Origin: Macrostomum lignano | Taxonomy: Eukaryota | DNA length: 64,000 bases | Assembly (NCBI GenBank): GCA_002269645.1 | Contig: NIVC01002324.1 | Span: forward strand, 43,222 to 107,221 | Direction of reading: 5' to 3' | In this document: piece by piece, positions 1 through 64,000 of the stretch | Layout of the letters: each line of letters starts with the position of its first letter | Position numbering within the stretch: the first letter of the stretch is position 1 | The notes under the pieces: model-generated | Databases searched by the model: none | The model's input: the letters and a program-made list of their open reading frames with translations, nothing else | What the model was told of the DNA's origin: nothing | Translations under genes and position numbers: made by a program

Positions 1-499
1 TCCTTGCTATCTCCTCTCATTCGTTTCTGTATCTTATCTTTATGAAATCCTTCCATACTTGTCAATATTTATTTACAGAAGTTTTGAAACATACCGTACC
101 TTGCTTCCAGCAATATATTATTATTGTCTCCTGCTGTCATAAAATTTCATCATCACGCAAACACGTGAGGCCCTACCTGACGCAAAGAACACTGTGCACC
201 CCAGAATTAAATACTTTTGAGCCTCAATACTACAATAGAAAGGAAAAGAAACTGCTCAATTTGCATTAACTACGAGTACTAGACCAAAGTACGCAGTGTT
301 AATCGCACCCCCATACGTATTAATTGTATCGTTGTTTGTCAGTGCCCTTGGCACTTTCGTCTCGCTGAGTTTAACACTCACTTGCCCAGCGAGGAATAAA
401 AAACCGGTTCAATCCGCTTCTTAATCACACTCGGGGGCATTTCGCATGCAGGCGCCTCCCGTGTCGTAGGTCTGCTCAGAAAGCGTGCTCAGAACAGGC

Positions 500-505
500 T
501 ATAAA
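500..505 (+). promoter_or_regulatory. TATA box of peptide gene 1
   Basis: TATAAA starts 101 nt upstream of ATG 601; similar spacing in the paralogs. Confidence 0.7.
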
Positions 506-600
506 TGGGCCCCAGCTTCACTTCCATTATCAGCTGACTGGGAGGTCTGAATCGCCGCTGTTCTCGTTGAATTTCCGCAGCATCAGCAGCATCAATCAGC

Positions 601-846
601 ATGAAGTGGCAGCTGGCCACTCTTCTGCTCGCCTGCGTCGCCGTGGCCGTCATGGCGTCGCCGTCGGCCGAGGCCGAGGACTCGGACCTGGCCGAGCTCG
701 CCCAGCTGCAGGAGGCCATGGAGAGCGATGAGGTCGAGCACCTGCAGGCTAAAGGCCGCTACAGGCGCTTCAAGCGCAAGCTGAAGCGCGCCTACAAGCG
801 CTATCTGAAGAGGCACGGATACCGGAGGCGCGTGATTTATGGCTGA
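601..846 (+). CDS. Secreted pre-pro cationic peptide 1 (81 aa; K/R-rich amphipathic C-terminal peptide; AMP-like precursor)
   Basis: ORF MKWQLATLLLACVAVAVMA (signal) - SPSAEAEDSDLAELAQLQEAMESDEVEHLQAK (acidic pro) - GRYRRFKRKLKRAYKRYLKRHGYRRRVIYG*. TATAAA at 500-505, GC-rich coding-like codons, N-terminus homologous to the 3282-3581 and 14053-14370 genes. Confidence 0.9.
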   Translation: MKWQLATLLLACVAVAVMASPSAEAEDSDLAELAQLQEAMESDEVEHLQAKGRYRRFKRKLKRAYKRYLKRHGYRRRVIYG

Positions 847-1493
847 TTGTGGCCGCCACTGGACTGTCCGCAACGGAACTGATTGTACTGAGTAATACTA
901 TATGCTCTCCACAGTATGTAGTACTTTGTAGAATTATCGATACAAGTATTGCATTTGCAAAATTATCAATACCGAAAAGAGCATGTTTCACCATCGCATG
1001 AGCTTGTCGTGTCAATGCAGCTGATTTATACAAAAAGAATGGAAATACACGAGCGTACACTTACTTTGCTATTCCTACTCTTATTTTAAGTACAGGTAAC
1101 TCGTACGGGCTACTCTCAGCAGTTCTTGTTTTTATTTATTGAATTTGAAGATGGCTTGCACACCGAGAAGGCGAATTCCGTGTCCTAGATTGGATGATCT
1201 GGCATGCTAAATCAGAGATTGTGCAAAGACTCGACTGTTCTCTTTGATCAAGAGTTCGAATTGATTTTTAGTATGTTTGTATTCAATCGTTCAGAGTCCC
1301 TCTGAAATATGATAAACACTTTTACTATAGCTTTTGCAGCCCATTAGGGCCTACGTGCAATAAATTTAATTTAATGTACCAGTAAGACACGGTTGGTAAA
1401 GTAATGGAGCTTTTGTCTAAAGCTGTGCAATGTTGCTTGAATAAAATTAATATCGTAGGCGTAGGAACGTTTCAAATAGTGGGGGGCCAGGTT

Positions 1494-1545
1494 CAGTGGC
1501 GGATTTAGGGGGGGGGGAGGGCGCACGCCCCCCATCGAGTTGTAT
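1494..1545 (+). mobile_element. Possible end of a hAT-like MITE (CAGTGGCGGATTTAGGGGGG)
   Basis: Resembles a common non-autonomous DNA transposon terminus; the partner end was not found. Confidence 0.3.
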
Positions 1546-1601
1546 TTTTTTGGGAAATGCACATTATCATGTACAGATTCTTTTCAGAATCGGTGTTGTC
1601 A

Positions 1602-2147
1602 GCACTCATTTTAGCGCCGCAGGCACTCATTTTAGCGCCACAAGCATTCATTTTAGCGCCGCAGGCACTCATTTTAGCGCCGCATGCAGTCATTTTAGCG
1701 CCACAAGCACTCATTAGCGCCGCATGCAGTCATTTTAGCGCCGCTAGCGCTGCAGGCAGTCATTTTAGCGCCGCAGGCACTCATTTTAGCGCCGCATGCA
1801 GTCATTTTAGCGCCTCAGGCACTCATTAGCGCCGCATGCAGTCATTTTAGCGCCGCAGGCAGTCATTTTAGCGCTGCAGGCAGTCATTTTAGCGCCGCAG
1901 GCACTCATTAGCGCCGCATGCAGTCATTTTAGCGCTGCAGGCAGTCATTTTAGCGCCGCAGGCACTCATTTTAGCGCCGCATGCAGTCATTTTAGCGCCT
2001 CAGGCACTCATTAGCGCCGCATGCAGTCATTTTAGCGCCGCAGGCAGTCATTTTAGCGCTGCAGGCAGTCATTTTAGCGCCGCAGGCACTCATTTTAGCG
2101 CCGCATGCAGTCATTTTAGCGCCTCAGGCACTCATTAGCGCTGCAGG
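1602..2147. repeat. ~21-bp minisatellite (GCACTCATTTTAGCGCCGCAG and variants)
   Basis: About 25 tandem copies seen directly. Confidence 0.95.
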
Positions 2148-3281
2148 CGATATGTGAAAGAATTCTGCAGTCTCTCAAGAATAACAGCTTTTCTGTTAGG
2201 TTCAAGAACTGTTTATTTGAGTCTGAACCCCCACCCCATTGTGAGCCTGGCACTGGAAGGACCGACTCTTCATTGCCGCTGTCTCAAGGCTAGGTCGCAT
2301 TGAGCATGCAGACTACCTGAGGGGCTGAGTATTCTCTTAACCAGCTCACCCAAATTTGGCTTGAGTTCTTGGGGCTCTGTTTTGTAGGTAAGCGAAAGCT
2401 CCCAGATTTCGGATTTATAGATTCGACGAGGTGGAGCTAGTGGATTTTTGGCTTTCTCTTTAAATATCGAATTCTTCAACGATCATGCATAACTTTTTTT
2501 GATGAAAAAATCGTATTATGACTAGTGGGGTCAAATATTCGAAAAAACATGTTTTTAACGCTTTCACGCTTAACGCTCCGTTTGAATTTAATTGTTCAGT
2601 TCAATCATTTAGGTCTCTCCTTGGCCAATGTACAGTGTATAAGAATGTACATTCACAATAGCTAAGGCGTTTTATGACTCGCAATTTGTGGGGTTGATTG
2701 AGTTTTATCGTTTACCAGTCTGATAGACGATCGATGAAATAGAGGGGGTTATAAAGCTGCTGGCCTGAAATGCGATGTGTTTGCGGACGAAACAAGCCTT
2801 TTTTCACAATCCCCATCTTGCTCTGCTCTGCCCATTTGCCACTGCTCTGATTTTGTTTGTGTTATTTTAGAACACAGAGGGTGGCGCAGTTGCAGATGGG
2901 GGCAGTTGCTAATGGGTTCAATTACTTCAGACTTACTTGGCAAATTTGGAAAATAGTGCGCTAGTCACAATATACTAAATAGTTTCCTAAAAGTGGGAGA
3001 GATGCTGAAGTCTGTTACCCTGCTGCTAAATATTTATTTTAACTAAAAGTTGAAAAAGTTAAAAAAACAATGCTTAATAATTACGAGCTAGCTTGCAAAC
3101 TGCGAACGATGAAATTCCAAGTGTATTTTCTGCCTGGCAGATTCTCAAAGTTCACGATGTTCAACAATCACTTGAGCTGATATTATATAGTAAATTTTTT
3201 TGTTTATTAAGTGTACATTATCAGTAAAGAAAGATTAGTTATATTGTCCAAGGCGATAATTCAGAAGACGGTCCGGTTCGT

Positions 3282-3581
3282 TTAGCCATAGATGTGGTAG
3301 TGCCCGCGGAAGAAGCGCCGCCTGCGGAAGAAGCGCCGCCTGCTGAAGTAGCGCCTGCGGAAGTAGCGCCTGCGGAAGTAGCGACGCCTGCCGAACCGAA
3401 TCCTAAACTTCTCTTCCGGATCCGCGTCCTCGTCGGATTCGGCCAGATCGGGCTCGGCCATGTCGGCCAGGGCGGAGGCCACCTTTTCGAAGTCTTCGTC
3501 GTCTTCTTTGTGCTCAGCCGGGCTGGCGTAGACCGCCAGCGCCACGCACAGGAGGAGACCGAGGGCGAACTGCCACTTCAT
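3282..3581 (-). CDS. Secreted pre-pro cationic peptide 2 (99 aa; RRRYF/RRRFF-repeat C-terminal peptide)
   Basis: Likely start at MKWQFALGLLLCVALAVYA (3581), acidic pro ending PEEK, then FRIRFGRRRYFRRRYFRRRYFSRRRFFRRRRFFRGHYHIYG*. TATAAA on minus strand at 3669-3674; AATAAA on minus strand at 3203-3208. Confidence 0.9.
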   Translation of the reverse strand: MKWQFALGLLLCVALAVYASPAEHKEDDEDFEKVASALADMAEPDLAESDEDADPEEKFRIRFGRRRYFRRRYFRRRYFSRRRFFRRRRFFRGHYHIYG

Positions 3582-3668
3582 GGCTGCTGCTGAATTCAGA
3601 GAGATTCGCTTTGCAAAGTTGATCCCGTCTTGGGTCTTGGGGGCCGTTGTGAGCTCGAGGTGGTCGAC

Positions 3669-3704
3669 TTTATAGACCCGCAATCTGGGGCGGGGACACG
3701 TTTT
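3669..3704 (-). promoter_or_regulatory. TATA box plus AAAACGTG motif of peptide gene 2
   Basis: TATAAA at 3669-3674 and AAAACGTG at 3697-3704 (22 nt spacer); same arrangement in gene 4. Confidence 0.65.
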
Positions 3705-4714
3705 TGCTTACCTGCAAAACAGAAGCCCCAAAAAACGTGCTCTCAAGACTCGATAGGGGGTTGAAATTTGAATGCTTTTGCCTCATGGTCCAAATTGCAT
3801 TCAAAGAAAGAACGAAAGATGCATGCAGTAGCTGCCATTTTAATTTCAGCAACCACATATCTGATATTCATTCTCTCACGGCCCCTTTCTCAACTCAATA
3901 CTACCTAGCCTTGAGGCAGCAGTAATTAAAAGCGGCTCTTCAGTGTCAGACTCACAATAGGTGGCCTCAAGAACAGCATAAGCAAGTCTTGGGCAGTTGA
4001 GCTTGAGAGTTGAAGCTGTTATTGTCTGGAAAACTACCGAACTCTACCTACGAGTCTTGTGAGTTCGCTCACACACTTGCAGACTTGCGTCGCATGGAAG
4101 CTTTTTCGGTCCCAGCATATTTTGGCCCATAAATTTTCTGTCAGGTTGACAGAGATCCCGGGACTTTAAAGCTGATTTGTGTCTATCTTCCAAGGGAATT
4201 TGTTCATCGTCAATTCAGCGAACCCAAAGGTTGCTTGATGGTATCGGCACGGGCTGTTCTGCCAGTCGTCCTGCACACCGCAGCGCTGTTGCTGGGGCTA
4301 TTGATGTCAGTGATGCATTTGCGACAAAACACTGGCATTATTGGCATATTTAGCATAAGCAGTACCCTCAGGAGTTTGCAGCCTAAACTTATGCAGCTTT
4401 GAAAAGTCAGAGATTACTTCATGCTGCCACACCTTCACAGACTAAATATCTTGACTACAAAAGACTGTATCATCATCAGATTCGTATTACATTCAGTGGT
4501 GTAGCAGTTTGAACAACCCACACTCGGCAGTTCAAAATTACCTTCAATGGTTCACCAAAAATTTAGCAATGGTTCACCAGCAGTTCAGCAATGGCTCACC
4601 AACAATTTGGCCACGGTTCACCAACAGTTTAGAAGCGGTTTATCAGAAGTTTAGCAATGGCTCACCAGCTATGGTTTACCAGCACTGTTTCTCACAATCC
4701 CTGAGCAGATGGCC

Positions 4715-4990
4715 ACAAATCTATGGCCATACCGGCTATGGCTACCTCACCAGACACTGCTTCCTCCGAGGCGACCTCGAAAGTGAACTTTGCCGTTTTT
4801 TGCGAGTGTGACAATGAAGATGCTCAGCACTTTGTCTGTCACTGCCCTTTCTTTACCAGAGACCGGCAACGCTACCTCGGGCCAAACCCGTCTATTGACG
4901 AGGTCTGCCAGCCCGACAGAATCTCACGGCTCATCCAGTTCCTCCGGGCGACGAGACGAGCCACTTTCTTCCCTACGGAAGATCAAAGCT
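4715..4990 (+). mobile_element. 3'-end remnant of a non-LTR retrotransposon (I/Nimb/Loa-like C-terminal CCHC region)
   Basis: TGYGYLTRHCFLRGDLESELCRF, then after a frameshift CECDNEDAQHFVCHCPFFTRDRQ...LIQFLRATRR. Matches the TGH..L..HL...G....C..C...E...H....CP zinc-knuckle typical of these LINE ORF2 C-termini. Confidence 0.7.
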
Positions 4991-5112
4991 GCAGGAAGGA
5001 CCGGCGGACCACCCTGACCGGCCCCACGCCTCTGCCTGTCTGCGGGCCTTCGGGGGCTGGCGGAATGGGCGACCCTCGCCTCCCCGCTGTGTCTACGGAC
5101 CACCATGCAGCT

Positions 5113-5413
5113 AAGTAAAGTAAGTCAAAGGGCCAGATGTACAAACGACAGCTCAGCCGCAGCTATTGCGCGGCGCATCTGAAGGCTGCGTACGGCTGTT
5201 CAGTCCAAGGACTGGGATTAATTACTAATACTGGCACCCATTTTACAGCTGGGTGAACTGAAGCAATGGAGAGTTAAGTGTCTTGCTCAAGGACACTAAC
5301 AAGGAAGTTTTCCTAGTGGTTTTTGGACACTAATTGTTCCAGCTAGATCAGGAATCGAACCCCTGACCTTCAAGTCGTGATTCCGACGCTCTAAGTACTA
5401 GGTTACAACTCCC
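5113..5413 (-). mobile_element. tRNA-derived CORE-type SINE
   Basis: Minus strand: tRNA-like head with B box GGTTCGATTCC (5351-5361), central GTGTCCTTGAGCAAGACACTTAAC...CAGCTGTAAAATGGG resembling the MIR/CORE domain, and a short CTTA/CTTTA tail near 5113. Confidence 0.8.
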
Positions 5414-6012
5414 TTGCTATTGAGATACACGTCAAAAGATTCATACTCAACCCAACAGATGACATTTTAGCATTGTTATGCATATAGTTACGTCTGTACT
5501 GGTAATATACGTTGTTTTTTATTTCAAAAAGCATTGTTAGTCGTTTCAGTCGGTCCTAAAGTAGTTGATTTATAATACAACTTGTATTCGTCTTATAATC
5601 TCCTGAGTTATTATAGGGATACCCCTGCGTTAAATTAAGTGGGTTGGTTATGCACGAAAACGAAACTTTACTTGGCTGTAGTTTTGTTGAATTTATTTTA
5701 GTTGGTATGAGTAGGTGGTTTCTATTATCAGTTAATGAATTCAAACAATGCATAAACACTCTTTTATAGATCTGATCAATATTCACCAGCCATCTGAGAG
5801 TCTGCATGGACGAAGCAAATAATTAAACCTGGCCGAAAAAGGAAGACCTTGAGAGATGCTGAGCACTGGGGGGTCTTTCTCGAAAGCAACTTACGATCGA
5901 CCATAGACGTAAGTTGGGTAAGCTACACTTACGGGTTGCTCGAAGGGCTCGCAAGTTAGCTATGCGTAAGATTGATCGCAACTTTACGAGTTCGTAACTT
6001 TGTGCAAAAGAC

Positions 6013-6383
6013 TCATGGATGAATGAATAGAATGGATTGCTATTCTGGCTCTGGCTATTTTCGTTTTTGACTCTTTTGCATCCGGTTCCCCCCGTGCCTT
6101 TTCATTGGTTGATGATTGCCATAGACAATTTTCGGCCTTCGCCCCTTTCTTTCCTTTTTATTGTAGACGAATCGACTCTCGAATCGTGCTTGTAGGTCTT
6201 CCCCCTTTATTTCAAAACACGAGCGAAAGCGCTTGTGCATCGAAAGAAAGGGGCGAAGGCCGAAAATTGTCTATGGCAATCATCAACCAATGAAAAGGCA
6301 CGGGGGGGAACCGGATGCAAAAGAGTCAAAAACGAAAATAGCCAGAGCCAGAATAGCAATCCATTCTATTCATTCATCCATGA
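6013..6383. repeat. Long near-perfect inverted repeat (~141-bp arms, 88-nt loop)
   Basis: 6013-6153 is the reverse complement of 6242-6383, with one indel in a C/G run. Confidence 0.9.
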
Positions 6384-6564
6384 AAAGACTGTTTCTCGAA
6401 ACGTTCGTATGTCTATGGTCTTTCGTAAGGTTGATCTTAACCCTACGACTGCTCGGTATCAGTCGTAAGACGCACTAATCGCATAGTACGTGAAGCTTTA
6501 GTCAAGCCAAGTCAAGTTAAACTTTATCGAAGGTGGGTCTTTCTCGAAAGCAACTTACGATAGA

Positions 6565-6607
6565 CCAAGGAGTTCTATAATTAGCAACTAATTATAGAAC
6601 TCCTTGG
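6565..6607. repeat. Perfect 20-bp hairpin with 3-nt loop
   Basis: CCAAGGAGTTCTATAATTAG-CAA-CTAATTATAGAACTCCTTGG. Confidence 0.9.
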
Positions 6608-8139
6608 ATAGACTAAGTAAAGATATTTGCAGATTTATGACCATAGACATGCAACTTTTCGTTTCAGATACGACTTACGAACAGCGTAAGCCACGCAAAG
6701 TCTAAGTGAGTTTTGAGAAAGCGTCTTACGAGCAAACTTACTGTGACGTTGTCAGTTTAAGGTGGTCCCGAAAAGGGCCGTTGGACTGCTGGTTTTCCAT
6801 AGTCATTCAACCCTTCAGTTTCACCGCTTCAACTAAACTTTTCCATTCGTTTATTGCGACGTTTACTTGTAGTAGTGCCCAACGATTTTGTGGCAATTTA
6901 TAATTCATTGTATATTTTGCTATCCTCTCTCGCCACCGTATAAAATTGGCACGATCGATAATTTTAAGTTCTCTCGCCAGCCAATGAAATCACTCGTGTT
7001 CGCGCTACCCCCTCTGCGCTCTTTTATTAAACCCCCCCGCCTGGCGGCGGGCACTCCACGCGCCCCTTGCTCTCTCTCGCTCCTCTCTCTCCGCTTGCTC
7101 CTTGTTTCCTTCCCTGCGGCCTCTTAGCTGTCTTATCTGTTTGTCTGGCTGCCTCGAGCCTCCTTATTTCTCACCACGGCCCTTCTGTCTGGGCCAGCCT
7201 GCTCACACACTTACTTGACTGTTTCACGCCACGACCGACGCCAACTCACCACTACGTTTCACTGCATTCACTGTGATCATAGCCACTGCTCACGTCACGT
7301 CGCCATTGTGTCATTCGCCTGCCACTTGACTTCATATCCAAATTATATTCAACCCATTGCTGCAGCCGCCAGTGCCCAGAAAGCTATAGTCTGTTTATTG
7401 CCAGTAACAACCAAACTTAATACTGATATTAACAATAAAGACAACTACGGCAGTTCCTGCCTTTATCGCCAAGTGCTCCGCTACAAAATCCGCTTTACAA
7501 GAATTGACTTCAACTTATTTTGGGACTAAAACGGCCCTTTTAAGGGTCACCGCATAGCTGGCCGCTACGCCAATAACGTGACACTTACGCTACACGCAAA
7601 TTTCTTTCTTACGATCTAACTTACCATAGAACTTACGTGAGTTTCGAGAAACACCCCCTGTTTGATAATATTGAAAAATATTACTTTCGAACTTTCAAAC
7701 TGGATGAACCGTTTTGCGTGAACACAGTTGTCTATGGTATGATCTAAATTTAGCTCCCATTAAGAAAGCATTTGTGGACGAAAGGTTTTGCAGTTTGGAC
7801 GAATTCAATCGCAAAAAAGTATATTAGGCGCTCTGTATTGTGAGTTTGAAGTGGTCGGGCCGAGGGCCAGGGTCACAAGCTGCTTGGCATTGAAACTGTA
7901 ACTTGTCTGGAAAATTACTGGAATTTTTTATTCTTTTTAGACGCACGCAGGTCTCTCTTTCTATTGTTTTCACTGCATTTTTTTCTAAGCCTCATACCAA
8001 GAAAACGACCCTGCCTGTCCGTCTTAAACTCAAGTTTAGATTGCATTGGCATGCTCTTCTATACATAGTTTCATTGTGCTAAAGGAGGGATCGGAAAAAA
8101 TTGTTACCTTAAGAGCCAAACAACCTAGCGCATGCCTTG

Positions 8140-8370
8140 CGAGCAAAGGAAGGGAGAGGAGAGGTAATTGAAGATAGAAGAAACGTAGGAGAAAGAAGAG
8201 GTGAGGGAATGCAGGAGAATAAAGGAGACGAGGGGAGAGGAGGGATGAAATAGGAAAGGAGAGAGGGAGAGGTAGAGGAGAGAGGGGGGAGAAGAGAGAA
8301 GAGAGGAGAAGAGAGAAGAAGAAGGAGGATAAGAGAGAGAGGAGACAAGGCAGAGAGCTGAGAAGAGAGA
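8140..8370. repeat. Purine-rich (GA) low-complexity tract
   Basis: Directly visible. Confidence 0.8.
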
Positions 8371-9924
8371 CATGTGGCTCTCGGGCTGAAGTTTGCCGAC
8401 GCCTGCGCTACGTTTCAGCCCTCTGCATCCTATCTAACGAGTGTCCCAAAAGAGGGTAATGCTGTCTGCGTTAACTGCGAGCGAGCAGTTTTGCGTATAC
8501 CGCTGTAAATTGACAGTTTTACACTGAATATGTGCAATTGTTTTACTCCAACGATTTTGTGCCGAAAAAAATATCCAGTTTGTGCCAATCGTTGCCTTAG
8601 AGCAGTCATAGGTAACTTTTGAATGCTACAAAAAGTACTTTATTTTTAAGAAAACGAAAAGACGAACAGTGAAACTGAAAATGAACATAAAACAGCAATT
8701 CCGAGGCTACATGCACATGTCACGTACATGCATGATACTTGTTAAAAACTCCGCGACATGTCACTAAGCTATACGTGCCTCAGATGATGCTCATAGATTC
8801 CAATGCACTCTCGTCCTGTCGAAACCAACCAAAAGCTCCCACAGCGGCTGAGTCATAGATCTTATATTCCCTAGATAGGCCATTTTGTATTGTGGCAATA
8901 GGAAATGCGACCGTTGTCACTGGTGCGAAAAAGCTGACATGGGTTGCTTAAATTTTTAGTTCAGTAGCTTAGGGACACAGACACTATTTTTTGAGAAGTT
9001 GATAGAACTTCTTATTAAGTAAGAGTAGATATGTATAAGATATTCTATCGGTTTGAGGTCGGTATGAGATTAAATCCCGAGAGTTGCAACTGGCATATAT
9101 TTTCTCCAAAACTGGATGAAAATGTCATTCTGCACCATTTTCCAAAGTTTGATACCGCCTCTCAGTATTGGATCGACGCATTGAGATCAGAGGCTATAAC
9201 CTCGGACGTCGTCAGGCAACACAAACTGCAGCTATGAAGCCTACAATTTGAAAGACGCCTACCCCCAATTTTGACGTCAATTTGCGGTTGCGTTGACGTA
9301 GCAAAAATTACCTAACTGACTAACGATTTCGTTGGTAAATTTGTTTTTGCCACAGAAGCGTGGGGCACCGTTTTGCTTGCGGCAACGCCCCATTTAGTTG
9401 CTGCACGCTTTTTTTGTAAAAAAACAACGAAATCGTTTGGCAATGCAACTCAAGCCTCACTGCAGAATTTTAGTGATGAAGCGTTTCTATTTACTGTTCC
9501 AATGTGGCTCAGAGCGGTTCGTGGAAAAACACTGGTTTTTTCCTTTTCTGCCATGCAGGCACAAGAGATGGTTATAGAGCGGAGAGGGGTTGGGTGACTG
9601 GCTTGTTATATTGTTTGATATGAATATTTCGTGGCATTGGACTGATGGTCCGAACTTGAGATAGACGAACTTGCTTTCAAGTTATTAAATTTTACAGTTT
9701 TTTTACTTACTACGATCTTGTGTTTTACCCACTTTATAAGTCATAGTCATAATCAATCAAAGCGACCGATAAATATCCAGTATGTTTTATGAGCTACCAA
9801 AGTATGCTCGCATGCTAGAACTATGATTCTTTCAATCTAAAAATCATTATATACTAAATCTCTATATTTACTAAAGTCTTAATGTTTTTTTAATGCAAAA
9901 TAGGCATGTAAATCAATCTATGAA

Positions 9925-10290
9925 ACAACCATGGAATCTATCGAATCAATCTATGGAACAATCATGGAATCTATCGAATCAATCTATGGAACAATCATGG
10001 AATCTATCGAATCAATCTATAGAACAATCATGGAATCTATTGAATCAATCTATAGAACAATCATGGAATCTATCGAATCAATCTATGGAACAATCATGGA
10101 ATCTATCGAATCAATCTATAGAACAATCATGGAATCTATTGAATCAATCTATGGAACAATCATGGAATCTATCGAATCAATCTATGGAACAATCATGGAA
10201 TCTATCGAATCAATCTATGGAACAATCATGGAATCTATCGAATCAATCTATGGAACAATCATGGAATCTATTGAATCAATCTATGGAAAA
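9925..10290. repeat. 33-bp minisatellite (ATGGAATCTATCGAATCAATCTATGGAACAATC), ~11 copies
   Basis: Tandem copies visible; gives the repetitive MESIESIYGTI ORF. Confidence 0.95.
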
Positions 10291-10452
10291 ACGAGGCTTG
10301 CCCGCCCGTCACCAAAAGATTAGTCTCCTCCATTTCAGACTTACTTAGCTTGCTCTGCTTCAAACAATTTGGATGGTTATTTGTTCCATTTTAAACCCAC
10401 AAACGACAAAAGCAAGAACGACTGCCAGACACTTTCGGTAGCTAATATTCAA

Positions 10453-10632
10453 CTAGAACTGCGAGCGCCGGCGGAAGTAGCGATGCTTGCGGAACCGGAA
10501 CCGAATCCGGAACTTCTCTTGCAGATCCGTGTTCTCGTCGGACTCGGCCAACTCGGACTCGGCCAGGTCGGGCTCGGCCGCGTCCGGCTCGGCCAGGTCG
10601 GCCAGGGTGTTGGACAACTTTTCGAGGTCTTC
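10453..10632 (-). pseudogene. Pseudogene A of the cationic peptide family (gene-2-like; signal peptide and promoter deleted, C-terminus truncated)
   Basis: EDLEKLSNTLADLAEPDAAEPDLAESELAESDENTDLQEKFRIRFRFRKHRYFRRRSQF* aligns to the gene 2 pro and mature regions. At 10633 it joins sequence homologous to gene 2 upstream 3721-3750 (agccccaaaa.acgtgc.ctc), implying a deletion of ~220 nt. Confidence 0.8.
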
Positions 10633-10699
10633 AGACAGCCCCAAAAGACGTGCCCTCGACCTAGTTTCGGGAATTTCGGGTTAATGAAAAACCGGTTTC

Positions 10700-11120
10700 T
10701 CAACTTAATGGATTTACAATTAGAGTCAAGGTAAGGTACATCGTTTGAGGAAAGCCAAGAAAACGAAAGCAAACACGAACATTCACATTTTTTCTTTAAT
10801 AATACAAAATTACAATTTATTAATCTTCGCGCGACATGTTTCGCCGAATAATCGGCATCTTCAGGCAAAATATCGATGCAGAGAGATGGTAAATTTTTAA
10901 GTCTAGTAATCCAAAATGATGCAAGTATGGGTAACAGAGTTAGATGGCCCTAAATAAGAGGCAAGCGCATGGGGTCAGAACACCCTTAGATGGACACTCG
11001 CCCCTCTACCACCAAGTTGGATGTTCATGGTGGGCTTTAGCTTGTTTAATGTACAATGCCTCAAGAGTAGACAACTTCATACTCTGGCGGTTACGATCGA
11101 TAATTTTAATCGATAATTTA
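10700..11120 (-). mobile_element. Penelope-like retroelement 3' fragment (GIY-YIG C-terminus plus pLTR with hammerhead)
   Basis: IKIIDRNRQSMKLSTLEALYIKQ, then after a 1-nt frameshift LKPTMNIQLGGRGASVHLRVF* (stop 10975-10977); resembles the PLE endonuclease end. A hammerhead motif follows downstream on the same strand. Left boundary is approximate. Confidence 0.7.
10825..10870 (-). ncRNA. Minimal type-I hammerhead ribozyme (Penelope-type)
   Basis: Minus-strand RNA UUUUGC-CUGAAGA-U-GCCGA(UUAU)UCGGC-GAAA-CAUG-UC-GCGCGAAG: catalytic core, 5-bp stem II, palindromic ACAUGU stem III, GUC cleavage triplet at 10833-10835. Confidence 0.8.
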
Positions 11121-12269
11121 CGATCGACTTGTCTAAAAATTACTGGAGTCTTTTTATTGTTTTCGGCCGCACACAAGTCTGTCTTTTTATTGTTTTCGTT
11201 GCTTTTTATTTTTTTAAGCTTCATGCCAAAAAAGACCCTGCCGACTGCAACTCAAGTTTAGATTGCATCTGGCAGACACTTCTACGCATATTCTAATTGC
11301 GCCTTGTGCCTTTCGTATTCGAATGTGCCATTGGCATGTAGAGCGTGATTACGTAGCAGAGGTGGAGAATTGAACTGTTGTTGAATTTCGGTTCAAATGT
11401 GACCAACTAACTGTCTTAGCTGTTAAGAGCTCCGAGACTTGCTCAATAAATGATTCATCGCAAATGCTTTAAGCAGCAGTTACTCTTTCCTTTTTTTCGA
11501 ATCTCAAACTCAAAATGTCCTAATCAAAGTGAAAGCCTCTACACCTTTTTCAATTTACGAGTATTTTGGTAAGTGTGCAGTAAATATTGAAATACTCTCA
11601 TTCAATTCACACGGTTAATGGTAGCCTTTGGTGTAATGTGCATCCACCTAACGCGTCTTCGTTCGATTACTCAAATATAGTATTTGATAACGCAGACGCT
11701 TTAAATAAAGCCCGAGCAACAGATGATCGCCCCACTTCATTAACTTGAATTTAGATTTTACAGAAAAGCGTTTTTCCTATAAATATTTACTGCTTACTTA
11801 GGCAAAAAGATGACGCAGAGTCTTTTTAGAACTCATTTTAGAAACTAAAAACTAACGCTTACTCGTAACACACTACTCAAAGTAGGAGTAGAGCATGCCA
11901 GCAATTGACTTAAACTCTTTAAGAGTGTCTTTGAAAGAAAAGTTTTTATCAGTCTTCTAACAGAATAGCAAGATACTCGTACGTTCGTATTTAATAGTAG
12001 TGTTTAGGCTTGAATTCAGTAATTTGGTCACTTAAAATATAGTCAGATAAATTCGAGTTCATATAGCGCACTTGGTTTTAACATACATTTTTTAACATGG
12101 AGTTTGTATATCAGTAAGTCCGAAAACAAATGAAAAGTGAATCAGCTTTCATTAAATAACACCTTAGTGACACTCGATGACCTGCTTTTAGTCCGAAAAA
12201 AATTAATCAAGTGGGTCATAGAAACTAATAAGGTAGGCTCTACTTTAAAAAATCCAACGATACTTGGAT

Positions 12270-12440
12270 TCAAACTTCCAGGGCGAACTGCCACTTCATA
12301 GCTGCTGCTGCTGCGGTTGCTTTTGAAATCAAAGACGACAGCAAAATCGGTTCGCAGATTTTGCTCAACTTGGGGCCTGCTGGGCGCTCTCGGCCGGTCA
12401 TGGTGACGGTCACGTTTTCGTTGTATTGCTGTCATCTGGA
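12270..12440 (-). pseudogene. Pseudogene B of the peptide family (promoter/5'UTR plus first 7 codons only)
   Basis: ATGAAGTGGCAGTTCGCCCT (MKWQFAL) at 12280-12299, then EV* (stop 12270-12272). Upstream sequence aligns with gene 4 14370-14525 including AAAACGTG (12411-12418), but the TATA segment is missing. Confidence 0.8.
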
Positions 12441-12767
12441 CCGATGCACGTGTCCTGCAGCGTAATAATAAATGAATTCGGGGCTTTATTCATGCTATGT
12501 TAACATCTGAGGTGCTTGGAGCCAAGTAGAGGAATATGGTAATGGTTTGACTCGCTGTACTGCGGCACCGTGTCTTAACTTCAGTTTAATAGAACGTGTC
12601 CTTTTTTCTACTTCGTAGTCAAATTGATCGGGGCATATTTTGTATGCAGGGCGCACGACCGTTTGCAGCTGCTGTCGGAGTGCAATTGATTTAAAATGCG
12701 CTTTCAAATGCTTCTATAATATAAAGAAAAAAAGTTAATTAAAACTTTGTTGAATTCATTGAGTAAC

Positions 12768-12855
<88 letters not shown>

Positions 12856-12868
12856 ATAGTAGTAGTAA

Positions 12869-12924
<56 letters not shown>

Positions 12925-12925
12925 A

Positions 12926-12969
<44 letters not shown>

Positions 12970-12970
12970 A

Positions 12971-13007
<37 letters not shown>

Positions 13008-13008
13008 C

Positions 13009-13075
<67 letters not shown>

Positions 13076-13086
13076 AGTAGTAGTAG
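12768..13086. repeat. (AGT)n microsatellite
   Basis: About 106 units visible. Confidence 0.98.
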
Positions 13087-14052
13087 CGGAATTGTGGAAG
13101 GGTAAAAGGTTAATTAAGCGCTCTGTGTAGAAACATAAAATTCAGACTGATGAAAAAATCACGGTGCTTAGATTTATTTTAAGATTCCTTCTCATTTAAT
13201 TTACTGCCGTTACTAGTGCGAGTATGGAATGAAAAAGTTGGCAATAAAGTTTGTTAATCTGAGACAGACTCGTGACTCATAAATAGGTGCTAAGCAAATA
13301 TTCGTAATAATAGTAGTAGAAGTTGTAGAAAGATGAGCTGCTTATTAGAATATTATACGACTCAAGCACTGCTTGGACCCACCCAACTCGCGTTGGAGGC
13401 CTCGGCTGCCAATTGTGCTCAATTTGCGCGTGAGAATGTAAAGCAGTCTCTCAAACTCATGCAATGAATCTGGGTAGCAGTTTTAACAATGAATCTCTGC
13501 ACTTGGCAGACTGGTCCGGCTCCACTTAGACGTCGAACTCAGACGTCGAACTCAGACGGACGAGCGCAGACGAAAAAAACTAGCAGAGATGTATTCCTCC
13601 GCTTACTCAGTTTAAATATTGCTCGTATGACAATAGCTTCATTTTCTTCGTACCTAGATCTAGGTATTTTCCATTACAGTCGCATTTGTTCGTCTTAAAG
13701 AATCGAGTATTTTTTTCACCACAATGTGGCGTGAAATTTAGGCATAGATGGCAACCATTTTGATGGTTCAAAGCGAGCTAAAGCTTTGCCTAGTCGGGTA
13801 TTGTTTATTTCGCGCTTCTTTCTCATCTTTCGAAGATATAATTCATTCAATCAGGTCCTTTTCTAACAAGCAAGTAAGATTTGAAACGAGGAAAACACTA
13901 AACTAAAGTATTCATCAAGCAAGTATCGAGAGAAGAGAAAAAATTTGTATGTTCTACTGAAGTTCTTATTACAGAGCGAATTTCCGAACTACTGGGTGTA
14001 TTAAAAGTGGTTTTATTTATGTCCAAAATGTTTTTCTCGCACGGGTTTTCGA

Positions 14053-14370
14053 TTAACCGTGGTAAGCGACGATGTGGACGTGGTGGCGACGGTGATAGCG
14101 CCTGCGGTAATAGCGCCGGTAAAAGCGCCTGCGGTAATAGCGCCTGCGGCTGTGGTACACAAAATAGTGGCGACGCCTACGACGACGGAAGAACAACTTC
14201 TCCTCGGGAGCCAGGTCGCTGTCCGATTCGGCCAACTCCGGCTCAGCCATGTCGGCCAGGGCATCGTTGGAAGCCTCGTCCAGGTTGTCGTCGTCGACTT
14301 GCTCAGCCGGGCTGGCGTAGACCGCCAGCGCCACGCACAGGAGGAGACCAAGGGCGAACTGCCACTTCAT
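14053..14370 (-). CDS. Secreted pre-pro cationic peptide 4 (105 aa; Arg/Tyr/His-rich C-terminal peptide)
   Basis: MKWQFALGLLLCVALAVYA signal (same protein sequence as gene 2), acidic pro ending PEEK, then LFFRRRRRRHYFVYHSRRRYYRRRFYRRYYRRRYHRRHHVHIVAYHG*. TATAAA on minus strand at 14464-14469; AATAAA on minus strand at 14012-14017. Confidence 0.9.
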   Translation of the reverse strand: MKWQFALGLLLCVALAVYASPAEQVDDDNLDEASNDALADMAEPELAESDSDLAPEEKLFFRRRRRRHYFVYHSRRRYYRRRFYRRYYRRRYHRRHHVHIVAYHG

Positions 14371-14463
14371 TGCTGCTGCTGCTTTAGAAATCAAAGACAA
14401 CAAACTCGGTTCGCAAAGATGCTACCCGACTTGGGAGCTCCTGGGCGCTTCACACAAGCCTTA

Positions 14464-14535
14464 TTTATAGACCCACTTTGATGGGGACGGTCACGTTTTC
14501 GCTTTATTATTGCCAGCTGGACCCCTTAACACGTG
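14464..14535 (-). promoter_or_regulatory. TATA box, AAAACGTG motif and CACGTG E-box of peptide gene 4
   Basis: TATAAA at 14464-14469, AAAACGTG at 14492-14499, CACGTG at 14530-14535. Confidence 0.65.
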
Positions 14536-16059
14536 AAACGTGAAGATTTAGTTTTTTTGAGCACACGCGTCTGCAGCTGACACGCCCTATGGGCGCAGAC
14601 ACACCCGTGCAGCGAGCTGACAGAAATTTCTGGAAAAGCAGTGGCAGCATCGAACACTACTCGAGCACGCAGCAATTGCTTGAAGCTTTTCTGCTCCATC
14701 TCAGTATCTCAATTCTCTTGATAAATAATAAGAAAGGCACACAATGCTGAGAATAATGGAGATTGCAATCAAGCCTTGCCCTCACTTCTATTTCTCTCTG
14801 TTTGGGTAAGACAGCAAAAACGTTTTGCTACTGCATCATTTTCCTGTCTCTCTCCACTCATTTCTGATTTTCTGTTCGCACCCAACTCGGTGAGTTTGCA
14901 CAAACTAGGACACCTGCTGCAGAAAACTTTGATGCTGCCAGTTTCTTACGGTTTAACAAACAGATTGGCCCAAGTAAACATTAAAATGTTATTGAAAAGT
15001 CAGTGAAGAACTCAACAAGGACTGCCAGACTAAGATGAGTGCTGCTCCAAGAATTTGTGTCTTTGTGACAAAATGCTTGATTGAGAACCTTTCGGTGCAT
15101 TGCACTGCACTTCATACATATGCATGTAACTGCATTAACTTACTTAGGCCTGAGACTATTAGAATAATTGGTCGTCCATGCGTAAGACCTGAAAACTCTT
15201 CTGAGCAGTCGAAGCCAGTCGAAGCTATTCGAACGCACCCTTTATCTGCTGATACTGAAAACAACACTTACTGATAAAGGAGCAGCTAACGAGTCAGTTA
15301 TTCCTTGAATCCATTTTTAAGCTCTTCTTTTTACATATACTGCAGTTCGCATTCATTTGACGATAAGTCAGTCAGACTTCGCAGTCGGAATTCGATCATT
15401 GTGTGTTCAAATCGATCATTGTATTGCACAATCTGCCATCGACAGAGGGTGATTAGCAGAGATGGGGCATTGCACTCTTGTTGAATTCCGGATGTGACCA
15501 TAGGTGCTAACCAAGAGCTCCGATACCCATGCTCCTTAAATGATTCGTTGCAAACGCTTTGAGAATCAGTTTAGTCTTGTAACGAATCTGCTATTCGAAT
15601 GATTGAATTGGTCGCTCATGTGCCATGGCTCTCCGCCATACCGTATACTTGCTAAGCGCAAGTCTTGTAGACTCTCAAGATTAAAATTTCTTATCTGGTA
15701 TAGCTTTTTTTACCTATGGTCGCGAATCTTTTAATCAATCTCGCAAACTCTCTATCTGCAATCGAAGAGTGACCACATGTTCGGTTTATAATCTTTGAGT
15801 TCACCAGATATTCTGTACCTCTACAATGTAGAAATCAAACAGTGAGACACCGTATTCGTTCGGTTGCTCAAGCATTGGATAACACCGACGCTTTGAATTA
15901 AGCCTCCTGAGCAATTCAGATAATCAACCCACTCCATTAACTTGAGTTAGGAGTTTACAGCATCGCGATTTTTTGTCTCACTGTTTACTGAGACAAAAAT
16001 GTGTTGAAGATTATTTTAGGGTCCAGTTAGAAAATAAAAAGTGACGCTTAACACACTAC

Positions 16060-16740
16060 TTAAAGTACGAATAAAAACATGACAACAATTGGGTTAACTT
16101 CTTTGAGAATTTTTTTTGAAAATAAAAGTCTAAACCACAAAATACACGCGCTAACGCGCACTCGTGGTCTAGGCATTGTTACACTTGCAAGCCGTACACT
16201 CTCTCCATTGGCTACCTTCAAAACCATAGGCTCGATCTGCATGTAGCTTGTGCCATTGCCAGTGGGTTCGGTCCGTGGATGAATAAAACCATGGATTTCT
16301 CGAGGCCCCCGTTCGCACCGATTGGCTACTGTAGATTCCATTGCTGTAAATTCGGTGCAAGTTGCAGTTCTGATTCATACTTAAAAGACAAAACGACTGA
16401 CTACAAGTAGTAAAAGAAGCTGAACTTTAAACCATTGAGATGGCGTGTCATTATTTGCATATCCAGTCAAGGATGAACAAAGGCTGACTATTTGTCTTGA
16501 CATCGTTAAAACAGATCGAGTATTCACACCGACATGAATCAAGTACCAGTGTGAGCTCCATTTCAAGAACGAAGACTTTCCTACTTTGGCACAGGGAGGC
16601 CATGCAAGCTCCTGGTAAGAGTAGAAAAAGATTGAGACGTACGAATGTCTCGATCATCCAGTCCTGCAACGCTTTGCTGCTGAAGGCCCAGAATTGTACT
16701 GCATTCCTTGTCTTAATTGTACTTTTTCAATAATTTTCTA
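16060..16740 (-). mobile_element. Possible decayed LTR-retrotransposon gag/protease-like remnant
   Basis: Weak motif resemblance only: VAGLDDRDIRT (gag-like) and LKVANGESV (retropepsin flap-like) in broken frames. Confidence 0.25.
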
Positions 16741-17939
16741 AACCTGCAGCTTCAATTACCTTAGTGCGTCCAAAAAGTTCTCAGACACCCCTCATATCTC
16801 TGCATCTGTTTGATTGAGTTTGATGAAAAAATGCAGAAACATAGACCAATATGTAATGAATTCAGTGCTAAAGTTTCAGCTTAATCAGGTTGACAGAACA
16901 AAAGCAATCCATCATTTACTGAGGAGCCTACGAAATTAGCAATAAGATTTTTGAAGAGAATCGAATCTGGACTCCAGTGGTGACATTGTAATTATACTTT
17001 TACCCAGACGCAATGAAAAAATATTTTGGCCATTATTCCACAGTTTTGATGTGTAGCATAGACATTTGGATTGAAAAAATCCATCGCTCAGTATTTTGTT
17101 AATAAATACAGAACAACAAGAAGTAAATGAACAAAAAGGAAAAATCATTAAAACTAAAGTACCAGCTACACGAAAAGAGTTAATAATAAATGTCACAGCT
17201 AGTGCAGTTTATCAGTTTGTAGTCGAAATTTGACAATGTAAAAATCAATTTGTCACCCAAGTGAAACATGCAGTTCTCAAAGCCGCAGTTTCCAAAGATG
17301 CTCGACACTTAGCCTGATGATTTGGCACTGCAAAAGGAGTTGGTCTATTTTGAATGTTTTCTATGAAAGAGAAATACAGGTGCTCAAGTATAGTTGCCGA
17401 ACTTACCATTTGAAAGATGCACGTCTTGGTTAAATTGGCATGCGACTGATGAGCTTCGTCTGATGAGCTTCTTTGGTGAGCTTCTTTGGTCCACAAAAGT
17501 GTGGAATAATGGCCGCAAAAGTGTAGAATAATGATAGATTGTCTACCTCCAAAACCATATACACAAACACATTGTCTCATGAATGTATTTTTAGAAGCCT
17601 AAAATAATGATTCCTAAGCGTGGAATAATGAGCGTACAGCATGACACAATGACTGGGCGCTGAGAGAAAGTTTATAATTTTTATAAAAATGAGCTGCAAT
17701 GAGCTACGCGCACTCGAGTTTTGGCCATTATTCAACTCAGTTGCATACTATACAATCTACCATTGCAGCTCATTTTTATAAAAATTATTCAGAAAAATAT
17801 CACTGCTTTCGCTGGGTATTGAAAAATACCTTAATTAATTGAATACTAATACAAGCTGTGAAGGTTTAGCCATAGATTAAAGAGCAAAAAAACAAAGCAG
17901 TAAGCAGCATAGCAACATAGCCAGAGTGCGCAGAGATTC

Positions 17940-18245
17940 AGATGCTGAGACGCGGAACCAGCCTCAGGTGGTTTAAGAGCAAAAGAATCGCCAATACGAA
18001 GTCTGCTTGCAACAAAGGGCGGCAGTTTCAGGTCTGGGAGACGAGTTCAAGAGCTGATTCAGCACGCAGAATGAGTCCAAGAGGACAGCGGTTCGTCAAG
18101 CTGCAAACTGAGCTGCAAACTGCTGCTGAGGGGCTGATCAGAGCGACACCTAGGGATATGTGGTCGGCGTGGATTGAGGACTGAGGAGTTGCCGATGTGA
18201 TATGACAAGTGCATTCGACAGAATGAAGATTCTTCTGAAGAATTT
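17940..18245 (+). mobile_element. Tc1/mariner transposase C-terminal remnant
   Basis: RGQRF...ELQTAAEGLIRATPRDMWSAWIED, then a shifted YDKCIRQNEDSSEE, matching the mariner C-terminal RW.KCI..NG.Y.E pattern. A mariner-like end (GTGCGTCCAAAAAGTTC) lies at ~16764. Confidence 0.55.
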
Positions 18246-18982
18246 CACGATTGGTGATCTGTTTTTTGTTTGAACTGTTTGCTCGGTAACTTTTACATTT
18301 TATTGAGTTTAAAATCGTATTGCTAATTTCGTAGGTTCGTCAGTAAAAGATCGATTGCTTTTGCTCTGTCAACCCGATTAAGCTGAAACTTAAGCACTGA
18401 ATTCATTACATATAGGTCCATGTTTGTGTAAATTTTTATAAAAATCAATTGAACAGATGCATAGATAGGAGGGGTGTCTAAGTTTCATATGTCTGTCTGT
18501 CTGTCTGTCAGTCCTGCATGTTCCTGCATCTGTTTCTCCTGGAGAAGAAATCTTTCAATGCATTTATATTACTTTATTTTGAGCATCAGTAATATTGATG
18601 CTACGGCACGTTTTCTTTTTTTTATTCTTTGCGATATAACAGGGCTTTGCACATATTAGAATGATTGAGTTTGAAAGTTCATTTATTAGGAAATTAAGAA
18701 AACCTCTGGCTTTAATAGTATTAACTCTTGTCTCGAAATTACATTAGCCTCTCAGATACGCATTTGAAATACGCGCGAAAAATATGAAAACTAGTGTAAT
18801 GGCTGAAACAATTTTATAGGACTTAGAAATCTAATTCCTTGCAAAAATTTCGCTTCGATCGGAACGACTGAGTCCATTTCACCAGCTCGTATTCGTCTGA
18901 AATGTGGAGGTGTTTGAGTACGGTGTTGTTATCTCGAAAGCCGCTTTAATTGCATTCACTGTAAAATTGGTGGCACTTCTTC

Positions 18983-19640
18983 AGTCTAACAGGTGACATA
19001 ATTCTAGTCTAACAGGTGACAATCCTAGTCTAACAGGTGACATAATTCTAGTCTAACAGGTGACATAATTCTAGTCTAACAGGTGACAATCCTAGTCTAA
19101 CAGGTGACATAATTCTAGTCTAACAGGTGACATAATTCTAGTCTAACAGGTGACATAATCCTAGTCTAACAGGTGACATAATCCTAGTCTAACAGGTGAC
19201 ATAATCCTAGTCTAACAGGTGACACAATTCTAGTCTAACAGGTGACACAATCCTAGTCTAACAGGTGACACAATTCTAGTCTAACAGGTGACACAATCCT
19301 AGTCTAACAGGTGACACAATCCTAGTCTAACAGGTGACACAATTCTAGTCTAACAGGTGACACAATCCTAGTCTAACAGGTGACACAATTCTAGTCTAAC
19401 AGGTGACATAATTCTAGTCTAACAGGTGACATAATCCTAGTCTAACAGGTGACAATCCTAGTCTAACAGGTGACATAATTCTAGTCTAACATGTGACATA
19501 ATCCTAGTCTAACATGTGACATAATCCTAGTCTAACAGGTGACATAATCCCAGTCTAACAGGTGGCATAACCCCAGTCTAACATGTGACATAATCCTAGT
19601 CTAACAGGTGACATAATCCTATTCTAACAGGTGGCATAAC
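18983..19640. repeat. 21-23-bp minisatellite (CTAGTCTAACAGGTGACATAAT[T/C])
   Basis: About 29 tandem copies. Confidence 0.95.
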
Positions 19641-20200
19641 CCACTAGCACTCCTGGCTACCAGGACCACATTGTAATGAACTGATGACTCACACAGGACT
19701 CTAGTGCGGACCACGTGACTGATGCACTCAACAATGCCGCCCAGGTCGCCCAGCCTGAACCATCTGGCCTGGGTTCGCAGCCATGCGGGCATCTGCCGGT
19801 GCTGCTGTCTCTGCTGCTCCGCTTCAAATGCCAGCCACACCAGCTGACAGGAGGGCCGATTCTCCAGGAGCTCGGCCAGCACCGACTGCTCCCCGGCTGA
19901 AACCGGCCGATCTGTCTGCAGGAACAGGCAGTGACAGGACTCATCAGCTGTCAGCTGATCGATTGACTTGGCTCGAACTCGATACCAGCTCTTGGTCACA
20001 CCGTAGTCGCATTTCAACTTTTTCACCACCCGATGCAGCACCGAGGAGGCTGAGGCTGCAGCGGATTCCGCCCCGACTCCGGCTGTCAAAAGAAGAACTT
20101 CAACGGGATCGCTGGCGCGAATATTTGAACTGCTGTACAGCTGACCCATGAATAACTGCTGTGTGCGGTGTTTTGAGTGTTGCAGGCTTGCACAGGCCAA
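19619..20200 (-). CDS. Hypothetical protein or exon (up to 193 aa), alternating alpha/beta pattern
   Basis: GC-rich non-repetitive ORF with coding-like codon usage. Its 3' end runs into a minisatellite, probably an intron (candidate donor GTGGGT near 19643). No family recognised with certainty. Confidence 0.55.
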   Translation of the reverse strand: MACASLQHSKHRTQQLFMGQLYSSSNIRASDPVEVLLLTAGVGAESAAASASSVLHRVVKKLKCDYGVTKSWYRVRAKSIDQLTADESCHCLFLQTDRPVSAGEQSVLAELLENRPSCQLVWLAFEAEQQRQQHRQMPAWLRTQARWFRLGDLGGIVECISHVVRTRVLCESSVHYNVVLVARSASGLCHLLE

Positions 20201-20754
20201 TTCTATTGTTAGTTATAGTCACCCGAGTGGCAAAATTGGCTCTCTATTTATACTTGTACTCGTGTCTGTATTTTCACCTTCTTACTCATCTCCACCTCAA
20301 CACATTGAAACCTCTGCTCCAAGCTATTGTGCGTTGTACGTTGAAGATATTTCGTTAAATAAGCATTAAAAGCAATTTCTTACCTCCTTGAGTTTGGGAC
20401 TTAAAAAAATATATATTTAAAAAGTTTTAATGAATAAAACCAAGGACTCATCAGGCGGATAAGTAGTGCGGATGAATTTTTGTATGCAATGAATTTCGCA
20501 GTCCACGTCACTCACGCCACACCAGCATCAGTGATGCCTGCAGTAGCGAGACTGACGAATCTCTGCACCCTGCTGACTCGTGTCCAAGATCCAGAATCAC
20601 ACAGTCCTTGATCGAAGTCTTGATTAGAAACCCTTATTAACTTGAGCAGTTCCCTAGCTCTCGGTCAGATAGGGCGCGGCAGTGCATTCCCCCCCCCCTG
20701 GGCCCATGTTTTTGGGCCAACCACCTTCCGCAAACCGTCTGCATCAACCCCCAT

Positions 20755-21103
20755 CGCCTAGCTGCCTTCAACCGCCCCCATTCTTTCTGCCCCATTTATC
20801 ACACCCAAGCCTGATTGGTTGCCCATGTCTGCTCCACCCCTCCGCCTAGCTGCCTCCAACCGCCCCATTCTTTCTGCCCTATTTATCACACCCAAGCCTG
20901 ATTGGCTGCCCATGTCTGCTCCACCCCTCCGCCTAGCTGCCTCCAACCGCCCCCATTCTTTCTGCCCCATTTATCACACCCAAGCCTGATTGGCTGCCCA
21001 TGTCTGCTCCACCCCTCCGCCTAGCTGCCTCCAACCGCCCATGCTTTCTGCCCCATTTATCACACCCAAGCCTGATTGGCTGCCCATGTCTGCTCCACCC
21101 CTA
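20755..21103. repeat. ~87-bp tandem repeat, ~4 copies
   Basis: Directly visible. Confidence 0.9.
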
Positions 21104-22104
21104 TTTTTCGGGTTTCCTAATCCTACCCATTGATAAGTATCACAGCCAATCATTACCTAAGCCCTGACCTAAAGACTAAATTATACATACGCTCGTAATT
21201 ATAAATGAAACAAAAAATGAATTTTGAAAGCGATACACCGATAACTTAAGAATAACTTCTAGGATGAAGTACACTGTAAATTGTATCAGCCATTGACGCT
21301 TGAAGTTATATGCGCGCTGTCCCTCGTTCTACTTAGATCAAGTCAAGTAAAAGTAATATAATTAGGTTCGCGTTCGATCACGGAAGGACGATCTGGCCGA
21401 AGCTACAAAATAAATTACCGAAACTGCCACATTGCTACATTTAAAAATCCTGTAATCGCAAGTTTTTTTGCATACCTAATTGGACAGATAAAAAAATCTC
21501 TAAACTCCTTGAAGATATCCTTGAAGCTCGATTGAATCCGCTTTGTAATGACAGTGCTACTATGTGCGGTACATCCGTTTTCTGATCACACCTGTTGTCC
21601 TGATACTATTTAAAAATATTAGCCCTGCATTCGTAATAAGAGCTACAATTTAATTTAATTCTAGTTCAGGCGTCTTGAATGGTACTATATATAGAAGCTG
21701 TGAGAACGTATTAAAAGTTTCAACGCACTAAATCAAACTTTTTTGCAGTTCTGTCTGCCCCCTGACAAGACCGACACTTTACTGGTGTTTTTCGCAAATG
21801 CTAAAATTAGCTCGTAGCAATAGCAAGTAGAAATTAAAGAAATTGGATGTGCATGCTTTGCATGACAGAGAGTTGCTGGAATGAAATTAAAACAAATAAT
21901 TCTGACCGGAATGCCGTTGAATATCCTGACGCCATTTGAATCCTTGAATGCTTGAAAACTTGAACTAGCGAATGACTAGGCGCTTTACCTTTAAATTTGA
22001 AGTTTTAATCACATAATCCATTTTGCGGTAAATGAGAATAGGGAGCAGTGATCCCGCTTGGAAATTTTATAGAGATCCGTATAGATCCGAGCATATCATT
22101 CAGA

Positions 22105-22370
22105 TTCCTGACGTACAGATCCATGATTTACAGATCCGTGACGTACAGATCCATGATTTACAGATCCGTGACGTACAGATCCATGATTTACAGATCCGTG
22201 ACGTACAGATCCATGATTTACAGATCCGTGACGTACAGATCCGTGACGCGCAGATTTCTGACGTACAGATCCATGATTTACAGATCCGTGACGTACAGAT
22301 CCGTGATTTACAGATCCGGGACGTACAGATCCGTGATTTACAGATATTTGGTGTACAGATCTATGACATC
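22105..22370. repeat. 30-bp (2x15) minisatellite GACGTACAGATCCATGATTTACAGATCCGT
   Basis: Directly visible. Confidence 0.9.
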
Positions 22371-22624
22371 AAGTAAATCTAGTTACCAACACTCAAAACA
22401 CCCATAGCTGGGTTATAACCACTGGACGTCACAAAATCGCCATTTTTAATTGACGCTTGTTCCAGGAAATCACTCCTAGGATTGCTGTCGCCAAAATAAG
22501 CGCTCTTAATTTCAATTCGGCTCGATATTGTTGTGCAGCTAGGTCTCACGAATTCCAAACGAAGTCAAGTACATGTTTTACTGAGGTGCACTCGTAAGTT
22601 TGTCAAGGACAACAACAACAACAA

Positions 22625-22890
22625 CAGGGCACACCGCCGGGGAAACGGAGTAAAGTTCTCAAGAGGGCGGTGTCAGATATCAGTTTTTTCAGCGCGAGCT
22701 CTCTGAGAAGGTGGCAACAGCCGGTGGCGTCCCAGCTGAGGCAGTATAGTCGAAACCTTTTTGACCGACAACGCCGAAAGGTGGACGCAGCACACTCGGC
22801 CCTGCAGTGAGCAGTTTTCAGCATCAGCTACCCGGAGCCGTCTCCAACGCAGCCCTCTACAAGCGCGCAGGACTGCGACCACCTAGCGGG
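22625..22890 (+). mobile_element. Degenerate RTE-clade LINE fragment
   Basis: Broken frames give VDAAHSAL...AVFSISYPE.VSNAALYKRAGLRP, the region just upstream of the RRL.LAGH motif in RTE ORF2. Homologous to 25780-26200. Confidence 0.65.
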
Positions 22891-23658
22891 TCCACCGCCT
22901 TAGAATACAGTTGTGTTCACTACACAGATTTGCTTTTTGTTCATAGTGCGTTAAAAGGGATTTCAGCATGGACATATTCGATACAGAATTCGGCCGAGGA
23001 AAGACACTACAGGGACAGGAACAGCCAAAATTTTACAGGAACTTCGATTGCTTTCTTGCCGGTCTCTGGGAGAATTTCATGCAATACTAGACTTGATAAA
23101 CTTGTGTGTGCAACTCGGATAAAACGCTACATTTTGCAGCGATTTGCACGCATTTAGACTACTTTTAAGTAGTCCACCGAGTTCACAGTGAGCCTTAACA
23201 TGCAGTTAATCGCATCTTGGCTTAGAACGAACTCAACTTCAAACGACGAGTTTTTTGGAAATTTGTAGATAAGCAGGGAGCTCTTTAATATTGAACTGTA
23301 AACTTACAGTTTCGATACGCAGTCTATTTATTTCAGATGTTAAAAGACAGAAATATTTGAAATATTTGTTAGTACTTGTAAACTGGTAAAGATCGCCTTG
23401 AGCGTCTTGCTTAACTTGAAATCTGAGATCCGTGAGTAAAAATGGATTGAGCAATTGGAGCTGGTTGAAAGAAAGAGAATTACACGTGTTAAGCGGTCAA
23501 TATAGTTGTCTAGTTAGAAAGATAGACAGTTCAATGGAAAATTTGTGGTGGGTAAAGCTGATAACAAAATCAATATGCTAAGTAATTAGTCAGAGTTCAT
23601 CAAGATGTTAAGTAGAGTTTCTTTCTGTGTTGATTTCTTCGGGCCGTTAATCCAATTT

Positions 23659-24105
23659 TTAGCCATAGTACCTGCGCCTGTAGTACCTGCGCCTGTAGTA
23701 CCTACGCCTGTAGTACCTCCGCCTGTAGTAGCGCCTGGACCTGTAGTATCTGCGCCTGTAGTAGCGCCTGTAGCGCCTGTAGTGGCGCCTATAGTAGCGC
23801 CTGGCCCTGTAGTATCTGCGCCTGTAGTAGCGCCTGTAGTAGCGCCTGAGAGCTCGCCTGTAGCGCCTGTAGTAGCGCCGTCTCCGGAATCGGTACTTCT
23901 GCTCGACAGGGCTCACCTCACTTGATTCAGACTCGAGAGCGTCGCTGCTGGGCGACTCCAGCTCCATCAGGGCGTTTTCGAGGGCTTCGGGCTCGTCGGA
24001 CTCGGCCTCGACATCCGCAGGCTTCGCCGGCTGCTCCTCGGCAGCCACGCAGAAGACCGCCAGGCCGAGCACCAGAAGGCTCAGGCACAGCAGCTGCAGC
24101 TTCAT
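23659..24105 (-). CDS. Secreted pre-pro cationic peptide 5 (148 aa; 78-aa RRRYY-repeat C-terminal peptide)
   Basis: MKLQLLCLSLLVLGLAVFCVAA signal, acidic pro ending VEQK, then a 78-aa region with 43 R and 28 Y (manual count) ending RRRYYG*. TATAAG on minus strand at 24197-24202; AAAACGTG at 24223-24230. Confidence 0.9.
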   Translation of the reverse strand: MKLQLLCLSLLVLGLAVFCVAAEEQPAKPADVEAESDEPEALENALMELESPSSDALESESSEVSPVEQKYRFRRRRYYRRYRRALRRYYRRYYRRRYYRARRYYRRHYRRYRRYYRRRYYRSRRYYRRRYYRRRYYRRRYYRRRYYG

Positions 24106-24196
24106 CGTGTTGCAGATGCTGCGAAAATTTGCTTTCAAAAAAGATACCAGGTATCAAAAAGATTGCTGCCCTATTCGCGGAGAAATTCATCGCTTA

Positions 24197-24254
24197 CTTA
24201 TAGAAAACCGGTTCGGTCAATTCACGTTTTCTGGTTGATCAGCAGCGCCACGTG
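24197..24254 (-). promoter_or_regulatory. TATA-like box, AAAACGTG motif and CACGTG E-box of peptide gene 5
   Basis: TATAAG at 24197-24202 (97 nt from the ATG), AAAACGTG at 24223-24230, CACGTG at 24249-24254. Confidence 0.6.
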
Positions 24255-25779
24255 CGCAAACACGGCGGCTCATTTGCTAGCGAGCTTGAGACCCATCAGC
24301 GAGTGAAGAATTCAATGGAACGCCTCTGTCTCTGAGAGTCTGTGTGCGGTCTGACCTGCGTGTGTTTGCATAAAAATGCAAACGAATTTTACCAATAGAC
24401 TTTTTCGCACCGTCGGGCGGATTTCTGCTCGGATAGATGGAGCTAATCATCTGGCTCATTGAATGCACCGAGCCGCAGTGAGCTTGCTGGATGCTAAATT
24501 TATTTTAGCATCAACCGAAAATGTCAGCGCTTGTTTGCACAAGCTCCAACCCGAACTCTGGGCTAAAATAATAAGGTCGGTCACGCACAACGGGTGCGGT
24601 TTTTAATGATGCGTGCCACGTTTTCTGCTTTCGGCAAACAAGCAGACTGCAATCTGCGCCCAAGTTAATCGCCAAGAATTTGCATGAAGGCTTGGATTGT
24701 CCAAAGAGCCCAAAGCAGATCTCCGGACCTTAACTAGTCTGACCTTTTGGACTAGAAAGGTCGAGACATTCCAACATCATGTCTCTACATGTAGCCGATT
24801 CCTCGACTCTCTTCGACAATAGTTCGAATTATGGCTGTAGATAGCTGGGATGTCTTCCATTTTAGCACTAACTTGACAATATTTCACTACTCAAAATTTC
24901 AAAATGGAGCAACTATCACTACGAGCGTATTGTGCTTTGCACAAGGCTGATCGCAAGTTTCTAGAAATGAAATTTGAAATTATGCTGCGAGTACAGTGGA
25001 CTGGTAAGACGCAAAATACAATACCTAGGCCTATTAGTGTTTTCAAAAAGAATTTCGCTATTTTTCTGAAAAAATAGGTTATAATAACTGAAAAAATGAT
25101 TCCGTAGTCTTCGGAAGCATTTCTCAGAAAATAGCTTGATAAACTTGGGAATCAACCTCTTAGATCTCTGACAAAAGACTCTTAAAATGAATATTTGAGT
25201 TCAAAAAGAGAGATATTCAATGCTTGGTGTAAACTTGGTGTAAAACATTGAAAAAAGTTTTAATAACGGCAGCGAAAATCGCATGATTCAATGTCTGCAG
25301 CATTTTGCCACGTCAGTTGTCCACGATTTGTTTTGGACGACTGGCCCGACTACTGACCAAGTCTCTGTTTAAATTTGTTTATCCCAGGCACCTAAACGAA
25401 CGGGAGTTTGAAATTAAAAATATCGGGTCGAGCATTTGCAGGCCTACGCGTCAGACTTAAATGACAGCGGAGCAGCTGTTCCAGCAGAATATTTGCAGAC
25501 GTGCTTTCGTCAACACTGCTTTTATCTATTGCATTTCTCGCAGTCCAATCAATTTAAATGGATTTTAATTCATCCGGGGACTCAAGCGATTTAAGGATTA
25601 TAAACTGATTTCCTGAAAACATTTTGCTGACGAATATTAGAAAGCAGGACTGATTTGAAAGCATTAGCATTGGGGATGTCCTGCAGTCCTCAGTCTGCCC
25701 TGCCTTAATCCTCCTTCGCCTAGCCTACATGCAAATGCATTCGATCGTTCTTTAATTCTCTTTCCACATCATTCTGCTT

Positions 25780-26200
25780 TGTGCCAGATTCAACGGCAGC
25801 GCACGCTGTGACCACGGCTTAGTCGCACAGTCTCTGATAAAAGCAACACCGTCGGCTTGGTCAGGCGACTTGGCGTCTTCTGTCAAACAGTCGACGAACC
25901 TCCGGGTCCGCGCCTGCCCCCGCCGGAGAGGGACCCGCTGTGTCCACAGTAGGACCTCCTGCAGCGGTTCCGGGCAGTATGAATTGGCGGGAATGACGTG
26001 ACCCGCCAGCTGCAGGCGTCGCTGTGATAGGGGGCCTGGTTGGTGACGTGTTCGGTGTGACGGTGGATGTTGAAGGCAGCGCGTATCAGGCTGGAGTGCA
26101 CCGCGTCCAGTTGTGGCAAGCACAGTTTCTATCACCCGTTTCGATTGCGATAATTCCAAGGCCACTGTACACCCTGTGTGAGTGTGTGCAACTTTTACGG
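25780..26200 (-). mobile_element. RTE-clade LINE 3' fragment
   Basis: QLDAVHSSLIRAAFNI..EHVTNQ and RRLQLAGHVIPANSYCPEPLQEVLLWT...RRGQARTRRFVDCLTEDA: the RTE ORF2 C-terminal RRL.LAGH and RGR/RGQ motifs, frameshifted. Confidence 0.75.
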
Positions 26201-26836
26201 CGAAATAAAGTTGTTTAGTCACGGTTCGACATCTTAGTTATAAACGATCTTTTATAGTTTGTCTCTGAGCGAATCAATCAGAGAAACTTGAAGACACATC
26301 GTGCTAATAGAGCACAAAGGGTTTAGACAGGTACAAAGGATTAGGGACACTCGCAACTTGGCTGCAGAAGAAACTTGATCTTGGCCACGATGCAGGGCAG
26401 CGTGTAATCAGACATTGAGCAAAGCTGCAAGAGCCTTCTAGATCAATTAGCCAGGAACAAAGCTATGCTGAAGCTCTTTTAAATTCACCTTTCAGTGATC
26501 TGCAAACAACAAAAAACCGAACCAAAAGTTGAGTTAACTGCCCGATCATGTGGAGTATATTTTAGGATCTGATTTTTCGTACTGTCCGACGAGAAAACCC
26601 AAAGTAGACATGAGCCGATGCAAGGAACAAAACTAATGTTTTGGATTTAAATCTAAAATCTATAGCAAGGTACTAGTCAGGAACACTAAACGATTATTGC
26701 ATCAAGTGCTAACACGGACAACAGTCTGGTGGAGTATATTTTTGTCAACGAAAACGTTTCTTTATAAAATCAGGTAAAATCGTTTTCCTTCCATTATTAA
26801 GCTTCAGGTGAAGCCATCAGGCCCAGCAAGCATCTC

Positions 26837-27853
26837 TCAAGGCTGAGCGGCGGCGGCGGCGGCATTCGATCTGCTGTCGGGTTCATCCAATGACGGATGC
26901 ACCGCCGACGACTTAAAGACGCACAGGGCGCGCCGAGCGATTTTGGAGTAGCTGCGACGGAACTGCGGATTCAACAGGCCGTAGATGATCGGGTTCAGGG
27001 TTGAGTTGAACGCCGCAAGCCAGATGATCAGCTTGTGCGGAATCCTGCCCACGGGAGCTACAAACCTGTCGATGTACACGTGGATGCTGTAGGGACCCCA
27101 GCACAGGTTGAACACAATGAAGGCGGTCAGCACTGGGACCAGAGCCTTCCACTCCTTGCTGAAACTGGTTGCATCAGTTTGCAGCGAAGCCTCGGCTTCC
27201 TTGCGAATACGGAACAGTTTGAAAAACAGACTGATGTAGCAGCCAGCAGCAAGAAGCGATGGAAACGCTACGCCCAGCAAGGTCAACAAGAAGCTCAACG
27301 CGAAGAACGACTCGTCGTCGTAATAGAAACAGATGTACACTTCCCGGATGTAGCCAAAGCCTTTTAAACCCCAGAAGAGTCCGCTAACAGAAAGCCAGAC
27401 CAGCCAGCAGGCCAAGCAGTAGCCAATCACCCTAGCGTTGGTGAAGTACCTCTGGTACACGACTTTGTGCAGAACGCACAGGTTCCGAGCAACGGCAATC
27501 AACGTGAAGCTGAAGTTGGACACGCCACTGGCTGAGAACAACAAGAAAGCATTCAGCTGGCAAACACTTTTGTGAAAGATGTTTGTCTCTCCGATTCGAT
27601 TGGCCAGAATGGTTGGCACAAAATAGGAGCACACAAGGAGATCCGCCAGGCCGATGTTCACCACCAGGAAGTTGGTGGCCGACTTCAGCTGTTTGAAGCG
27701 CGTGACAGACAGGATTGTGAGCAAGTTTCCGCAGACGCCAACTGTGATTACAAGCACTAGAAAAAACACGTCCAGGGCCAGGGGAGTGGGGTCTCTGTCC
27801 TCGTCCTCGAGACCGTCCAGTGGTAAAGAAGTGCTGTTACTTGAGTTGCTCAT
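26837..27853 (-). CDS. Single-exon class A (rhodopsin-like) GPCR, melatonin-receptor/Tre1/Moody-like, 338 aa
   Basis: Seven hydrophobic segments with GN (TM1), LADL (TM2), ARN in place of DRY, CWGP (TM6) and NSTLNPIIYGLLNPQFR (NPxxY). No opsin lysine in TM7. Subfamily call is by motif resemblance only. Confidence 0.92.
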   Translation of the reverse strand: MSNSSNSTSLPLDGLEDEDRDPTPLALDVFFLVLVITVGVCGNLLTILSVTRFKQLKSATNFLVVNIGLADLLVCSYFVPTILANRIGETNIFHKSVCQLNAFLLFSASGVSNFSFTLIAVARNLCVLHKVVYQRYFTNARVIGYCLACWLVWLSVSGLFWGLKGFGYIREVYICFYYDDESFFALSFLLTLLGVAFPSLLAAGCYISLFFKLFRIRKEAEASLQTDATSFSKEWKALVPVLTAFIVFNLCWGPYSIHVYIDRFVAPVGRIPHKLIIWLAAFNSTLNPIIYGLLNPQFRRSYSKIARRALCVFKSSAVHPSLDEPDSRSNAAAAAAQP

Positions 27854-28489
27854 GGCATGCAGCCGTCAGTTGCCTTGCCAGAACCGGGCCTGTTAATCAG
27901 TCAGTGTGCCGTCTAAAAAAATGCAAAGTCCCATCTACATTATATAATAGACTAGCCAATCCCAGTGGCTGATCAGTGCCCATCCAGTCAGATCGCTAAT
28001 CAACAAACCATGGCTTGATCAGTCAAGCGGACTCGTGACTCTGCAACCGCGCTTGAAGATTTGCTCAAGAAATGCATCATTAGACGCTTGACCAAGAAAA
28101 GTTTCTAGCTCAACTAATATTTCTCATCCTTTTATGTCGAGCCAGATTTGGCTGGGAAAAAGCTATAAAAAATCGAGTTTGTACATGTATTCCATGTGAC
28201 AGTTGCCACAAAATTCATTCAAGTGTATTATAAAGCTGCTCATTTATTAACTGTTTAGTCAGGCTATCGCAGAAGTTAATGCATTCTGAAAATTCATAAC
28301 AAAAGGGGGATGTCATAAAGCCAAGAGGACAGTGGCAGGAGCAGGACAGTATACCACTCTTCCAGACTGTGCAGTCAGACTTGCACTTACAGCGCGGGTG
28401 GCATGGCTGATAAAGTCCGCACTAAAACGTGCATGCATGTGCATTTTTGCACATGTTGTATGCGTAGGTCCTTTACTGTCCATTACTGC

Positions 28490-28738
28490 AATACTGCCCG
28501 TTCCGCCGATTCCCCTGAGCAGGCACGCAAGCGCGCGGATACGTACGCAGTCATACACACACATACACACACAGCGCTGTACCTTGGGGGAGGTGGGTGG
28601 CCCTCAAGGGTGTAAATTGCACGAGCAGAGCCAAGCCGAGATTCTAATTTAGATCCCAAATTATAATGTGGCTACTCTTGGAATTGTGCCTGGGCAGCTG
28701 GCACATCAGAGCAGCATCCTGGACCACTAAGCTTTACC
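28490..28738 (-). mobile_element. tRNA-derived SINE, family 2 (copy 1)
   Basis: A box AGCTTAGTGG and a degenerate B box; body aligns with 35880-36163. Confidence 0.65.
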
Positions 28739-29527
28739 GAAGGCCGAAGGATGCCACGTCAAAGAGTTAGCAAAAGTTGAGCCCTGTTATTCGTCGAGTA
28801 TTTTTACCTGAATAGATTCAATATAACGACGGTTGAATGCGCCAAAGATGCCTCGCAGTTCTGTAATTATAATTGCGACCCCCCCTCGTTTGCATCAAAA
28901 CTGCCGCACTCAATTAAACCTCATAAATAATTATGATTTCACGAGCCTAGGTTTCTGTATTGAGCTAACGAGGTCTTCAATCTTGTTATATTGAATATGA
29001 TTATTAGAGGTGATATAATTAGGGCGTCGAAGAATTTTCACCTCATTCGACTTTGCACCTGTCCTTACGATGCAAAAATGAAAAAAAAACGATTGTGGAA
29101 CTAGTAGTTTCTTATTTTAAAGTACAATATCCACTAAATGTATGACGAGAAGAATACTCGTAAAATAATGCAGAGTGGCATTGCAGAAGTGACTTTACCA
29201 TGGGATTAAAACAGGACAACTGGGATTAACCCGAGCTTGAATCAATAACATGAATCAATAACCGTTAATTATAAATTATTATTAGCCGACAATTATAGCA
29301 TTTTAGATAAATATTCATTAGCATGCAAATTTATTAACTGTCCTACAGATGATAGATGGGTGACCAAGTTAGTCTAATCAGTATGAGCATAAAATCTGAT
29401 TTGTGCGAATCACAGGTCTTAAAACCCCTTGGCCTAGCTAATTCATTTATAATTGCTAGTCGCTATATAGCAATTCTAGCCCGAGGGATTTCTCCAAAAT
29501 TTCCAAAAAGCTAAACGCAATTTGGAT

Positions 29528-29697
29528 TGTCTATGGTCCAGTTGACGCTAAAGTGTTGTTTGTCATGAAAATTATTGTCTATGGTCCAGTTGACGCTAAA
29601 GTTTTGTTTGTCATGAAAATTATTGTCTATGGTCCAGTTGACGCTAAAGTGTTGTTTGTCATGAAAATTATTGTCTATGGTCCAGTTGACGCTAAAC
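29528..29697. repeat. 57-bp tandem repeat x3
   Basis: Directly visible. Confidence 0.9.
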
Positions 29698-30254
29698 ACT
29701 ATATCCGTGTATCCCTAGCCGATAAACTTGCCGGAAAAAAAGAATAATTGACTTGGAAGAAAACAATAAAAGCATGTTATTGTCAAAGTCATTGAGATGT
29801 CGATTTTTGTGGACCTGAATTGAGTGGGTTTCATTCTTAGAACTTCAGGTGGACTCGCATCTCATTAGCAGACCTTCCAATAGAATTGGAATTTATAAGG
29901 CCATAATACCCGATAATGATTTTGATGTTCTAACTCTTGACTTTCCCTTATCAAAAAGCAATTTTATCTTCTACACAGAATTTACAATTAAAAGCATTTC
30001 TTCTATATAACCAATCCTAACTAAAATGCTAGGTTATAATACCAAGCCTTTGCAAAGTGACCCAATCTATATCATAATATGTGGTGCTCTCTGGCTTCAC
30101 CTTCTCGTCCAGAAGCACAGAAAACGATCCCTTAAAAGCCAATTCATGACCGTTTCCCGTGTCAATGTCTGAATGGTCCTAAAAGGATACACTTAGATAG
30201 AGTCCATACGCTCGTACAATCTTGAAGGCTCAATTCACTCTCCCGGTACGGCCT

Positions 30255-30949
30255 ATCTTATTCACCCCAAGGGCCAGATAAGGAAACCAGCTCATAGCTG
30301 CGACGAGCTATATGAGAGAGGAAAGGAGAGAGAATGCGAGCTTGTAGAAAATGAGAGAAGACGAGAGCAGAGGCAAGAGATGGTATGAGAGAAAGGGCAG
30401 AAGATAAGAGTAGAGAAGAAGGCGCAGAAGAGAGGGGAGAGGGGGAGAAGAGAGGGTGAGAAAGGAGAGGAGAGAGGAGAGAGGGTGAGAAGAGAGGGGG
30501 AGAGGAGAGGAGAGAGGAGAGAGGGGGAGAAGAGAGGGGAGGGGGAGAGAGGAGAGGAGAGAGGAGAGAGGAGAGAGGGGGAGAAGAGAGGGAGGGGGAG
30601 AGGAGAGGAGAGAGGGGAGAGAGGGAGGGGGGAGAGGAGAGGAGAGAGGGGGGAGAGAGGGAGGGGGGAGAGAGGAGAGGAGAGAGGGGGAGAAGAGAGG
30701 GAGGGGGAGAGGAGAGGAGAGAGGGGGAGAGAGGGAGGGGGGAGAGGAGAGGAGAGAGGGGGGGAGAGAGGGAGGGGGAGAGAGGAGAGGAGAGAGGGGG
30801 AGAAGAGAGGGAGGGGGGAGAGGAGAGAGGAGAAAAACATGAACATTGAGCGGGCCGAATTGCTATTGCAAAGTTTCAAAGGACCCGAAGGTCGGATAGA
30901 GAGGCTTAGTGGGCCGCATGTGGCCCGCGGGCCGGAGTCGCTGACCCTG
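30255..30949. mobile_element. Possible hAT-like MITE enclosing a GA-rich tract (30350-30835)
   Basis: Right end GGGCCGCATGTGGCCCGCGGGCCG...CCCTG and left CACCCCAAGGGCCAGAT resemble hAT-MITE subterminal motifs. No TSD established. Confidence 0.4.
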
Positions 30950-31669
30950 TCTTAAAAGAACAACAAGAACACAAGAACACATTTTTAAATGAAACATGAC
31001 AGAAAAAAACATTCGATGACAACTCTCTCTGTCTGTAACTATTTCTTCGGGTTTATATTGTTGTTTAGTACGCAAAGTAAAAATTTCGGAGCAATATCTA
31101 CACAAACTTCATTGATGCATAGCTTTTCATAAACACAATAAGGGCGATAGCTAGCTAATAACAAAATAAAGAGAGGATTAGAAAACACGTGCTTATCTTT
31201 AACGCTGAGACGACATCGAATGAGCTCAGTAAGTGAATTAATTGACAGCTTAATAATGCAAAGACGAAGCATTTCTATAATTTCTAAATATAGCTGCTTT
31301 AGACAAATTTGAGAACGGATCGTTCTGCTTCCAGCAAAATCGATTGCGTAGTATATTTATCAATCACAACAAACTACAAACAGAGTGAGTCTAGGCTGAA
31401 ACTTGATTAAGTGATTAAGGGGAAATAACGGCAGCAAACTTATTGCATGATGAGCCTTTGGTAATTAATAGTAAAACTGAGATATTACATTGCAAAATAT
31501 GCCAACAAAATTCAGCTTTCATTACTAGGAGTTTAGCGAACAGGTAATGAGAAGCAATAGACAACAAGAAAACATAAGCAAGAAAGGTGTTACTCAGGTT
31601 TTAAATGTTACTACATCAAATTGCCAGATAACTCATGACCTCATGAGACTCAGACCTGTGATGCTGGGA

Positions 31670-32060
31670 TCAGGGATGCAGATCTGTGATTGTATCAGGG
31701 GTGCAGATCTGTGATTGGATCAGGGATGCAGATCTCTGATTGGATCAGGGGTGCAAATCTGTGATTGGATCAGGGGTGCAGATCTCTGATTGGATCAGGG
31801 GTGCAGATCTGTGATTGGATCAGGGGTGCAGATCTCTGATTGGATCAGGGGTGCAGATCTGTGATTGGATCAGGGGTGCAGATCTCTGATTGGATCAGGG
31901 ATGCAGATCTCTGATTGGATCAGGGGTGCAGATCTGTGATTGGATCAGGGGTGCAGATCTGTGATTGGATCAGGGGTGCAGATCTGTGATTGGATCAGGG
32001 ATTCAGATCTCTGATTGGATCAGGGATGCAGATCCGTGATTGGATCAGGGATGGAGATAT
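31670..32060. repeat. 25-bp minisatellite GATCAGGGGTGCAGATCTGTGATTG
   Basis: Directly visible. Confidence 0.9.
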
Positions 32061-32508
32061 GCGATTAGGATCAGACATACTTGATCCTGCAGGTGTCGAT
32101 GTGATCAGAACTTCTAGTCACACCTGTTAAATTAAACAAAAAGTAACTAAAACAACAAAAATTAAACTTCAGAAAAGCATGTCCCAACAGTGCTACTGAT
32201 ACGTGTAGCTGATAAGTAGTCGAATTAGCCAAAAGCAAATATTTTTACAACATACGGTGCAAAAATTACACAAATAGTAATCGTACACACTCGTAGAAAC
32301 GGTAACAAAAATAAATCGAATTTGCCTGTACAGAGAACGAATACAACAATAGAAAATGAGACAAGAAACCCAACTATTTTTGTATAGTTTGAATTCATAA
32401 TTCATGCCTGAACTAAAAACACACAGAAACAAAATTTACGCGGGCAAAAATTGCTTGTTTTTCTAAGAAATTCATACACGGGCTCTTTTATGCTAGAAAT
32501 CTCATTTT

Positions 32509-32928
32509 TCAGCCCCTGAATGCGGCAGCGGCGGCAGCGGTCGACACGAAGTCGCCGCCGAAATCTTGCAAGTCGTCGCGCGGCGGAACGCAGGCCGCCG
32601 CCGGCAGGCCGCTAAAGTCGCCATCGTCGTCGTAGTCGAAGTAAGCCTCGTCGAAGGCGCCCGGCCGGCCGCCGCCGCCGCCACCGTTCATGATGGCCCT
32701 GGCGCAGCAGGACAGGAACACGATTCGTTTCAGCTTCTTGTTGAAGAACATGTAGTTGAAGGACCACAGCACCCCGCCGGAGCAGTAGGGGTCCGAGACA
32801 TTGTCCGGGTTGTAGCTGTAGATGTCGCAGTCGGACAGGCTGATTTCGTCGTCCAAGGTGTGCCAGAAGGCGGCCCGGAAACCGGCGTAGCTGGGCACGC
32901 AGCGGCCCAGGCGGTCGTCCACGTCGGC
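32509..32928 (-). CDS. MAF1: MAF1 (RNA Pol III repressor), exon 3
   Basis: Acceptor ccaag|[11 protein letters not shown]...[22 protein letters not shown]...[21 protein letters not shown] is the Maf1 C-box; acidic tail; stop at 32509. Confidence 0.93.
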
Positions 32929-33054
32929 CTTGGGGAGGTGGGGAAGGGGCAGCGGCAGGTTGAGGATCTGGGGTGACAGGCGCAATGGTAATGGGATTTA
33001 ACATGAATTTAACAACAACATCAAGAAATTAATGCGATTTTCACACAAATTGGA

Positions 33055-33350
33055 AAAGCTGCAATCCGAAGGGATTCTAAGAAACTGGGAAAACTGCAAT
33101 CCGAAGGGATTCTAAGAAACTGGAAAAACTGCAATCCGAAGGGATTCTAAGAAACTGGAAAAACTGCAATCCGAAGGGATTCTAAGAAACTGGAAAAACT
33201 GCAATCCGAAGGGATTCTAAGAAACTGGGAAAACTGCAATTCGAAGGGATTCTAAGAAACTGGGAAAACTGCAATTCGAAGGGATTCTAAGAAACTGGGA
33301 AAACTGCAATCCGAAGGGATTCTAAGAAACTGGGAAAATTGCAATTCAAA
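33055..33350. repeat. 35-bp minisatellite in MAF1 intron 2
   Basis: AAACTGCAATCCGAAGGGATTCTAAGAAACTGG(G/A)A, ~8 copies. Confidence 0.9.
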
Positions 33351-33405
33351 GATATTTTTAGGAATTGGGAAGACAAAATCCCCCCTAGCAACGGAAAAAG
33401 CTCAC

Positions 33406-33600
33406 CTGCACCCTCTCCAAAAGGCTTTCGCGCGAAAACTCCTCGCTGTCACAGCAGGTGAAATCGTAATCAAAGAAGCTGGAGTTCAGCGTGGAGATGA
33501 GGTAGAACAGAGTCTTGTGCGAGATTCCAGCCGCTGGGCCGCCGCAGCCTGAGGTCTCGCCGTCCTCCTCTGACTGGGACGAATGCCAGGACGTCTGCTG
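33406..33600 (-). CDS. MAF1: MAF1 exon 2
   Basis: gacag|CAG...[33 protein letters not shown]...VQ|gtgagc, phase 0/0 (NAGNAG acceptor ambiguity). Maf1 B-box. Confidence 0.9.
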
Positions 33601-33671
33601 CTGTCAGTGCGGGTGACATGGATTGGCTAATTAGTGCGCTGACCCAGCCAGACAAACCCGCTAAACAGATT

Positions 33672-33912
33672 TTCAGTGAGGCGCCACCTCCCATTCAATG
33701 AGGCGCCAGTCTCCCAATCAGTGAGGCGCCACTCTCTCATTCAGTGAGGCGCCACTCTCTCATTCAGTGAGGAGCCACTCTCTCATTCAGTGAGGCGCCA
33801 CCTCCCATTCAATGAGGCGCCAGTCTCCCAATCAGTGAGGCGCCACTCTCCATTCAGTGAGGCGCCACTCTCCCACTCAGTGAGGCGCTACTCTCGTGTT
33901 TAATGAGGCGCT
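33672..33912. repeat. ~21-bp minisatellite in MAF1 intron 1
   Basis: CATTCAGTGAGGCGCCACTCTC repeats. Confidence 0.9.
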
Positions 33913-33957
33913 AATCTCCCTACCTCAGTTAACCTCTCTAGCCCAGGCCTGACTCAC

Positions 33958-34194
33958 CTGAAAGTAGCTACCACCCTGCTCAGACTGGGGCGGCGACAGC
34001 AACTGCAACTGCGGCAGTCGCCCACCCGGACTGGCGCTCTGCCTCTCGGCGGTGAACTTTTTAAACTGGCGCTTATCTGTGGAGATCATTTTGCAGGAAT
34101 AATTCTCCAAGCGAAAGTCCAACTCGTAGTCGCAAGCAGCCTGGCGAATGGCGCCCAGAAATGGATCGAATTTTGGCGTGTCCAGCAGCTTCAT
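33958..34194 (-). CDS. MAF1: MAF1 exon 1
   Basis: MKLLDTPKF...RLENYSCKMISTDKRQFK...LSPPQ...FQ|gtgagt. Maf1 A-box. The spliced product is about 283 aa. Confidence 0.92.
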
Positions 34195-35879
34195 TGCGAC
34201 AATGCAGTTGCTTTTGTTAGGCAAGGACCAATTATAAGTAAATTGGGTTTTTTCCTTGGGCGTTTGTGGTGGTTAGCTCTCCTTCTTGTGGGGACTGTGC
34301 TTTTTCTCAGCCTCTCACTCTCGCAGGAGAGCCAATTAGTTGGTTGGTATTGTCATGGTTGCACAAAATCAATAAAGTTGTGTTGCCTTATTGGCATGAG
34401 TGAAAAGTGTATTTAGTAGTTAGCTAAGTTTAAGTTAGAAATGACATTGAACTGGGCAGAAAGTCAGTAAAACAATAAATATTTTCTGTTTAGCCTGAGA
34501 TGAGATCAGATAATAGGCTAGAAAGATTTGATTTCAAGGTACATGTTTTTACTTTAAATACATACATTTGCAACCATTGAAAATGCAACTTAGTTTTTGA
34601 AGCATACTCAAAAAGCAAAGTAAAATAATTTTAATTTATTGTCAATTTTTGTCAAAATGTTGAGAATTCATAAAAAATGCATCAAAATGCATGTTTAAAT
34701 ATCTTAAGCATTATTCACTATCACTCATTCAATTTATTTTCAATCTTATTAAAAGATAGTCATTAAAAAGATAGATGCTATAACAAAATATAGCCTGATT
34801 GAGTATTAAAGTTGAGCTTGAATAAGATTTTACTCAATTCATAAAAGCTTTTGGACTAATAATTCTCACTGAGTTGTTTAAATATACACAATATAGATAA
34901 AAATATTGAAGACATCTCAAGTTTAAAGAGAGACAATTTATATATTTAGAAGTTATATATTTAGAGCTTTGAATGGTAGTTTTAATAATAAGTTAGTTAC
35001 TAGTAATTAACATATACTATTTGTAACATGTTAGAATTTTGATATGAAGAATAGTTATCAATATCCCATTTTATAACAAGATAAATGACTATAAGAAGAC
35101 ACTCTTTGGTCTTAGGTCAAATGTTTCCAAAAGAAATATATATTAGTATTTATTATTAAGTTCTATATTAACCAAGATGGGACACGATAGAAAAAAATAG
35201 TTATCATCAATATAATACCACTATACAATATATTAGATAGGCCTTACTCATTGGCAGGTTAATTGGAACTCCAAAATATGAAAGAACTAATTAGGAAAAC
35301 TTGTTTTAGTTTGGATAGATCTCATTAATATTTAAAATTTAAATTGAGGCCAGTTTGTTGATATTGGATTACTATATATATTAATTAGTTACCTTTTTCA
35401 TCTTTTAAGGCTAACCATCAAATAAAAGTAAGAGACTAGCAAATTATTAAATTCTCAATTTTTATGCTTTAAAGAATCAAAGATTTGGGGTCAATGGGTT
35501 AAAATACTATAATAATAAATTATAATAAATATAATAATAAAAACTATAATCAAAATCAATATATATTTTATATAATATAAATACCAAATATTTTAAAAGA
35601 TATATTAGGAGTTTCAATATTTATAGATAGGCTTATTTAATAAAAACTTGAAAAAATCCTTAGTCAAATTATAAAAAAATTAACAAATTTTTTGAAGTGT
35701 TAGGTTAATTAGGGCCTATATTAAATCAAAAACAATATTTCAATATGCCTAGAACAATGTCCATTAAATATCAACTATTAATTTTATATTTAATAATATG
35801 GCATTTTTTTATTAGAGGCAGGGGGGTTGTGTGCAACCTGGCGCAATTTAAGCGTCATTGGCACACAACCGGCGAGAGG

Positions 35880-36163
35880 CATTACTGCCCATTCCGCCGA
35901 CTCCCCTGAGCAGGCATACAAGCGCGCGGATACGTTACGCAGGCACACACTCACACAGGAGTGTACAGCGGCCCTAACTTTATCAATTGTTAGGCATGTA
36001 CACTTCACTGCGCCTTGGGGGGGGGGTTGGCTCTCAAGGCCGTTAATTGCACAAGCGAGCCAAGCCAAGATTCCAATCCAGCCCCAAATTAATGTGGCTG
36101 CACTTGGAATCGAGCCTGGGTCGCGGCACACCAGAGCAGCTGCGCTACCACTGGGCTATGACC
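35880..36163 (-). mobile_element. tRNA-derived SINE, family 2 (copy 2)
   Basis: Head GGTCATAGCCCAGTGG (A box) ... GGCTCGATTCC (B box, 36106-36116); body homologous to 28490-28738. Confidence 0.75.
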
Positions 36164-37220
36164 CGCCTAATAAAATGGCATAAATTTACTTTTGTTTTTG
36201 AAATTTTTTTCTTTTAAAAAGTCAGACAAGTTTTATTGAGCTCATAACGTCAATTGGCATTGATTATACCAATAATATTTCTATATCTTAGTTTAGAAGG
36301 CAAAATATATGCCACAAAATACTAAGGCCTAGTGGATAATAAGGGTACTTGCTATTTTTTTGTGTATATTAGCATAGAAATACCAATTTCTAATTAGGCC
36401 TGCACAATCACCATCATGGACCATATCCATAGTCAAGTCAGGATTCAAGAAGGTGGCCTATTCCATGGAAAATTCCAGCCCACACAAGGGGTCTCAACTT
36501 CTCAAGACAAGGCCAAAGCCCAGCCAAAGGCATTTGGTAGGCCTAGGCCCTGCAAAATTGTGGCACATATGGAGGTATGGTGGTGGTCACAGCACACATT
36601 TTTGTCAAATTCGATACAAAACAACCTATGGTAGGCCTATCATTGGTATGCATTGCAGGTATGGGACATCGATTAGGTTAGGGTAGGGCTAGGGCACAAA
36701 GACCATGCATCTTTTCCGAATATGGCACATGACATATGCAATATGGCACATATAGGAAGCTTAGTGGAATAGACAGAAAGCCAATGAGAAAAAAGCAAAT
36801 ATCAATAACGACTTCAATGATAATAAAAAATATAATAACTTATTTTCGGTTCGGAAATTAGAATTTGTGCAAAAATGAATTGATTTGGATTGTTTGAGTT
36901 ATTAATAGAACTTACCAAATTTCTTGCGTGACTTTATTGAAGATAAAGGACTAATTTTTAGAACTAAAGCTACTATATTCTTTTTATTTCTAAGTACTAT
37001 TCTAGGAAATTAGTAATATCTCGTCTGTAACTTATTTTGTTTTACCGAAAGAACTTAAAAATTGAGTCGATTTTCTAAGGATTAATGCTAGCCGCTTTTA
37101 ATTGTTCGTTTTGACATGGGGTGGATGGATCCAATACCCAGCTTCAACGGGCAGCGGTGGCGGACTCAGCTGGCCTAGCTTGCTGGACCGGTTGCGGAGG
37201 TAGCGGCGCGGCCACTAATA

Positions 37221-37539
37221 CCTGTGAAAAATGAGCTGGCGTGACGTAACCTCATTTTCGGCTGAGGAATTAAAGGCTAAAGGGGTTTTTATTCTCACGT
37301 GAAAAGGGAAATACGATATAAACAGTAATATTGATTACTTAAAATTGCTTTTCACGCAAATCAATTGATAAAATTGAATCCATAAAGAAATTTAAAGGGC
37401 AGCTAAATCCTGGCAAAATAGTGGCGGATCGATTGCTAGGATAAACTCGCTGGCGAATATTAGTGACATTCTGCTACCATTTCGCCAGCAAAATGTCGCT
37501 ACTATTTAGCTGGCAAAACGCCAGCTCATTTTTTACAGG
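37221..37539. mobile_element. Small MITE with 22-bp TIRs
   Basis: CCTGTGAAAAATGAGCTGGCGT at 37221 and its reverse complement (1 mismatch) at 37518-37539. No clear TSD. Confidence 0.6.
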
Positions 37540-38527
37540 GATGGAATGGAATGAAAATCGCGTCATCCTGTCGAGGCACCTGATGTCAATTTGACGAAAT
37601 AGGGAAGGATAACTGCTGTCTATGGCATTCAACAGCCAATACAATGGAACGGGGGGTCCATTTATTTTGTTGTCTAGCGGGCAAAAGCAAGAGGTGTCTC
37701 GTTTATTGACCGAGGCGAAGCCAGGATGTCAAAAGTCGAAAACATTCGCAAAACAAAAATAACTCAGTCAATACTAGCACTCCATTCTTTTCTTTCCTAC
37801 AAGTCCCCAACCGTTGTACTTTCTTTCAATGTTATAGCCTTGATTATTTACAATCCTATATACTAATACTAATAATTATCCATCTTCCATCCACTATACG
37901 TACTAAAAATTAGTCCGTATTTGATTGATTTCAGATAAAAACGGCTCAACCGATCGAAACTTGCACCGTTAGATTAGAGATTTTCCCGTGACGGTACATG
38001 TGTCGTGGCTAATAAGAAATTGGTTAATGGAAGCATATAGCCCAAGACTTGATTTAGATTGCGTAACCATATCGTTAACTTTAATGGACTGATACTGACT
38101 GCATGAGAAATTGATTAGGTTATATAATTGCTTCTTCGTGTGACTTTTACTCTAACAGACTTGATGTGAATGTTGAACTATTCATATAAATGCTACAATT
38201 CATCCTGAACTGCTAATGCAGCAACCTGGGTTTGAATCTTGATAGTTAAAAGTTTTTTTACTAAGTTTTTTACTATAAACTCAACGCAAGAAAGAAAAGT
38301 AATCACACCTTCAATTATAAAGAAGCGTCATGTCAATCATAAAAGACTCGCAGGAGAATTTCTGGGTTGTAAACAAGGCTCATGGGGAATTGCTGAGATG
38401 CCAATTGACTTAGGGGGAGATTGCTGAAATATTGTGGCTCATGGGGAAATGGCTGATATGCTGTGACTTTTAGCAAGATTAGGGTTAAACCATAAAATAA
38501 TTCCCTGTCAAACGTAAAAAATTCATT

Positions 38528-40372
38528 GGGGAATTGCTAGGATGTCAAGGCTGTTGAGGGGAATCGCTAAGATGTCAAGGCTGTTGAGGGGAATTGCTAA
38601 GATGTCAAGGCTGTTGAGGGGAATTGCTAAGATGTCAAGGCTGTTGAGGGGAATTGCTAAGATGTCAAGGCTGTTGAGGGGAATTGCTAAGATGTCAAGG
38701 CTGTTGAGGGGAATTGCTTAGATGTCAAGGCTGTTGAGGGGAATCGCTAAGATGTCAAGGCTGTTGAGGGGAATCGCTAAGATGTCAAGGCTGTTGAGGG
38801 GAATTGCTAAGATGTCAAGGCTGTTGAGGGGAATTGCTAAGATGTCAAGGCTGTTGAGGGGAATTGCTAAGATGTCAAGGCTGTTGAGGGGAATTGCTTA
38901 GATGTCAAGGCTGTTGAGGGGAATCGCTAAGATGTCAAGGCTGTTGAGGGGAATTGCTAAGATGGCAAGGCTGTTGAGGGGAATCGCTAAGATGTCAAGG
39001 CTGTTGAGGGGAATTGCTAAGATGTCAAGGCTGATGGGGGGAATTGCTAAGATGTCAAGGCTGTTGAGGGGAATCGCTAAGATGTCAAGGCTGTTGAGGG
39101 GAATTGCTAAGATGTCAAGGCTGATGGGGGAATTGCTAAGATGTCAAGGCTGTTGAGGGGAATTGCTAAGATGTCAAGGCTGTTGAGGGGAATTGCTAAG
39201 ATGTCAAGGCTGATGGGGGAATTGCTAAGATGTCAAGGCTGTTGAGGGGAATTGCTAAGATGTCAAGGCTGTTGAGGGGAATTGCTAAGATGTCAAGGCT
39301 GTTGAGGGGAATCGCTAAGATGTCAAGGCTGTTGAGGGGAATCGCTAAGATGTCAAGGCTGTTGAGGGGAATTGCTAAGATGTCAAGGCTGTTGAGGGGA
39401 ATTGCTAAGATGTCAAGGCTGTTGAGGGGAATCGCTAAGATGTCAAGGCTGTTGAGGGGAATTGCTAAGATGTCAAGGCTGTTGAGGGGAATTGCTAAGA
39501 TGTCAAGGCTGTTGAGGGGAATTGCTAAGATGTCAAGGCTGATGGGGGGAATTGCTAAGATGTCAAGGCTGTTGAGGGGAATCGCTAAGATGTCAAGGCT
39601 GTTGAGGGGAATTGCTAAGATGTCAAGGCTGATGGGGGGAATTGCTAAGATGTCAAGGCTGTTGAGGGGAATTGCTAAGATGTCAAGGCTGTTGAGGGGA
39701 ATTGCTAAGATGTCAAGGCTGATGGGGGAATTGCTAAGATGTCAAGGCTGTTGAGGGGAATCGCTAAGATGTCAAGGCTGTTGAGGGGAATTGCTTAGAT
39801 GTCAAGGCTGTTGAGGGGAATCGCTAAGATGTCAAGGCTGTTGAGGGGAATCGCTAAGATGTCAAGGCTGTTGAGGGAATTGCTAAGATGTCAAGGCTGT
39901 TGAGGGGAATTGCTAAGATGTCAAGGCTGTTGAGGGGAATTGCTAAGATGTCAAGGCTGTTGAGGGGAATTGTTAAGATGTCAAGGCTGTTGAGGGGAAT
40001 CGCTAAGATGTCAAGGCTGTTGAGGGGAATCGCTAAGATGTCAAGGCTGATGGGGGGAATTGCTAAGATGTCAAGGCTGTTGAGGGGAATTGCTAAGATG
40101 TCAAGGCTGTTGAGGGGAATTGCTAAGATGTCAAGGCTGATGGGGGGAATTGCTAAGATGTCAAGGCTGTTGAGGGGAATTGCTAAGATGTCAAGGCTGA
40201 TGGGGGGAATTGCTAAGATGTCAAGGCTGTTGAGGGGAATTGCTAAGATGTCAAGGCTGTTGAGGGGAATTGCTAAGATGTCAAGGCTGTTGAGGGGAAT
40301 TGCTAAGATGTCAAGGCTGTTGAGGGGAATTGCTAAGATGTCAAGGCTGTTGAGGGGAATTGCTAAGATGTC
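38528..40372. repeat. 30-bp satellite GCTAAGATGTCAAGGCTGTTGAGGGGAATT, ~61 copies
   Basis: Directly visible. Confidence 0.98.
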
Positions 40373-40854
40373 ACTGCTCAAGGGTCACTGCAATCCTTTA
40401 CCCGTCTCGTCACTCATTAATTATCAAGACTTATCAATACTAAGAGCAAGATTCTTCCTATTTGAACGGCAGTCGTGAGTCTTCCCAAACAAAGCCTCAG
40501 TGTGTGAGAGGGGCACACAAAGCCAAGCTTTTTTTATTTTATACCCCACGTTTTTGCTGGTTCAGCTGCCTTTCTCAGCTCAGCTCGGTTGTGTCACGAC
40601 TCACACAATTCACTGTAATCTCACGCTATCATGCTTGTGAGAATTTATCCAGCTGTTGCAGACATGACTTCAACTGCTTCCTATGGGTGTTGTATTACGA
40701 AATAAGTGCCATATGCATTTGCTCATTTTACTACCTAAGATCGAATCTGAACCTTCGAATGGAATCAAAAGAGTTTTTATGGCTCTTCGGCTTGCTTGGC
40801 TTCAGAGTCAGTTTTAGTGAGGAGAATCAAAAGCAAGTCAGGGAAATGAAGTAC

Positions 40855-43800
40855 AGTCAGGGGAGTTAGAGTCAGAGGAATTAGAGTCAGGGGAATTAGA
40901 GTCAGGGGAATTAGAGTCAGGGGAATTAGAGTCAGGGGAATTAGAGTCAGGGAAATTAGAGTCAGGTAAATTAAAGTCAGGGAAATTAGAGCTAGGGGAA
41001 TTAGAGTCAGGGAAATTACAGTCAAGGGAGTTAAAGTCAAAGGAATTAGAGTCAGGGGAATTAGAGTCAGGGGAATTAGAGTCAGGGGAATTAGAGTCAG
41101 GGGAATTAGAGTCAGGGGAATTAGAGTCAGGGGAATTAGAGTCAGGGGAGTTAGAGTCAGGGGAATTAGAGTCAGGGGAATTAGAGTCAGGGGAATTAGA
41201 GTCAGGGGAGTTAGAGTCAGGGGAATTAGAGTCAGGGGAGTTAGAGTCAGGGGAATTAGAGTCAGGGGATTTAGAGTCAGGGGAATTAGAGTCAGGGGAT
41301 TTAGAGTCAGGGGAATTAGAGTCAGGGGAATTAGAGTCAGGGGAATTAGAGTCAGGGGAATTAGAGTCAGGGGAATTAGAGTCAGGGGAATTAGAGTCAG
41401 GGGAATTAGAGTCAGGGGAATTAGAGTCAGGGGAATTAGAGTCAGGGGAATTAGAGTCAGGGGAATTAGAGTCAGGGGAATTAGAGTCAGGGGAATTAGA
41501 GTCAGGGGAATTAGAGTCAGGGGAATTAGAGTCAGGGGAATTAGAGTCAGGGGAATTAGAGTCAGGGGAATTAGAGTCAGGGGAATTAGAGTCAGGGGAA
41601 TTAGAGTCAGGGGAATTAGAGTCTGGGGAATTAGAGTCAGGGGAATTAGAGTCAGGACAGTTAGAGTCAGGGGAGTTAAAGTCAGGGGAATTAGAGTCAG
41701 GGGAATTAGAGTCAGGGGAATTAGAGTCAGGGGAATTAGAGTCAGGGGAATTAGAGTCAGGGGAATTAGAGTCAGGGGAATTAGAGTCAGGGGAATTAGA
41801 ATCAGGGGAATTAGAGTCAGGGGAATTAGAGTCAGGGGAATTAGAGTCAGGGAAGTTAGAGTCAGGGGAATTAGAGTCAGGGGAATTAGAGTCAGGGGAA
41901 TTAGAGTCAGGGGAATTAGAGTCAGGGGAATTAAAGTCAGGGGAATTAGAGTCAGGGGAGTTAGAGTCAGGGGAATTAGAGTCAGGGGATTTAGAGTCAG
42001 GGGAATTAGAGTCAGGGGATTTAGAGTCAGGGGAATTAGAGTCAGGACAGTTAGAGTCAGGGGAGTTAGAGTCAGGGGAATTAGAGTCAGGGGAATTAGA
42101 GTCAGGGGAATTAGAGTCAGGGGAATTAGAGTCAGGGGAATTAGAGTCAGGGGAATTAGAGTCAGGACAGTTAGAGTCAGGGGAATTAGAGTCAGGGGAA
42201 TTAGAGTCAGGGGATTTAGAGTCAGGGGAATTAGAGTCAGGACAGTTAGAGTCAGGGGAATTAGAGTCAGGGGAATTAGAGTCAGGGGAGTTAGAGTCAG
42301 GGGAATTAGAGTCAGGGGAGTTAGAGTCAGGGGAATTAGAGTCAGGGGAATTAGAGTCAGGACAGTTAGAGTCAGGGGAATTAGAGTCAGGACAGTTAGA
42401 GTCAGGGGAATTAGAGTCAGGACAGTTAGAGTCAGGGAAATTAGAGTCAGGACAGTTAGAGTCAGGGGAATTAGAGTCAGGGGAGTTAGAGTCAGGGGAA
42501 TTAGAGTCAGGGGAATTAGAGTCAGGGGAATTAGAGTCAGAGGAATTAGAGTCAGGGGAATTAGAGTCAGGGGAATTAGAGTCAGGGGAATTAGAGTCAG
42601 GGAAATTAGAGTCAGGTAAATTAAAGTCAGGGAAATTAGAGCTAGGGGAATTAGAGTCAGGGAAATTACAGTCAAGGGAGTTAAAGTCAAAGGAATTAGA
42701 GTCAGGGGAGTTAGAGTCAGGGGAATTAGAGTCAGGGGATTTAGAGTCAGGGGAATTAGAGTCAGGACAGTTAGAGTCAGGGGAATTAGAGTCAGGACAG
42801 TTAGAGTCAGGGGAATTAGAGTCAGGGGAATTAGAGTCAGGTGATTTAGAGTCAGGGGAATTAGAGTCAGGAGAATTAGAGTCAGGACAGTTAGAGTCAG
42901 GGGAATTAGAGTCAGGACGTTAGAGTCAGGGGAATTAGAGTCAGGACAGTTAGAGTCAGGGGAATTAGAGTCAGGACAGTTAGAGTCAGGGGAATTAGAG
43001 TCAGGGGAGTTAGAGTCAGGGGAATTAGAGTCAGGGGAATTAGAGTCAGGGGAATTAGAGTCAGGGGAATTAGAGTTAGGGGAATTAGAGTCAGGGGAAT
43101 TACAGTCAGGGGAATTAGAGTCAGGGGAATTAGAGTCAGGGGAGTTAGAGTCAGAGGAATTAGAGTCAGGGGAATTAGAGTCAGGGGAATTAGAGTCAGG
43201 GGAATTAGAGTCAGGGGAATTAGAGTCAGGGGAATTAGAGTCAGGGGAATTAGAGTCAGGGAAATTAGAGTCAGGTAAATTAAAGTCAGGGAAATTAGAG
43301 CTAGGGGAATTAGAGTCAGGGAAATTACAGTCAAGGGAGTTAAAGTCAAAGGAATTAGAGTCAGGGGAATTAGAGTCAGGGGAATTAGAGTCAGGGGATT
43401 TAGAGTCAGGGGAATTAGAGTCAGGGGAATTACAGTCAGGGGAATTAGAGTCAGGGGAATTAGAGTCAGGACAGTTAGAGTCAGGGGAATTAGAGTCAGG
43501 GGAATTAGAGTCAGGGGAATTAGAGTCAGGGGAATTAGAGTCAGGGGAATTAGAGTCAGGGGAATTAAAGTCAGGGGAATTAGAGTCAGGGGAGTTAGAG
43601 TCAGGGGAATTAGAGTCAGGGGATTTAGAGTCAGGGGAATTAGAGTCAGGGGATTTAGAGTCAGGGGAATTAGAGTCAGGACAGTTAGAGCCAGGGGAGT
43701 TAGAGTCAGGGGAGTTAGAGTCAGGGGAATTAGAGTCAGGGGAGTTAGAGTCAGGGGAATTAGAGTCAGGGGAATTAGAGTCAGGGGATTTAGAGTCAGG

Positions 43801-46800
43801 GGAATTAGAGTCAGGGGAATTAGAGTCAGGACAGTTAGAGTCAGGGGAATTAGAGTCAGGGGAGTTAGAGTCAGGGGATTTAGAGTCAGGGGAATTAGAG
43901 TCAGGGGAATTAGAGTCAGGGGAATTAGAGTCAGGACAGTTAGAGTCAGGGGAATTAGAGTCAGGGGAATTAGAGTCAGGGGAATTAGAGTCAGGGGAAT
44001 TAGAGTCAGGGGAATTAGAGTCAGGGGAATTAGAGTCAGGGGAGTTAGAGTCAGGGGAATTAGAGTCAGGGGAATTAGAGTCAGGGGAATTAGAGTCAGG
44101 GGAGTTAGAGTCAGGGGAATTAGAGTCAGGGGAGTTAGAGTCAGGGGAATTAGAGTCAGGGGATTTAGAGTCAGGGGAATTAGAGTCAGGGGATTTAGAG
44201 TCAGGGGAATTAGAGTCAGGGGAATTAGAGTCAGGGGAATTAGAGTCAGGGGAATTAGAGTCAGGGGAATTAGAGTCAGGGGAATTAGAGTCAGGGGAAT
44301 TAGAGTCAGGGGAATTAGAGTCAGGGGAATTAGAGTCAGGGGAATTAGAGTCAGGGGAATTAGAGTCAGGGGAATTAGAGTCAGGGGAATTAGAGTCAGG
44401 GGAATTAGAGTCAGGGGATTTAGAGTCAGGGGAATTAGAGTCAGGGGAATTAGAGTCAGGGGAATTAGAGTCAGGGGAATTAGAGTCAGGGGAATTAGAG
44501 TCAGGGGAATTAGAGTCAGGGGAATTAGAGTCTGGGGAATTAGAGTCAGGGGAATTAGAGTCAGGACAGTTAGAGTCAGGGGAGTTAAAGTCAGGGGAAT
44601 TAGAGTCAGGGGAATTAGAGTCAGGGGAATTAGAGTCAGGGGAATTAGAGTCAGGGGAATTAGAGTCAGGGGAATTAGAGTCAGGGGAATTAGAGTCAGG
44701 GGAATTAGAATCAGGGGAATTAGAGTCAGGGGAATTAGAGTCAGGGGAATTAGAGTCAGGGAAGTTAGAGTCAGGGGAATTAGAGTCAGGGGAATTAGAG
44801 TCAGGGGAATTAGAGTCAGGGGAATTAGAGTCAGGGGAATTAAAGTCAGGGGAATTAGAGTCAGGGGAGTTAGAGTCAGGGGAATTAGAGTCAGGGGATT
44901 TAGAGTCAGGGGAATTAGAGTCAGGGGATTTAGAGTCAGGGGAATTAGAGTCAGGACAGTTAGAGTCAGGGGAATTAGAGTCAGGGGAGTTAGAGTCAGG
45001 GGAATTAGAGTCAGGGGAGTTAGAGTCAGGGGAATTAGAGTCAGGGGAGTTAGAGTCAGGGGAATTAGAGTCAGGGGAATTAGAGTCAGGACAGTTAGAG
45101 TCAGGGGAATTAGAGTCAGGACAGTTAGAGTCAGGGGAATTAGAGTCAGGACAGTTAGAGTCAGGGAAATTAGAGTCAGGACAGTTAGAGTCAGGGGAAT
45201 TAGAGTCAGGGGAGTTAGAGTCAGGGGAATTAGAGTCAGGGGAATTAGAGTCAGGGGAATTAGAGTCAGAGGAATTAGAGTCAGGGGAATTAGAGTCAGG
45301 GGAATTAGAGTCAGGGGAATTAGAGTCAGGGAAATTAGAGTCAGGTAAATTAAAGTCAGGGAAATTAGAGCTAGGGGAATTAGAGTCAGGGAAATTACAG
45401 TCAAGGGAGTTAAAGTCAAAGGAATTAGAGTCAGGGGAGTTAGAGTCAGGGGAATTAGAGTCAGGGGATTTAGAGTCAGGGGAATTAGAGTCAGGGGAAT
45501 TAGAGTCAGGGAAATTAGAGTCAGGGGAGTTAGAGTCAGGGGAATTAGAGTCAGGGGATTTAGAGTCAGGGGAATTAGAGTCAGGGGATTTAGAGTCAGG
45601 GGAATTAGAGTCAGGACAGTTAGAGTCAGGGGAATTAGAGTCAGGACAGTTAGAGTCAGGGGAATTAGAGTCAGGGGAATTAGAGTCAGGTGATTTAGAG
45701 TCAGGGGAATTAGAGTCAGGAGAATTAGAGTCAGGACAGTTAGAGTCAGGGGAATTAGAGTCAGGACGTTAGAGTCAGGGGAATTAGAGTCAGGACAGTT
45801 AGAGTCAGGGGAATTAGAGTCAGGACAGTTAGAGTCAGGGGAATTAGAGTCAGGGGAATTAGAGTCAGGGGAATTAGAGTCAGGGGAATTAGAGTCAGGG
45901 GAATTAGAGTCAGGGGAATTAGAGTTAGGGGAATTAGAGTCAGGGGAATTACAGTCAGGGGAATTAGAGTCAGGGGAATTAGAGTCAGGGGAGTTAGAGT
46001 CAGAGGAATTAGAGTCAGGGGAATTAGAGTCAGGGGAATTAGAGTCAGGGGAATTAGAGTCAGGGGAATTAGAGTCAGGGGAGTCATTAGAGTCAGGGGA
46101 ATTAGAGTCAGGGAAAGAGTTAGAGTCAGGTAAATTAAAGTCAGGGAAATTAGAGCTAGGGGAATTAGAGTCAGGGAAATTACAGTCAAGGGAGTTAAAG
46201 TCAAAGGAATTAGAGTCAGGGGAATTAGAGTCAGGGGAATTAGAGTCAGGGGATTTAGAGTCAGGGGAATTAGAGTCAGGGGAATTACAGTCAGGGGAAT
46301 TAGAGTCAGGGGAATTAGAGTCAGGACAGTTAGAGTCAGGGGAATTAGAGTCAGGGGAATTAGAGTCAGGGGAATTAGAGTCAGGGGAATTAGAGTCAGG
46401 GGAATTAGAGTCAGGGGAATTAAAGTCAGGGGAATTAGAGTCAGGGGAGTTAGAGTCAGGGGAATTAGAGTCAGGGGATTTAGAGTCAGGGGAATTAGAG
46501 TCAGGGGATTTAGAGTCAGGGGAATTAGAGTCAGGACAGTTAGAGTCAGGGGAGTTAGAGTCAGGGGAGTTAGAGTCAGGGGAATTAGAGTCAGGGGAGT
46601 TAGAGTCAGGGGAATTAGAGTCAGGGGAATTAGAGTCAGGGGATTTAGAGTCAGGGGAATTAGAGTCAGGGGAATTAGAGTCAGGACAGTTAGAGTCAGG
46701 GGAATTAGAGTCAGGGGAGTTAGAGTCAGGGGATTTAGAGTCAGGGGAATTAGAGTCAGGGGAATTAGAGTCAGGGGAATTAGAGTCAGGACAGTTAGAG

Positions 46801-49800
46801 TCAGGGGAATTAGAGTCAGGGGAATTAGAGTCAGGGGAATTAGAGTCAGGGGAATTAGAGTCAGGGGAATTAGAGTCAGGGGAATTAGAGTCAGGGGAGT
46901 TAGAGTCAGGGGAATTAGAGTCAGGGGAATTAGAGTCAGGGGAATTAGAGTCAGGGGAGTTAGAGTCAGGGGAATTAGAGTCAGGGGAGTTAGAGTCAGG
47001 GGAATTAGAGTCAGGGGATTTAGAGTCAGGGGAATTAGAGTCAGGGGATTTAGAGTCAGGGGAATTAGAGTCAGGGGAATTAGAGTCAGGGGAATTAGAG
47101 TCAGGGGAATTAGAGTCAGGGGAATTAGAGTCAGGGGAATTAGAGTCAGGGGAATTAGAGTCAGGGGAATTAGAGTCAGGGGAATTAGAGTCAGGGGAAT
47201 TAGAGTCAGGGGAATTAGAGTCAGGGGAATTAGAGTCAGGGGAATTAGAGTCAGGGGAATTAGAGTCAGGGGAATTAGATTCAGGGGAATTAGAGTCAGG
47301 GGAGTTAGAGTCAGGGGAATTAGAGTCAGGGGAATTAGAGTCAGGGGAATTACAGTCAGGACAGTTAGAGTCAGGGGAATTAGAGTCAGGGGAATTAGAG
47401 TCAGGGGAATTAGAGTCAGGACAGTTAGAGTCAGGGGAATTAGAGTCAGGGGAATTAGAGTCAATGGAGTTAGAGTCAGGGGAATTAGAGTCAGGGGAAT
47501 TAGAGTCAGGAGAATTAGAGTCAGGGGAATTAAAGTCAGGGGAATTAGAGTCAGGGGAATTAGAGTCAGGGGAATTAGAGTCAGGGGAATTAGAGTCAGG
47601 GGAGTTAGAGTCAGGGGAATTGGAGTCAGGGGAGTTAGAGTCAGGGGAATTAGAGTCAGGGGAATTAGAGTCAGGGGAATTAGAGTCAGGGGAATTAGAG
47701 TCAGGGGAATTAGAGTCAGGGGAATTAGAGTCAGGGGAATTAGAGTCTGGGGAATTAGAGTCAGGGGAATTAGAGTCAGGACAGTTAGAGTCAGGGGAGT
47801 TAAAGTCAGGGGAATTAGAGTCAGGGGAATTAGAGTCAGGACAGTTAGAGTCAGGGGAATTAGAGTCAGGGGAGTTAGAGTCAGGGGAATTAGAGTCAGG
47901 GGAATTAGAGTCAGGGGAATTAGAGTCAGGGGAATTAAAGTCAGGGGAATTAGAGTCAGGGGAGTTAGAGTCAGGGGAATTAGAGTCAGGGGAATTAGAG
48001 TCAGGGGATTTAGAGTCAGGGGAATTAGAGTCAGGGGAATTAGAGTCAGGACAGTTAGAGTCAGGGGAATTAGAGTCAGGGGAGTTAGAGTCAGGGGAAT
48101 TAGAGTCAGGGGAATTAGAGTCAGGGGAATTAGAGTCAGGGGAATTAAAGTCAGGGGAATTAGAGTCAGGGGAGTTAGAGTCAGGGGAATTAGAGTCAGG
48201 GGAATTAGAGTCAGGGGAGTTAGAGTCAGGGGAATTAGAGTCAGGGGAGTTAGAGTCAGGGGAATTAGAGTCAGGGGAATTAGAGTCAGGGGAATTAGAG
48301 TCAGGGGAATTAAAGTCAGGGGAATTAGAGTCAGGACAGTTAGAGTCAGGACAGTTAGAGTCAGGGGAATTAGAGTCAGGGGAATTAGAGTCAGGGGAAT
48401 TAGAGTCAGGGGAGTTAGAGTCAGGGGAATTAGAGTCAGGGGATTTAGAGTCAGGGGAATTAGAGTCAGGGGATTTAGAGTCAGGGGAATTAGAGTCAGG
48501 GGAATTAGAGTCAGGGGAATTAGAGTCAGGGGAATTAGAGTCAGGGGAATTAGAGCCAGGGGAATTAGAGTCAGGGGAATTAGAGTCAGGGGAATTAGAG
48601 TCAGGGGAATTAGAGTCTGGGGAATTAGAGTCAGGGGAATTAGAGTCAGGACAGTTAGAGTCAGGGGAATTAGAGTCAGGGGAATTAGAGTCAGGGGAAT
48701 TAGAGTCAATGGAGTTAGAGTCAGGGGAATTAGAGTCAGGGGAATTAGAGTCAGGAGAATTAGAGTCAGGGGAATTAAAGTCAGGGGAATTAGAGTCAGG
48801 GGAATTAGAGTCAGGGGAATTAGAGTCAGGGGAATTAGAGTCAGGGGAGTTAGAGTCAGGGGAATTGGAGTCAGGGGAGTTAGAGTCAGGGGAATTAGAG
48901 TCAGGGGAATTAGAGTCAGGGGAATTAGAGTCAGGGGAATTAGAGTCAGGGGAATTAGAGTCAGGGGAATTAGAGTCAGGGGAATTAGAGTCTGGGGAAT
49001 TAGAGTCAGGGGAATTAGAGTCAGGACAGTTAGAGTCAGGGGAGTTAAAGTCAGGGGAATTAGAGTCAGGGGAATTAGAGTCAGGACAGTTAGAGTCAGG
49101 GGAATTAGAGTCAGGGGAGTTAGAGTCAGGGGAATTAGAGTCAGGGGAATTAGAGTCAGGGGAATTAGAGTCAGGGGAATTAAAGTCAGGGGAATTAGAG
49201 TCAGGGGAGTTAGAGTCAGGGGAATTAGAGTCAGGGGAATTAGAGTCAGGGGATTTAGAGTCAGGGGAATTAGAGTCAGGGGAATTAGAGTCAGGACAGT
49301 TAGAGTCAGGGGAATTAGAGTCAGGGGAGTTAGAGTCAGGGGAATTAGAGTCAGGGGAATTAGAGTCAGGGGAATTAGAGTCAGGGGAATTAAAGTCAGG
49401 GGAATTAGAGTCAGGGGAGTTAGAGTCAGGGGAATTAGAGTCAGGGGAATTAGAGTCAGGGGAGTTAGAGTCAGGGGAATTAGAGTCAGGGGAGTTAGAG
49501 TCAGGGGAATTAGAGTCAGGGGAATTAGAGTCAGGGGAATTAGAGTCAGGGGAATTAAAGTCAGGGGAATTAGAGTCAGGACAGTTAGAGTCAGGACAGT
49601 TAGAGTCAGGGGAATTAGAGTCAGGGGAATTAGAGTCAGGGGAGTTAGAGTCAGGGGAATTAGAGTCAGGGGATTTAGAGTCAGGGGAATTAGAGTCAGG
49701 GGATTTAGAGTCAGGGGAATTAGAGTCAGGGGAATTAGAGTCAGGGGAATTAGAGTCAGGGGAATTAGAGTCAGGGGAATTAGAGCCAGGGGAATTAGAG

Positions 49801-50455
49801 TCAGGGGAATTAGAGTCAGGGGAATTAGAGTCAGGGGAATTAGAGTCTGGGGAATTAGAGTCAGGGGAATTAGAGTCAGGACAGTTAGAGTCAGGGGAGT
49901 TAAAGTCAGGGGAATTAGAGTCAGGGGAATTAGAGTCAGGGGAATTAGAGTCAGGGGAATTAGAGTCAGGGGAATTAGAGTCAGGGGAATTAGAGTCAGG
50001 GGAATTAGAGTCAGGGGAATTAGAATCAGGGGAATTAGAGTCAGGGGAATTAGAGTCAGGGGAATTAGAGTCAGGGGAGTTAGAGTCAGGGGAATTAGAG
50101 TCAGGGGAATTAGAGTCAGGGGAATTAGAGTCAGGGGAATTAGAGTCAGGGGAATTAAAGTCAGGGGAATTAGAGTCAGGGGAGTTAGAGTCAGGGGAAT
50201 TAGAGTCAGTTGATTTAGAGTCAGGGGAATTAGAGTCAGGGGATTTAGAGTCAGGGGAATTAGAGTCAGGACAGTTAGAGTCAGGGGAGTTAGAGTCAGG
50301 GGAATTAGAGTCAGGGGAATTAGAGTCAGGGGAATTAGAGTCAGGGGAATTAGAGTCAGGGGAATTAGAGTCAGGGGAATTAGAGTCAGGACAGTTAGAG
50401 TCAGGGGAATTAGAGTCAGGGGAATTAGAGTCAGGACAGTTAGAGTCAGTGGAAT
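40855..50455. repeat. 9.6-kb 15-bp satellite (GAATTAGAGTCAGGG)n, ~640 copies, with higher-order duplications
   Basis: Directly visible. A variant cassette recurs at ~40951, 42601, 43260, 45330 and 46110. Confidence 0.99.
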
Positions 50456-50939
50456 CAGAAAAATAGCATGTATGTTGTGTATCAAAGACTTCTTTCTGTC
50501 ATGGTTTCTTCGTGATCAATTTTGTTTTAGAAACATATCTAACTGTGAGTAACAAAAAACTGGTGAATGAATGAAAGCTAGCAACATAAGAGGATTTGAT
50601 ATTTATTGTGAGTCAATGCTTCAATTCCGACTCAGCTCTTTTTCCCATTATAGTTGCCATCCTCACGGTAGACTGTTTCTTTTATCTCTGCATATGCCTG
50701 GCATTTGTCGACCTCTGAAGGGCTCGGTTGGGTCCCCCATTCCGCCAAAACCTGACCACTTGAAGGCGTCAGCAACCAGCTGTCCTGAACCGGAGATGTT
50801 AATCAAATTCGGTCGTGAAAAAAAACTATGCAATAATTTCAAATATTCGAAGCGCTTTTGACCTCATCAAATATAGTTATATGATTTTGCGTAAGTGTAC
50901 AACTAATTTGTAGAATAGAAAAGTTGATCGGAAAGAAAG

Positions 50940-51430
50940 TGAGTTGATGGTAAGGTAGATAGAGGAGACAGTGTGATGTAAAGGTAAATAGAAAGGCAGA
51001 TAGAAATTTAGATAGAAAGGTAGATACAAAGTTAGATAGAAAGGTAGACAGAAAGGTAGATAGAAAGGTAGATAGAAAGGTAGATAGAAAGGTGGATAGA
51101 AATTTAGATAGAAAGGTAGATAGAAAGGTAGATAGATGAGACAGTGTGATGGAAAGGTAGATAGCAAGGCAGATGGAAAGGCAGAAAGAAAAGTAGATAG
51201 AAAGATAGCTGTAAAGGTAGATAGAAAGGTAGATAGATGAGACAGTGTGATGGAAAGGTAGATAGCAAGGCAGATGGAAAGGCAGAAAGAAAAGTAGATA
51301 GAAAGATAGCTGTAAAGGTAGATAGAAAGTTAGATAGAAAGGTAAATAGAAAGGTAGATAGAAAGGTAGATAGAAAGGCAGATAAAAATTTAGATAGAAA
51401 GGCAGATAGAAAGGCAGATAGAAAGGTAGA
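50940..51430. repeat. AGGTAGATAGAA-type degenerate 12-bp repeat
   Basis: Directly visible. Confidence 0.9.
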
Positions 51431-51982
51431 TATTGCGTGCCACACAGGCTGAGCATGTGTATGCGCCAGTTCAGAATCGATATAACAACAGCTGGGCTAC
51501 ATGCTTGTACAGTGCTGTACATTTTTCTGTACAGTCTTGGGGTGTACACCAGATCGATAGTGCACACTGTTCCTCGGTAATGCAGGTTACAAAGGTGATC
51601 AATCAGGGATCAAACTATATCTGCATTATGACTGACTAATTAGAAATGCCAATATTAAAAAGCTAAACTGGATTGAAGTTAACTGCCGTGGACAAGTTTA
51701 TAAACTGACGCGAATATACGAAGGACGTGTGGTGGGAGTGGAATTTGTGAGGGTCGCGTACATGTACACAGGGCCGCGAGCGGACGGGCAGGGGAAGTGT
51801 CTGCTGCGCAGATGCGGACGGGAAGGTCGGTTCGCGGGGAGTGGTCGGCAATGTGGGATTATCTGTGTCCCCTCGGCCTCTCTGCAGTTCTCGGAATTTC
51901 CACACGCTTGGGCCAAGGCCATCAAATTCTAGAAACTGGAGTTGTCTAGCCTCGAATGCCTCTTGAAGATGAAGCGGAATAC

Positions 51983-52315
51983 GGCTAAACTCTTGTCTGT
52001 GGCGCTAAACTCTTGTCTGTGGCGCTAAACTCTTGTCTGTGGTGCTAAACTCTTGTCTGTGGCGCTAAACTCTTGTCTGTGGCGATAAACTCTTGTCTGT
52101 GGCGCTTAACTCTTGTCTGTGGGTGCTAAACTCTCGTCTGTGGCGCTAAACTCTTGTCTGTGGCGCTAAACTCTTGTCTGTGGGTGCTAAACTCTTGTCC
52201 GTGGCGCTAAACTCTTGTCTGTGGGCGCTAAACTCTTGTCTGTGGGCGCTAAACTCTTGTCTGTGGGTGCTAAACTCTTGTCCGTGGCGCTAAACTCTTG
52301 TCTGTGGGCGCTAAA
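51983..52315. repeat. 20-22-bp minisatellite GGCGCTAAACTCTTGTCTGT
   Basis: Directly visible. Confidence 0.9.
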
Positions 52316-52914
52316 CCCTGTGCAGTTTTGCTACTCCAGGCTGTGGTTCTGGGCCTCCTTGGCTGAGCAGAGCTGAGCAGACTGACTCAGTCACACAGCA
52401 GCAGCGGCGGGTCGGCATGAGACCCTCTCCTCTGCTCTCCCTTCTCCTCTCTCTCCCTTGCGTCCTCCACACGCAGCCGAGCTGTGGGGGACTGGCAGGT
52501 TCTGCTTGGCATTCCCACCGCACTGACTGGAAAGCTCCCCCCAGTGCCGCATTTCTCCTCCTCTCTTCCCCTTTCTGCGCCGCCACCCCAGCTCCCCAAG
52601 TACCCCGGGCCAGCCCCCGCCAATCCAACGGCCAAGTACGGTGGGATTAAAGCCTTTAATTCCCGCTATTTGGGCCCGTGCTAGGGAGCCAACGATTCAG
52701 GAACTGGCCTTACACGCACTCGGTCGAAGTAATATCACAGAGATTTGCAATTGTGATAAGAAATTTTCTGATATTTAAAGATTTTTTATGCTTAGACAGG
52801 CAATTGATTCAGTCAGTAGTCGTTTTGCTTTCACGGAAAAATCGAAGCTATAATTCGGTGAGTGACTTTGGGGGCTTTTCGTTTTTGCAACGGATTCTGT
52901 TTAACTTGTGTAGC

Positions 52915-53568
52915 TGGGGGGAACTGAGCTACAGGGGAACTGAGCTACAGAGGGAACTGAGCTACAGAGGGAACTGAGCTACAGGGGAACTGAGCTACAG
53001 AGGGAACTGAGCTACAGGGGAACTGAGCTACAGAGGGAACTGAGCTACAGAAGGAAATGAGCTACAGAGGGAACTGAGCTACAGAGGGAACTGAGCTACA
53101 GAGGGAACTGAGCTACAGGGGAACTGAGCTACAGAGGGAACTGAGCTACAGGGGAACTGAGCTACAGAGGGAACTGAGCTACAGAGGGAAATGAGCTACA
53201 GGGGAACTGAGCTACAGAGGGAAATGAGCTACAGAGGGAACTGAGCTACAGAGGGAAATGAGCTACAGAGGGAAATGAGCTACAGAGGGAAATGAGCTAC
53301 AGAGGGAACTGAGCTACAGAGGGAACTGAGCTACAGAGGGAACTGAGCTAGCTACAGAGGGAACTGAGCTACAGAGGGAACTGAGCTACAGAGGGAACTG
53401 AGCTACAGAGGGAACTGAGCTACAGAGGGAACTGAGCTACAGGGGAACTGAGCTACAGAGGGAAATGAGCTACAGAGGGAACTGAGCTACAGAGGGAAAT
53501 GAGCTACAGAGGGAACTGAGCTACAGAGGGAACTGAGCTACAGAGGGAACTGAGCTACAGAGGGAACT
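52915..53568. repeat. 17-18-bp minisatellite GAGCTACAGAGGGAACT
   Basis: Directly visible. Confidence 0.93.
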
Positions 53569-54381
53569 GTGTTTATCTCTCTCTCTTACTGCAGAGAAGC
53601 TGAGTCATCCAGCAAAAAAATTTCAAGTTTGTGGCGTTTGCAGCAGTCCAGGCAGGCCACACAGAGAGAGATAGGGGCTGGGGGAAGGACCCAACTTTAT
53701 TCCCCAACTTTAACCCGTTCATCCTCCAGCTGCAGCGAAGCGGGGCTCCGTGATACGGGCCTCCCGTGGGGGGGGGGCTGACTCATCCACATCGCCCTCC
53801 GGGGCCTCGGGGAAATCAAGCGAGGTCTTTGTTAAGCCCACCCACACGCGACCCTACAGGGGAGGGGGGGGGGGCTGCGGCTTCCTCATGGAGACCCAGA
53901 GCCAGAGCCTGGAGAAACGACTCCTTCCCCAGACCTCCCCATTTACAGACAACTATAGGCTGACTTCTAACTGTATGACCCGAATTTTGTGAGTTTGTTG
54001 GTGCTGCTGTTTCTGAAGACATTGATTGTTTACTATTTCCCGCCAGCCAGCCTATAGTTGTCTAAAAAGACCGACAAAGAGTCTCTATAGAAGAGCTCCA
54101 GGTTTTACATTTAAAGGCTCCTTGGCTCCCCAGTCACCCCTGCACGTGTCGAGCGACATCTGGTCGCAGGAGCCCCCATCCCATCCCATCCCATCCCATC
54201 CCCATTGCCGCCCCAACTGTCCTCTCTCGCTCTCTCCGCAGACCTCATTCGCCCCAACTAAGTGGCTCGCAATGCCCGTCCCGGGAGGTCTTTGTTGTTT
54301 GGGGAGCAGCTTTATCCCCCCCCCCCGCAAGCCCATATAACTGGCGAAGCGGAACCCGTCATTAACCTGGCAGGCGGGGCA

Positions 54382-54780
54382 ATGTCAGAGGCGGAGCTGC
54401 AGCATCAGGAGCCGCGTGATGAAGAGCTAGACCTGGACGACGAAAAGCTGGCAGGCGTGGACGCCTCCGGCCGGACCATCGTGGTAAACCCGAACCCGAT
54501 GCATGAGATCATGAAGCGAGCGGAGCAGCTGCGGAGCGAGACCTCCGACGGGGTGGTGTACCCGTGCGAGTACTGCCAGAAGGTGTTCAAGTTCAAGTAC
54601 GAGTACGAGAGGCACGCCAAGATCCACAGCGGCGACCGGCCCTGGCAGTGCCCGGAGTGCATGAAGACCTTCAGCCGCAAGGACAACATGCGAGCGCACA
54701 TGAAGATCCACACCGGGGAGCTGGTCAGGCATATCTGCCACCTGTGCGGCAAATCCTATGGGAGAAAGTACGACTTGCAG
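54382..54780 (+). CDS. C2H2 zinc-finger protein, first identifiable coding exon (fingers 1-2 and half of 3)
   Basis: CEYCQKVFKFKYEYERHAKIH-SGDRP-CPECMKTFSRKDNMRAHMKIH-TGE-CHLCGKSYGRKYDLQ|gtgagt. The start ATG at 54382 is tentative. Confidence 0.88.
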
Positions 54781-54974
54781 GTGAGTCTAGTGGAGCATTG
54801 GTTTATGGTGTCTTGGAGTCTTTATTGGTCCCAATGCGACCCCATCTGATCCCAATGTGATCCATAAACCAATGTGAACCTAAACTGACCCCAGTGTGAT
54901 ACCAGTGTGACTCCCATATTAATCACATATTAATGTGATCCCAGACGAATTCGGCCTCATCCTAGTTTTTTTCC

Positions 54975-56052
<1,078 letters not shown>

Positions 56053-56084
56053 TGAGTAGCTGCTGGTTTTAGATTTGCTTTCTC

Positions 56085-56440
56085 TAGCTGGTCATGGGCG
56101 ATTCTCCAGTTGGTCATGGGGTGATTCTGCAGTTGGTCATGGGGTGATTCTCCAGTTGGTCATGGGGTGATTCTCCAGTTGGTCATGGGGTGATTCTCCA
56201 GTTGGTCATGGGGTGATTCTCCAGTTGGTCATGGGGAGATTCTGCAGTTGGTCATGCGGTGATTCTGCAGTTGGTCATGGGGTGATTCTCCAGTTGGTCA
56301 TGGAGTGATTCTCCAGTTGGTCATGGGGTGATTCTGCAGTTGGTCATGGGGTGATTCTGCAGTTGGTCATGCGGTGATTCTCCAGTTGGTCATGGGGTGA
56401 TTCTCCAGTTGGTCATGGGGTGATTCTCCAGTTGGTCATA
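56085..56440. repeat. 23-bp intronic minisatellite GATTCTCCAGTTGGTCATGGGGT
   Basis: Lies within zinc-finger intron 2. Confidence 0.92.
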
Positions 56441-56551
56441 TAAGGGCGGTTTTGGGGGGCTCAAAAGTACATGTACATACAATATTTTTTATAATTACAT
56501 GCAAATTACATTAAATTAATTTACAAATTTTTATAACCCTCCAACCCGTAG

Positions 56552-56849
56552 GCACATCAGCATCAGCCTGGTGAAGTCCTGCCGTCAGCCTCGGCCGAAG
56601 AGCGTCGGACCGTCAGCCAACATGGATGACCCGCTGTCGGCGGAGTCCCCGGAGGTGCCTAGCCCGGCTGAGGTGGAGAACCGGCTGCAGCTGCTGGAGG
56701 CGGCGCTGTGGCAACGCAAGGCGGAGCTGGCGGACCGCGGCATCAAGGTGGAGTTGGACGGTCTGCAGGGCAGGGCGGTCGGCGAGCTGAACCACACTGA
56801 CTTTCACGTCGTTTTGCCGACCGAGCCGTGCAAGGGGGAGCCAGCCTGA
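56552..56849 (+). CDS. C2H2 zinc-finger protein, last exon
   Basis: cgtag|G CAC ATC gives a phase-compatible junction and an open frame to TGA at 56847-56849. The spliced product is about 413 aa. Confidence 0.75.
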
Positions 56850-56965
56850 TTAAATTGACAGGTGCAGGGTGGTACAGAACTCCTAGTCGCTTCCGGGGTT
56901 GCTAATCTAGTCAGCTGCGGTCTGGGCGCGATGTTGGGCTCGGAGTTTGAAAACAAGATGGCGCC

Positions 56966-57078
56966 TAAACTGGTGTCAGAGATGGCACTTAAACTGGTGT
57001 CAGAGATGGCGCTTAAACTGGTGTCAGAGATGGCGCTTAAACTGGTGTCAGAGATGGCGTAAAAACTGGTGTCAGAAC
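56966..57078. repeat. 24-bp tandem repeat AAACTGGTGTCAGAGATGGCGCTT
   Basis: 4-5 copies. Confidence 0.88.
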
Positions 57079-58040
57079 AGCCCAACTACCCAGATACCCG
57101 CTTAAATTTTATCTATCATATCATCTAGTCTATTACATTAACTGATATAATTTTTGTTGAAACACCAAATTCATTGTGGTGAAAGTTGTCAATTTTTATT
57201 CTATTTATTTGTCTACACTTAAGAGCACACAGCTGTTATTTGTTGTGAATGCATCCAAACAAAATTAATAACTAACACCATGACAGAAGTCTCGCTCTTC
57301 AAGTTCATTTCCATGGCAATTCTACTATAAACAAATATACAAATTTAATGTTTATTATTTACAGCACAAGGACAAAGGACTCTTCAGCGCTAGATTTTTC
57401 CGCAACTATTTACAGTCTCCAGCACAAAAAAGAGCACACAAACCCGCGCGTTCTACTGTCAGTAATTAAAAACAACTTTTCAATTACAATATGCGGTGCA
57501 AGTAAGATGGGACAAAATTGAAAAGCAATGGCTATTGCTCAAACGCCAAAAGCAATAAATGTTCAGAGCTACATGGAGGAGGCAGATATTTGCATGCATT
57601 AGCTGTAAGGGTGGCCAAGGTTAATACAAACAAATTTAACACTAAATAAATATTGAATTGACTATTTTGACAAAGATAATTTAAACATCCGAAGGGCAAT
57701 GGTCAACAACCAATGCGTTTTACAATAAAGTTCAGGATATGACAGAATAAAACAAGCGCATGCGAACACTGCCTATTGGCAGTAGTGCGACCGTAGGATC
57801 TCACAGGTATCAGATTAAAGAAGGAATTCAACAAAAATGAACAAGCAAAACAAAATCAATATTTAAGACATTCAAATGCCTTTTATTGTACAAAAATTGA
57901 AATATCAAAGTCAACGATAAAAACAAATACACATTGAAACACGCAAAACAGACTACTTGTAGTAAACGTTTTAAATCGAAGTGCGGAGAGACAACAACTG
58001 CAGGGCCTGACTAAAGTAGAACGCATCTACCCGCTGTCTG

Positions 58041-58370
58041 AATGAAGGGCCTGAAGGTGGTGTCAGCTACAAATGAAGGGTCTGAAGGTGGTGTCAGCTA
58101 CGAATGAAGGGCCTGAAGGTGGTGTCAGCTACGAATGAAGGGCCTGAAGGTGGTGTCAGCTACGAATGAAGGGCCTGAAGGTGGTGTCAGCTACAAATGA
58201 AGGGCCTGAAGGTGGTGTCAGCTACGAATGAAGGGCCTGAAGGTGGTATCAGCTACAAATGAAGGGCCTGAAGGAGGTGTCAGCTACAAATGAAGGGCCT
58301 GAAGGTGGTGTCGGCTACGATGAAGGGCCTGAAAGTGATGTCAGCTACAAATGAAGGGCCTGAAGTGGTG
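58041..58370. repeat. 31-bp tandem repeat AATGAAGGGCCTGAAGGTGGTGTCAGCTACG
   Basis: About 10 copies. Confidence 0.9.
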
Positions 58371-58453
58371 GTAGCAAGTTCTAAAAAGCCCCAGCTGCAC
58401 TGATAGCAACGGACAGCACTTAAGAAAACATTGGCATAAATTAACAAAAATCA

Positions 58454-59022
58454 CTAGCTATCATTATCAGCCGCAGATTCCTCAGCCTCCACTTTCGCAG
58501 TCTCGCCATTCTTATTGTCCTCATCAACCTCCTCTCTGCTGGCAACAGTATCGGCGGCGGGGGTCTCGGGTTCGAACTGGCCAGGTTGGCCAGCTGCAGG
58601 CTCGGAATGCGGCTCCGTCTCCGTCTTGACCTCAGTTGTCAGCGATTCCGGCGGGGCCGGCGGCGGGGGCGGGTGCTCTACCACGGTCCTGTAGCGGTTA
58701 TAGGAGTGGTATGGCGGTCCGGTGGAGCCCGGGCTCAGCATGATGCGGCTGGTCCGCAGGCCGGGCCGATTGTCCTCAGCCGCCTGGCCCAGCAGCCACG
58801 CCCGGCAGGCCGCGTCCCCAGCCAGCCGCTCCCGATTGGTTGGCCGGGCCAGCCAATCAGCGAGCCGGGCCCGCTTAGCCTGGGTGACGGCCCGGTGGGT
58901 GGCTTTGGCGCAGGCCAGCTGGCCGGACCTGTAGAAGACGCTCTCGCAGCCGGTGGCGTACATGAGGACGCAGGCGCGCTTGCTGACTCCGCGAATCTCC
59001 ATCTGATCCCAGTAGGTAACGC
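58454..59022 (-). CDS. SIN3: SIN3 co-repressor, last exon (Sin3a_C)
   Basis: GVTYWDQMEIR...CVLMYATGCESVFYR...AKATHRAVTQAKRARLADWL resembles the SIN3A C-terminal domain. In-frame acceptor ccaag|GC at 59022 (an alternative at ~59047 needs a frameshift). Confidence 0.75.
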
Positions 59023-59099
59023 CTTGGAATAGCTCGCTTGTTCGGGCCTGGTTGGGGAGGTTAGCGGGTTTTATGACCTGGGATTCGAGCAGTTTATAT

Positions 59100-59410
59100 G
59101 GGAATAATTTGATTTGGGATTTGGGGATTTTTATTTGGGATATGAGGATTTCTATGGGATTTGGGAGTAATTTGATTTGGGGATTTGGGGATTTTCTATT
59201 TGGGATATGAGGATTTCTATGGGATTTGGGAGTAATTTGATTTTGGGATTTGGGGATTTTCTATTTGGGATTTGAGGATTTTATTACGACGTATATGGGG
59301 TTTTTAAAATAGTTTCATTTGGGATTTGAGGATTCTCTATTTCGGATTTGAGTGTATGAATTGGAATGTTGAAGTAATTTGATTTGGGATTCGGGTTAAT
59401 GATTTGGGGC
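59100..59410. repeat. GATTTGGG-type degenerate intronic repeat
   Basis: Lies in a SIN3 intron. Confidence 0.75.
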
Positions 59411-59739
59411 AAAGAATTTTTACAACTAGGGAATGGCGATCTCTGTAATTACAGATTTGAATGCTTTTATACTTAACGAATTGGTACCCTAGTGATTCGA
59501 GTATGAGGATTTTTGTCAGTAGGGGTTGGGAAGTTCTGTATTAAATTTTAATTATGCGATTCACAGTTAGGGATACCAAGAAAAGCTTCGGCATACCTGG
59601 AAACCAAACGTAGCCCTGAGCAGACTCCAAATATCTCGCTGCCATTGAACCCTTTGCCGTACTGACTCTGAAGGGTCGGCAGAGGCTGGCAACTCGGAAG
59701 AGGCTGGCAACTCGGCAGAGGCTGGCATCTCGGCCTCAC

Positions 59740-59870
59740 CGTTGGCGGAGTCCTGCCTGCATGCCTTGGCCAGGCGAATCCACTGCAGAGCGTTGCGCAC
59801 CAGAAACACCTGGCGGATGCGAAGTTGCTCGTTCGAGTCAGGCGCCGCCCGGTCGTCCGAGACGCCACCT
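59740..59870 (-). CDS. SIN3: SIN3 exon (QVFLVRN)
   Basis: gcag|A...RIRQVFLVRNALQW...AN G|gtgagg; matches SIN3 KPVFLPRN. Confidence 0.75.
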
Positions 59871-59929
59871 CTGCTTATCGGGGAGCGGTGGGTTGCATCA
59901 TAGTTGTTATTTATATAGGCATTGTTGAC

Positions 59930-60530
59930 TGGGAACAGTGTGGGATGCAGTGTGGGGAACAGTGTGGGATGCAGTGTGGGGAACAGTGTGGGATGCAGTG
60001 TGGGGAACAGTGTGGGATGCAGTGTGGGGAACAGTGTGGGATGCAGTGTGGGGAACAGTGTGGGATGTAGTGTGGGGAACACTGTGGGATGCAGTGTGGG
60101 GAACACTGTGGGATGCAGTGTGGGATGCAGTGTGGGATGCAGTGTGGGATGCAGTGTGGGATGTAGTGTGGGGAACACTGTGGGATGCAGTGTGGGGAAC
60201 ACTGTGGGATGCAGTGTGGGATGCAGTGTGGGGAACAGTGTGGGATGCAGTGTGGGATGCAGTGTGGGATGCAGTGTGGGGAACAGTGTGGGATGCAGTG
60301 TGGGATGCAGTGTGGGAACAGTGTGGGATGCAGTGTGGGATGCAGTGTGGGAACAGTGTGGGATGCAGTGTGGGATGCAGTGTGGGGAACAGTGTGGGAT
60401 GCAGTGTGGGATGCAGTGTGGGGAACAGTGTGGGATGCAGTGTGGGGAACAGTGTGGGATGCAGTGTGGTATGCAGTGTGGGGAACAGTGTGGGATACAA
60501 AATGGGGAACAGTGTGGGATGCAGTGTGCC
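59930..60530. repeat. TGTGGGATGCAG/GGGGAACAG intronic repeat
   Basis: Lies in a SIN3 intron. Confidence 0.92.
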
Positions 60531-60546
60531 GAAAGCAGTGGCTCAC

Positions 60547-60867
60547 CTGTACTTCTGCAGATACTGCAACCAGCTACAATTTCCACCTGAGCAGTCAGCA
60601 GCAGTGGCAGATTCCGGCCCGCTCAGGCGGGGGTGAACCGGCCACTTCCACGGAGGCTGCCACGTCGGGGGCCGGGTCCTCCGACGGCGGCCGGGGCGGC
60701 TGCGTAGTCTGAGTTGGCGCAGGCTCCGGCGGCGGAGACGGAGGCGGCTGCTGCCGCTCCATCAGCTGGAATGTGAGCTGGCGAGATTCTTGATCGACTG
60801 CGACGCGAAAAAGATTCTCCTGCTGCGACTGGTGGTGCGACTCGGCCATGAGCCGCTCGCTCTGCGC
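60547..60867 (-). CDS. SIN3: SIN3 exon (two apparent frameshifts)
   Basis: KRRA-ERLMAE...ENLFRV...QLTFQLME...WLQYLQKY|gtgagc matches YQRKAEQLM..ENCFK..QLTIELL..WSDYVERY. Requires indels near 60860 and ~60620-60640. Confidence 0.65.
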
Positions 60868-60894
60868 CTGCGGGATTCGGGTGGGGCGTTTGCG

Positions 60895-61325
60895 TGGGAT
60901 TTGGTGTGGGATTGGTGTGGGACTGGTGTGGGATTGGTGTAGGACTGGTGTGGGACTGGTGTGGGATTGGTGTGGGATTGGTGTGGGACTGGTGTAGGAT
61001 AGGTGTGAGACTGGTGTGGGACTGGTGTGGATTGGTGTGGGACTGGTGTGGAACTGGTGTGGGATTGGTGTGGGATTGGTGTGGGATTGGTGTGGGACTG
61101 GTGTGGGACTGGTGTGGGATTGGTGTGGGATTGGTGTGGGACTGGTGTGGGACTGGTGTGGGACTGGTGTGGGATTGGTGTGGGACTGGTGTGGGATTGA
61201 TGTGAGATTGGTGTGGGATAGAACTGTGGCTAGTGTGGGATTGGGTGTGGGATAGAACTGTGGCTAGTGTGGGATTGGGTGTGGGATAGAATTGTGGCTA
61301 GTGTGGGATTGGGTATGGGATAGAA
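60895..61325. repeat. 11-bp GGTGTGGGA(T/C)T intronic repeat
   Basis: Lies in a SIN3 intron. Confidence 0.9.
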
Positions 61326-61388
61326 TTGTGGATCATCATATCAGCTTGGATGTGTTGAGCACTGCTCATAGTGGGCAAAGCCACTCAC

Positions 61389-61555
61389 TTGTACTCCTCC
61401 TCGGTGCCGCCTGTAGCTCTGAAAGAGCTCCACAGGCGAAGCAGTTGCTTGGCCGAATCGTCAGTGGCCATGATGTGCAGCTGGCGAACAGCCAGGGCCA
61501 CCAGCTTGTCCAGGGTGAACAGCTCGTAATGCTGCACACCGAGCAGCTCGCGCAC
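61389..61555 (-). CDS. SIN3: SIN3 exon (FTLDKL)
   Basis: cgcag|VRELLGVQHYELFTLDKLVALAVRQLHIMATDD...EEEY K|gtgagt; matches [32 protein letters not shown]. Confidence 0.88.
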
Positions 61556-61611
61556 CTGCGTGGGGAAGGCAGCGATTGAGATAATAAGCTGGACAGACTG
61601 ATACTAAGCTA

Positions 61612-61668
61612 AGGCAGACAGTCAGACAGCACAGACAGAGACAGACAGAGACAGACAGACAGACAGAC

Positions 61669-61720
<52 letters not shown>

Positions 61721-61772
61721 CGACAGGCAGACAGGCAGACAGACAGGCAGACAGGCAGACAGGCAGACAGGC

Positions 61773-61837
<65 letters not shown>

Positions 61838-61848
61838 CTAACAGACAG

Positions 61849-61882
<34 letters not shown>

Positions 61883-61901
61883 ACTAACAGACAGACAGAC
61901 G

Positions 61902-61962
<61 letters not shown>

Positions 61963-61963
61963 C

Positions 61964-62016
<53 letters not shown>

Positions 62017-62079
62017 GACAGACAGACAGACACTAAGACAGACACTAAGACAGACAGACAGACAGACACTAACAGACAG

Positions 62080-62113
<34 letters not shown>
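61612..62113. repeat. (GACA)n microsatellite
   Basis: Lies in a SIN3 intron and supplies the GT donor. Confidence 0.95.
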
Positions 62114-62888
62114 CTGGTCCTCAAACACAGCCGAGTCCACGGCGCCGTCCATCAGGGACACCAGCTGGTGCATGAAGTGCTCGTACAGCCGGTCCGGTCG
62201 CACAGCCGGCGGCTGCCGCAGCCGCAGCGCCACGGCGGTGCTGTCCGATCCGGTGGAGTCGCCGGAAGTTGCAGCGGCGGCGGCGGCATCGCAGGCGGAT
62301 TTGGCGGCGGCCAGGCGCTTGCACAGCAGCTGGTACAGCCGCAGCAGGGCGTAGATGTTGTTGTTGCCGATCAGAGCCGGAGCGGCGGCTGCAGACGCGC
62401 TGTCAACGTCGGGATCCTCGCCGGTCGCTGCCCTCGTCGTCGCTCAACGGCAGCCGAGTCTCCAGCAGGAGGTCGCGAAGCCATCGACGAAGAAGCCGCT
62501 TGACGGCGGATTTCTCGTCTTTAGCGTAGCTCTGCGCTTGACGTGGTGAATGAGCAGGTCGAAGCCGTCTTTGCGGACGGTCGGGTCGGCCGGCATGGGC
62601 AGCTGGAGCTGGCCGCAGGCGCCGCTGCCAGACCGGCCGGCGATCTCCGTGACCAGCGCCCTGGTGCGCAGCTGTTTCTGGTCCGTCTGCTTGAAGTTGG
62701 CGCTCTGATGGTCGAGGTTTTTTAAATAGCATCGCTCGGTCTGTTCGCGCCACACTCGATTAAATGCTTTCTGCGCGTCGCGCCATTCTTCTTGTTTGGC
62801 GCGCAGGCGCTTCAGTATGAGCGGCGCCGCCACTGCCGGGCTGTCCTGCAGACCCTGGATGATGCCCTGGGCGCGTTCGCCATAGATT
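62114..62888 (-). CDS. SIN3: SIN3 exon (end of the HDAC-interaction region and start of Sin3a_C; two compensating apparent frameshifts). Upstream exons lie outside the window
   Basis: [127 protein letters not shown] all align with SIN3A by eye. Confidence 0.88.
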
Positions 62889-62984
62889 CTGCAATTGCAA
62901 TGCAGCGGTAGTATTAGAAGGATGAGGCAATATATAGCCAATGAATTGCAGGTTAAGCTTGTGGGTGGATATAGACAGGGATGG

Positions 62985-63810
62985 ATACATCGAAGGGGCG
63001 GATGCATCGAAGGGTCGGATGCATCGAAGGGCGGATACATCGAAGGGGCGGATAATACAGGGGCGGATGCATCGAAGGGGCGGATGCATCGAAGGGGCGG
63101 ATGCATGGAAGGGGCGGATGCATGGAAGGGGCGGATGCATGGAAGGGCGGATGCATCGAAGGGGCGGATGCATCTAGGGGCGGATGCATCTAGGGGCGGA
63201 TGCATGGAAGGGGCGGATGCATCGAAGGGGCGGATACATACAGGGGCGGATGCATCTAGGGGCGGATGCATCTAGGGGCGGATTCATGAAGGGGCGGGTG
63301 CATTTAGGGGCGGATTTATGAAGGGGTGGATGCATCTAGGGCGGATTTATGAAGGGTGGATGCATCTAGGGACGGATGCTTGAAGGGACGGATGCTTGAA
63401 GGGGCGGATGCATCTAGGGGCGGATGCTTGAAGGGACGGATGCATGAAGAGGCGGATCCATGAAGGGGCGGATGCATCGAGGGGGCGGATAATACAGGGG
63501 CGGATGCATCGAAGGGGCGGATGCATCGAAGGGGCGGATGCATGGAAGGTGCGGATGCATGGAAGGGGCGGATGCATGGAAGGGGCGGATGCATCGAAGG
63601 GGCGGATACATACAGGGGCGGATGCATCTAGGGGCGGATTCATGAAGGGGCGGGTGCATTTAGGGGCGGATTTATGAAGGGGTGGATGCATCTAGGGACG
63701 GATGCTTGAAGGGACGGATGCTTGAAGGGGCGGATGCATCTAGGGGCGGATGCTTGAAGGGACGGATGCATGAAGAGGCGAATCCATGAAGGGGCGGATG
63801 CATCGAGGGG
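62985..63810. repeat. 17-bp GGATGCATCGAAGGGGC intronic minisatellite
   Basis: Lies upstream of the 62888 acceptor. Confidence 0.93.
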
Positions 63811-64000
63811 GATGCATATAAAGGACAATACGGATTTTTAGGACGTGTCTCGTGAAGGCAGATATACGCAGAGGGCCGGAAATAGGGAGCAGACGGGGGA
63901 CATAAATGAATGGAGGCGAATAAAATTTTGAATTTCGAAAAGATATTCTTGTTTCTAGGGCGCTAAAAGTACCACAAGTGGCTGACTGTGTCAGAATCAG

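Follow-up and report, generated by a model that had tools for sequence, protein, structure and literature searches.

Four small, strongly basic proteins with predicted signal peptides, encoded in one region of the genome of the flatworm Macrostomum lignano, raise the question of whether they belong to an undescribed family of host-defence peptides or are secreted for another purpose. The window that we analyzed is a 64,000-nucleotide stretch of contig NIVC01002324.1 (assembly Mlig_3_7).

Gene structure and precursor layout

The window contains four intact single-exon genes, referred to here as g1 to g4, and two relics (Table 1). The genes lie where a first-pass annotation of the sequence had placed them, and both relics that it mentioned are present. 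No further family copies were detected in the remaining 24-64 kb of the window, nor in the 9.4 kb to its left. All four genes share one layout: behind the signal peptide come an acidic pro-piece with a Lys at the junction, then a polycation rich in Arg and aromatic residues, and a terminal Gly. The signal peptides have an MK n-region, small residues at -3/-1, and a hydrophobic core 13-15 residues long, in which the highest 10-residue mean on the Kyte-Doolittle scale is 2.9-3.2. The pro-pieces carry charges of -9 in g1 and -14 in each of g2, g3, and g4, while the mature parts contain no Asp or Glu in any of the four; their computed charges (Table 1) agree exactly with the earlier manual counts. 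The claimed final Gly directly precedes the stop codon in every intact gene (4/4), and amidation would yield the C-termini -IY, -IY, -YH, and -YY amide in the window. Two further claims held in part: the description of the genes as intronless stands for the coding sequences, since annotated gene ranges equal CDS lengths, but does not extend to the untranslated regions, where introns are possible; and the single Lys is found at the junction, but further Lys residues occur inside the pro-pieces of g2 and g4.

Table 1 Positions of the features of the cluster, numbered from the first letter of the window.
Copy	Feature	Position	Strand	Details
g1	Promoter	480-487 (box); 500-505 (TATA box)	+	Variant box AAAGCGTG; TATAAA; ~96 nt upstream of ATG; arrangement as in other family genes
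g1	CDS	601-846	+	81 aa; stop 844-846; called gene on NIVC01002324.1
g1	Signal	601-657	+	MKWQLATLLLACVAVAVMA
g1	Acidic pro-piece	658-753	+	Ends ...HLQAK
g1	Mature peptide + Gly	754-843	+	GRYRRFKRKLKRAYKRYLKRHGYRRRVIY; charge +15
g2	Promoter	3704-3697 (box); 3674-3669 (TATA box)	-	AAAACGTG box; TATAAA; 93 nt upstream of ATG
g2	CDS	3581-3282	-	99 aa; called gene
g2	Signal	3581-3525	-	
g2	Pro-piece	3524-3408	-	Ends ...DPEEK
g2	Mature peptide + Gly	3407-3285	-	FRIRFGRRRYFRRRYFRRRYFSRRRFFRRRRFFRGHYHIY; charge +19
g2	15/18-nt tandem repeat	3297-3395	-	Encodes RRRYF units
g2	Candidate poly(A) signal	3203-3208	-	AATAAA; ~75 nt after stop
Relic A	Pro-piece and start of basic peptide	10453-10644	-	…LQEKFRIRFRFRKHRYFRRRSQF*; lacks signal peptide and start context
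Relic B	Box, conserved 5' UTR, broken ORF	12273-12417	-	AAACGTG box 12417-12411; MKWQFALEV* 12299-12273
g3	Promoter	14498-14492 (box); 14469-14464 (TATA box)	-	AAACGTG; TATAAA; 99 nt upstream of ATG
g3	CDS	14370-14053	-	105 aa
g3	Signal	14370-14314	-	
g3	Pro-piece	14313-14197	-	Ends ...APEEK
g3	Mature peptide + Gly	14196-14056	-	LFFRRRRRRHYFVYHSRRRYYRRRFYRRYYRRRYHRRHHVHIVAYH; charge +19
g3	15-nt repeat	14086-14149	-	
g3	Candidate poly(A) signal	14012-14017	-	AATAAA; ~36 nt after stop
g4	Promoter	24229-24223 (box); 24202-24197 (TATA box)	-	AAACGTG; TATAAG; 97 nt upstream of ATG
g4	CDS	24105-23659	-	148 aa
g4	Signal	24105-24040	-	
g4	Pro-piece	24039-23896	-	Ends ...PVEQK
g4	Mature peptide	23895-23662	-	78 aa including terminal Gly; 43 Arg, 28 Tyr; mostly (RRRYY)n; charge +43
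g4	In-frame repeats, 15-nt and related	23666-23879	-	

All four are called genes on the GenBank record, the annotation of which drew solely on transcripts derived from RNA-seq (PMC5730564). The exact g3 protein (P0032, present in NCBI, UniRef, and nr) was found in the protein collection searched and those of g1, g2, and g4 were not, so that for these three annotation and transcription are probable rather than certain; the searchable papers and supplements examined contain no mention of family gene identifiers. Family genes share a promoter module, an AAACGTG box with a TATA box downstream, which argues for co-regulation. This pattern has four matches in the window compared to 0.24 expected, three of them at the intact genes.

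Variants of several copies were found on other contigs. The g3 gene has length variants P0001 (96 aa) and P0033 (75 aa, a truncated copy), while g4 is identical on NIVC01000112.1 and differs by one R>M change on NIVC01000866.1. Relic A is nearest to g2 (54% over 59 aa), and relic B has lost its TATA box, with its reading frame broken after codon 7; both also occur on a duplicate contig (L002 13740-13910 and L002 12108, respectively).

Conservation gradient, repeats, and the wider family

The first-pass annotation had grouped g1, g2, and g4 as clearly similar, which proved wrong: clear similarity links g2, g3, and g6, a paralog at another locus (BLASTP of the g2 and g3 pre-pro regions, E = 6e-27). 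The likeness of g1 to these three lies mainly in the signal peptide (E ~1e-9), and g4 is an outlier in pairwise comparisons (E 0.002-0.4) that nonetheless aligned by hhalign to a family profile built without it (87% probability, E 3.8e-6). The proposed combination of a conserved pre-pro region with a hypervariable mature part was confirmed by nucleotide identities, which fall from 95-98% in the signal to 72-74% in the pro-piece and 43-60% in the mature part (flanks 52-66%; shuffled sequences ~50%). Among g2, g3, and g6, the 60 nt of the signal show no nonsynonymous and one or two synonymous changes, and dS in the pro-piece is 0.4-0.7. Defence-peptide and toxin families typically show a gradient of this kind.

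In g2, g3, and g4 the mature part consists of a 15-nt minisatellite repeated in frame (RRRYY/RRRYF). The three have a common codon string, AGGCGCTAYTWC, which matches seven times in the window (0.01 expected), always inside these mature regions. Like the promoter pattern and the match of the g2 and g3 pre-pro regions, this lies far outside chance. Basic residues make up 46-55% of the resulting peptides and aromatic ones (Y, F, W, H) 38-43%; g4 reaches 55% Arg and 36% Tyr. A confident fold was obtained for none of them (for g2, AF2 pLDDT 63 and pTM 0.25). For g1, a single-sequence AF2 model with pLDDT ~90 over residues 31-70 places acidic helices in the pro-piece (21-41 and 44-51) and a cationic helix in the mature part (54-71), the helical hydrophobic moment of which is high (0.80).

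A search with the pre-pro profile alone recovered at least 20 distinct paralogs in M. lignano, of which g1 to g4 form one branch, so that the claimed paralogous family of acid-pro-masked precursors was not only borne out but enlarged. Most paralogs carry a 6-14-residue peptide of alternating hydrophobic and basic residues after a KK/KKK site (e.g., FVRVRVRL-G). Across the family the junction Lys is near-invariant and corresponds in the alignment to the last K of these sites, and Gly is the final residue in at least 20 of the 26 distinct members; C-termini outside the window are -RL, -HI, -RI, -RF, and -HF. Some paralogs have the classic appearance of antimicrobial peptides, namely g5 (WRRRRRFRWRKAIRVAGKVAKAVL), P0037 (WRIKSACKIFRRLLHLARKCYAKK-G), P0055 with its Pro/Arg-rich peptide, and the alternating peptides such as FVRVRVRL-G. 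That no named family could be recognized is consistent with our finding no match in Pfam, NCBIfam, PDB, or the literature. The profile search returned nothing attributable to an organism other than M. lignano, the rest being one unattributed SRA contig.

Candidate processing and comparison with known systems

These features make it very probable that g1 to g4 encode processed, secreted polycation precursors. A Sec signal peptide, cut after V-x-A, would bring the precursor into the secretory pathway, where the acidic pro-piece (31-48 residues, -9 to -14) would partly offset the C-terminal polycation and keep it harmless and soluble in transit; in g1 the pro-piece is predicted to form a helix adjoining the polycation. 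A convertase-type endoprotease would then cleave behind the junction Lys, which in most paralogs elsewhere is the last residue of KK/KKK, and the terminal Gly would be converted to a C-terminal amide, giving peptides of 29 to 77 residues that are very basic and rich in aromatic residues. Some points count against this scheme. The g4 precursor has a net charge of +29 and is not neutralized by its pro-piece; the monobasic cleavage behind acidic residues (EEK, EQK) is putative; and the RR/RRR runs could themselves serve as convertase sites, in which case the peptides might not stay intact in a regulated secretory pathway.

The products may bind polyanionic surfaces through generic electrostatic and cation-π/aromatic contacts, without a specific receptor. 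Their likeliest use would be host defence directed at microbial envelopes, and we rate an antimicrobial role for the g1-g4 peptides as tentative, a little short of an even chance. Hydra arminins, a lineage-restricted multi-gene family with a signal peptide, an anionic pro-region, a strongly cationic C-terminus, and variable active parts, resemble the M. lignano genes in being small secreted precursors of the same layout, and g5 shares their style of Arg/Trp plus amphipathic tail. They belong to another phylum, however, without detectable homology, and the window repeat polycations are far more basic. Frog-skin preprodermaseptin-type precursors and conotoxin superfamilies likewise combine signal DNA that is near-invariant even synonymously with an intermediate spacer and a near-random mature part, and share frequent C-terminal Gly amidation and tandem gene clusters. 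These systems are non-homologous; the flatworm genes are single-exon with a cleavage site of K or KK/KKK rather than KR, and the mature parts of g2-g4 are minisatellite repeats without amphipathic helices or Cys frameworks. The Arg/Tyr-Phe repeat peptides of g2-g4 would be atypical antimicrobial peptides, with a stronger resemblance to protamine-like or adhesive/coacervating polycations than to amphipathic ones.

Protamines and protamine-like sperm proteins share 40-55% Arg, interspersed Tyr, low complexity, and an expected strong polyanion binding, but are nuclear and lack signal peptides, in contrast to the flatworm genes with their signal peptides and acidic pro-pieces; a Pfam search gave no protamine match for the window genes. 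Bacterial Tat-signal R/Y-rich proteins of 90-140 aa also combine an export signal, an acidic/Pro-rich linker, and a C-terminal (RRRYY)n-like tract, but their signal is twin-arginine rather than Sec, they lack the terminal Gly, and they are stand-alone genes in unconserved neighbourhoods. We rejected homology to them as the match lay in the R/Y tract only and was lost with the pre-pro region alone, and we regard the likeness as convergent. One example, GCM10008171_31830 of Methylopila jiangsuensis, is uncharacterized and bears the UniRef label 'Protamine-2 (modular protein)'.

Competing readings of the biological role

Because the repeat peptides fit a coacervating or polyanion-condensing polycation about equally, we retained the adhesive, rhabdite/mucus, and seminal-fluid alternatives. 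In the main rival to host defence, which we consider unlikely, the long (RRRYY)n and (RRRYF)n peptides are secretory materials rather than antibiotics. They could serve as components of adhesive, cement, or mucus that self-coacervate in response to salt or pH, as tyrosinase-crosslinkable egg-shell precursors, or as counter-ions condensing polyanions (e.g., sulphated glycosaminoglycans) in rhabdites or gland granules, and the acidic pro-piece would block premature condensation. Among cation-π sticker pairs Arg and Tyr are the strongest, and cationic aromatic peptides of the mussel Mfp type form coacervates at the ionic strength of seawater. The composition of g4, the aromatic content of g2 and g3, their lack of a confident fold, the copy-length variants P0001 and P0033, and growth through expanding minisatellites, which is also seen in many structural proteins of low complexity, all favour this reading. 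Mfp-3 and other cationic aromatic adhesive peptides are similarly small, secreted, Arg/Tyr-rich, and disordered, with a chemistry suited to cation-π cohesion and seawater coacervation, but show no homology; known adhesives lack an acidic pro-piece plus amidation, and many of the flatworm paralogs are short and Tyr-free. Sulphated glycosaminoglycans are present in planarian rhabdites (PMC5450325), and flatworm adhesion uses cationic Gly/Arg/Lys-rich proteins on anionic surfaces, with tyrosinase in the tail of another flatworm (PMC9229212). Against this, the known adhesive proteins of M. lignano, at 5,407 and 14,794 aa, are very large, and DOPA was not found in the footprints of a related adhesive system (PMC9229212). 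Moreover, the remaining family consists of 6-25-residue peptides, many Tyr-free, unlike structural proteins, and bioactive peptides are characterized by C-terminal amidation and by the pairing of a hyper-conserved signal with a hypervariable mature part.

A signalling role, as neuropeptide, hormone, pheromone, or seminal-fluid precursors with amidated products acting on receptors, is improbable. Signal, spacer, basic site, peptide, Gly, and stop are also the grammar of invertebrate neuropeptide precursors, and the short paralogs, with 8-12 residues, a KK/KKK site, and a predicted amide, are neuropeptide-sized; one of them would end in -VRFamide. Neuropeptide families conserve the mature peptide, however, which here is the least conserved part and has varying C-termini, and we know of no receptor ligand resembling 30-78-residue repeats with charges of +15 to +43. 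The M. lignano prostate expresses many transcripts for small secreted proteins (PMC5977470), but family identifiers were not found in the prostate-screen supplements examined.

We assign a comparably low probability to an offensive or digestive role, in which a pharyngeal- or gut-gland secretion lyses or immobilizes prey (diatoms, protists) or deters predators, the same binding to membranes or polyanions being used in the manner of a toxin. In precursor grammar and conservation gradient the genes fit toxin families as well as antimicrobial ones. In M. lignano, nucleic-acid in situ probes give non-specific binding in the pharyngeal glands and in secretion cells of the head (PMC12148028), a background that strongly polycationic granule contents might be expected to give, but for which there are many possible causes; mechanistically, this role overlaps with host defence.

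It is highly improbable that the Arg/Tyr tracts represent runaway minisatellite growth in redundant paralogs that have lost their functional product, or that the Arg runs are merely convertase sites releasing only di- or tripeptides (YY, YF): two of the six cluster copies are already relics, length variants and a truncated copy (P0033) exist, and RR/RRR are formal dibasic sites, but all repeat-length changes are in frame, every intact copy has the Gly-stop, promoter box, TATA box, and signal peptide, g3 and g4 are identical or one residue apart between duplicate contigs with flanks 1-6% different, and g1-g4 appear in a transcript-derived annotation.

On these comparisons, the family is one undescribed until now, with precursors that by their predicted layout are built like those of antimicrobial peptides, and the window cluster is a branch of it in which the mature part has been lengthened by in-frame 15-nt minisatellite expansion.

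The four precursor genes and their promoters

All four intact open reading frames (g1–g4) and both broken copies (relics A and B) proposed in the first-pass annotation were recovered, using the ORF list together with a motif scan of all six frames. The shared layout that had been described, namely a signal peptide, an acidic pro-region, a Lys, a cationic peptide, and a final Gly, is present in 4/4 intact genes. Their signal peptides begin MK-x-Q, continue into a strong hydrophobic core, and carry V-x-A ahead of the predicted cleavage site. The charge of the pro-piece is -9, -14, -14, and -14 in g1, g2, g3, and g4, respectively, and that of the mature part, which lacks acidic residues and ends in Gly-stop, is +15, +19, +19, and +43, exactly as counted manually beforehand. 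The single Lys holds for the junction itself, although g2 and g4 have extra Lys inside the pro-piece.

Clear similarity had been reported among g1, g2, and g4; instead, the close pair is g2 and g3 (pre-pro, i.e., signal plus pro-piece, 76% identical; BLASTP E 6e-27). The gene g1 has mainly the signal peptide in common with its relatives (BLASTP E about 1e-9), and g4 is an outlier in pairwise BLASTP (E 0.002–0.4). The N-terminal MK(W/L/Y)Q-x-A/L-LGLLLC-type signal of the family is clear in g1–g3 by BLASTP (E 1e-9 to 6e-27) and weaker in g4. Against a family profile built without g4, this gene scored an hhalign probability of 87% (E 3.8e-6), and we assign it to the family given this score, the shared promoter, its position in the cluster, and the shared repeat codons. 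Searches by tblastn with all family members found no extra copies in the remaining window or in the 9.4 kb past its left edge, and the cluster is thus bounded, spanning about 23.7 kb from the g1 promoter to the g4 promoter. Antisense ORFs over the repeats (e.g., 23605-23925 +, 14059-14481 +, and 3294-3593 +) were discarded as side effects of the GC-rich repeat sequence; the frame that is annotated and bears the signal is MKWQ.

Features of the peptide cluster and of the remaining window
Feature	Position	Strand	Description
g1	601-846	+	81 aa
g2	3581-3282	-	99 aa
g3	14370-14053	-	105 aa
g4	24105-23659	-	148 aa
Relic A	10644-10453	-	pro-piece and beginning of basic peptide
Relic B	12299-12273	-	MKWQFALEV*, conserved 5' UTR in front
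g2 mature-region repeat	3297-3395		15-nt period
g3 mature-region repeat	14086-14149		15-nt period
g4 mature-region repeat	23666-23879		15-nt period
Family-wide cis-module	480-505; 3669-3704; 14464-14498; 24197-24229		GGAAA(A/C)ACGTG, TATA box 10–25 nt later; also at L003, L011, and L012 (loci on other contigs)
Spacer micro-/minisatellites	12768-13086; 1602-2148; 9911-10288; 18983-19639; 22101-22366		(AGT)107 and periods of 21, 33, 23, and 15/30 nt
Rhodopsin-family GPCR	26837-27853	-	intact, single-exon, 338 aa; Pfam 7tm_1, E 3e-33; 2.7 kb from g4
C-terminal Maf1 domain exon	32509-32985	-	Pfam Maf1, E 2e-24
30-nt-unit satellite	38528-40373		1.8 kb
15-nt-unit satellite	40855-50459		unit AGTCAGGGGAATTAG; 9.6 kb, 640 copies, 92% match
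C2H2 zinc-finger exons	54262-56055	+	broken by Pro/Ser-rich repeat

Outside the cluster, both satellites are extremely GC-skewed (up to 0.69) and generate spurious ORFs of great length on either strand, and exact-sequence look-up found no called gene with the GPCR product.

Each intact copy has a TATA box 93–99 nt 5' of the ATG and, 13–23 nt further upstream, an AAACGTG box, which in g1 takes the variant form AAAGCGTG. The family promoter rule (an AAA(A/C)ACGTG box, then TATA, 85–100 nt upstream of the ATG) is followed exactly by g2, g3, and g4 and, with that variant, by g1. The same module lies at the paralog g5, at the five genes of the L012 stretch, and at locus L011. The pattern AAACGTG-N15-40-YATAAR occurs four times in the window against 0.24 expected, with three of the four at g2, g3, and g4. 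Relic B has retained the AAACGTG box and lost the TATA box; AATAAA signals lie closely 3' of g2 and g3. The ACGTG core of the module suggests, on motif grounds, a putative bHLH- or bZIP-type factor.

The NCBI record calls all four genes and gives each a range identical to its CDS; the coding sequences are therefore single-exon, and the earlier description of them as intronless stands for the CDS. The contig, NIVC01002324.1, encodes the exact g3 protein and belongs to Mlig_3_7 (NIVC00000000), the genome of Macrostomum lignano, a free-living marine flatworm. The GenBank annotation of this assembly was derived only from RNA-seq-based transcript assemblies (PMC5730564), and annotation of g1–g4 therefore implies transcript support. 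Exact-sequence look-up in the protein collection found g3 and did not find g1, g2, or g4, for which transcription is probable. We conclude that g1–g4 are real genes, and that the peptide cluster is real and stronger than the first-pass annotation knew.

The MKWQ family and its relation to known families

Pre-pro-only profiles run against 5.8 and 1.84 billion proteins matched only proteins named M. lignano and one unattributed SRA contig. The family proteins carry BOX15_Mlig locus tags, and every member is a "hypothetical protein" in GenBank. Among the paralogs, g5 occurs as two inverted gene copies on NIVC01001363 (mature peptide WRRRRRFRWRKAIRVAGKVAKAVL) and g6 is found on three contigs (mature peptide WFSRWFRITYRRRGGERRYLRSYFRL-G), while about 20 more distinct members combine the signal MKWQLALGLLLCAALAVA, an acidic pro-piece, and a KK or KKK site with short mature peptides of alternating hydrophobic and basic residues (FVRVRVRL-G, IFRVRVHI-G, WLRVRARVRI-G, FIHIHF-G, and GFHVHFH-G). 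Two Cys occur in a single member (WRIKSACKIFRRLLHLARKCYAKK-G), and a further member, on a 929-bp contig of SRA run SRR31628392, is Pro/Arg-rich. NIVC01000619 holds five family genes within 20 kb in mixed orientation, each with GGAAACACGTGCC…GCATAAAT about 85 nt ahead of the ATG. Of 26 distinct members inspected, at least 20 end in Gly, and in 4/4 window genes an acidic pro-piece that ends in conserved Lys (K, KK, or KKK in the family) leads into a cationic peptide with Gly-stop. In alignments, the final K of the paralogs' KK/KKK sites falls opposite the junction Lys of g1–g4, and this is the best available argument for cleavage at this residue.

The mature peptides of the His-alternating members (P0052–P0054; L012 13065-13253), FIHIHF-G and GFHVHFH-G, would be uncharged at seawater pH. 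Such peptides resemble designed self-assembling or metal-binding beta-strand peptides. Some family copies on other contigs differ in length or annotation. P0001, from the duplicate contig (L002 10001-10318), has an in-frame gap of 9 residues relative to its own genomic ORF, the 27-nt gap being set inside the RRRYY repeat, and P0033 has a shortened end. Two g5 copies, P0002 (L003 10001-14554) and P0036 (on another contig), are annotated with an N-terminal extension of 47–49 residues, spliced in P0002 from about 4 kb upstream, over the inverted twin gene. The P0001 gap and the P0002 and P0036 extensions are probably transcript-assembly artefacts.

We compared the family with known sequences using several approaches. 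First, Pfam, NCBIfam, and PDB sequence searches with family members returned nothing meaningful; a borderline Lock_Gag1-like match on P0044 was due to an internal 17-residue duplication. Second, in the literature, peptide strings gave unrelated coincidental string matches alone, nine family gene identifiers had no occurrence, and searches for Macrostomum with antimicrobial peptide gave nothing relevant. Family identifiers were also absent from the supplements of PMC5816591, PMC5977470, and PMC5730564, of which the prostate-screen supplement holds no primers or sequences. Together with the pre-pro profiles, these searches bear out the initial failure to recognise a named family. The single-nucleus atlas of M. 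lignano uses Mlig_4_5 identifiers (PMC11398382).

A full-length protein profile matched two M. lignano proteins and otherwise only bacterial Tat-signal R/Y-rich proteins, which we rejected as homologs because they matched via the R/Y tract alone and were lost in pre-pro-only searches; they are convergent, with a layout strikingly similar to that of the flatworm genes. These uncharacterised proteins of 90–140 aa (P0003–P0030; L013 5001-5309 and L014 5001-5345), for example from Methylopila jiangsuensis, come from bacterial genome assemblies and unattributed metagenome or SRA contigs. They combine a twin-arginine signal for export with an acidic/Pro-rich linker and, at the C-terminus, an (RRRYY)-like tract; they match no family in NCBIfam or Pfam, and the genes around them are not conserved.

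Hydra arminin and frog preprodermaseptin-type genes are closest to the MKWQ family in their way of working, yet neither they nor cathelicidins share pre-pro homology with it, as judged by Pfam and by the restriction of profile matches to M. lignano-named proteins and the SRA contig. Protamines are closest in composition to the window peptides but lack a signal peptide; g1–g4 have a signal and an acidic pro-piece and no Pfam protamine match, which argues against membership among protamines or sperm nuclear basic proteins. Small, secreted, Arg/Tyr-rich Mfp-3-like DOPA peptides fit g2–g4 in composition, a resemblance only: Mfp-3-type adhesive peptides lack the pro-piece and amidation grammar of the window genes, and neither the full-length profile search nor Pfam found homology to Mfp-3. 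The MKWQ family is unrelated to named families and lineage-restricted; its precursors follow the grammar of classical defence peptides, and it includes an unusual branch of Arg/Tyr polycations that were built from a minisatellite.

Regional conservation and growth of the Arg/Tyr repeat

Within the first 60 nt, g2, g3, and g6 differ by 0 nonsynonymous and 1–2 synonymous changes, and their pro-piece dS is 0.4–0.7. Nucleotide identity is 95–98% in the signal, 72–74% in the pro-piece, 43–60% in the mature part, and 52–66% in the flanks, against about 50% for shuffled sequence. The proposed contrast between a conserved pre-pro and a hypervariable mature part is thus upheld for these genes. Frog-skin peptide and conotoxin genes likewise have a hyper-conserved signal, an intermediate spacer, and a free-running mature peptide; the MKWQ pattern is like theirs and opposite to that of neuropeptide families.

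The "radical divergence" ascribed to the mature peptides is largely in-frame minisatellite expansion: g2–g4 carry tandem repeats with a 15-nt unit of five codons, RRRYF or RRRYY. The window contains 7 occurrences of the codon string AGGCGCTAYTWC, where 0.01 would be expected, and since all of them lie inside these three repeats, we consider the repeats to be of common origin. The spacers between the peptide genes are dense in micro- and minisatellites, and this repeat-prone neighbourhood may have favoured the expansions inside genes. On the duplicate contig NIVC01000866.1, g4, g3, and both relics recur in unchanged order with 94–99% identity, so the relics are older than the contig duplication; the copies there show 0–1 CDS changes, too few for selection inference.

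Single-sequence AF2 modelled g1 with a pLDDT of about 90 over residues 31–70, with helices at 21–41 and 44–51 (pro-piece) and 54–71 (mature part), a model consistent with an acidic helix packed against an amphipathic cationic helix (hydrophobic moment 0.80). For g2 there was no confident fold (pLDDT 63, pTM 0.25), and the repeat peptides are therefore probably disordered polyelectrolytes. Neutralisation by the pro-piece is partial, leaving a net charge of +5/+6 in g1–g3 and +29 in g4.

Candidate mechanism and biological role

The structural interpretation of the first-pass annotation, a family of pro-masked cationic precursors with predicted amidation, is supported by the layout, the paralogs, and the conservation pattern. 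We consider it very likely that g1–g4 encode precursors of secreted peptides in which predicted cleavage after the conserved Lys would free the peptide from the acidic pro-piece, the new C-terminus would be amidated, and the released peptides would bind polyanionic surfaces generically. The sequence features of the antimicrobial class (secreted, net cationic, held as an inactive precursor) are all predicted in g1–g4, and an antimicrobial role is plausible. Host defence is the most likely biological use, given the evolutionary pattern seen across the family, the paralogs that resemble AMPs, the compactness of the TATA-driven genes, and their clustered arrangement with fast turnover, although we hold this fuller statement only tentatively, at slightly under an even chance.

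The strongest rival, which we judge unlikely, casts the long Arg/Tyr repeats as materials: polycations that would coacervate or condense polyanions in mucus/rhabdites, in cement or egg shell, or in the adhesive system. It fits the composition, disorder, and repeat growth of g2–g4, as well as the sulphated GAGs published for planarian rhabdites (PMC5450325) and a charge-based flatworm adhesion whose releasing agent is unknown (PMC9229212), but poorly fits the short, Tyr-free paralogs. A further reading, which is unlikely as a whole, runs as follows. A short amidated AMP-like family would have given rise, by in-frame 15-nt expansion, to secreted (RRRYY)n of up to +43 acting as a material and not an antibiotic. 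The acidic pro-piece would keep (RRRYY)n soluble in the granule until cleavage and release into seawater, where it would form coacervates or condense such polyanions as sulphated GAGs, glycocalyx, nucleic acids, or silica, whether in mucus/rhabdites, in egg cement or shell, or when the duo-gland adhesive organ releases its hold. FIHIHF-amide and GFHVHFH-amide would be its pH-switched self-assembling relatives.

A signalling function is improbable, as charge is extreme and C-termini vary across the family: the residues before the terminal Gly are -VIY, -HIY, -AYH, and -RYY in g1, g2, g3, and g4, and the paralogs share no conserved C-terminal motif of the kind found in flatworm neuropeptides (FLP/NPF/RYamide-type; e.g., -RFamide, -GRPRFamide, or -RYamide), the mature part being the least conserved region. 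We give a similarly low probability to an offensive or digestive secretion, the mechanism of which overlaps with defence. A weak lead towards it comes from in situ hybridisation in M. lignano, where nucleic-acid probes repeatedly label pharyngeal glands and head secretion cells non-specifically (PMC12148028); speculatively, strongly polycationic granule contents could explain this sticking, and the peptides might then be expressed in those cells. Neutral decay, or Arg runs serving only as cleavage sites, is highly improbable, as repeat changes are in frame and promoter, signal, and Gly-stop are retained.

The MKWQ peptides appear to be a previously undescribed family of candidate antimicrobial or secretory peptides from Macrostomum, an organism with transgenesis, RNAi, in situ hybridisation, and single-nucleus atlases. 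With a ~130-bp family-wide promoter module and a signal-coding region common to several genes, the family lends itself to direct tests by reporter lines and by multi-gene knock-down, and the module could act as a cell-type-specific mini-promoter in transgenesis. If the Arg/Tyr repeats are materials, they would offer a natural minimal model for cation-pi coacervation and a case of a bioactive peptide gene turning into a structural gene via minisatellite growth. If host defence holds true, the family would give a flatworm model a large and rapidly evolving arsenal of innate immunity and would be a source of unusually short natural beta-strand-type amidated peptides.

Follow-up and report, generated by a model that had tools for sequence, protein, structure and literature searches.

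The window analysed here, 64 kb of Macrostomum lignano contig NIVC01002324.1, contains a tandem cluster of four intronless genes (g1, g2, g4 and g5) and one disrupted copy (pseudogene A), each with a switch from acidic to basic sequence. What do these genes encode, and how would the basic part be set free? A preliminary description had proposed a processing code common to every intact member, namely an [E/Q]-[E/Q/A]-K boundary and a C-terminal Gly for amidation, and had likened the boundary to the Processing Quadruplet Motif (PQM) of spider toxins. Its residues and coordinates for the window genes, the position of the acidic-to-basic switch in all five copies and the Gly that ends all four intact reading frames were confirmed (Table 1). 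The wider family upholds the lysine and, in most forms, the glycine, but not the code around them.

An intronless gene cluster with a common promoter

The M. lignano assembly GCA_002269645.1 has gene calls for all four intact genes (g5 on two contigs); in P0001, the annotated g4 product, a 27-nt piece has been removed. Family genes are annotated as 'hypothetical protein'; several models are partial and some carry spurious N-terminal extensions. The 3′ piece of pseudogene A, without start codon and signal peptide, is separated by 1.6 kb from the 5′ stump, and a copy on a sister contig (L004, 13731-13922) is broken identically. Minisatellites are abundant in the window, an antisense ORF overlaps each gene, and g5 has an intronless rhodopsin-family GPCR gene as a neighbour, at a distance of 2.7 kb.

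Upstream of the window genes stand an ACGTG box and, after it, a TATA box, a layout common to every family locus read (additionally L001, L007, L010, L011 and L012). The pattern ACGTG-N(8-35)-YATAAR has four matches in the 64-kb window, three of which lie upstream of g2, g4 and g5.

Table 1 Features of the gene cluster, in window positions (aa, residue of the precursor; a slash marks a junction or cut)
Feature	Position	Strand	Details
g1 promoter	480..506	+	AAAGCGTG (480-487) and TATAAAT (500-506); ~100 nt 5′ of ATG
g1 CDS, intronless	601..846	+	81 aa; LQAK51/G52; ends IYG; stop TGA
g1 signal peptide	aa 1-19		putative cut AVMA/SP
g1 acidic propiece	aa 20-51
g1 cationic part	aa 52-80
g1 junction Lys51	751-753		codon AAA
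g1 terminal Gly81	841-843		codon GGC
g2 CDS	3282..3581	-	99 aa; PEEK58/F59; ends IYG; stop TAA
g2 terminal Gly99	3285-3287
g2 junction Lys58	3408-3410
g2 Arg/Phe/Tyr-rich part			40 aa
g2 promoter	3669..3701	-	ACGTG ... TCTATAAA
Pseudogene A, 3′ piece	10453..10644	-	propiece remnant, LQEK/F junction, truncated basic part, ends SQF
Pseudogene A, 5′ stump	12280..12442	-	promoter and 5′UTR homology, codons 1-7 (MKWQFAL), then stop
g4 CDS	14053..14370	-	105 aa; PEEK58/L59; ends YHG; stop TAA
g4 terminal Gly105	14056-14058		codon GGT
g4 junction Lys58	14197-14199
g4 Arg/Tyr/His-rich part			46 aa
g4 promoter	14464..14496	-	ACGTG ... TCTATAAA
g5 CDS	23659..24105	-	148 aa; VEQK70/Y71; ends YYG; stop TAA
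g5 terminal Gly148	23662-23664
g5 junction Lys70	23896-23898
g5 cargo			77 aa, (RRRYY)-type, net charge +43
g5 internal tandem repeat	23671-23836		33-nt repeat
g5 promoter	24197..24227	-	ACGTG ... TCTATAAG

A family with a conserved prepro part and a hypervariable cargo

Profile and word searches returned M. lignano proteins plus one Logan contig and nothing else. From these, 32 distinct forms at no fewer than eight loci were aligned as the paralog set; the loci include tandem clusters of two to five genes, and dozens of paralogs are clustered in this way. The precursors follow one plan: a signal (MKWQ, a hydrophobic core and A-x-A) and an acidic propiece, both conserved, precede a cationic C-terminal peptide that is hypervariable. 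Their prepro parts are 34-76% identical among paralogs. Signal peptides of the type MK(W/L)Q plus hydrophobic core plus A-x-A were recognised by inspection, with the cut assumed. Pfam gave no relevant match, including PF03032 (16 members, E up to 1), the PDB gave no sequence match below E = 0.47, and the literature gave no match to any described family; no expression site was found in published supplements for the nine gene ids looked up. An AlphaFold2 model was uninformative (pLDDT 70, pTM 0.31, one long helix). On this sequence evidence, the precursor family is apparently undescribed and lineage-specific, being restricted to Macrostomum.

Given the assumed signal cut, the propiece has a net charge of -10 to -16 (-10 to -15 for the window genes), while the mature parts in the window carry +15 to +43 and 8 to 24 adjacent basic pairs. 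The predicted window products are Arg/aromatic-rich and 29, 40, 46 and 77 residues long; across the family, cargos are between 3 and 77 aa long. Between g4 and its sister copy (L006), the prepro part is an identical protein with two synonymous changes, and the mature part differs by three replacements and a 15-nt (five-codon) deletion. Estimates of dN/dS on the cargo, made unreliable by low complexity, indicated no clear positive selection. Short paralogs such as FVRVRVRL are strongly beta-amphipathic (muH ~1.3-1.45 at 180 degrees; z ~2.4-2.8 at 170 degrees). The window peptides are amphipathic neither as helix nor as strand (z <1 for g2, g4 and g5; z = 1.7 for g1), which gives no indication that they act by a classical membrane-lytic mechanism.

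Boundary lysine and terminal glycine

Only two marks are fixed in the hypervariable part: the lysine that ends the acidic half and the final glycine, a pair that usually marks a peptide released by proteolysis and amidated at its C-terminus. The boundary Lys occurs in 32/32 forms and is never Arg; it is encoded by AAA as well as AAG and ranks among very few invariant columns of the paralogs. The terminal Gly is retained despite a codon change (GGC/GGT) and the use of three different stop codons (TGA, TAA and TAG) among paralogs. By these comparisons, the conservation of either residue exceeds chance. An amidation signal, i.e. G, GK or GKR directly before the stop codon, is present in 29 of the 32 forms, and all four window genes have the plain G; for comparison, 10 of 130 window ORFs of at least 50 aa end in Gly, these four included. 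The GK and GKR endings constitute the canonical Gly-plus-basic signal and lend independent support to amidation. That every intact member ends in Gly is true of the window but not of the family, in which P0007 ends in AVL, P0016 in SKK and P0041 in FRK.

The proposed context of the lysine did not survive the alignment of more paralogs. The [E/Q]-[E/Q/A] dipeptide precedes it in 8/32 forms and is missing from 24, including the nearest paralogs (PELK and PAEK) and every KK-type member; outside this locus, it is found in 3 of 27. The residue class had been drawn post hoc from five related sequences, and its base rate is 8% of positions in the Glu/Ala-rich propieces. A looser rule of the PQM type (one or more Glu in three residues) holds at 56% of propiece positions. 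We conclude that the context does not go beyond what chance would produce in such sequences.

As to the protease, 20/32 forms have KK, KKK or RKK at the junction. With a classical dibasic KK junction in most paralogs, the suggestion that an enzyme other than a dibasic convertase is at work is not supported, and either kind of protease may be involved. Convertase sites have a basic residue at P1 plus another at P2, P4, P6 or P8 (PMC6832493), and the window-gene junctions fail this rule, lacking a basic residue at all four of these positions. Conversely, g2, g4 and g5 contain many stretches of RR and RRRR, which have the textbook form of convertase and furin-type sites and might be cut; this counts against the processing route proposed below. 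Internal dibasic pairs are found in all monobasic-Lys forms with three or more basic residues, but in only 3 of 12 KK or KKK forms. Across the family, junction residues comprise 62 Lys versus 2 Arg and mature cores 203 Arg versus 13 Lys; 29/32 cores are devoid of Lys, the exceptions being g1, P0007 and P0011. Lys-directed rather than Arg-directed processing would fit this partition, and to that extent the idea of a Lys-directed cut that spares RR pairs stands. It does not extend to g1, whose presumed mature peptide, with five internal Lys and four KR pairs, would not be spared by a Lys-specific cut.

Proposed processing and role

Taken together, we consider it somewhat better than an even bet (probability roughly 0.55) that the cluster comprises Macrostomum-restricted secreted prepropeptide genes with their own promoters, whose amidated cationic cargo is released and plays a host-defence-like role. 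Signal peptidase would remove ~19-22 residues, and the acidic propiece would accompany and mask the cationic part in transit. An endoprotease recognising Lys at P1 would then cut at the acid/base boundary, after a single K in this cluster and after KK, KKK or RKK in most paralogs. Amidation of the C-terminus at the final Gly would be the work of peptidylglycine alpha-hydroxylating monooxygenase and lyase, a carboxypeptidase having first trimmed the basic residues of GK or GKR endings. The predicted products of the cluster are Arg/aromatic-rich amidated polycations with a net charge of +15 to +43. Because a conserved prepro part is joined to a hypervariable cationic cargo, their role is probably host-defence-like, be it antimicrobial or otherwise through binding of polyanions or membranes. 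Indirect pointers to such a role are the cationic charge, the acidic propiece, the variability of the cargo and the beta-amphipathic character of short paralogs.

A more far-reaching proposal, which we regard as rather doubtful, is that Macrostomum has a dedicated Lys-directed propeptide processing in which Lys does nothing but mark the cut and the functional positive charge comes from Arg alone, giving intact amidated poly-Arg/aromatic peptides, a new class of secreted polycations. If so, one cell type would secrete, intact, peptides as long as 77 residues and as charged as +43, which Arg-cutting convertases would shred, and these would condense polyanions or penetrate cells, unlike classical amphipathic antimicrobial peptides.

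Alternative explanations

The minisatellites and the overlapping antisense ORFs would suit a reading in which the ORFs arose by chance in repetitive, GC-rich DNA and are not genes. Against it, one three-part design is seen again and again, in 32 forms from many loci, conservation with synonymous variation extends over start codon, signal peptide, junction Lys, terminal Gly and promoter, and the genes are called in an annotated assembly. This reading is effectively refuted, and the evidence supports genuine window genes that encode prepropeptides with an acidic propiece and in which the boundary Lys and the terminal Gly are conserved. Nor is the junction at all likely to be a true Lys-variant of the spider PQM, read by a homologous Glu-dependent PQM protease. 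Spider linear peptides have the same layout, from the signal and acidic propiece through a monobasic cut to a cationic peptide with Gly amidation, and a Glu lies within P2-P4 in four of the five window junctions. The motif, though, demands Arg at -1 together with at least one Glu at -2 to -4 (PMC6832493), whereas all five window members and all 32 forms have Lys at -1, P2-P4 of g1 (LQAK) is without Glu, and Glu occurs at P2-P4 of 8/32 junctions, compared with the 56% of propiece positions expected from composition. No sequence homology to described families was found, and homology to the PQM cannot be claimed since the PQM protease is itself uncharacterised. As Lys never gives way to Arg at -1 and the Glu context is not general, a spider-type PQM system was rejected; with the defining Arg never present, the resemblance noted earlier comes down to analogy.

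Two further readings take the genes as real and differ over what the products do. In the first, which we consider unlikely, the genes encode precursors of neuropeptides or peptide hormones, like the 'secreted peptide prohormones' of planarians, with classical convertase, carboxypeptidase and amidating enzymes cutting every basic pair. The RR-rich window domains would then fall into very short fragments with only the last one amidated, and FVRVRVRL-NH2, GFHVHFH-NH2 and ARI-NH2 from short paralogs would be signalling molecules. For planarian prohormones, an operational definition asks for a signal sequence, for basic cleavage sites on either side of the predicted peptide and for <200 aa in all (PMC2953531), and the family agrees on each count (signal sequence by inspection, junction Lys, 81-148 aa). 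Junctions of KK, KKK or RKK with GK/GKR ends are classical marks of the regulated pathway, the avoidance of internal dibasic pairs in KK-type cargos is what a dibasic convertase predicts, known flatworm peptides, AVRLMRLamide among them (PMC2953531), look much like the predicted short amides, and there is the GPCR gene near g5. However, neuropeptide families keep the peptide while the spacer drifts, the reverse of the conserved prepro part and hypervariable cargo (3 to 77 aa) seen here; dozens of paralogs lie in tandem clusters, repeated peptide-Gly-basic units are absent, Arg is never at P1, which is atypical for convertase sites, and g5, if cut at the RR pairs, would be reduced largely to Tyr-Tyr dipeptides. 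To a similarly small degree, we credit structural or packaging polycations, i.e. Arg/Tyr blocks that, with or without the acidic block attached, condense with polyanions or each other in granules or secretions (rhabdite or mucus matrix, adhesive, eggshell or seminal secretion), Tyr acting as cross-linking or cation-pi partner. The block-polyampholyte design of an acidic and then a basic half would suit self-coacervation, and g2, g4 and g5 are non-amphipathic, low-complexity Arg/aromatic repeats of up to +43 that were expanded by tandem duplication. In planarians, sulphated glycosaminoglycans, and hence polyanions, form the basis of the rhabdites (PMC5450325). Yet cargos of 6-10 residues share the prepro part and promoter and cannot be structural, conservation of the junction Lys and of the terminal amidation signal is typical of peptides that are processed and set free, and no expression link to any gland was found in published supplements.

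Implications and comparison with known systems

Under the favoured reading of secreted host-defence-like prepropeptides, the family, with no fewer than 32 forms that share one promoter layout, would make up a candidate flatworm host-defence effector repertoire. We found no description in the literature of antimicrobial peptides from free-living flatworms, and a 2023 survey of helminth antimicrobial peptides does not mention Macrostomum (PMC10414684). The ~130-bp ACGTG-plus-TATA promoter could serve as a cell-type-specific driver, and transgenesis has been established in this flatworm model (PMC5730564). The clean split, with Lys marking the cut and Arg filling the cargo, may be a sequence-level signature of protease specificity, and the cargos, which include short amides of the (XR)n kind as well as (RRRYY)n polycations, are candidates for peptide chemistry.

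In its architecture, the family is reminiscent of the amphibian dermaseptin superfamily (PF03032, FSAP_sig_propep), a large multigene family with conserved signal and acidic propiece, hypervariable cationic peptides and frequent Gly amidation; it differs in having no PF03032 match, intronless genes and a K or KK junction in place of the Lys-Arg of frogs. Hydra arminins, too, are a taxonomically restricted multigene antimicrobial family with a signal, an anionic N-terminal half and a released cationic C-terminal half, but without detectable homology to the flatworm precursors, with cargos that are Lys/Arg-rich rather than Arg/Tyr repeats, and with no invariant Lys known to define the processing site. 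Alpha-defensins, cathelicidins and trematode helminth defence molecules share the logic of an acidic or neutralising prosegment that keeps a cationic C-terminal effector inert until proteolysis. Their folds and sequences are unrelated, they are opened by other proteases (elastase, MMP7, cathepsin L) and are mostly unamidated, and the flatworm family lacks Cys.

Within the same phylum, planarian spp (the planarin family) and flatworm neuropeptide precursors combine <200 aa, a signal, basic sites and amidated products, with clustered, recently duplicated members (PMC2953531). The Macrostomum family, with no homolog found outside Macrostomum by profile and word searches, instead conserves the prepro part and not the peptide, and its cargos, some of them very long, carry much more positive charge. 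Precursors of spider venom linear (cytolytic) peptides and neurotoxins with PQM (Kozlov and Grishin) likewise have a signal, an acidic propeptide thought to neutralise the cargo, a monobasic cut near acidic residues, a cationic mature peptide and a Gly that becomes an amide; for the linear peptides, acidic propieces neutralising cationic lytic peptides and Gly-directed amidation are established (PMC6832493). In contrast, the flatworm family, from a free-living animal without known venom gland, has Lys at P1 and mostly KK junctions, Glu near the cut in only 8/32 forms and no sequence similarity to the spider precursors, and its cargos include (RRRYY)n polycations, which are unlike amphipathic helices.

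The window genes belong to a lineage-restricted precursor family

The window is 100% identical to NIVC01002324.1 (GCA_002269645.1, Macrostomum lignano), an assembly in which g1, g2, g4 and g5, the four intact window genes of one peptide precursor family, are each called as genes. A six-frame ORF list and direct translation confirmed every residue quoted for them in the preliminary description. The window family genes lack introns, and the same cluster is carried by two sister contigs, allelic or homeologous, referred to as L004 and L006. Following the assumed signal cut, the propieces have a net charge of -10 to -15, and the C-terminal parts one of +15 to +43, with 8, 11, 13 and 24 adjacent basic pairs in the four genes. 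By tblastn, these genes and pseudogene A with its 5′ stump are the only family members in the window, and the 9.4 kb just upstream contain no others.

Features of the window
Feature	Position	Strand	Length	Details
g1	601-846	+	81 aa	boundary LQAK51, then G52; C-terminus IYG-stop
g2	3282-3581	-	99 aa	boundary PEEK58, then F59; C-terminus IYG-stop
Pseudogene A, 3′ piece	10453-10644	-		LQEK then F kept; without start codon or signal peptide; ends SQF-stop
Pseudogene A, 5′ stump	12280-12442	-		promoter and 5′UTR homology, codons 1-7 (MKWQFAL), then stop
g4	14053-14370	-	105 aa	boundary PEEK58, then L59; C-terminus YHG-stop
ORF between g4 and g5	19619-20200	-	193 aa	no Pfam match
g5	23659-24105	-	148 aa	boundary VEQK70, then Y71; C-terminus YYG-stop
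Rhodopsin-family GPCR ORF	26837-27853	-	338 aa	intronless; PF00001, E = 3e-33; 2.7 kb from g5
Maf1 C-terminal exon	32509-32985	-		PF09174
Two very large satellites	38528-40373; 40855-50459			one strand
C2H2 zinc-finger exons	54262-54849; 55387-56055	+
32/64/96-nt repeat	54973-55482			coding-like; between C2H2 zinc-finger exons
Mini- and microsatellites	1602-2148; 9911-10288; 12768-13086; 18983-19639; 20755-21102; 22101-22366; 52919-53569; 59936-60528; 61615-62113; 62983-63811			periods 3 to 88 nt; dense between and around genes

Pseudogene A turned out to be larger than previously described, and split: on the same strand, 1.6 kb separate its 5′ stump from the remnant of propiece and cargo downstream. 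L004 has the identical broken layout (11965-12127 and 13731-13922), and the disruption is thus older than the divergence of the two contigs. Part of the DNA between the two pieces resembles sequence ~1.5 kb upstream of g4, and one 33-nt array immediately adjoins the pseudogene. As to the two large satellites, one repeats a 30-nt unit ~62 times and the other a 15-nt unit (AGTCAGGGGAATTAG) ~640 times; they display a GC skew of ~0.69 over roughly 12 kb and give rise to very long spurious ORFs.

Each window gene carries a (T/C)ATAAA box ~90-100 nt 5′ of its ATG, preceded 20-30 nt upstream by an A(A/C)ACGTG box (AAGCGTG in g1). The pattern ACGTG-N(8-35)-YATAAR matches the 64-kb window four times, three of the matches being the promoters of g2, g4 and g5; the fourth, at 37297-37322(+), was dismissed as a chance match since no family-like ORF lies downstream.

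To look beyond the window, word-indexed searches were made, and 1.84 billion representative proteins were queried with a profile built from an alignment of the prepro region (signal peptide plus acidic propiece). Word and profile searches matched only M. lignano 'hypothetical proteins' and one 929-bp contig from a sequencing run. Four more loci supplied unannotated copies, and family genes are grouped there in tandem, two to five per cluster, under the same promoter type. At the family locus L011 (4110-20203), five members lie within 16 kb, and the member at 19985-20203 reads past its Gly into ...VGSRRRSRSG before the stop. The family locus L007 contains two inverted copies of the core gene for P0007, at 9964-10206 (-) and 14312-14554 (+), whose sequences differ at 1 nt; in the annotated 127-aa P0007 model, the second copy is fused to unrelated sequence from upstream. 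Bacterial matches with (RRRYY)-like tails (P0003-P0006, P0008 and P0009) share composition alone and not the prepro region, and were treated as convergent. These proteins, 100-130 aa long, apparently bacterial and derived from metagenome and Logan contigs outside the window, start with a signal that, by eye, resembles the twin-arginine type, continue with an Ala/Glu-rich spacer and end in an (RRRYY/RRRYW)-type tail, a layout convergent with that of the flatworm precursors. Sequence searches found no Pfam family or PDB sequence matching the precursor family.

Lysine marks the junction and arginine the cargo

The preliminary description had proposed an [E/Q]-[E/Q/A]-K cleavage code at the boundary between propiece and cargo, the cationic C-terminal part, and suggested aligning more paralogs. 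Once duplicates were discarded and boundaries assigned from the alignment, 32 distinct precursor forms remained; all 32 have the boundary Lys, which is never replaced by Arg and is encoded by AAA in some and AAG in others. The residues before it did not generalize: the [E/Q]-[E/Q/A] context occurs in 8/32 forms, five of them at the window locus and elsewhere in 3/27, and the nearest paralogs have PELK and PAEK junctions. Dipeptides of this type occupy ~8% of positions in the Glu/Ala-rich propieces, and a looser rule in the style of the spider Processing Quadruplet Motif (PQM; one or more Glu among three residues) is satisfied at 56% of propiece positions. The motif was thus one fitted to five related sequences, and it adds little information beyond the Lys. 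Nor do the junctions belong to the spider PQM, which is defined by an Arg that they lack. Melittin-type stepwise removal of the propiece by a dipeptidyl peptidase was rejected upon inspection, as Pro/Ala does not occupy every second position.

A partition of the basic residues is the stronger signature. Across the 32 forms, whose relatedness means that all such counts overstate independence, the junction (P4-P1) holds 62 Lys vs 2 Arg and the mature cores 203 Arg vs 13 Lys, with 29/32 cores free of Lys. An endoprotease that released the cargo by recognizing Lys while passing over Arg would be expected to leave this pattern, which supports the spirit of the earlier suggestion that a Lys-directed cut spares the basic pairs of the mature peptide. 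Junction type is also associated with cargo: of the monobasic-Lys forms that have three or more basic residues, all eight contain internal dibasic pairs, as compared to 3/12 KK or KKK forms (Fisher p = 0.0014, ignoring the relatedness of the forms); P0016 has 12 basic residues and zero adjacent pairs. However, g1 does not fit: with five Lys and four KR pairs inside it, its cargo would escape neither a Lys-specific enzyme nor a dibasic one. A KK, KKK or RKK junction is found in 20/32 forms, and KK already represents a classical convertase-type site, in which one basic residue lies at the cleavage point and a second precedes it by 0-6 residues (PMC6832493).

Most precursors end in a predicted amidation signal

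A terminal Gly, previously ascribed to every intact member, is indeed present in all four window genes; family-wide, 29/32 forms end in G, GK or GKR before the stop, the exceptions being P0007 (AVL), P0016 (SKK) and P0041 (FRK). The terminal Gly is kept while its codon and the stop codon (all three stops) vary. Of the 130 ORFs in the window that reach at least 50 aa, only ten end in Gly, the four family genes included. Gly followed by basic residues is the canonical amidation signal, so the GK and GKR endings independently support the predicted amidation.

The cargo varies behind a conserved prepro region

Throughout the family, the prepro region is conserved and the cargo changes. Between g4 and its L006 copy, the 174 nt of prepro sequence differ at two positions, both synonymous, and the cargo by three replacements and a 15-nt in-frame deletion. 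Tandem copies of a 33-nt unit make up the g5 cargo. Annotated P0001 equals g4 minus a 27-nt piece of the Arg/Tyr repeat, a difference that probably arose as an artefact of annotating, or assembling transcripts across, repetitive coding sequence; in the deposited model of the L004 copy of g4 (10001-10318), 27 nt are cut out as if an intron, giving 96 aa rather than 105 aa. An all-pairs dN/dS comparison of prepro and mature regions was set aside because low-complexity cargos align unreliably and dS was saturated.

Cargo length ranges from 3 to 77 residues in the 32 forms. The window cargos are Arg/aromatic repeats; elsewhere there are short alternating peptides (FVRVRVRL, IFRVRVRI, WLRVRARVRI, GFHVHFH), a Pro/Arg repeat (P0016), Trp/Arg-rich peptides (P0002, P0015) and a helix-like peptide (P0007). 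Short paralog cargos are strongly beta-amphipathic (muH 1.3-1.45 at 180 degrees; z 2.4-2.8 at 170 degrees), whereas the window cargos are amphipathic neither as helix nor as strand (z < 1 for g2, g4 and g5; 1.7 for g1). AlphaFold2 modeled g4 as a single moderately confident helix from the junction on, a result of low information (pLDDT 70, pTM 0.31).

Candidate roles of the peptides

The family is lineage-restricted and tandemly expanding, with one promoter type, a conserved signal and acidic propiece, and a hypervariable, usually amidated (as predicted) cationic cargo. Host-defence or venom-type peptide families share this architecture, and a neutralising effect on the cationic peptide is ascribed to their acidic propieces (PMC6832493). 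Both considerations favor secreted cationic effector peptides, released at Lys and amidated at Gly, as the likely products, at a probability of roughly 0.55; an antimicrobial or polyanion-binding function is the least certain step.

The same precursors could instead be prohormones of the planarian type. They conform to the operational criteria by which planarian prohormones are recognized, and a GPCR gene neighbors the cluster, an adjacency that may be coincidence, but a conserved prepro region joined to a variable peptide speaks against hormones. Structural or packaging polycations would suit g2, g4 and g5 better than they suit the short paralogs.

Literature searches with the peptide strings and gene ids of the family gave no hit, and publications on Macrostomum together with antimicrobial peptides, neuropeptides or rhabdites yielded nothing on it. 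Nine gene ids, compared with the supplements of M. lignano transcriptome papers for a site of expression, had no match, although ids may differ between annotation versions. We found no description of the family itself. The kind of system is already known. The family's likeness to spider PQM precursors is a functional analogy, and its unusual variants are the Lys-only junction combined with an Arg-only cargo and the (RRRYY)n polycations predicted to be amidated.

Follow-up and report, generated by a model that had tools for sequence, protein, structure and literature searches.

The window analysed here is a 64,000-nt stretch of Macrostomum lignano DNA that is a 100% match to contig NIVC01002324.1 (assembly GCA_002269645.1, Mlig_3_7). 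Its first 24 kb contain five members of one gene family, designated g1, g2, g3, g4 and gene 5 (g5). Gene 5 occupies positions 23659..24105 on the minus strand and consists of a single exon of 148 codons followed by a TAA stop. Codons 1–22 (24040..24105) encode a predicted signal peptide, MKLQLLCLSLLVLGLAVFCVAA, with a hydrophobic core and the residues V-A-A at positions −3 to −1. This is followed by an acidic pro-region of 48 residues (codons 23–70, 23896..24039) that ends in VEQK; translation of the ORF places 13 Glu, 3 Asp and 2 Lys in this region, which gives a net charge of −14. The remaining 78 residues (codons 71–148, 23662..23895) form an Arg/Tyr domain whose terminal Gly is a putative amide donor. 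Cleavage of the signal, the position of the cut behind the pro-region and C-terminal amidation are all predicted from the sequence.

The composition of gene 5 is far beyond chance. The tail contains 43 Arg, 28 Tyr, 2 Ala and one residue each of Phe, Leu, His, Ser and Gly; Arg and Tyr thus account for 71 of the 78 positions (91%; Arg 55%, Tyr 36%), and the net charge is +43. Aliphatic residues are nearly absent, with Phe, Ala and Leu making up 4 of the 78. Four RRRYY units stand at the C-terminus, directly before the Gly and the stop (...RRRYYG*). The residue counts, the percentage and the RRRYY-repeat end had been reported in an earlier note on this DNA, and all of these figures are exact on translation. 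The coding sequence has a GC content of 0.62 and a GC3 of 0.85, compared with about 0.45 GC in the flanking DNA. When all six frames of the window were scanned for stretches rich in Arg/Lys plus aromatic residues, eight ORFs were recovered. Four of the five family genes scored 21–24, the g3 fragment scored 16, and three unrelated ORFs were lowest at 14–15.

Two of the neighbouring paralogues carry tails of the same kind. In g2 (3282..3581, minus strand; 99 aa; promoter module at 3669..3704), the tail contains three RRRYF units and RRRFF, and in g4 (14053..14370, minus strand; 105 aa; promoter module at 14464..14499) it is LFFRRRRRRHYFVYHSRRRYYRRRFYRRYYRRRYHRRHHVHIVAYHG. The latter gene groups with BOX15_Mlig025063g1. 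The tail of g1 (601..846, plus strand; 81 aa; promoter module at 480..505) is made up of Lys, Arg and Tyr and has VIYG at its C-terminus. The remaining paralogue, g3 (10453..12299, minus strand), is a pseudogene whose pieces are split by about 1.6 kb of inserted DNA. Its 5′ piece retains the ATG and MKWQFAL (12279..12299), and the rest of the pro-region lies with a short tail at 10453..10650.

The family genes share a promoter module, AAA[AG]CGTG-N10-35-[CT]ATAA[AG], located approximately 85–110 nt upstream of the ATG. In gene 5 it takes the form AAAACGTG-N18-TCTATAAG (24197..24230, minus strand), with the TATA box some 95 nt before the ATG. The composite motif occurs four times in the 64 kb, against 0.16 occurrences expected from shuffles, and it is found solely before g1, g2, g4 and g5, in each case on the correct strand and at a distance of 85–100 nt from the ATG. 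It is also kept in a third copy of gene 5 on contig NIVC01000866.1 and before the distant member P0035, and is common to the five genes for which upstream DNA was read (g1, g2, g4, g5 and P0035). At the other end of the gene, no canonical poly(A) signal was found within 300 nt of the stop; the first AATAAA, which is a possible signal, lies 327 nt downstream (23327..23332, minus strand).

An antisense ORF encoding PAPVV repeats (23605..23925, plus strand) was considered as a gene and discarded as a mechanical mirror of the Arg/Tyr codons, because mirror ORFs likewise lie opposite g2 and g4 and because the promoter and the family homology are on the minus strand. A Pfam scan of genes 1, 2, 4 and 5 gave nothing above threshold, a PDB sequence search with the gene 5 tail returned no match even at E ≤ 10, and Rfam had no match in 20–28 kb of the window. 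The single-sequence AlphaFold2 model of gene 5 contains one long helix (residues 66–147, pLDDT 65–85, pTM 0.32). Such a helix is regarded as the usual default outcome for a charged low-complexity sequence, and we treat the model as uninformative.

Gene models and genomic copies

The GenBank annotation of this M. lignano genome rests entirely on transcript assemblies, both RNA-seq-guided and de novo (PMC5730564). It includes a gene model whose bounds are exactly 23659..24105, and g1, g2 and g4 have models as well. Gene models on these contigs include intron-containing genes; the model of gene 5 on NIVC01000866.1 (L012) is a 5′-partial CDS with a non-Met start codon, 45 nt upstream of the ATG; and a 338-aa GPCR ORF located 2.7 kb from gene 5 has no model at all. 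These observations indicate that the gene calls did not come from an ORF finder, so the presence of gene 5 in a transcript-built annotation suggests that it is transcribed. Exact-protein look-ups for genes 1, 2, 4 and 5 returned no RNA-derived Logan contigs. We conclude that gene 5 is a real gene and that, on this indirect evidence, it is apparently transcribed.

The gene 5 coding sequence is identical on NIVC01002324.1 and NIVC01000112.1, as are the roughly 5 kb around it, and the farther flanks of NIVC01000112.1 diverge from the window by 1–3%. The third copy, on NIVC01000866.1, lies in DNA that is approximately 98% identical. Its 447-nt coding sequence differs by four substitutions, of which three are synonymous (L11, E68 and Y132) and one is non-synonymous (R128M), and it contains no indel. 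There are six gaps in the 1.7 kb around this copy. Equal array length on the three contigs rules out an assembly artefact, which the earlier note had named as a danger to its reading, and the array is therefore genuine. On all three, the reading frame is open and the signal peptide, the TATA box and the motif upstream of it are preserved.

The prepropeptide family in M. lignano

More than 25 M. lignano "hypothetical proteins" make up the family, including BOX15_Mlig025063g1, Mlig027113g1, Mlig026085g1 and Mlig010792g3. An exhaustive search of 1.84 billion representative proteins with a signal-plus-pro-region profile matched M. lignano hypothetical proteins only. The first profile gave 8 matches and a richer one gave 24 clusters, all from M. 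lignano save one Logan contig. On these searches, the family appears to be restricted to M. lignano, at the level of the species or the genus. The signal is nearly invariant (MKWQ[LF]ALGLLLC, or MKWQ[LF]ALGLLLCxALAV in the alignment), and the propiece is acidic with an ALxxLxE[PS] core and a C-terminal Lys or Lys-Lys. A Gly directly before the stop ends the tail in nearly all intact members (11 of the 13 tabulated), and the mature peptides are probably amidated at the C-terminus.

The mature part is the least conserved region of the family; it ranges from 6 to 78 residues, and the sequences are unrelated to one another. Examples are FVRVRVRL-G, IFRVRVHI-G, WLRVRARVRI-G, GFHVHFH-G, WFVRWRRRRWRFRFFR-G, KWRIKSACKIFRRLLHLARKCYAKK-G and WRRRRRFRWRKAIRVAGKVAKAVL, together with (PRVRL)n in P0035. 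Some relatives, such as WRIKSACKIFRRLLHLARKCYAKK, WFVRWRRRRWRFRFFR and FVRVRVRL, resemble ordinary cationic amphipathic peptides. The gradient of conservation is also evident at the nucleotide level. Among g2, g4 and Mlig027113, the last of which lies at another locus, the signal peptides are 96–98% identical and the pro-regions 68–71% identical, with differences that are mostly non-synonymous, and the tails cannot be aligned.

In alignments, gene 5 is homologous to this MKWQLALGLLLC-type prepropeptide family in both the signal and the Lys-ended acidic pro-region. A BLASTP comparison of its prepro region with that of g4 gave E = 0.002, its ALxxLxxP motif, ES[DS]E motif and final Lys line up with those of the paralogues' pro-regions, and profiles that include gene 5 draw their matches from the MKWQLALGLLLC-type family only. 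Gene 5 has every feature by which the type is recognized, including the cationic/aromatic Gly-stop tail, the AAA[AG]CGTG plus TATA module and the tandem clustering. The hydrophobic N-terminal signal, the conserved family architecture and the family promoter all agree with the proposal, made in the earlier note, that the gene encodes a secreted precursor. No other member is as diverged in the signal and pro regions as gene 5, whose signal has about 55% nucleotide identity; this divergence could indicate a functional shift or relaxed constraint.

Neither sequence strings nor eight locus tags of the family occur in the literature searched, and the supplements searched from M. lignano transcriptomic papers contain none of the family's locus tags. 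Broader searches on antimicrobial or Arg-rich peptides of Macrostomum yielded context only, and one on rhabdites with Arg and Tyr yielded nothing useful. In the literature searched, the family is without a published description, and gene 5 is its most extreme member.

Origin and possible constraint of the Arg/Tyr array

The tail of gene 5 is built from six RRRYY, five RRYY and two RRY units, plus variants. The periods reported by TRF (9, 12, 15, 33 and 45 nt) are each a multiple of three. The DNA unit is AGG-CGC-(AGG/AGA)-TAC-TAC, and the youngest part of the array (23666..23763, minus strand) consists of about six copies of a 15-nt sequence, AGG-CGN-AGG-TAC-TAC, encoding RRRYY. The last four units vary solely at synonymous third positions (CGG/CGT/CGC and TAC/TAT). 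Corresponding units are CGC-AGG-CGC-TAC-TTC (RRRYF, three times) in g2 and CGC-AGG-CGC-TAT-TAC (RRRYY, with variants) in g4, and these two genes have 3–5 copies of the Arg/Tyr unit. Since the unit is common to g2, g4 and gene 5, the gene 5 tail is an in-frame amplification of a unit that already existed in this sub-cluster. The 33-nt higher-order repeat and the near-identity of the terminal 15-nt units suggest that the array expanded at least twice.

Such a history raises the question of whether gene 5 is simply a by-product, in which a coding minisatellite expanded within a drifting, redundant paralogue that is weakly expressed, untranslated or functionless. Minisatellites are abundant throughout the window, the last units of the array differ so little that they must be young, the neighbouring g3 has already become a pseudogene, and the repeat length of g4 varies among gene models. 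Gene 5 also breaks the rough charge balance of the family and has no AATAAA close to its stop. The pattern of change within the array argues for a different interpretation. Eleven Arg/Tyr codons are synonymous variants, compared with six replaced residues, and random substitutions in the unit would be expected to be synonymous in 20–27% of cases and to create a stop in 4–9%. A conservative count of 10 synonymous changes out of 16 yields P of ~2 × 10−4 to 7 × 10−3, a range that is based on small counts and on units that share ancestry. This bias towards silent change is suggestive of constraint. The comparison of copies points the same way, because the substitutions between them are also biased towards synonymous sites and the array has kept its length, free of indels, while the flanks gained them. 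Together with the transcript-based gene model and the preserved promoter, signal peptide and reading frame on three contigs (with R128M in the third), these data make a functionless by-product distinctly unlikely.

Charge balance, proposed function and known systems

The charges of the pro and mature parts are of similar order in most cationic-tailed members of the family: −14/+19 in both g2 and g4, −9/+15 in g1, and −10/+11, −8/+10, −12/+8 and −15/+8 in others. At −14/+43, gene 5 is by far the largest outlier. The earlier note had described a pro-region of about −14, like those of genes 2 and 4, and a precursor that stays strongly positive. The value is exact for all three propieces, and the imbalance in gene 5 is the largest in the family, with the propiece offsetting only one third of the tail charge. 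A surplus of this size, being uncompensated, implies that the peptide is stored with a polyanion, has its charge masked by modification or is released rapidly.

We infer secretion and processing, as well as tissue and activity, from these features of the gene. The family combines a signal, an anionic propiece, a basic site, a cationic tail with an amidation signal, hypervariability of the mature part, tandem paralogues and taxonomic restriction, and this combination led us to regard it as a defence-type family. A tripartite precursor with a conserved signal and a hypervariable mature part, encoded by a multigene family, is characteristic of host-defence peptides. The placement among host-defence or effector peptides is by analogy and not by homology. 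With a probability of about one half, we consider gene 5 to be a functional secreted prepropeptide that yields a protamine-like antimicrobial or antifouling polycation. In its tail, the AGG-CGC-(AGG)-TAC-T[AT]C unit, coding for RR(R)Y[YF], has expanded in frame to some 15 units, and the resulting 78-residue polycation of +43 can no longer be neutralised by the unchanged propiece of −14. The precursor would enter the secretory pathway and the propiece would be removed after Lys70. The amidated polycation would then be stored with an additional polyanion, before being released into the gut or onto the surface of epithelium or mucus. At these sites, it may bind and condense bacterial envelopes, nucleic acids and acidic glycans through Arg charge and Arg/Tyr cation–π contacts. 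In such a scheme, the action would be as with protamine or oligo-arginine, and Tyr would add cation–π and π–π contacts.

The tail does not resemble a conventional lytic peptide. The amphipathic and substantially hydrophobic mature peptide expected of an antimicrobial peptide is seen in several relatives and is lacking in gene 5, and the hydrophobic-moment spectrum of the tail has no dominant peak at 100° or at 160–180°, which indicates that amphipathic periodicity is absent. Because this periodicity is absent and there are almost no aliphatic residues, binding and condensing of polyanions seems more plausible than pore-forming lysis. Gene 5 is an Arg-rich, low-complexity polycation (55% Arg, +43), as a protamine is. 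It is not a nuclear protein without a secretory signal, since it has an N-terminal signal homologous to that of the family.

The same composition would be ideal for coacervation (+43, 36% Tyr and no amphipathic pattern), and the excess charge implies that a polyanion accompanies the peptide in storage. The polycation could be a structural or material protein that coacervates with a polyanion, such as mucus glycans, DNA, polyphosphate or acidic secretory partners, to act as a glue, a trap, a rhabdite-like or mucus matrix or a granule packing, possibly with DOPA formed from its Tyr. Adhesion in M. lignano relies on the polycationic, Lys/Arg-rich Mlig-ap1 and is perturbed by both polyanions and polycations (PMC6410801). 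The known adhesive proteins of this species are huge and multidomain, without similarity to the family, and the other family members are short cationic peptides (8–47 aa) that are not material-forming proteins. None of the known adhesive proteins (mfp-3, Pc proteins and Mlig-ap1) was among the matches of the homology and profile searches, and Pfam and PDB gave no match. No evidence of DOPA use in M. lignano adhesion was found; PMC6410801 names DOPA only in its reference list. Nothing in the gene 5 sequence points to glue, trap or granule-matrix action over that of an antimicrobial peptide. A material protein seems to us improbable, and the family context makes a defensive role likelier than an adhesive or structural one, despite the overlap with the coacervation idea. 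That idea remains as a sub-hypothesis of the defensive reading. More speculatively, gene 5 might be an "extracellular protamine": expansion of a coding repeat would have turned an antimicrobial-peptide gene into one for a secreted, amidated polymer of Arg/Tyr stickers that undergoes liquid–liquid phase separation. Its coacervates with the surfaces of microbes, DNA outside cells or the acidic glycans of mucus would then trap or glue. If this is so, an animal defence or secretory peptide would be acting by a new physical mechanism, and the Arg/Tyr "sticker" grammar would have a natural example outside the cell.

RR and RRR motifs are numerous in the gene 5 tail and are potential prohormone-convertase sites. 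With so many candidate sites, the intact 78-mer may not persist in secretory granules. This observation bears on a further possibility, namely that the family encodes signalling or reproductive peptides (amidated neuropeptide-like or seminal-fluid) and that gene 5 is cut at its Arg runs to very small products. Neuropeptide precursors, too, are built with a signal peptide, a Lys or Lys-Lys site and a C-terminal Gly, and some relatives would yield amides of 6–10 residues, such as IFRVHVRF-NH2 (with an RFamide ending), FVRVRVRL-NH2 and GFHVHFH-NH2. Paralogous and orthologous neuropeptides, as a rule, resemble one another. In this family the basic site and the Gly are present, and the region that would hold the bioactive peptide is the least conserved; such hypervariability argues against receptor-matched neuropeptides. 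Full cleavage of gene 5 would also release mainly Tyr-Tyr dipeptides, for which we know of no signalling role. Some neuropeptides of Hydra double as antimicrobial peptides (PMC10945409), which counts in favour of a signalling role. As to reproduction, PMC7336406 describes fast evolution of small, secreted, lineage-specific proteins as typical of Macrostomum reproductive genes, a point in favour of such a role. None of the family identifiers that were tested occurs in the supplements to the three-species study of reproduction. We regard a signalling or reproductive role as unlikely and retain the polycationic defence peptide as the preferred reading.

The family provides a clean example of diversification with a conserved signal and a hypervariable tail in a tractable model. 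M. lignano is open to transgenesis, RNAi and in situ hybridisation, and there is to our knowledge very little information on the defence peptides that free-living flatworms secrete. In gene 5, an in-frame minisatellite expansion carries the peptide beyond the usual design space of antimicrobial peptides into a +43 Arg/Tyr polymer, which is an unusual polycation for a secreted animal peptide. Packaging of a peptide that is only one-third neutralised by its propiece poses a cell-biological question, and the product, if stable, would be a natural test case for extracellular condensation driven by Arg and Tyr. Short members such as FVRVRVRL-NH2, and the (RRRYY)n motif, offer simple starting points for the design of synthetic peptides that are antimicrobial or form coacervates.

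In a whole-protein homology search with gene 5, the tail matched solely bacterial Sec/Tat-signal proteins with Arg/Tyr-rich C-termini (metagenomic P0001–P0006 and P0008). These have a signal peptide, a spacer and an (R2–3Y1–2)n tail, as gene 5 does. They were rejected as homologues because they lie on bacterial contigs, match by composition only and have no signal or pro region in common with gene 5.

Among animal systems, the marine adhesives (mfp-3, sandcastle-worm cement and the KR regions of M. lignano Mlig-ap1, PMC6410801) are similarly secreted and cationic, and mfp-3 is Tyr-rich. They act with polyanions through coacervation or electrostatic cohesion. They show no homology to gene 5 and are Gly/Asn/Lys-containing or very large multidomain proteins of adhesive glands, whereas gene 5 encodes a small prepropeptide of an AMP-like family. 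Modification to DOPA is a hallmark of the adhesives from mussel and sandcastle worm, and not of Mlig-ap1. The antimicrobial peptide families of Hydra provide a parallel in organization, being bipartite in charge, clustered, rich in paralogues and taxonomically restricted (PMC10945409). The arminins and periculins combine an anionic N-terminal part with a strongly cationic C-terminal part, are encoded by tandem paralogues confined to one genus and have no Pfam domain. They belong to another phylum and are unrelated in sequence, and arminin peptides are about 30 residues long, Lys/Arg-rich and hydrophobic rather than low-complexity repeats.

Precursors with a conserved signal and a hypervariable mature peptide are known from the frog dermaseptin (preprodermaseptin) and conotoxin-type families. 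The M. lignano family resembles them in a signal that is conserved even at synonymous sites, in an acidic propiece with a basic end and in its tandem paralogues. As in the dermaseptins, the mature peptide is hypervariable, cationic and often ends in a Gly for amidation. There is no sequence homology, and the M. lignano precursors are apparently cut at a single Lys or Lys-Lys and not at Lys-Arg. Furthermore, gene 5 has a 78-residue Arg/Tyr repeat as its mature part, in place of an amphipathic helix of 10–35 residues. The tail also resembles protamine, which is itself antimicrobial; both have more than 50% Arg, low complexity, a very high positive charge and, for gene 5 as a prediction, the capacity to condense polyanions. 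Protamines are sperm-nuclear proteins with neither a signal peptide nor an acidic propiece and lack the 36% Tyr of gene 5, whereas gene 5 carries the signal peptide typical of its family and a C-terminal Gly.

Members of the gene 5 family in the window and beyond

Among the paralogues of gene 5, which encodes a predicted secretory precursor with an Arg/Tyr tail, g3 is a pseudogene. It is a split copy of the family gene (window 10453..12299, minus strand), in which the start codon and the residues MKWQFAL lie at 12279..12299 and the remaining pro-region with a short tail lies at 10453..10650; the two parts are separated by ~1.6 kb of inserted DNA. Upstream, the AAAACGTG motif of the family promoter is retained and the TATA box is absent.

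The annotated counterpart of the paralogue g4, BOX15_Mlig025063g1 (P0007), has 96 residues, whereas 105 are translated from its genomic range (L012, NIVC01000866.1, 10001..10318). The GenBank model places a 27-nt "intron" within the Arg/Tyr repeat of g4, which suggests either a collapse of the repeat when transcripts were assembled or a transcript whose source allele, or gene copy, is shorter.

A further member was found on a contig from Logan SRR31628392 (L011, 541..813). It has a MRWQLALGLLLC signal, a tail of PRVR[LM] repeats and, upstream, the AAAACGTG and TATA-like promoter module seen in the window family genes. With this member, the family and its habit of repeat expansion may extend past the reference strain. 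Many members on other M. lignano contigs (P0015–P0017, P0023–P0034, P0036, and P0037) encode very short peptides that are predicted to be amidated, one of them with a predicted RF-amide C terminus. Hydrophobic and basic residues strictly alternate in the short members (FVRVRVRL, IFRVRVHI, WLRVRARVRI, FIHIHF, and GFHVHFH); this is the pattern of an amphipathic β-strand.

Other reading frames and repeats in the window

Long ORFs run antisense to the Arg/aromatic tails of g5 (gene 5; window 23605..23925, plus strand), g2 (3294..3593, plus), and g4 (14059..14481, plus) and encode PAPVV and PAEVA repeats. As genes they are unsupported, being mirror images of the tail codon repeats. An intronless 338-aa ORF (26837..27853, minus strand), 2.7 kb upstream of gene 5, encodes a complete 7TM domain of the rhodopsin type (Pfam 7tm_1, E = 3e-33). 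Because the GenBank annotation, which is based on transcripts, contains no model for this ORF, it may represent a GPCR that is weakly expressed or has been left unannotated. ORFs with C2H2 motifs at 54262..56055 (plus strand) are probably exons of a zinc-finger gene; a 64/96-nt tandem repeat breaks up the motifs, and acidic and poly-Gln stretches follow.

Minisatellites are unusually abundant across the whole window (25 TRF rows scoring >400). Two satellite arrays occupy 38528..50459: a 30-nt satellite (38528..40373, ~62 copies), followed by a satellite with a 15-nt unit (AGTCAGGGGAATTAG, ~640 copies, 9.6 kb). GC skew in this region reaches ~0.69, and several reading frames contain very long spurious ORFs that encode ELESG and LTLIP repeats.

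Bacterial proteins with Arg/Tyr tails

Database searches matched the tail of gene 5 only to bacterial metagenome proteins (P0001–P0006 and P0008; loci L009, 8001..8465, and L010). These carry a Sec or twin-arginine signal, a spacer, and then a C-terminal (R2-3 Y1-2)n stretch. They look like an apparently convergent bacterial class of secreted Arg/Tyr-rich proteins.
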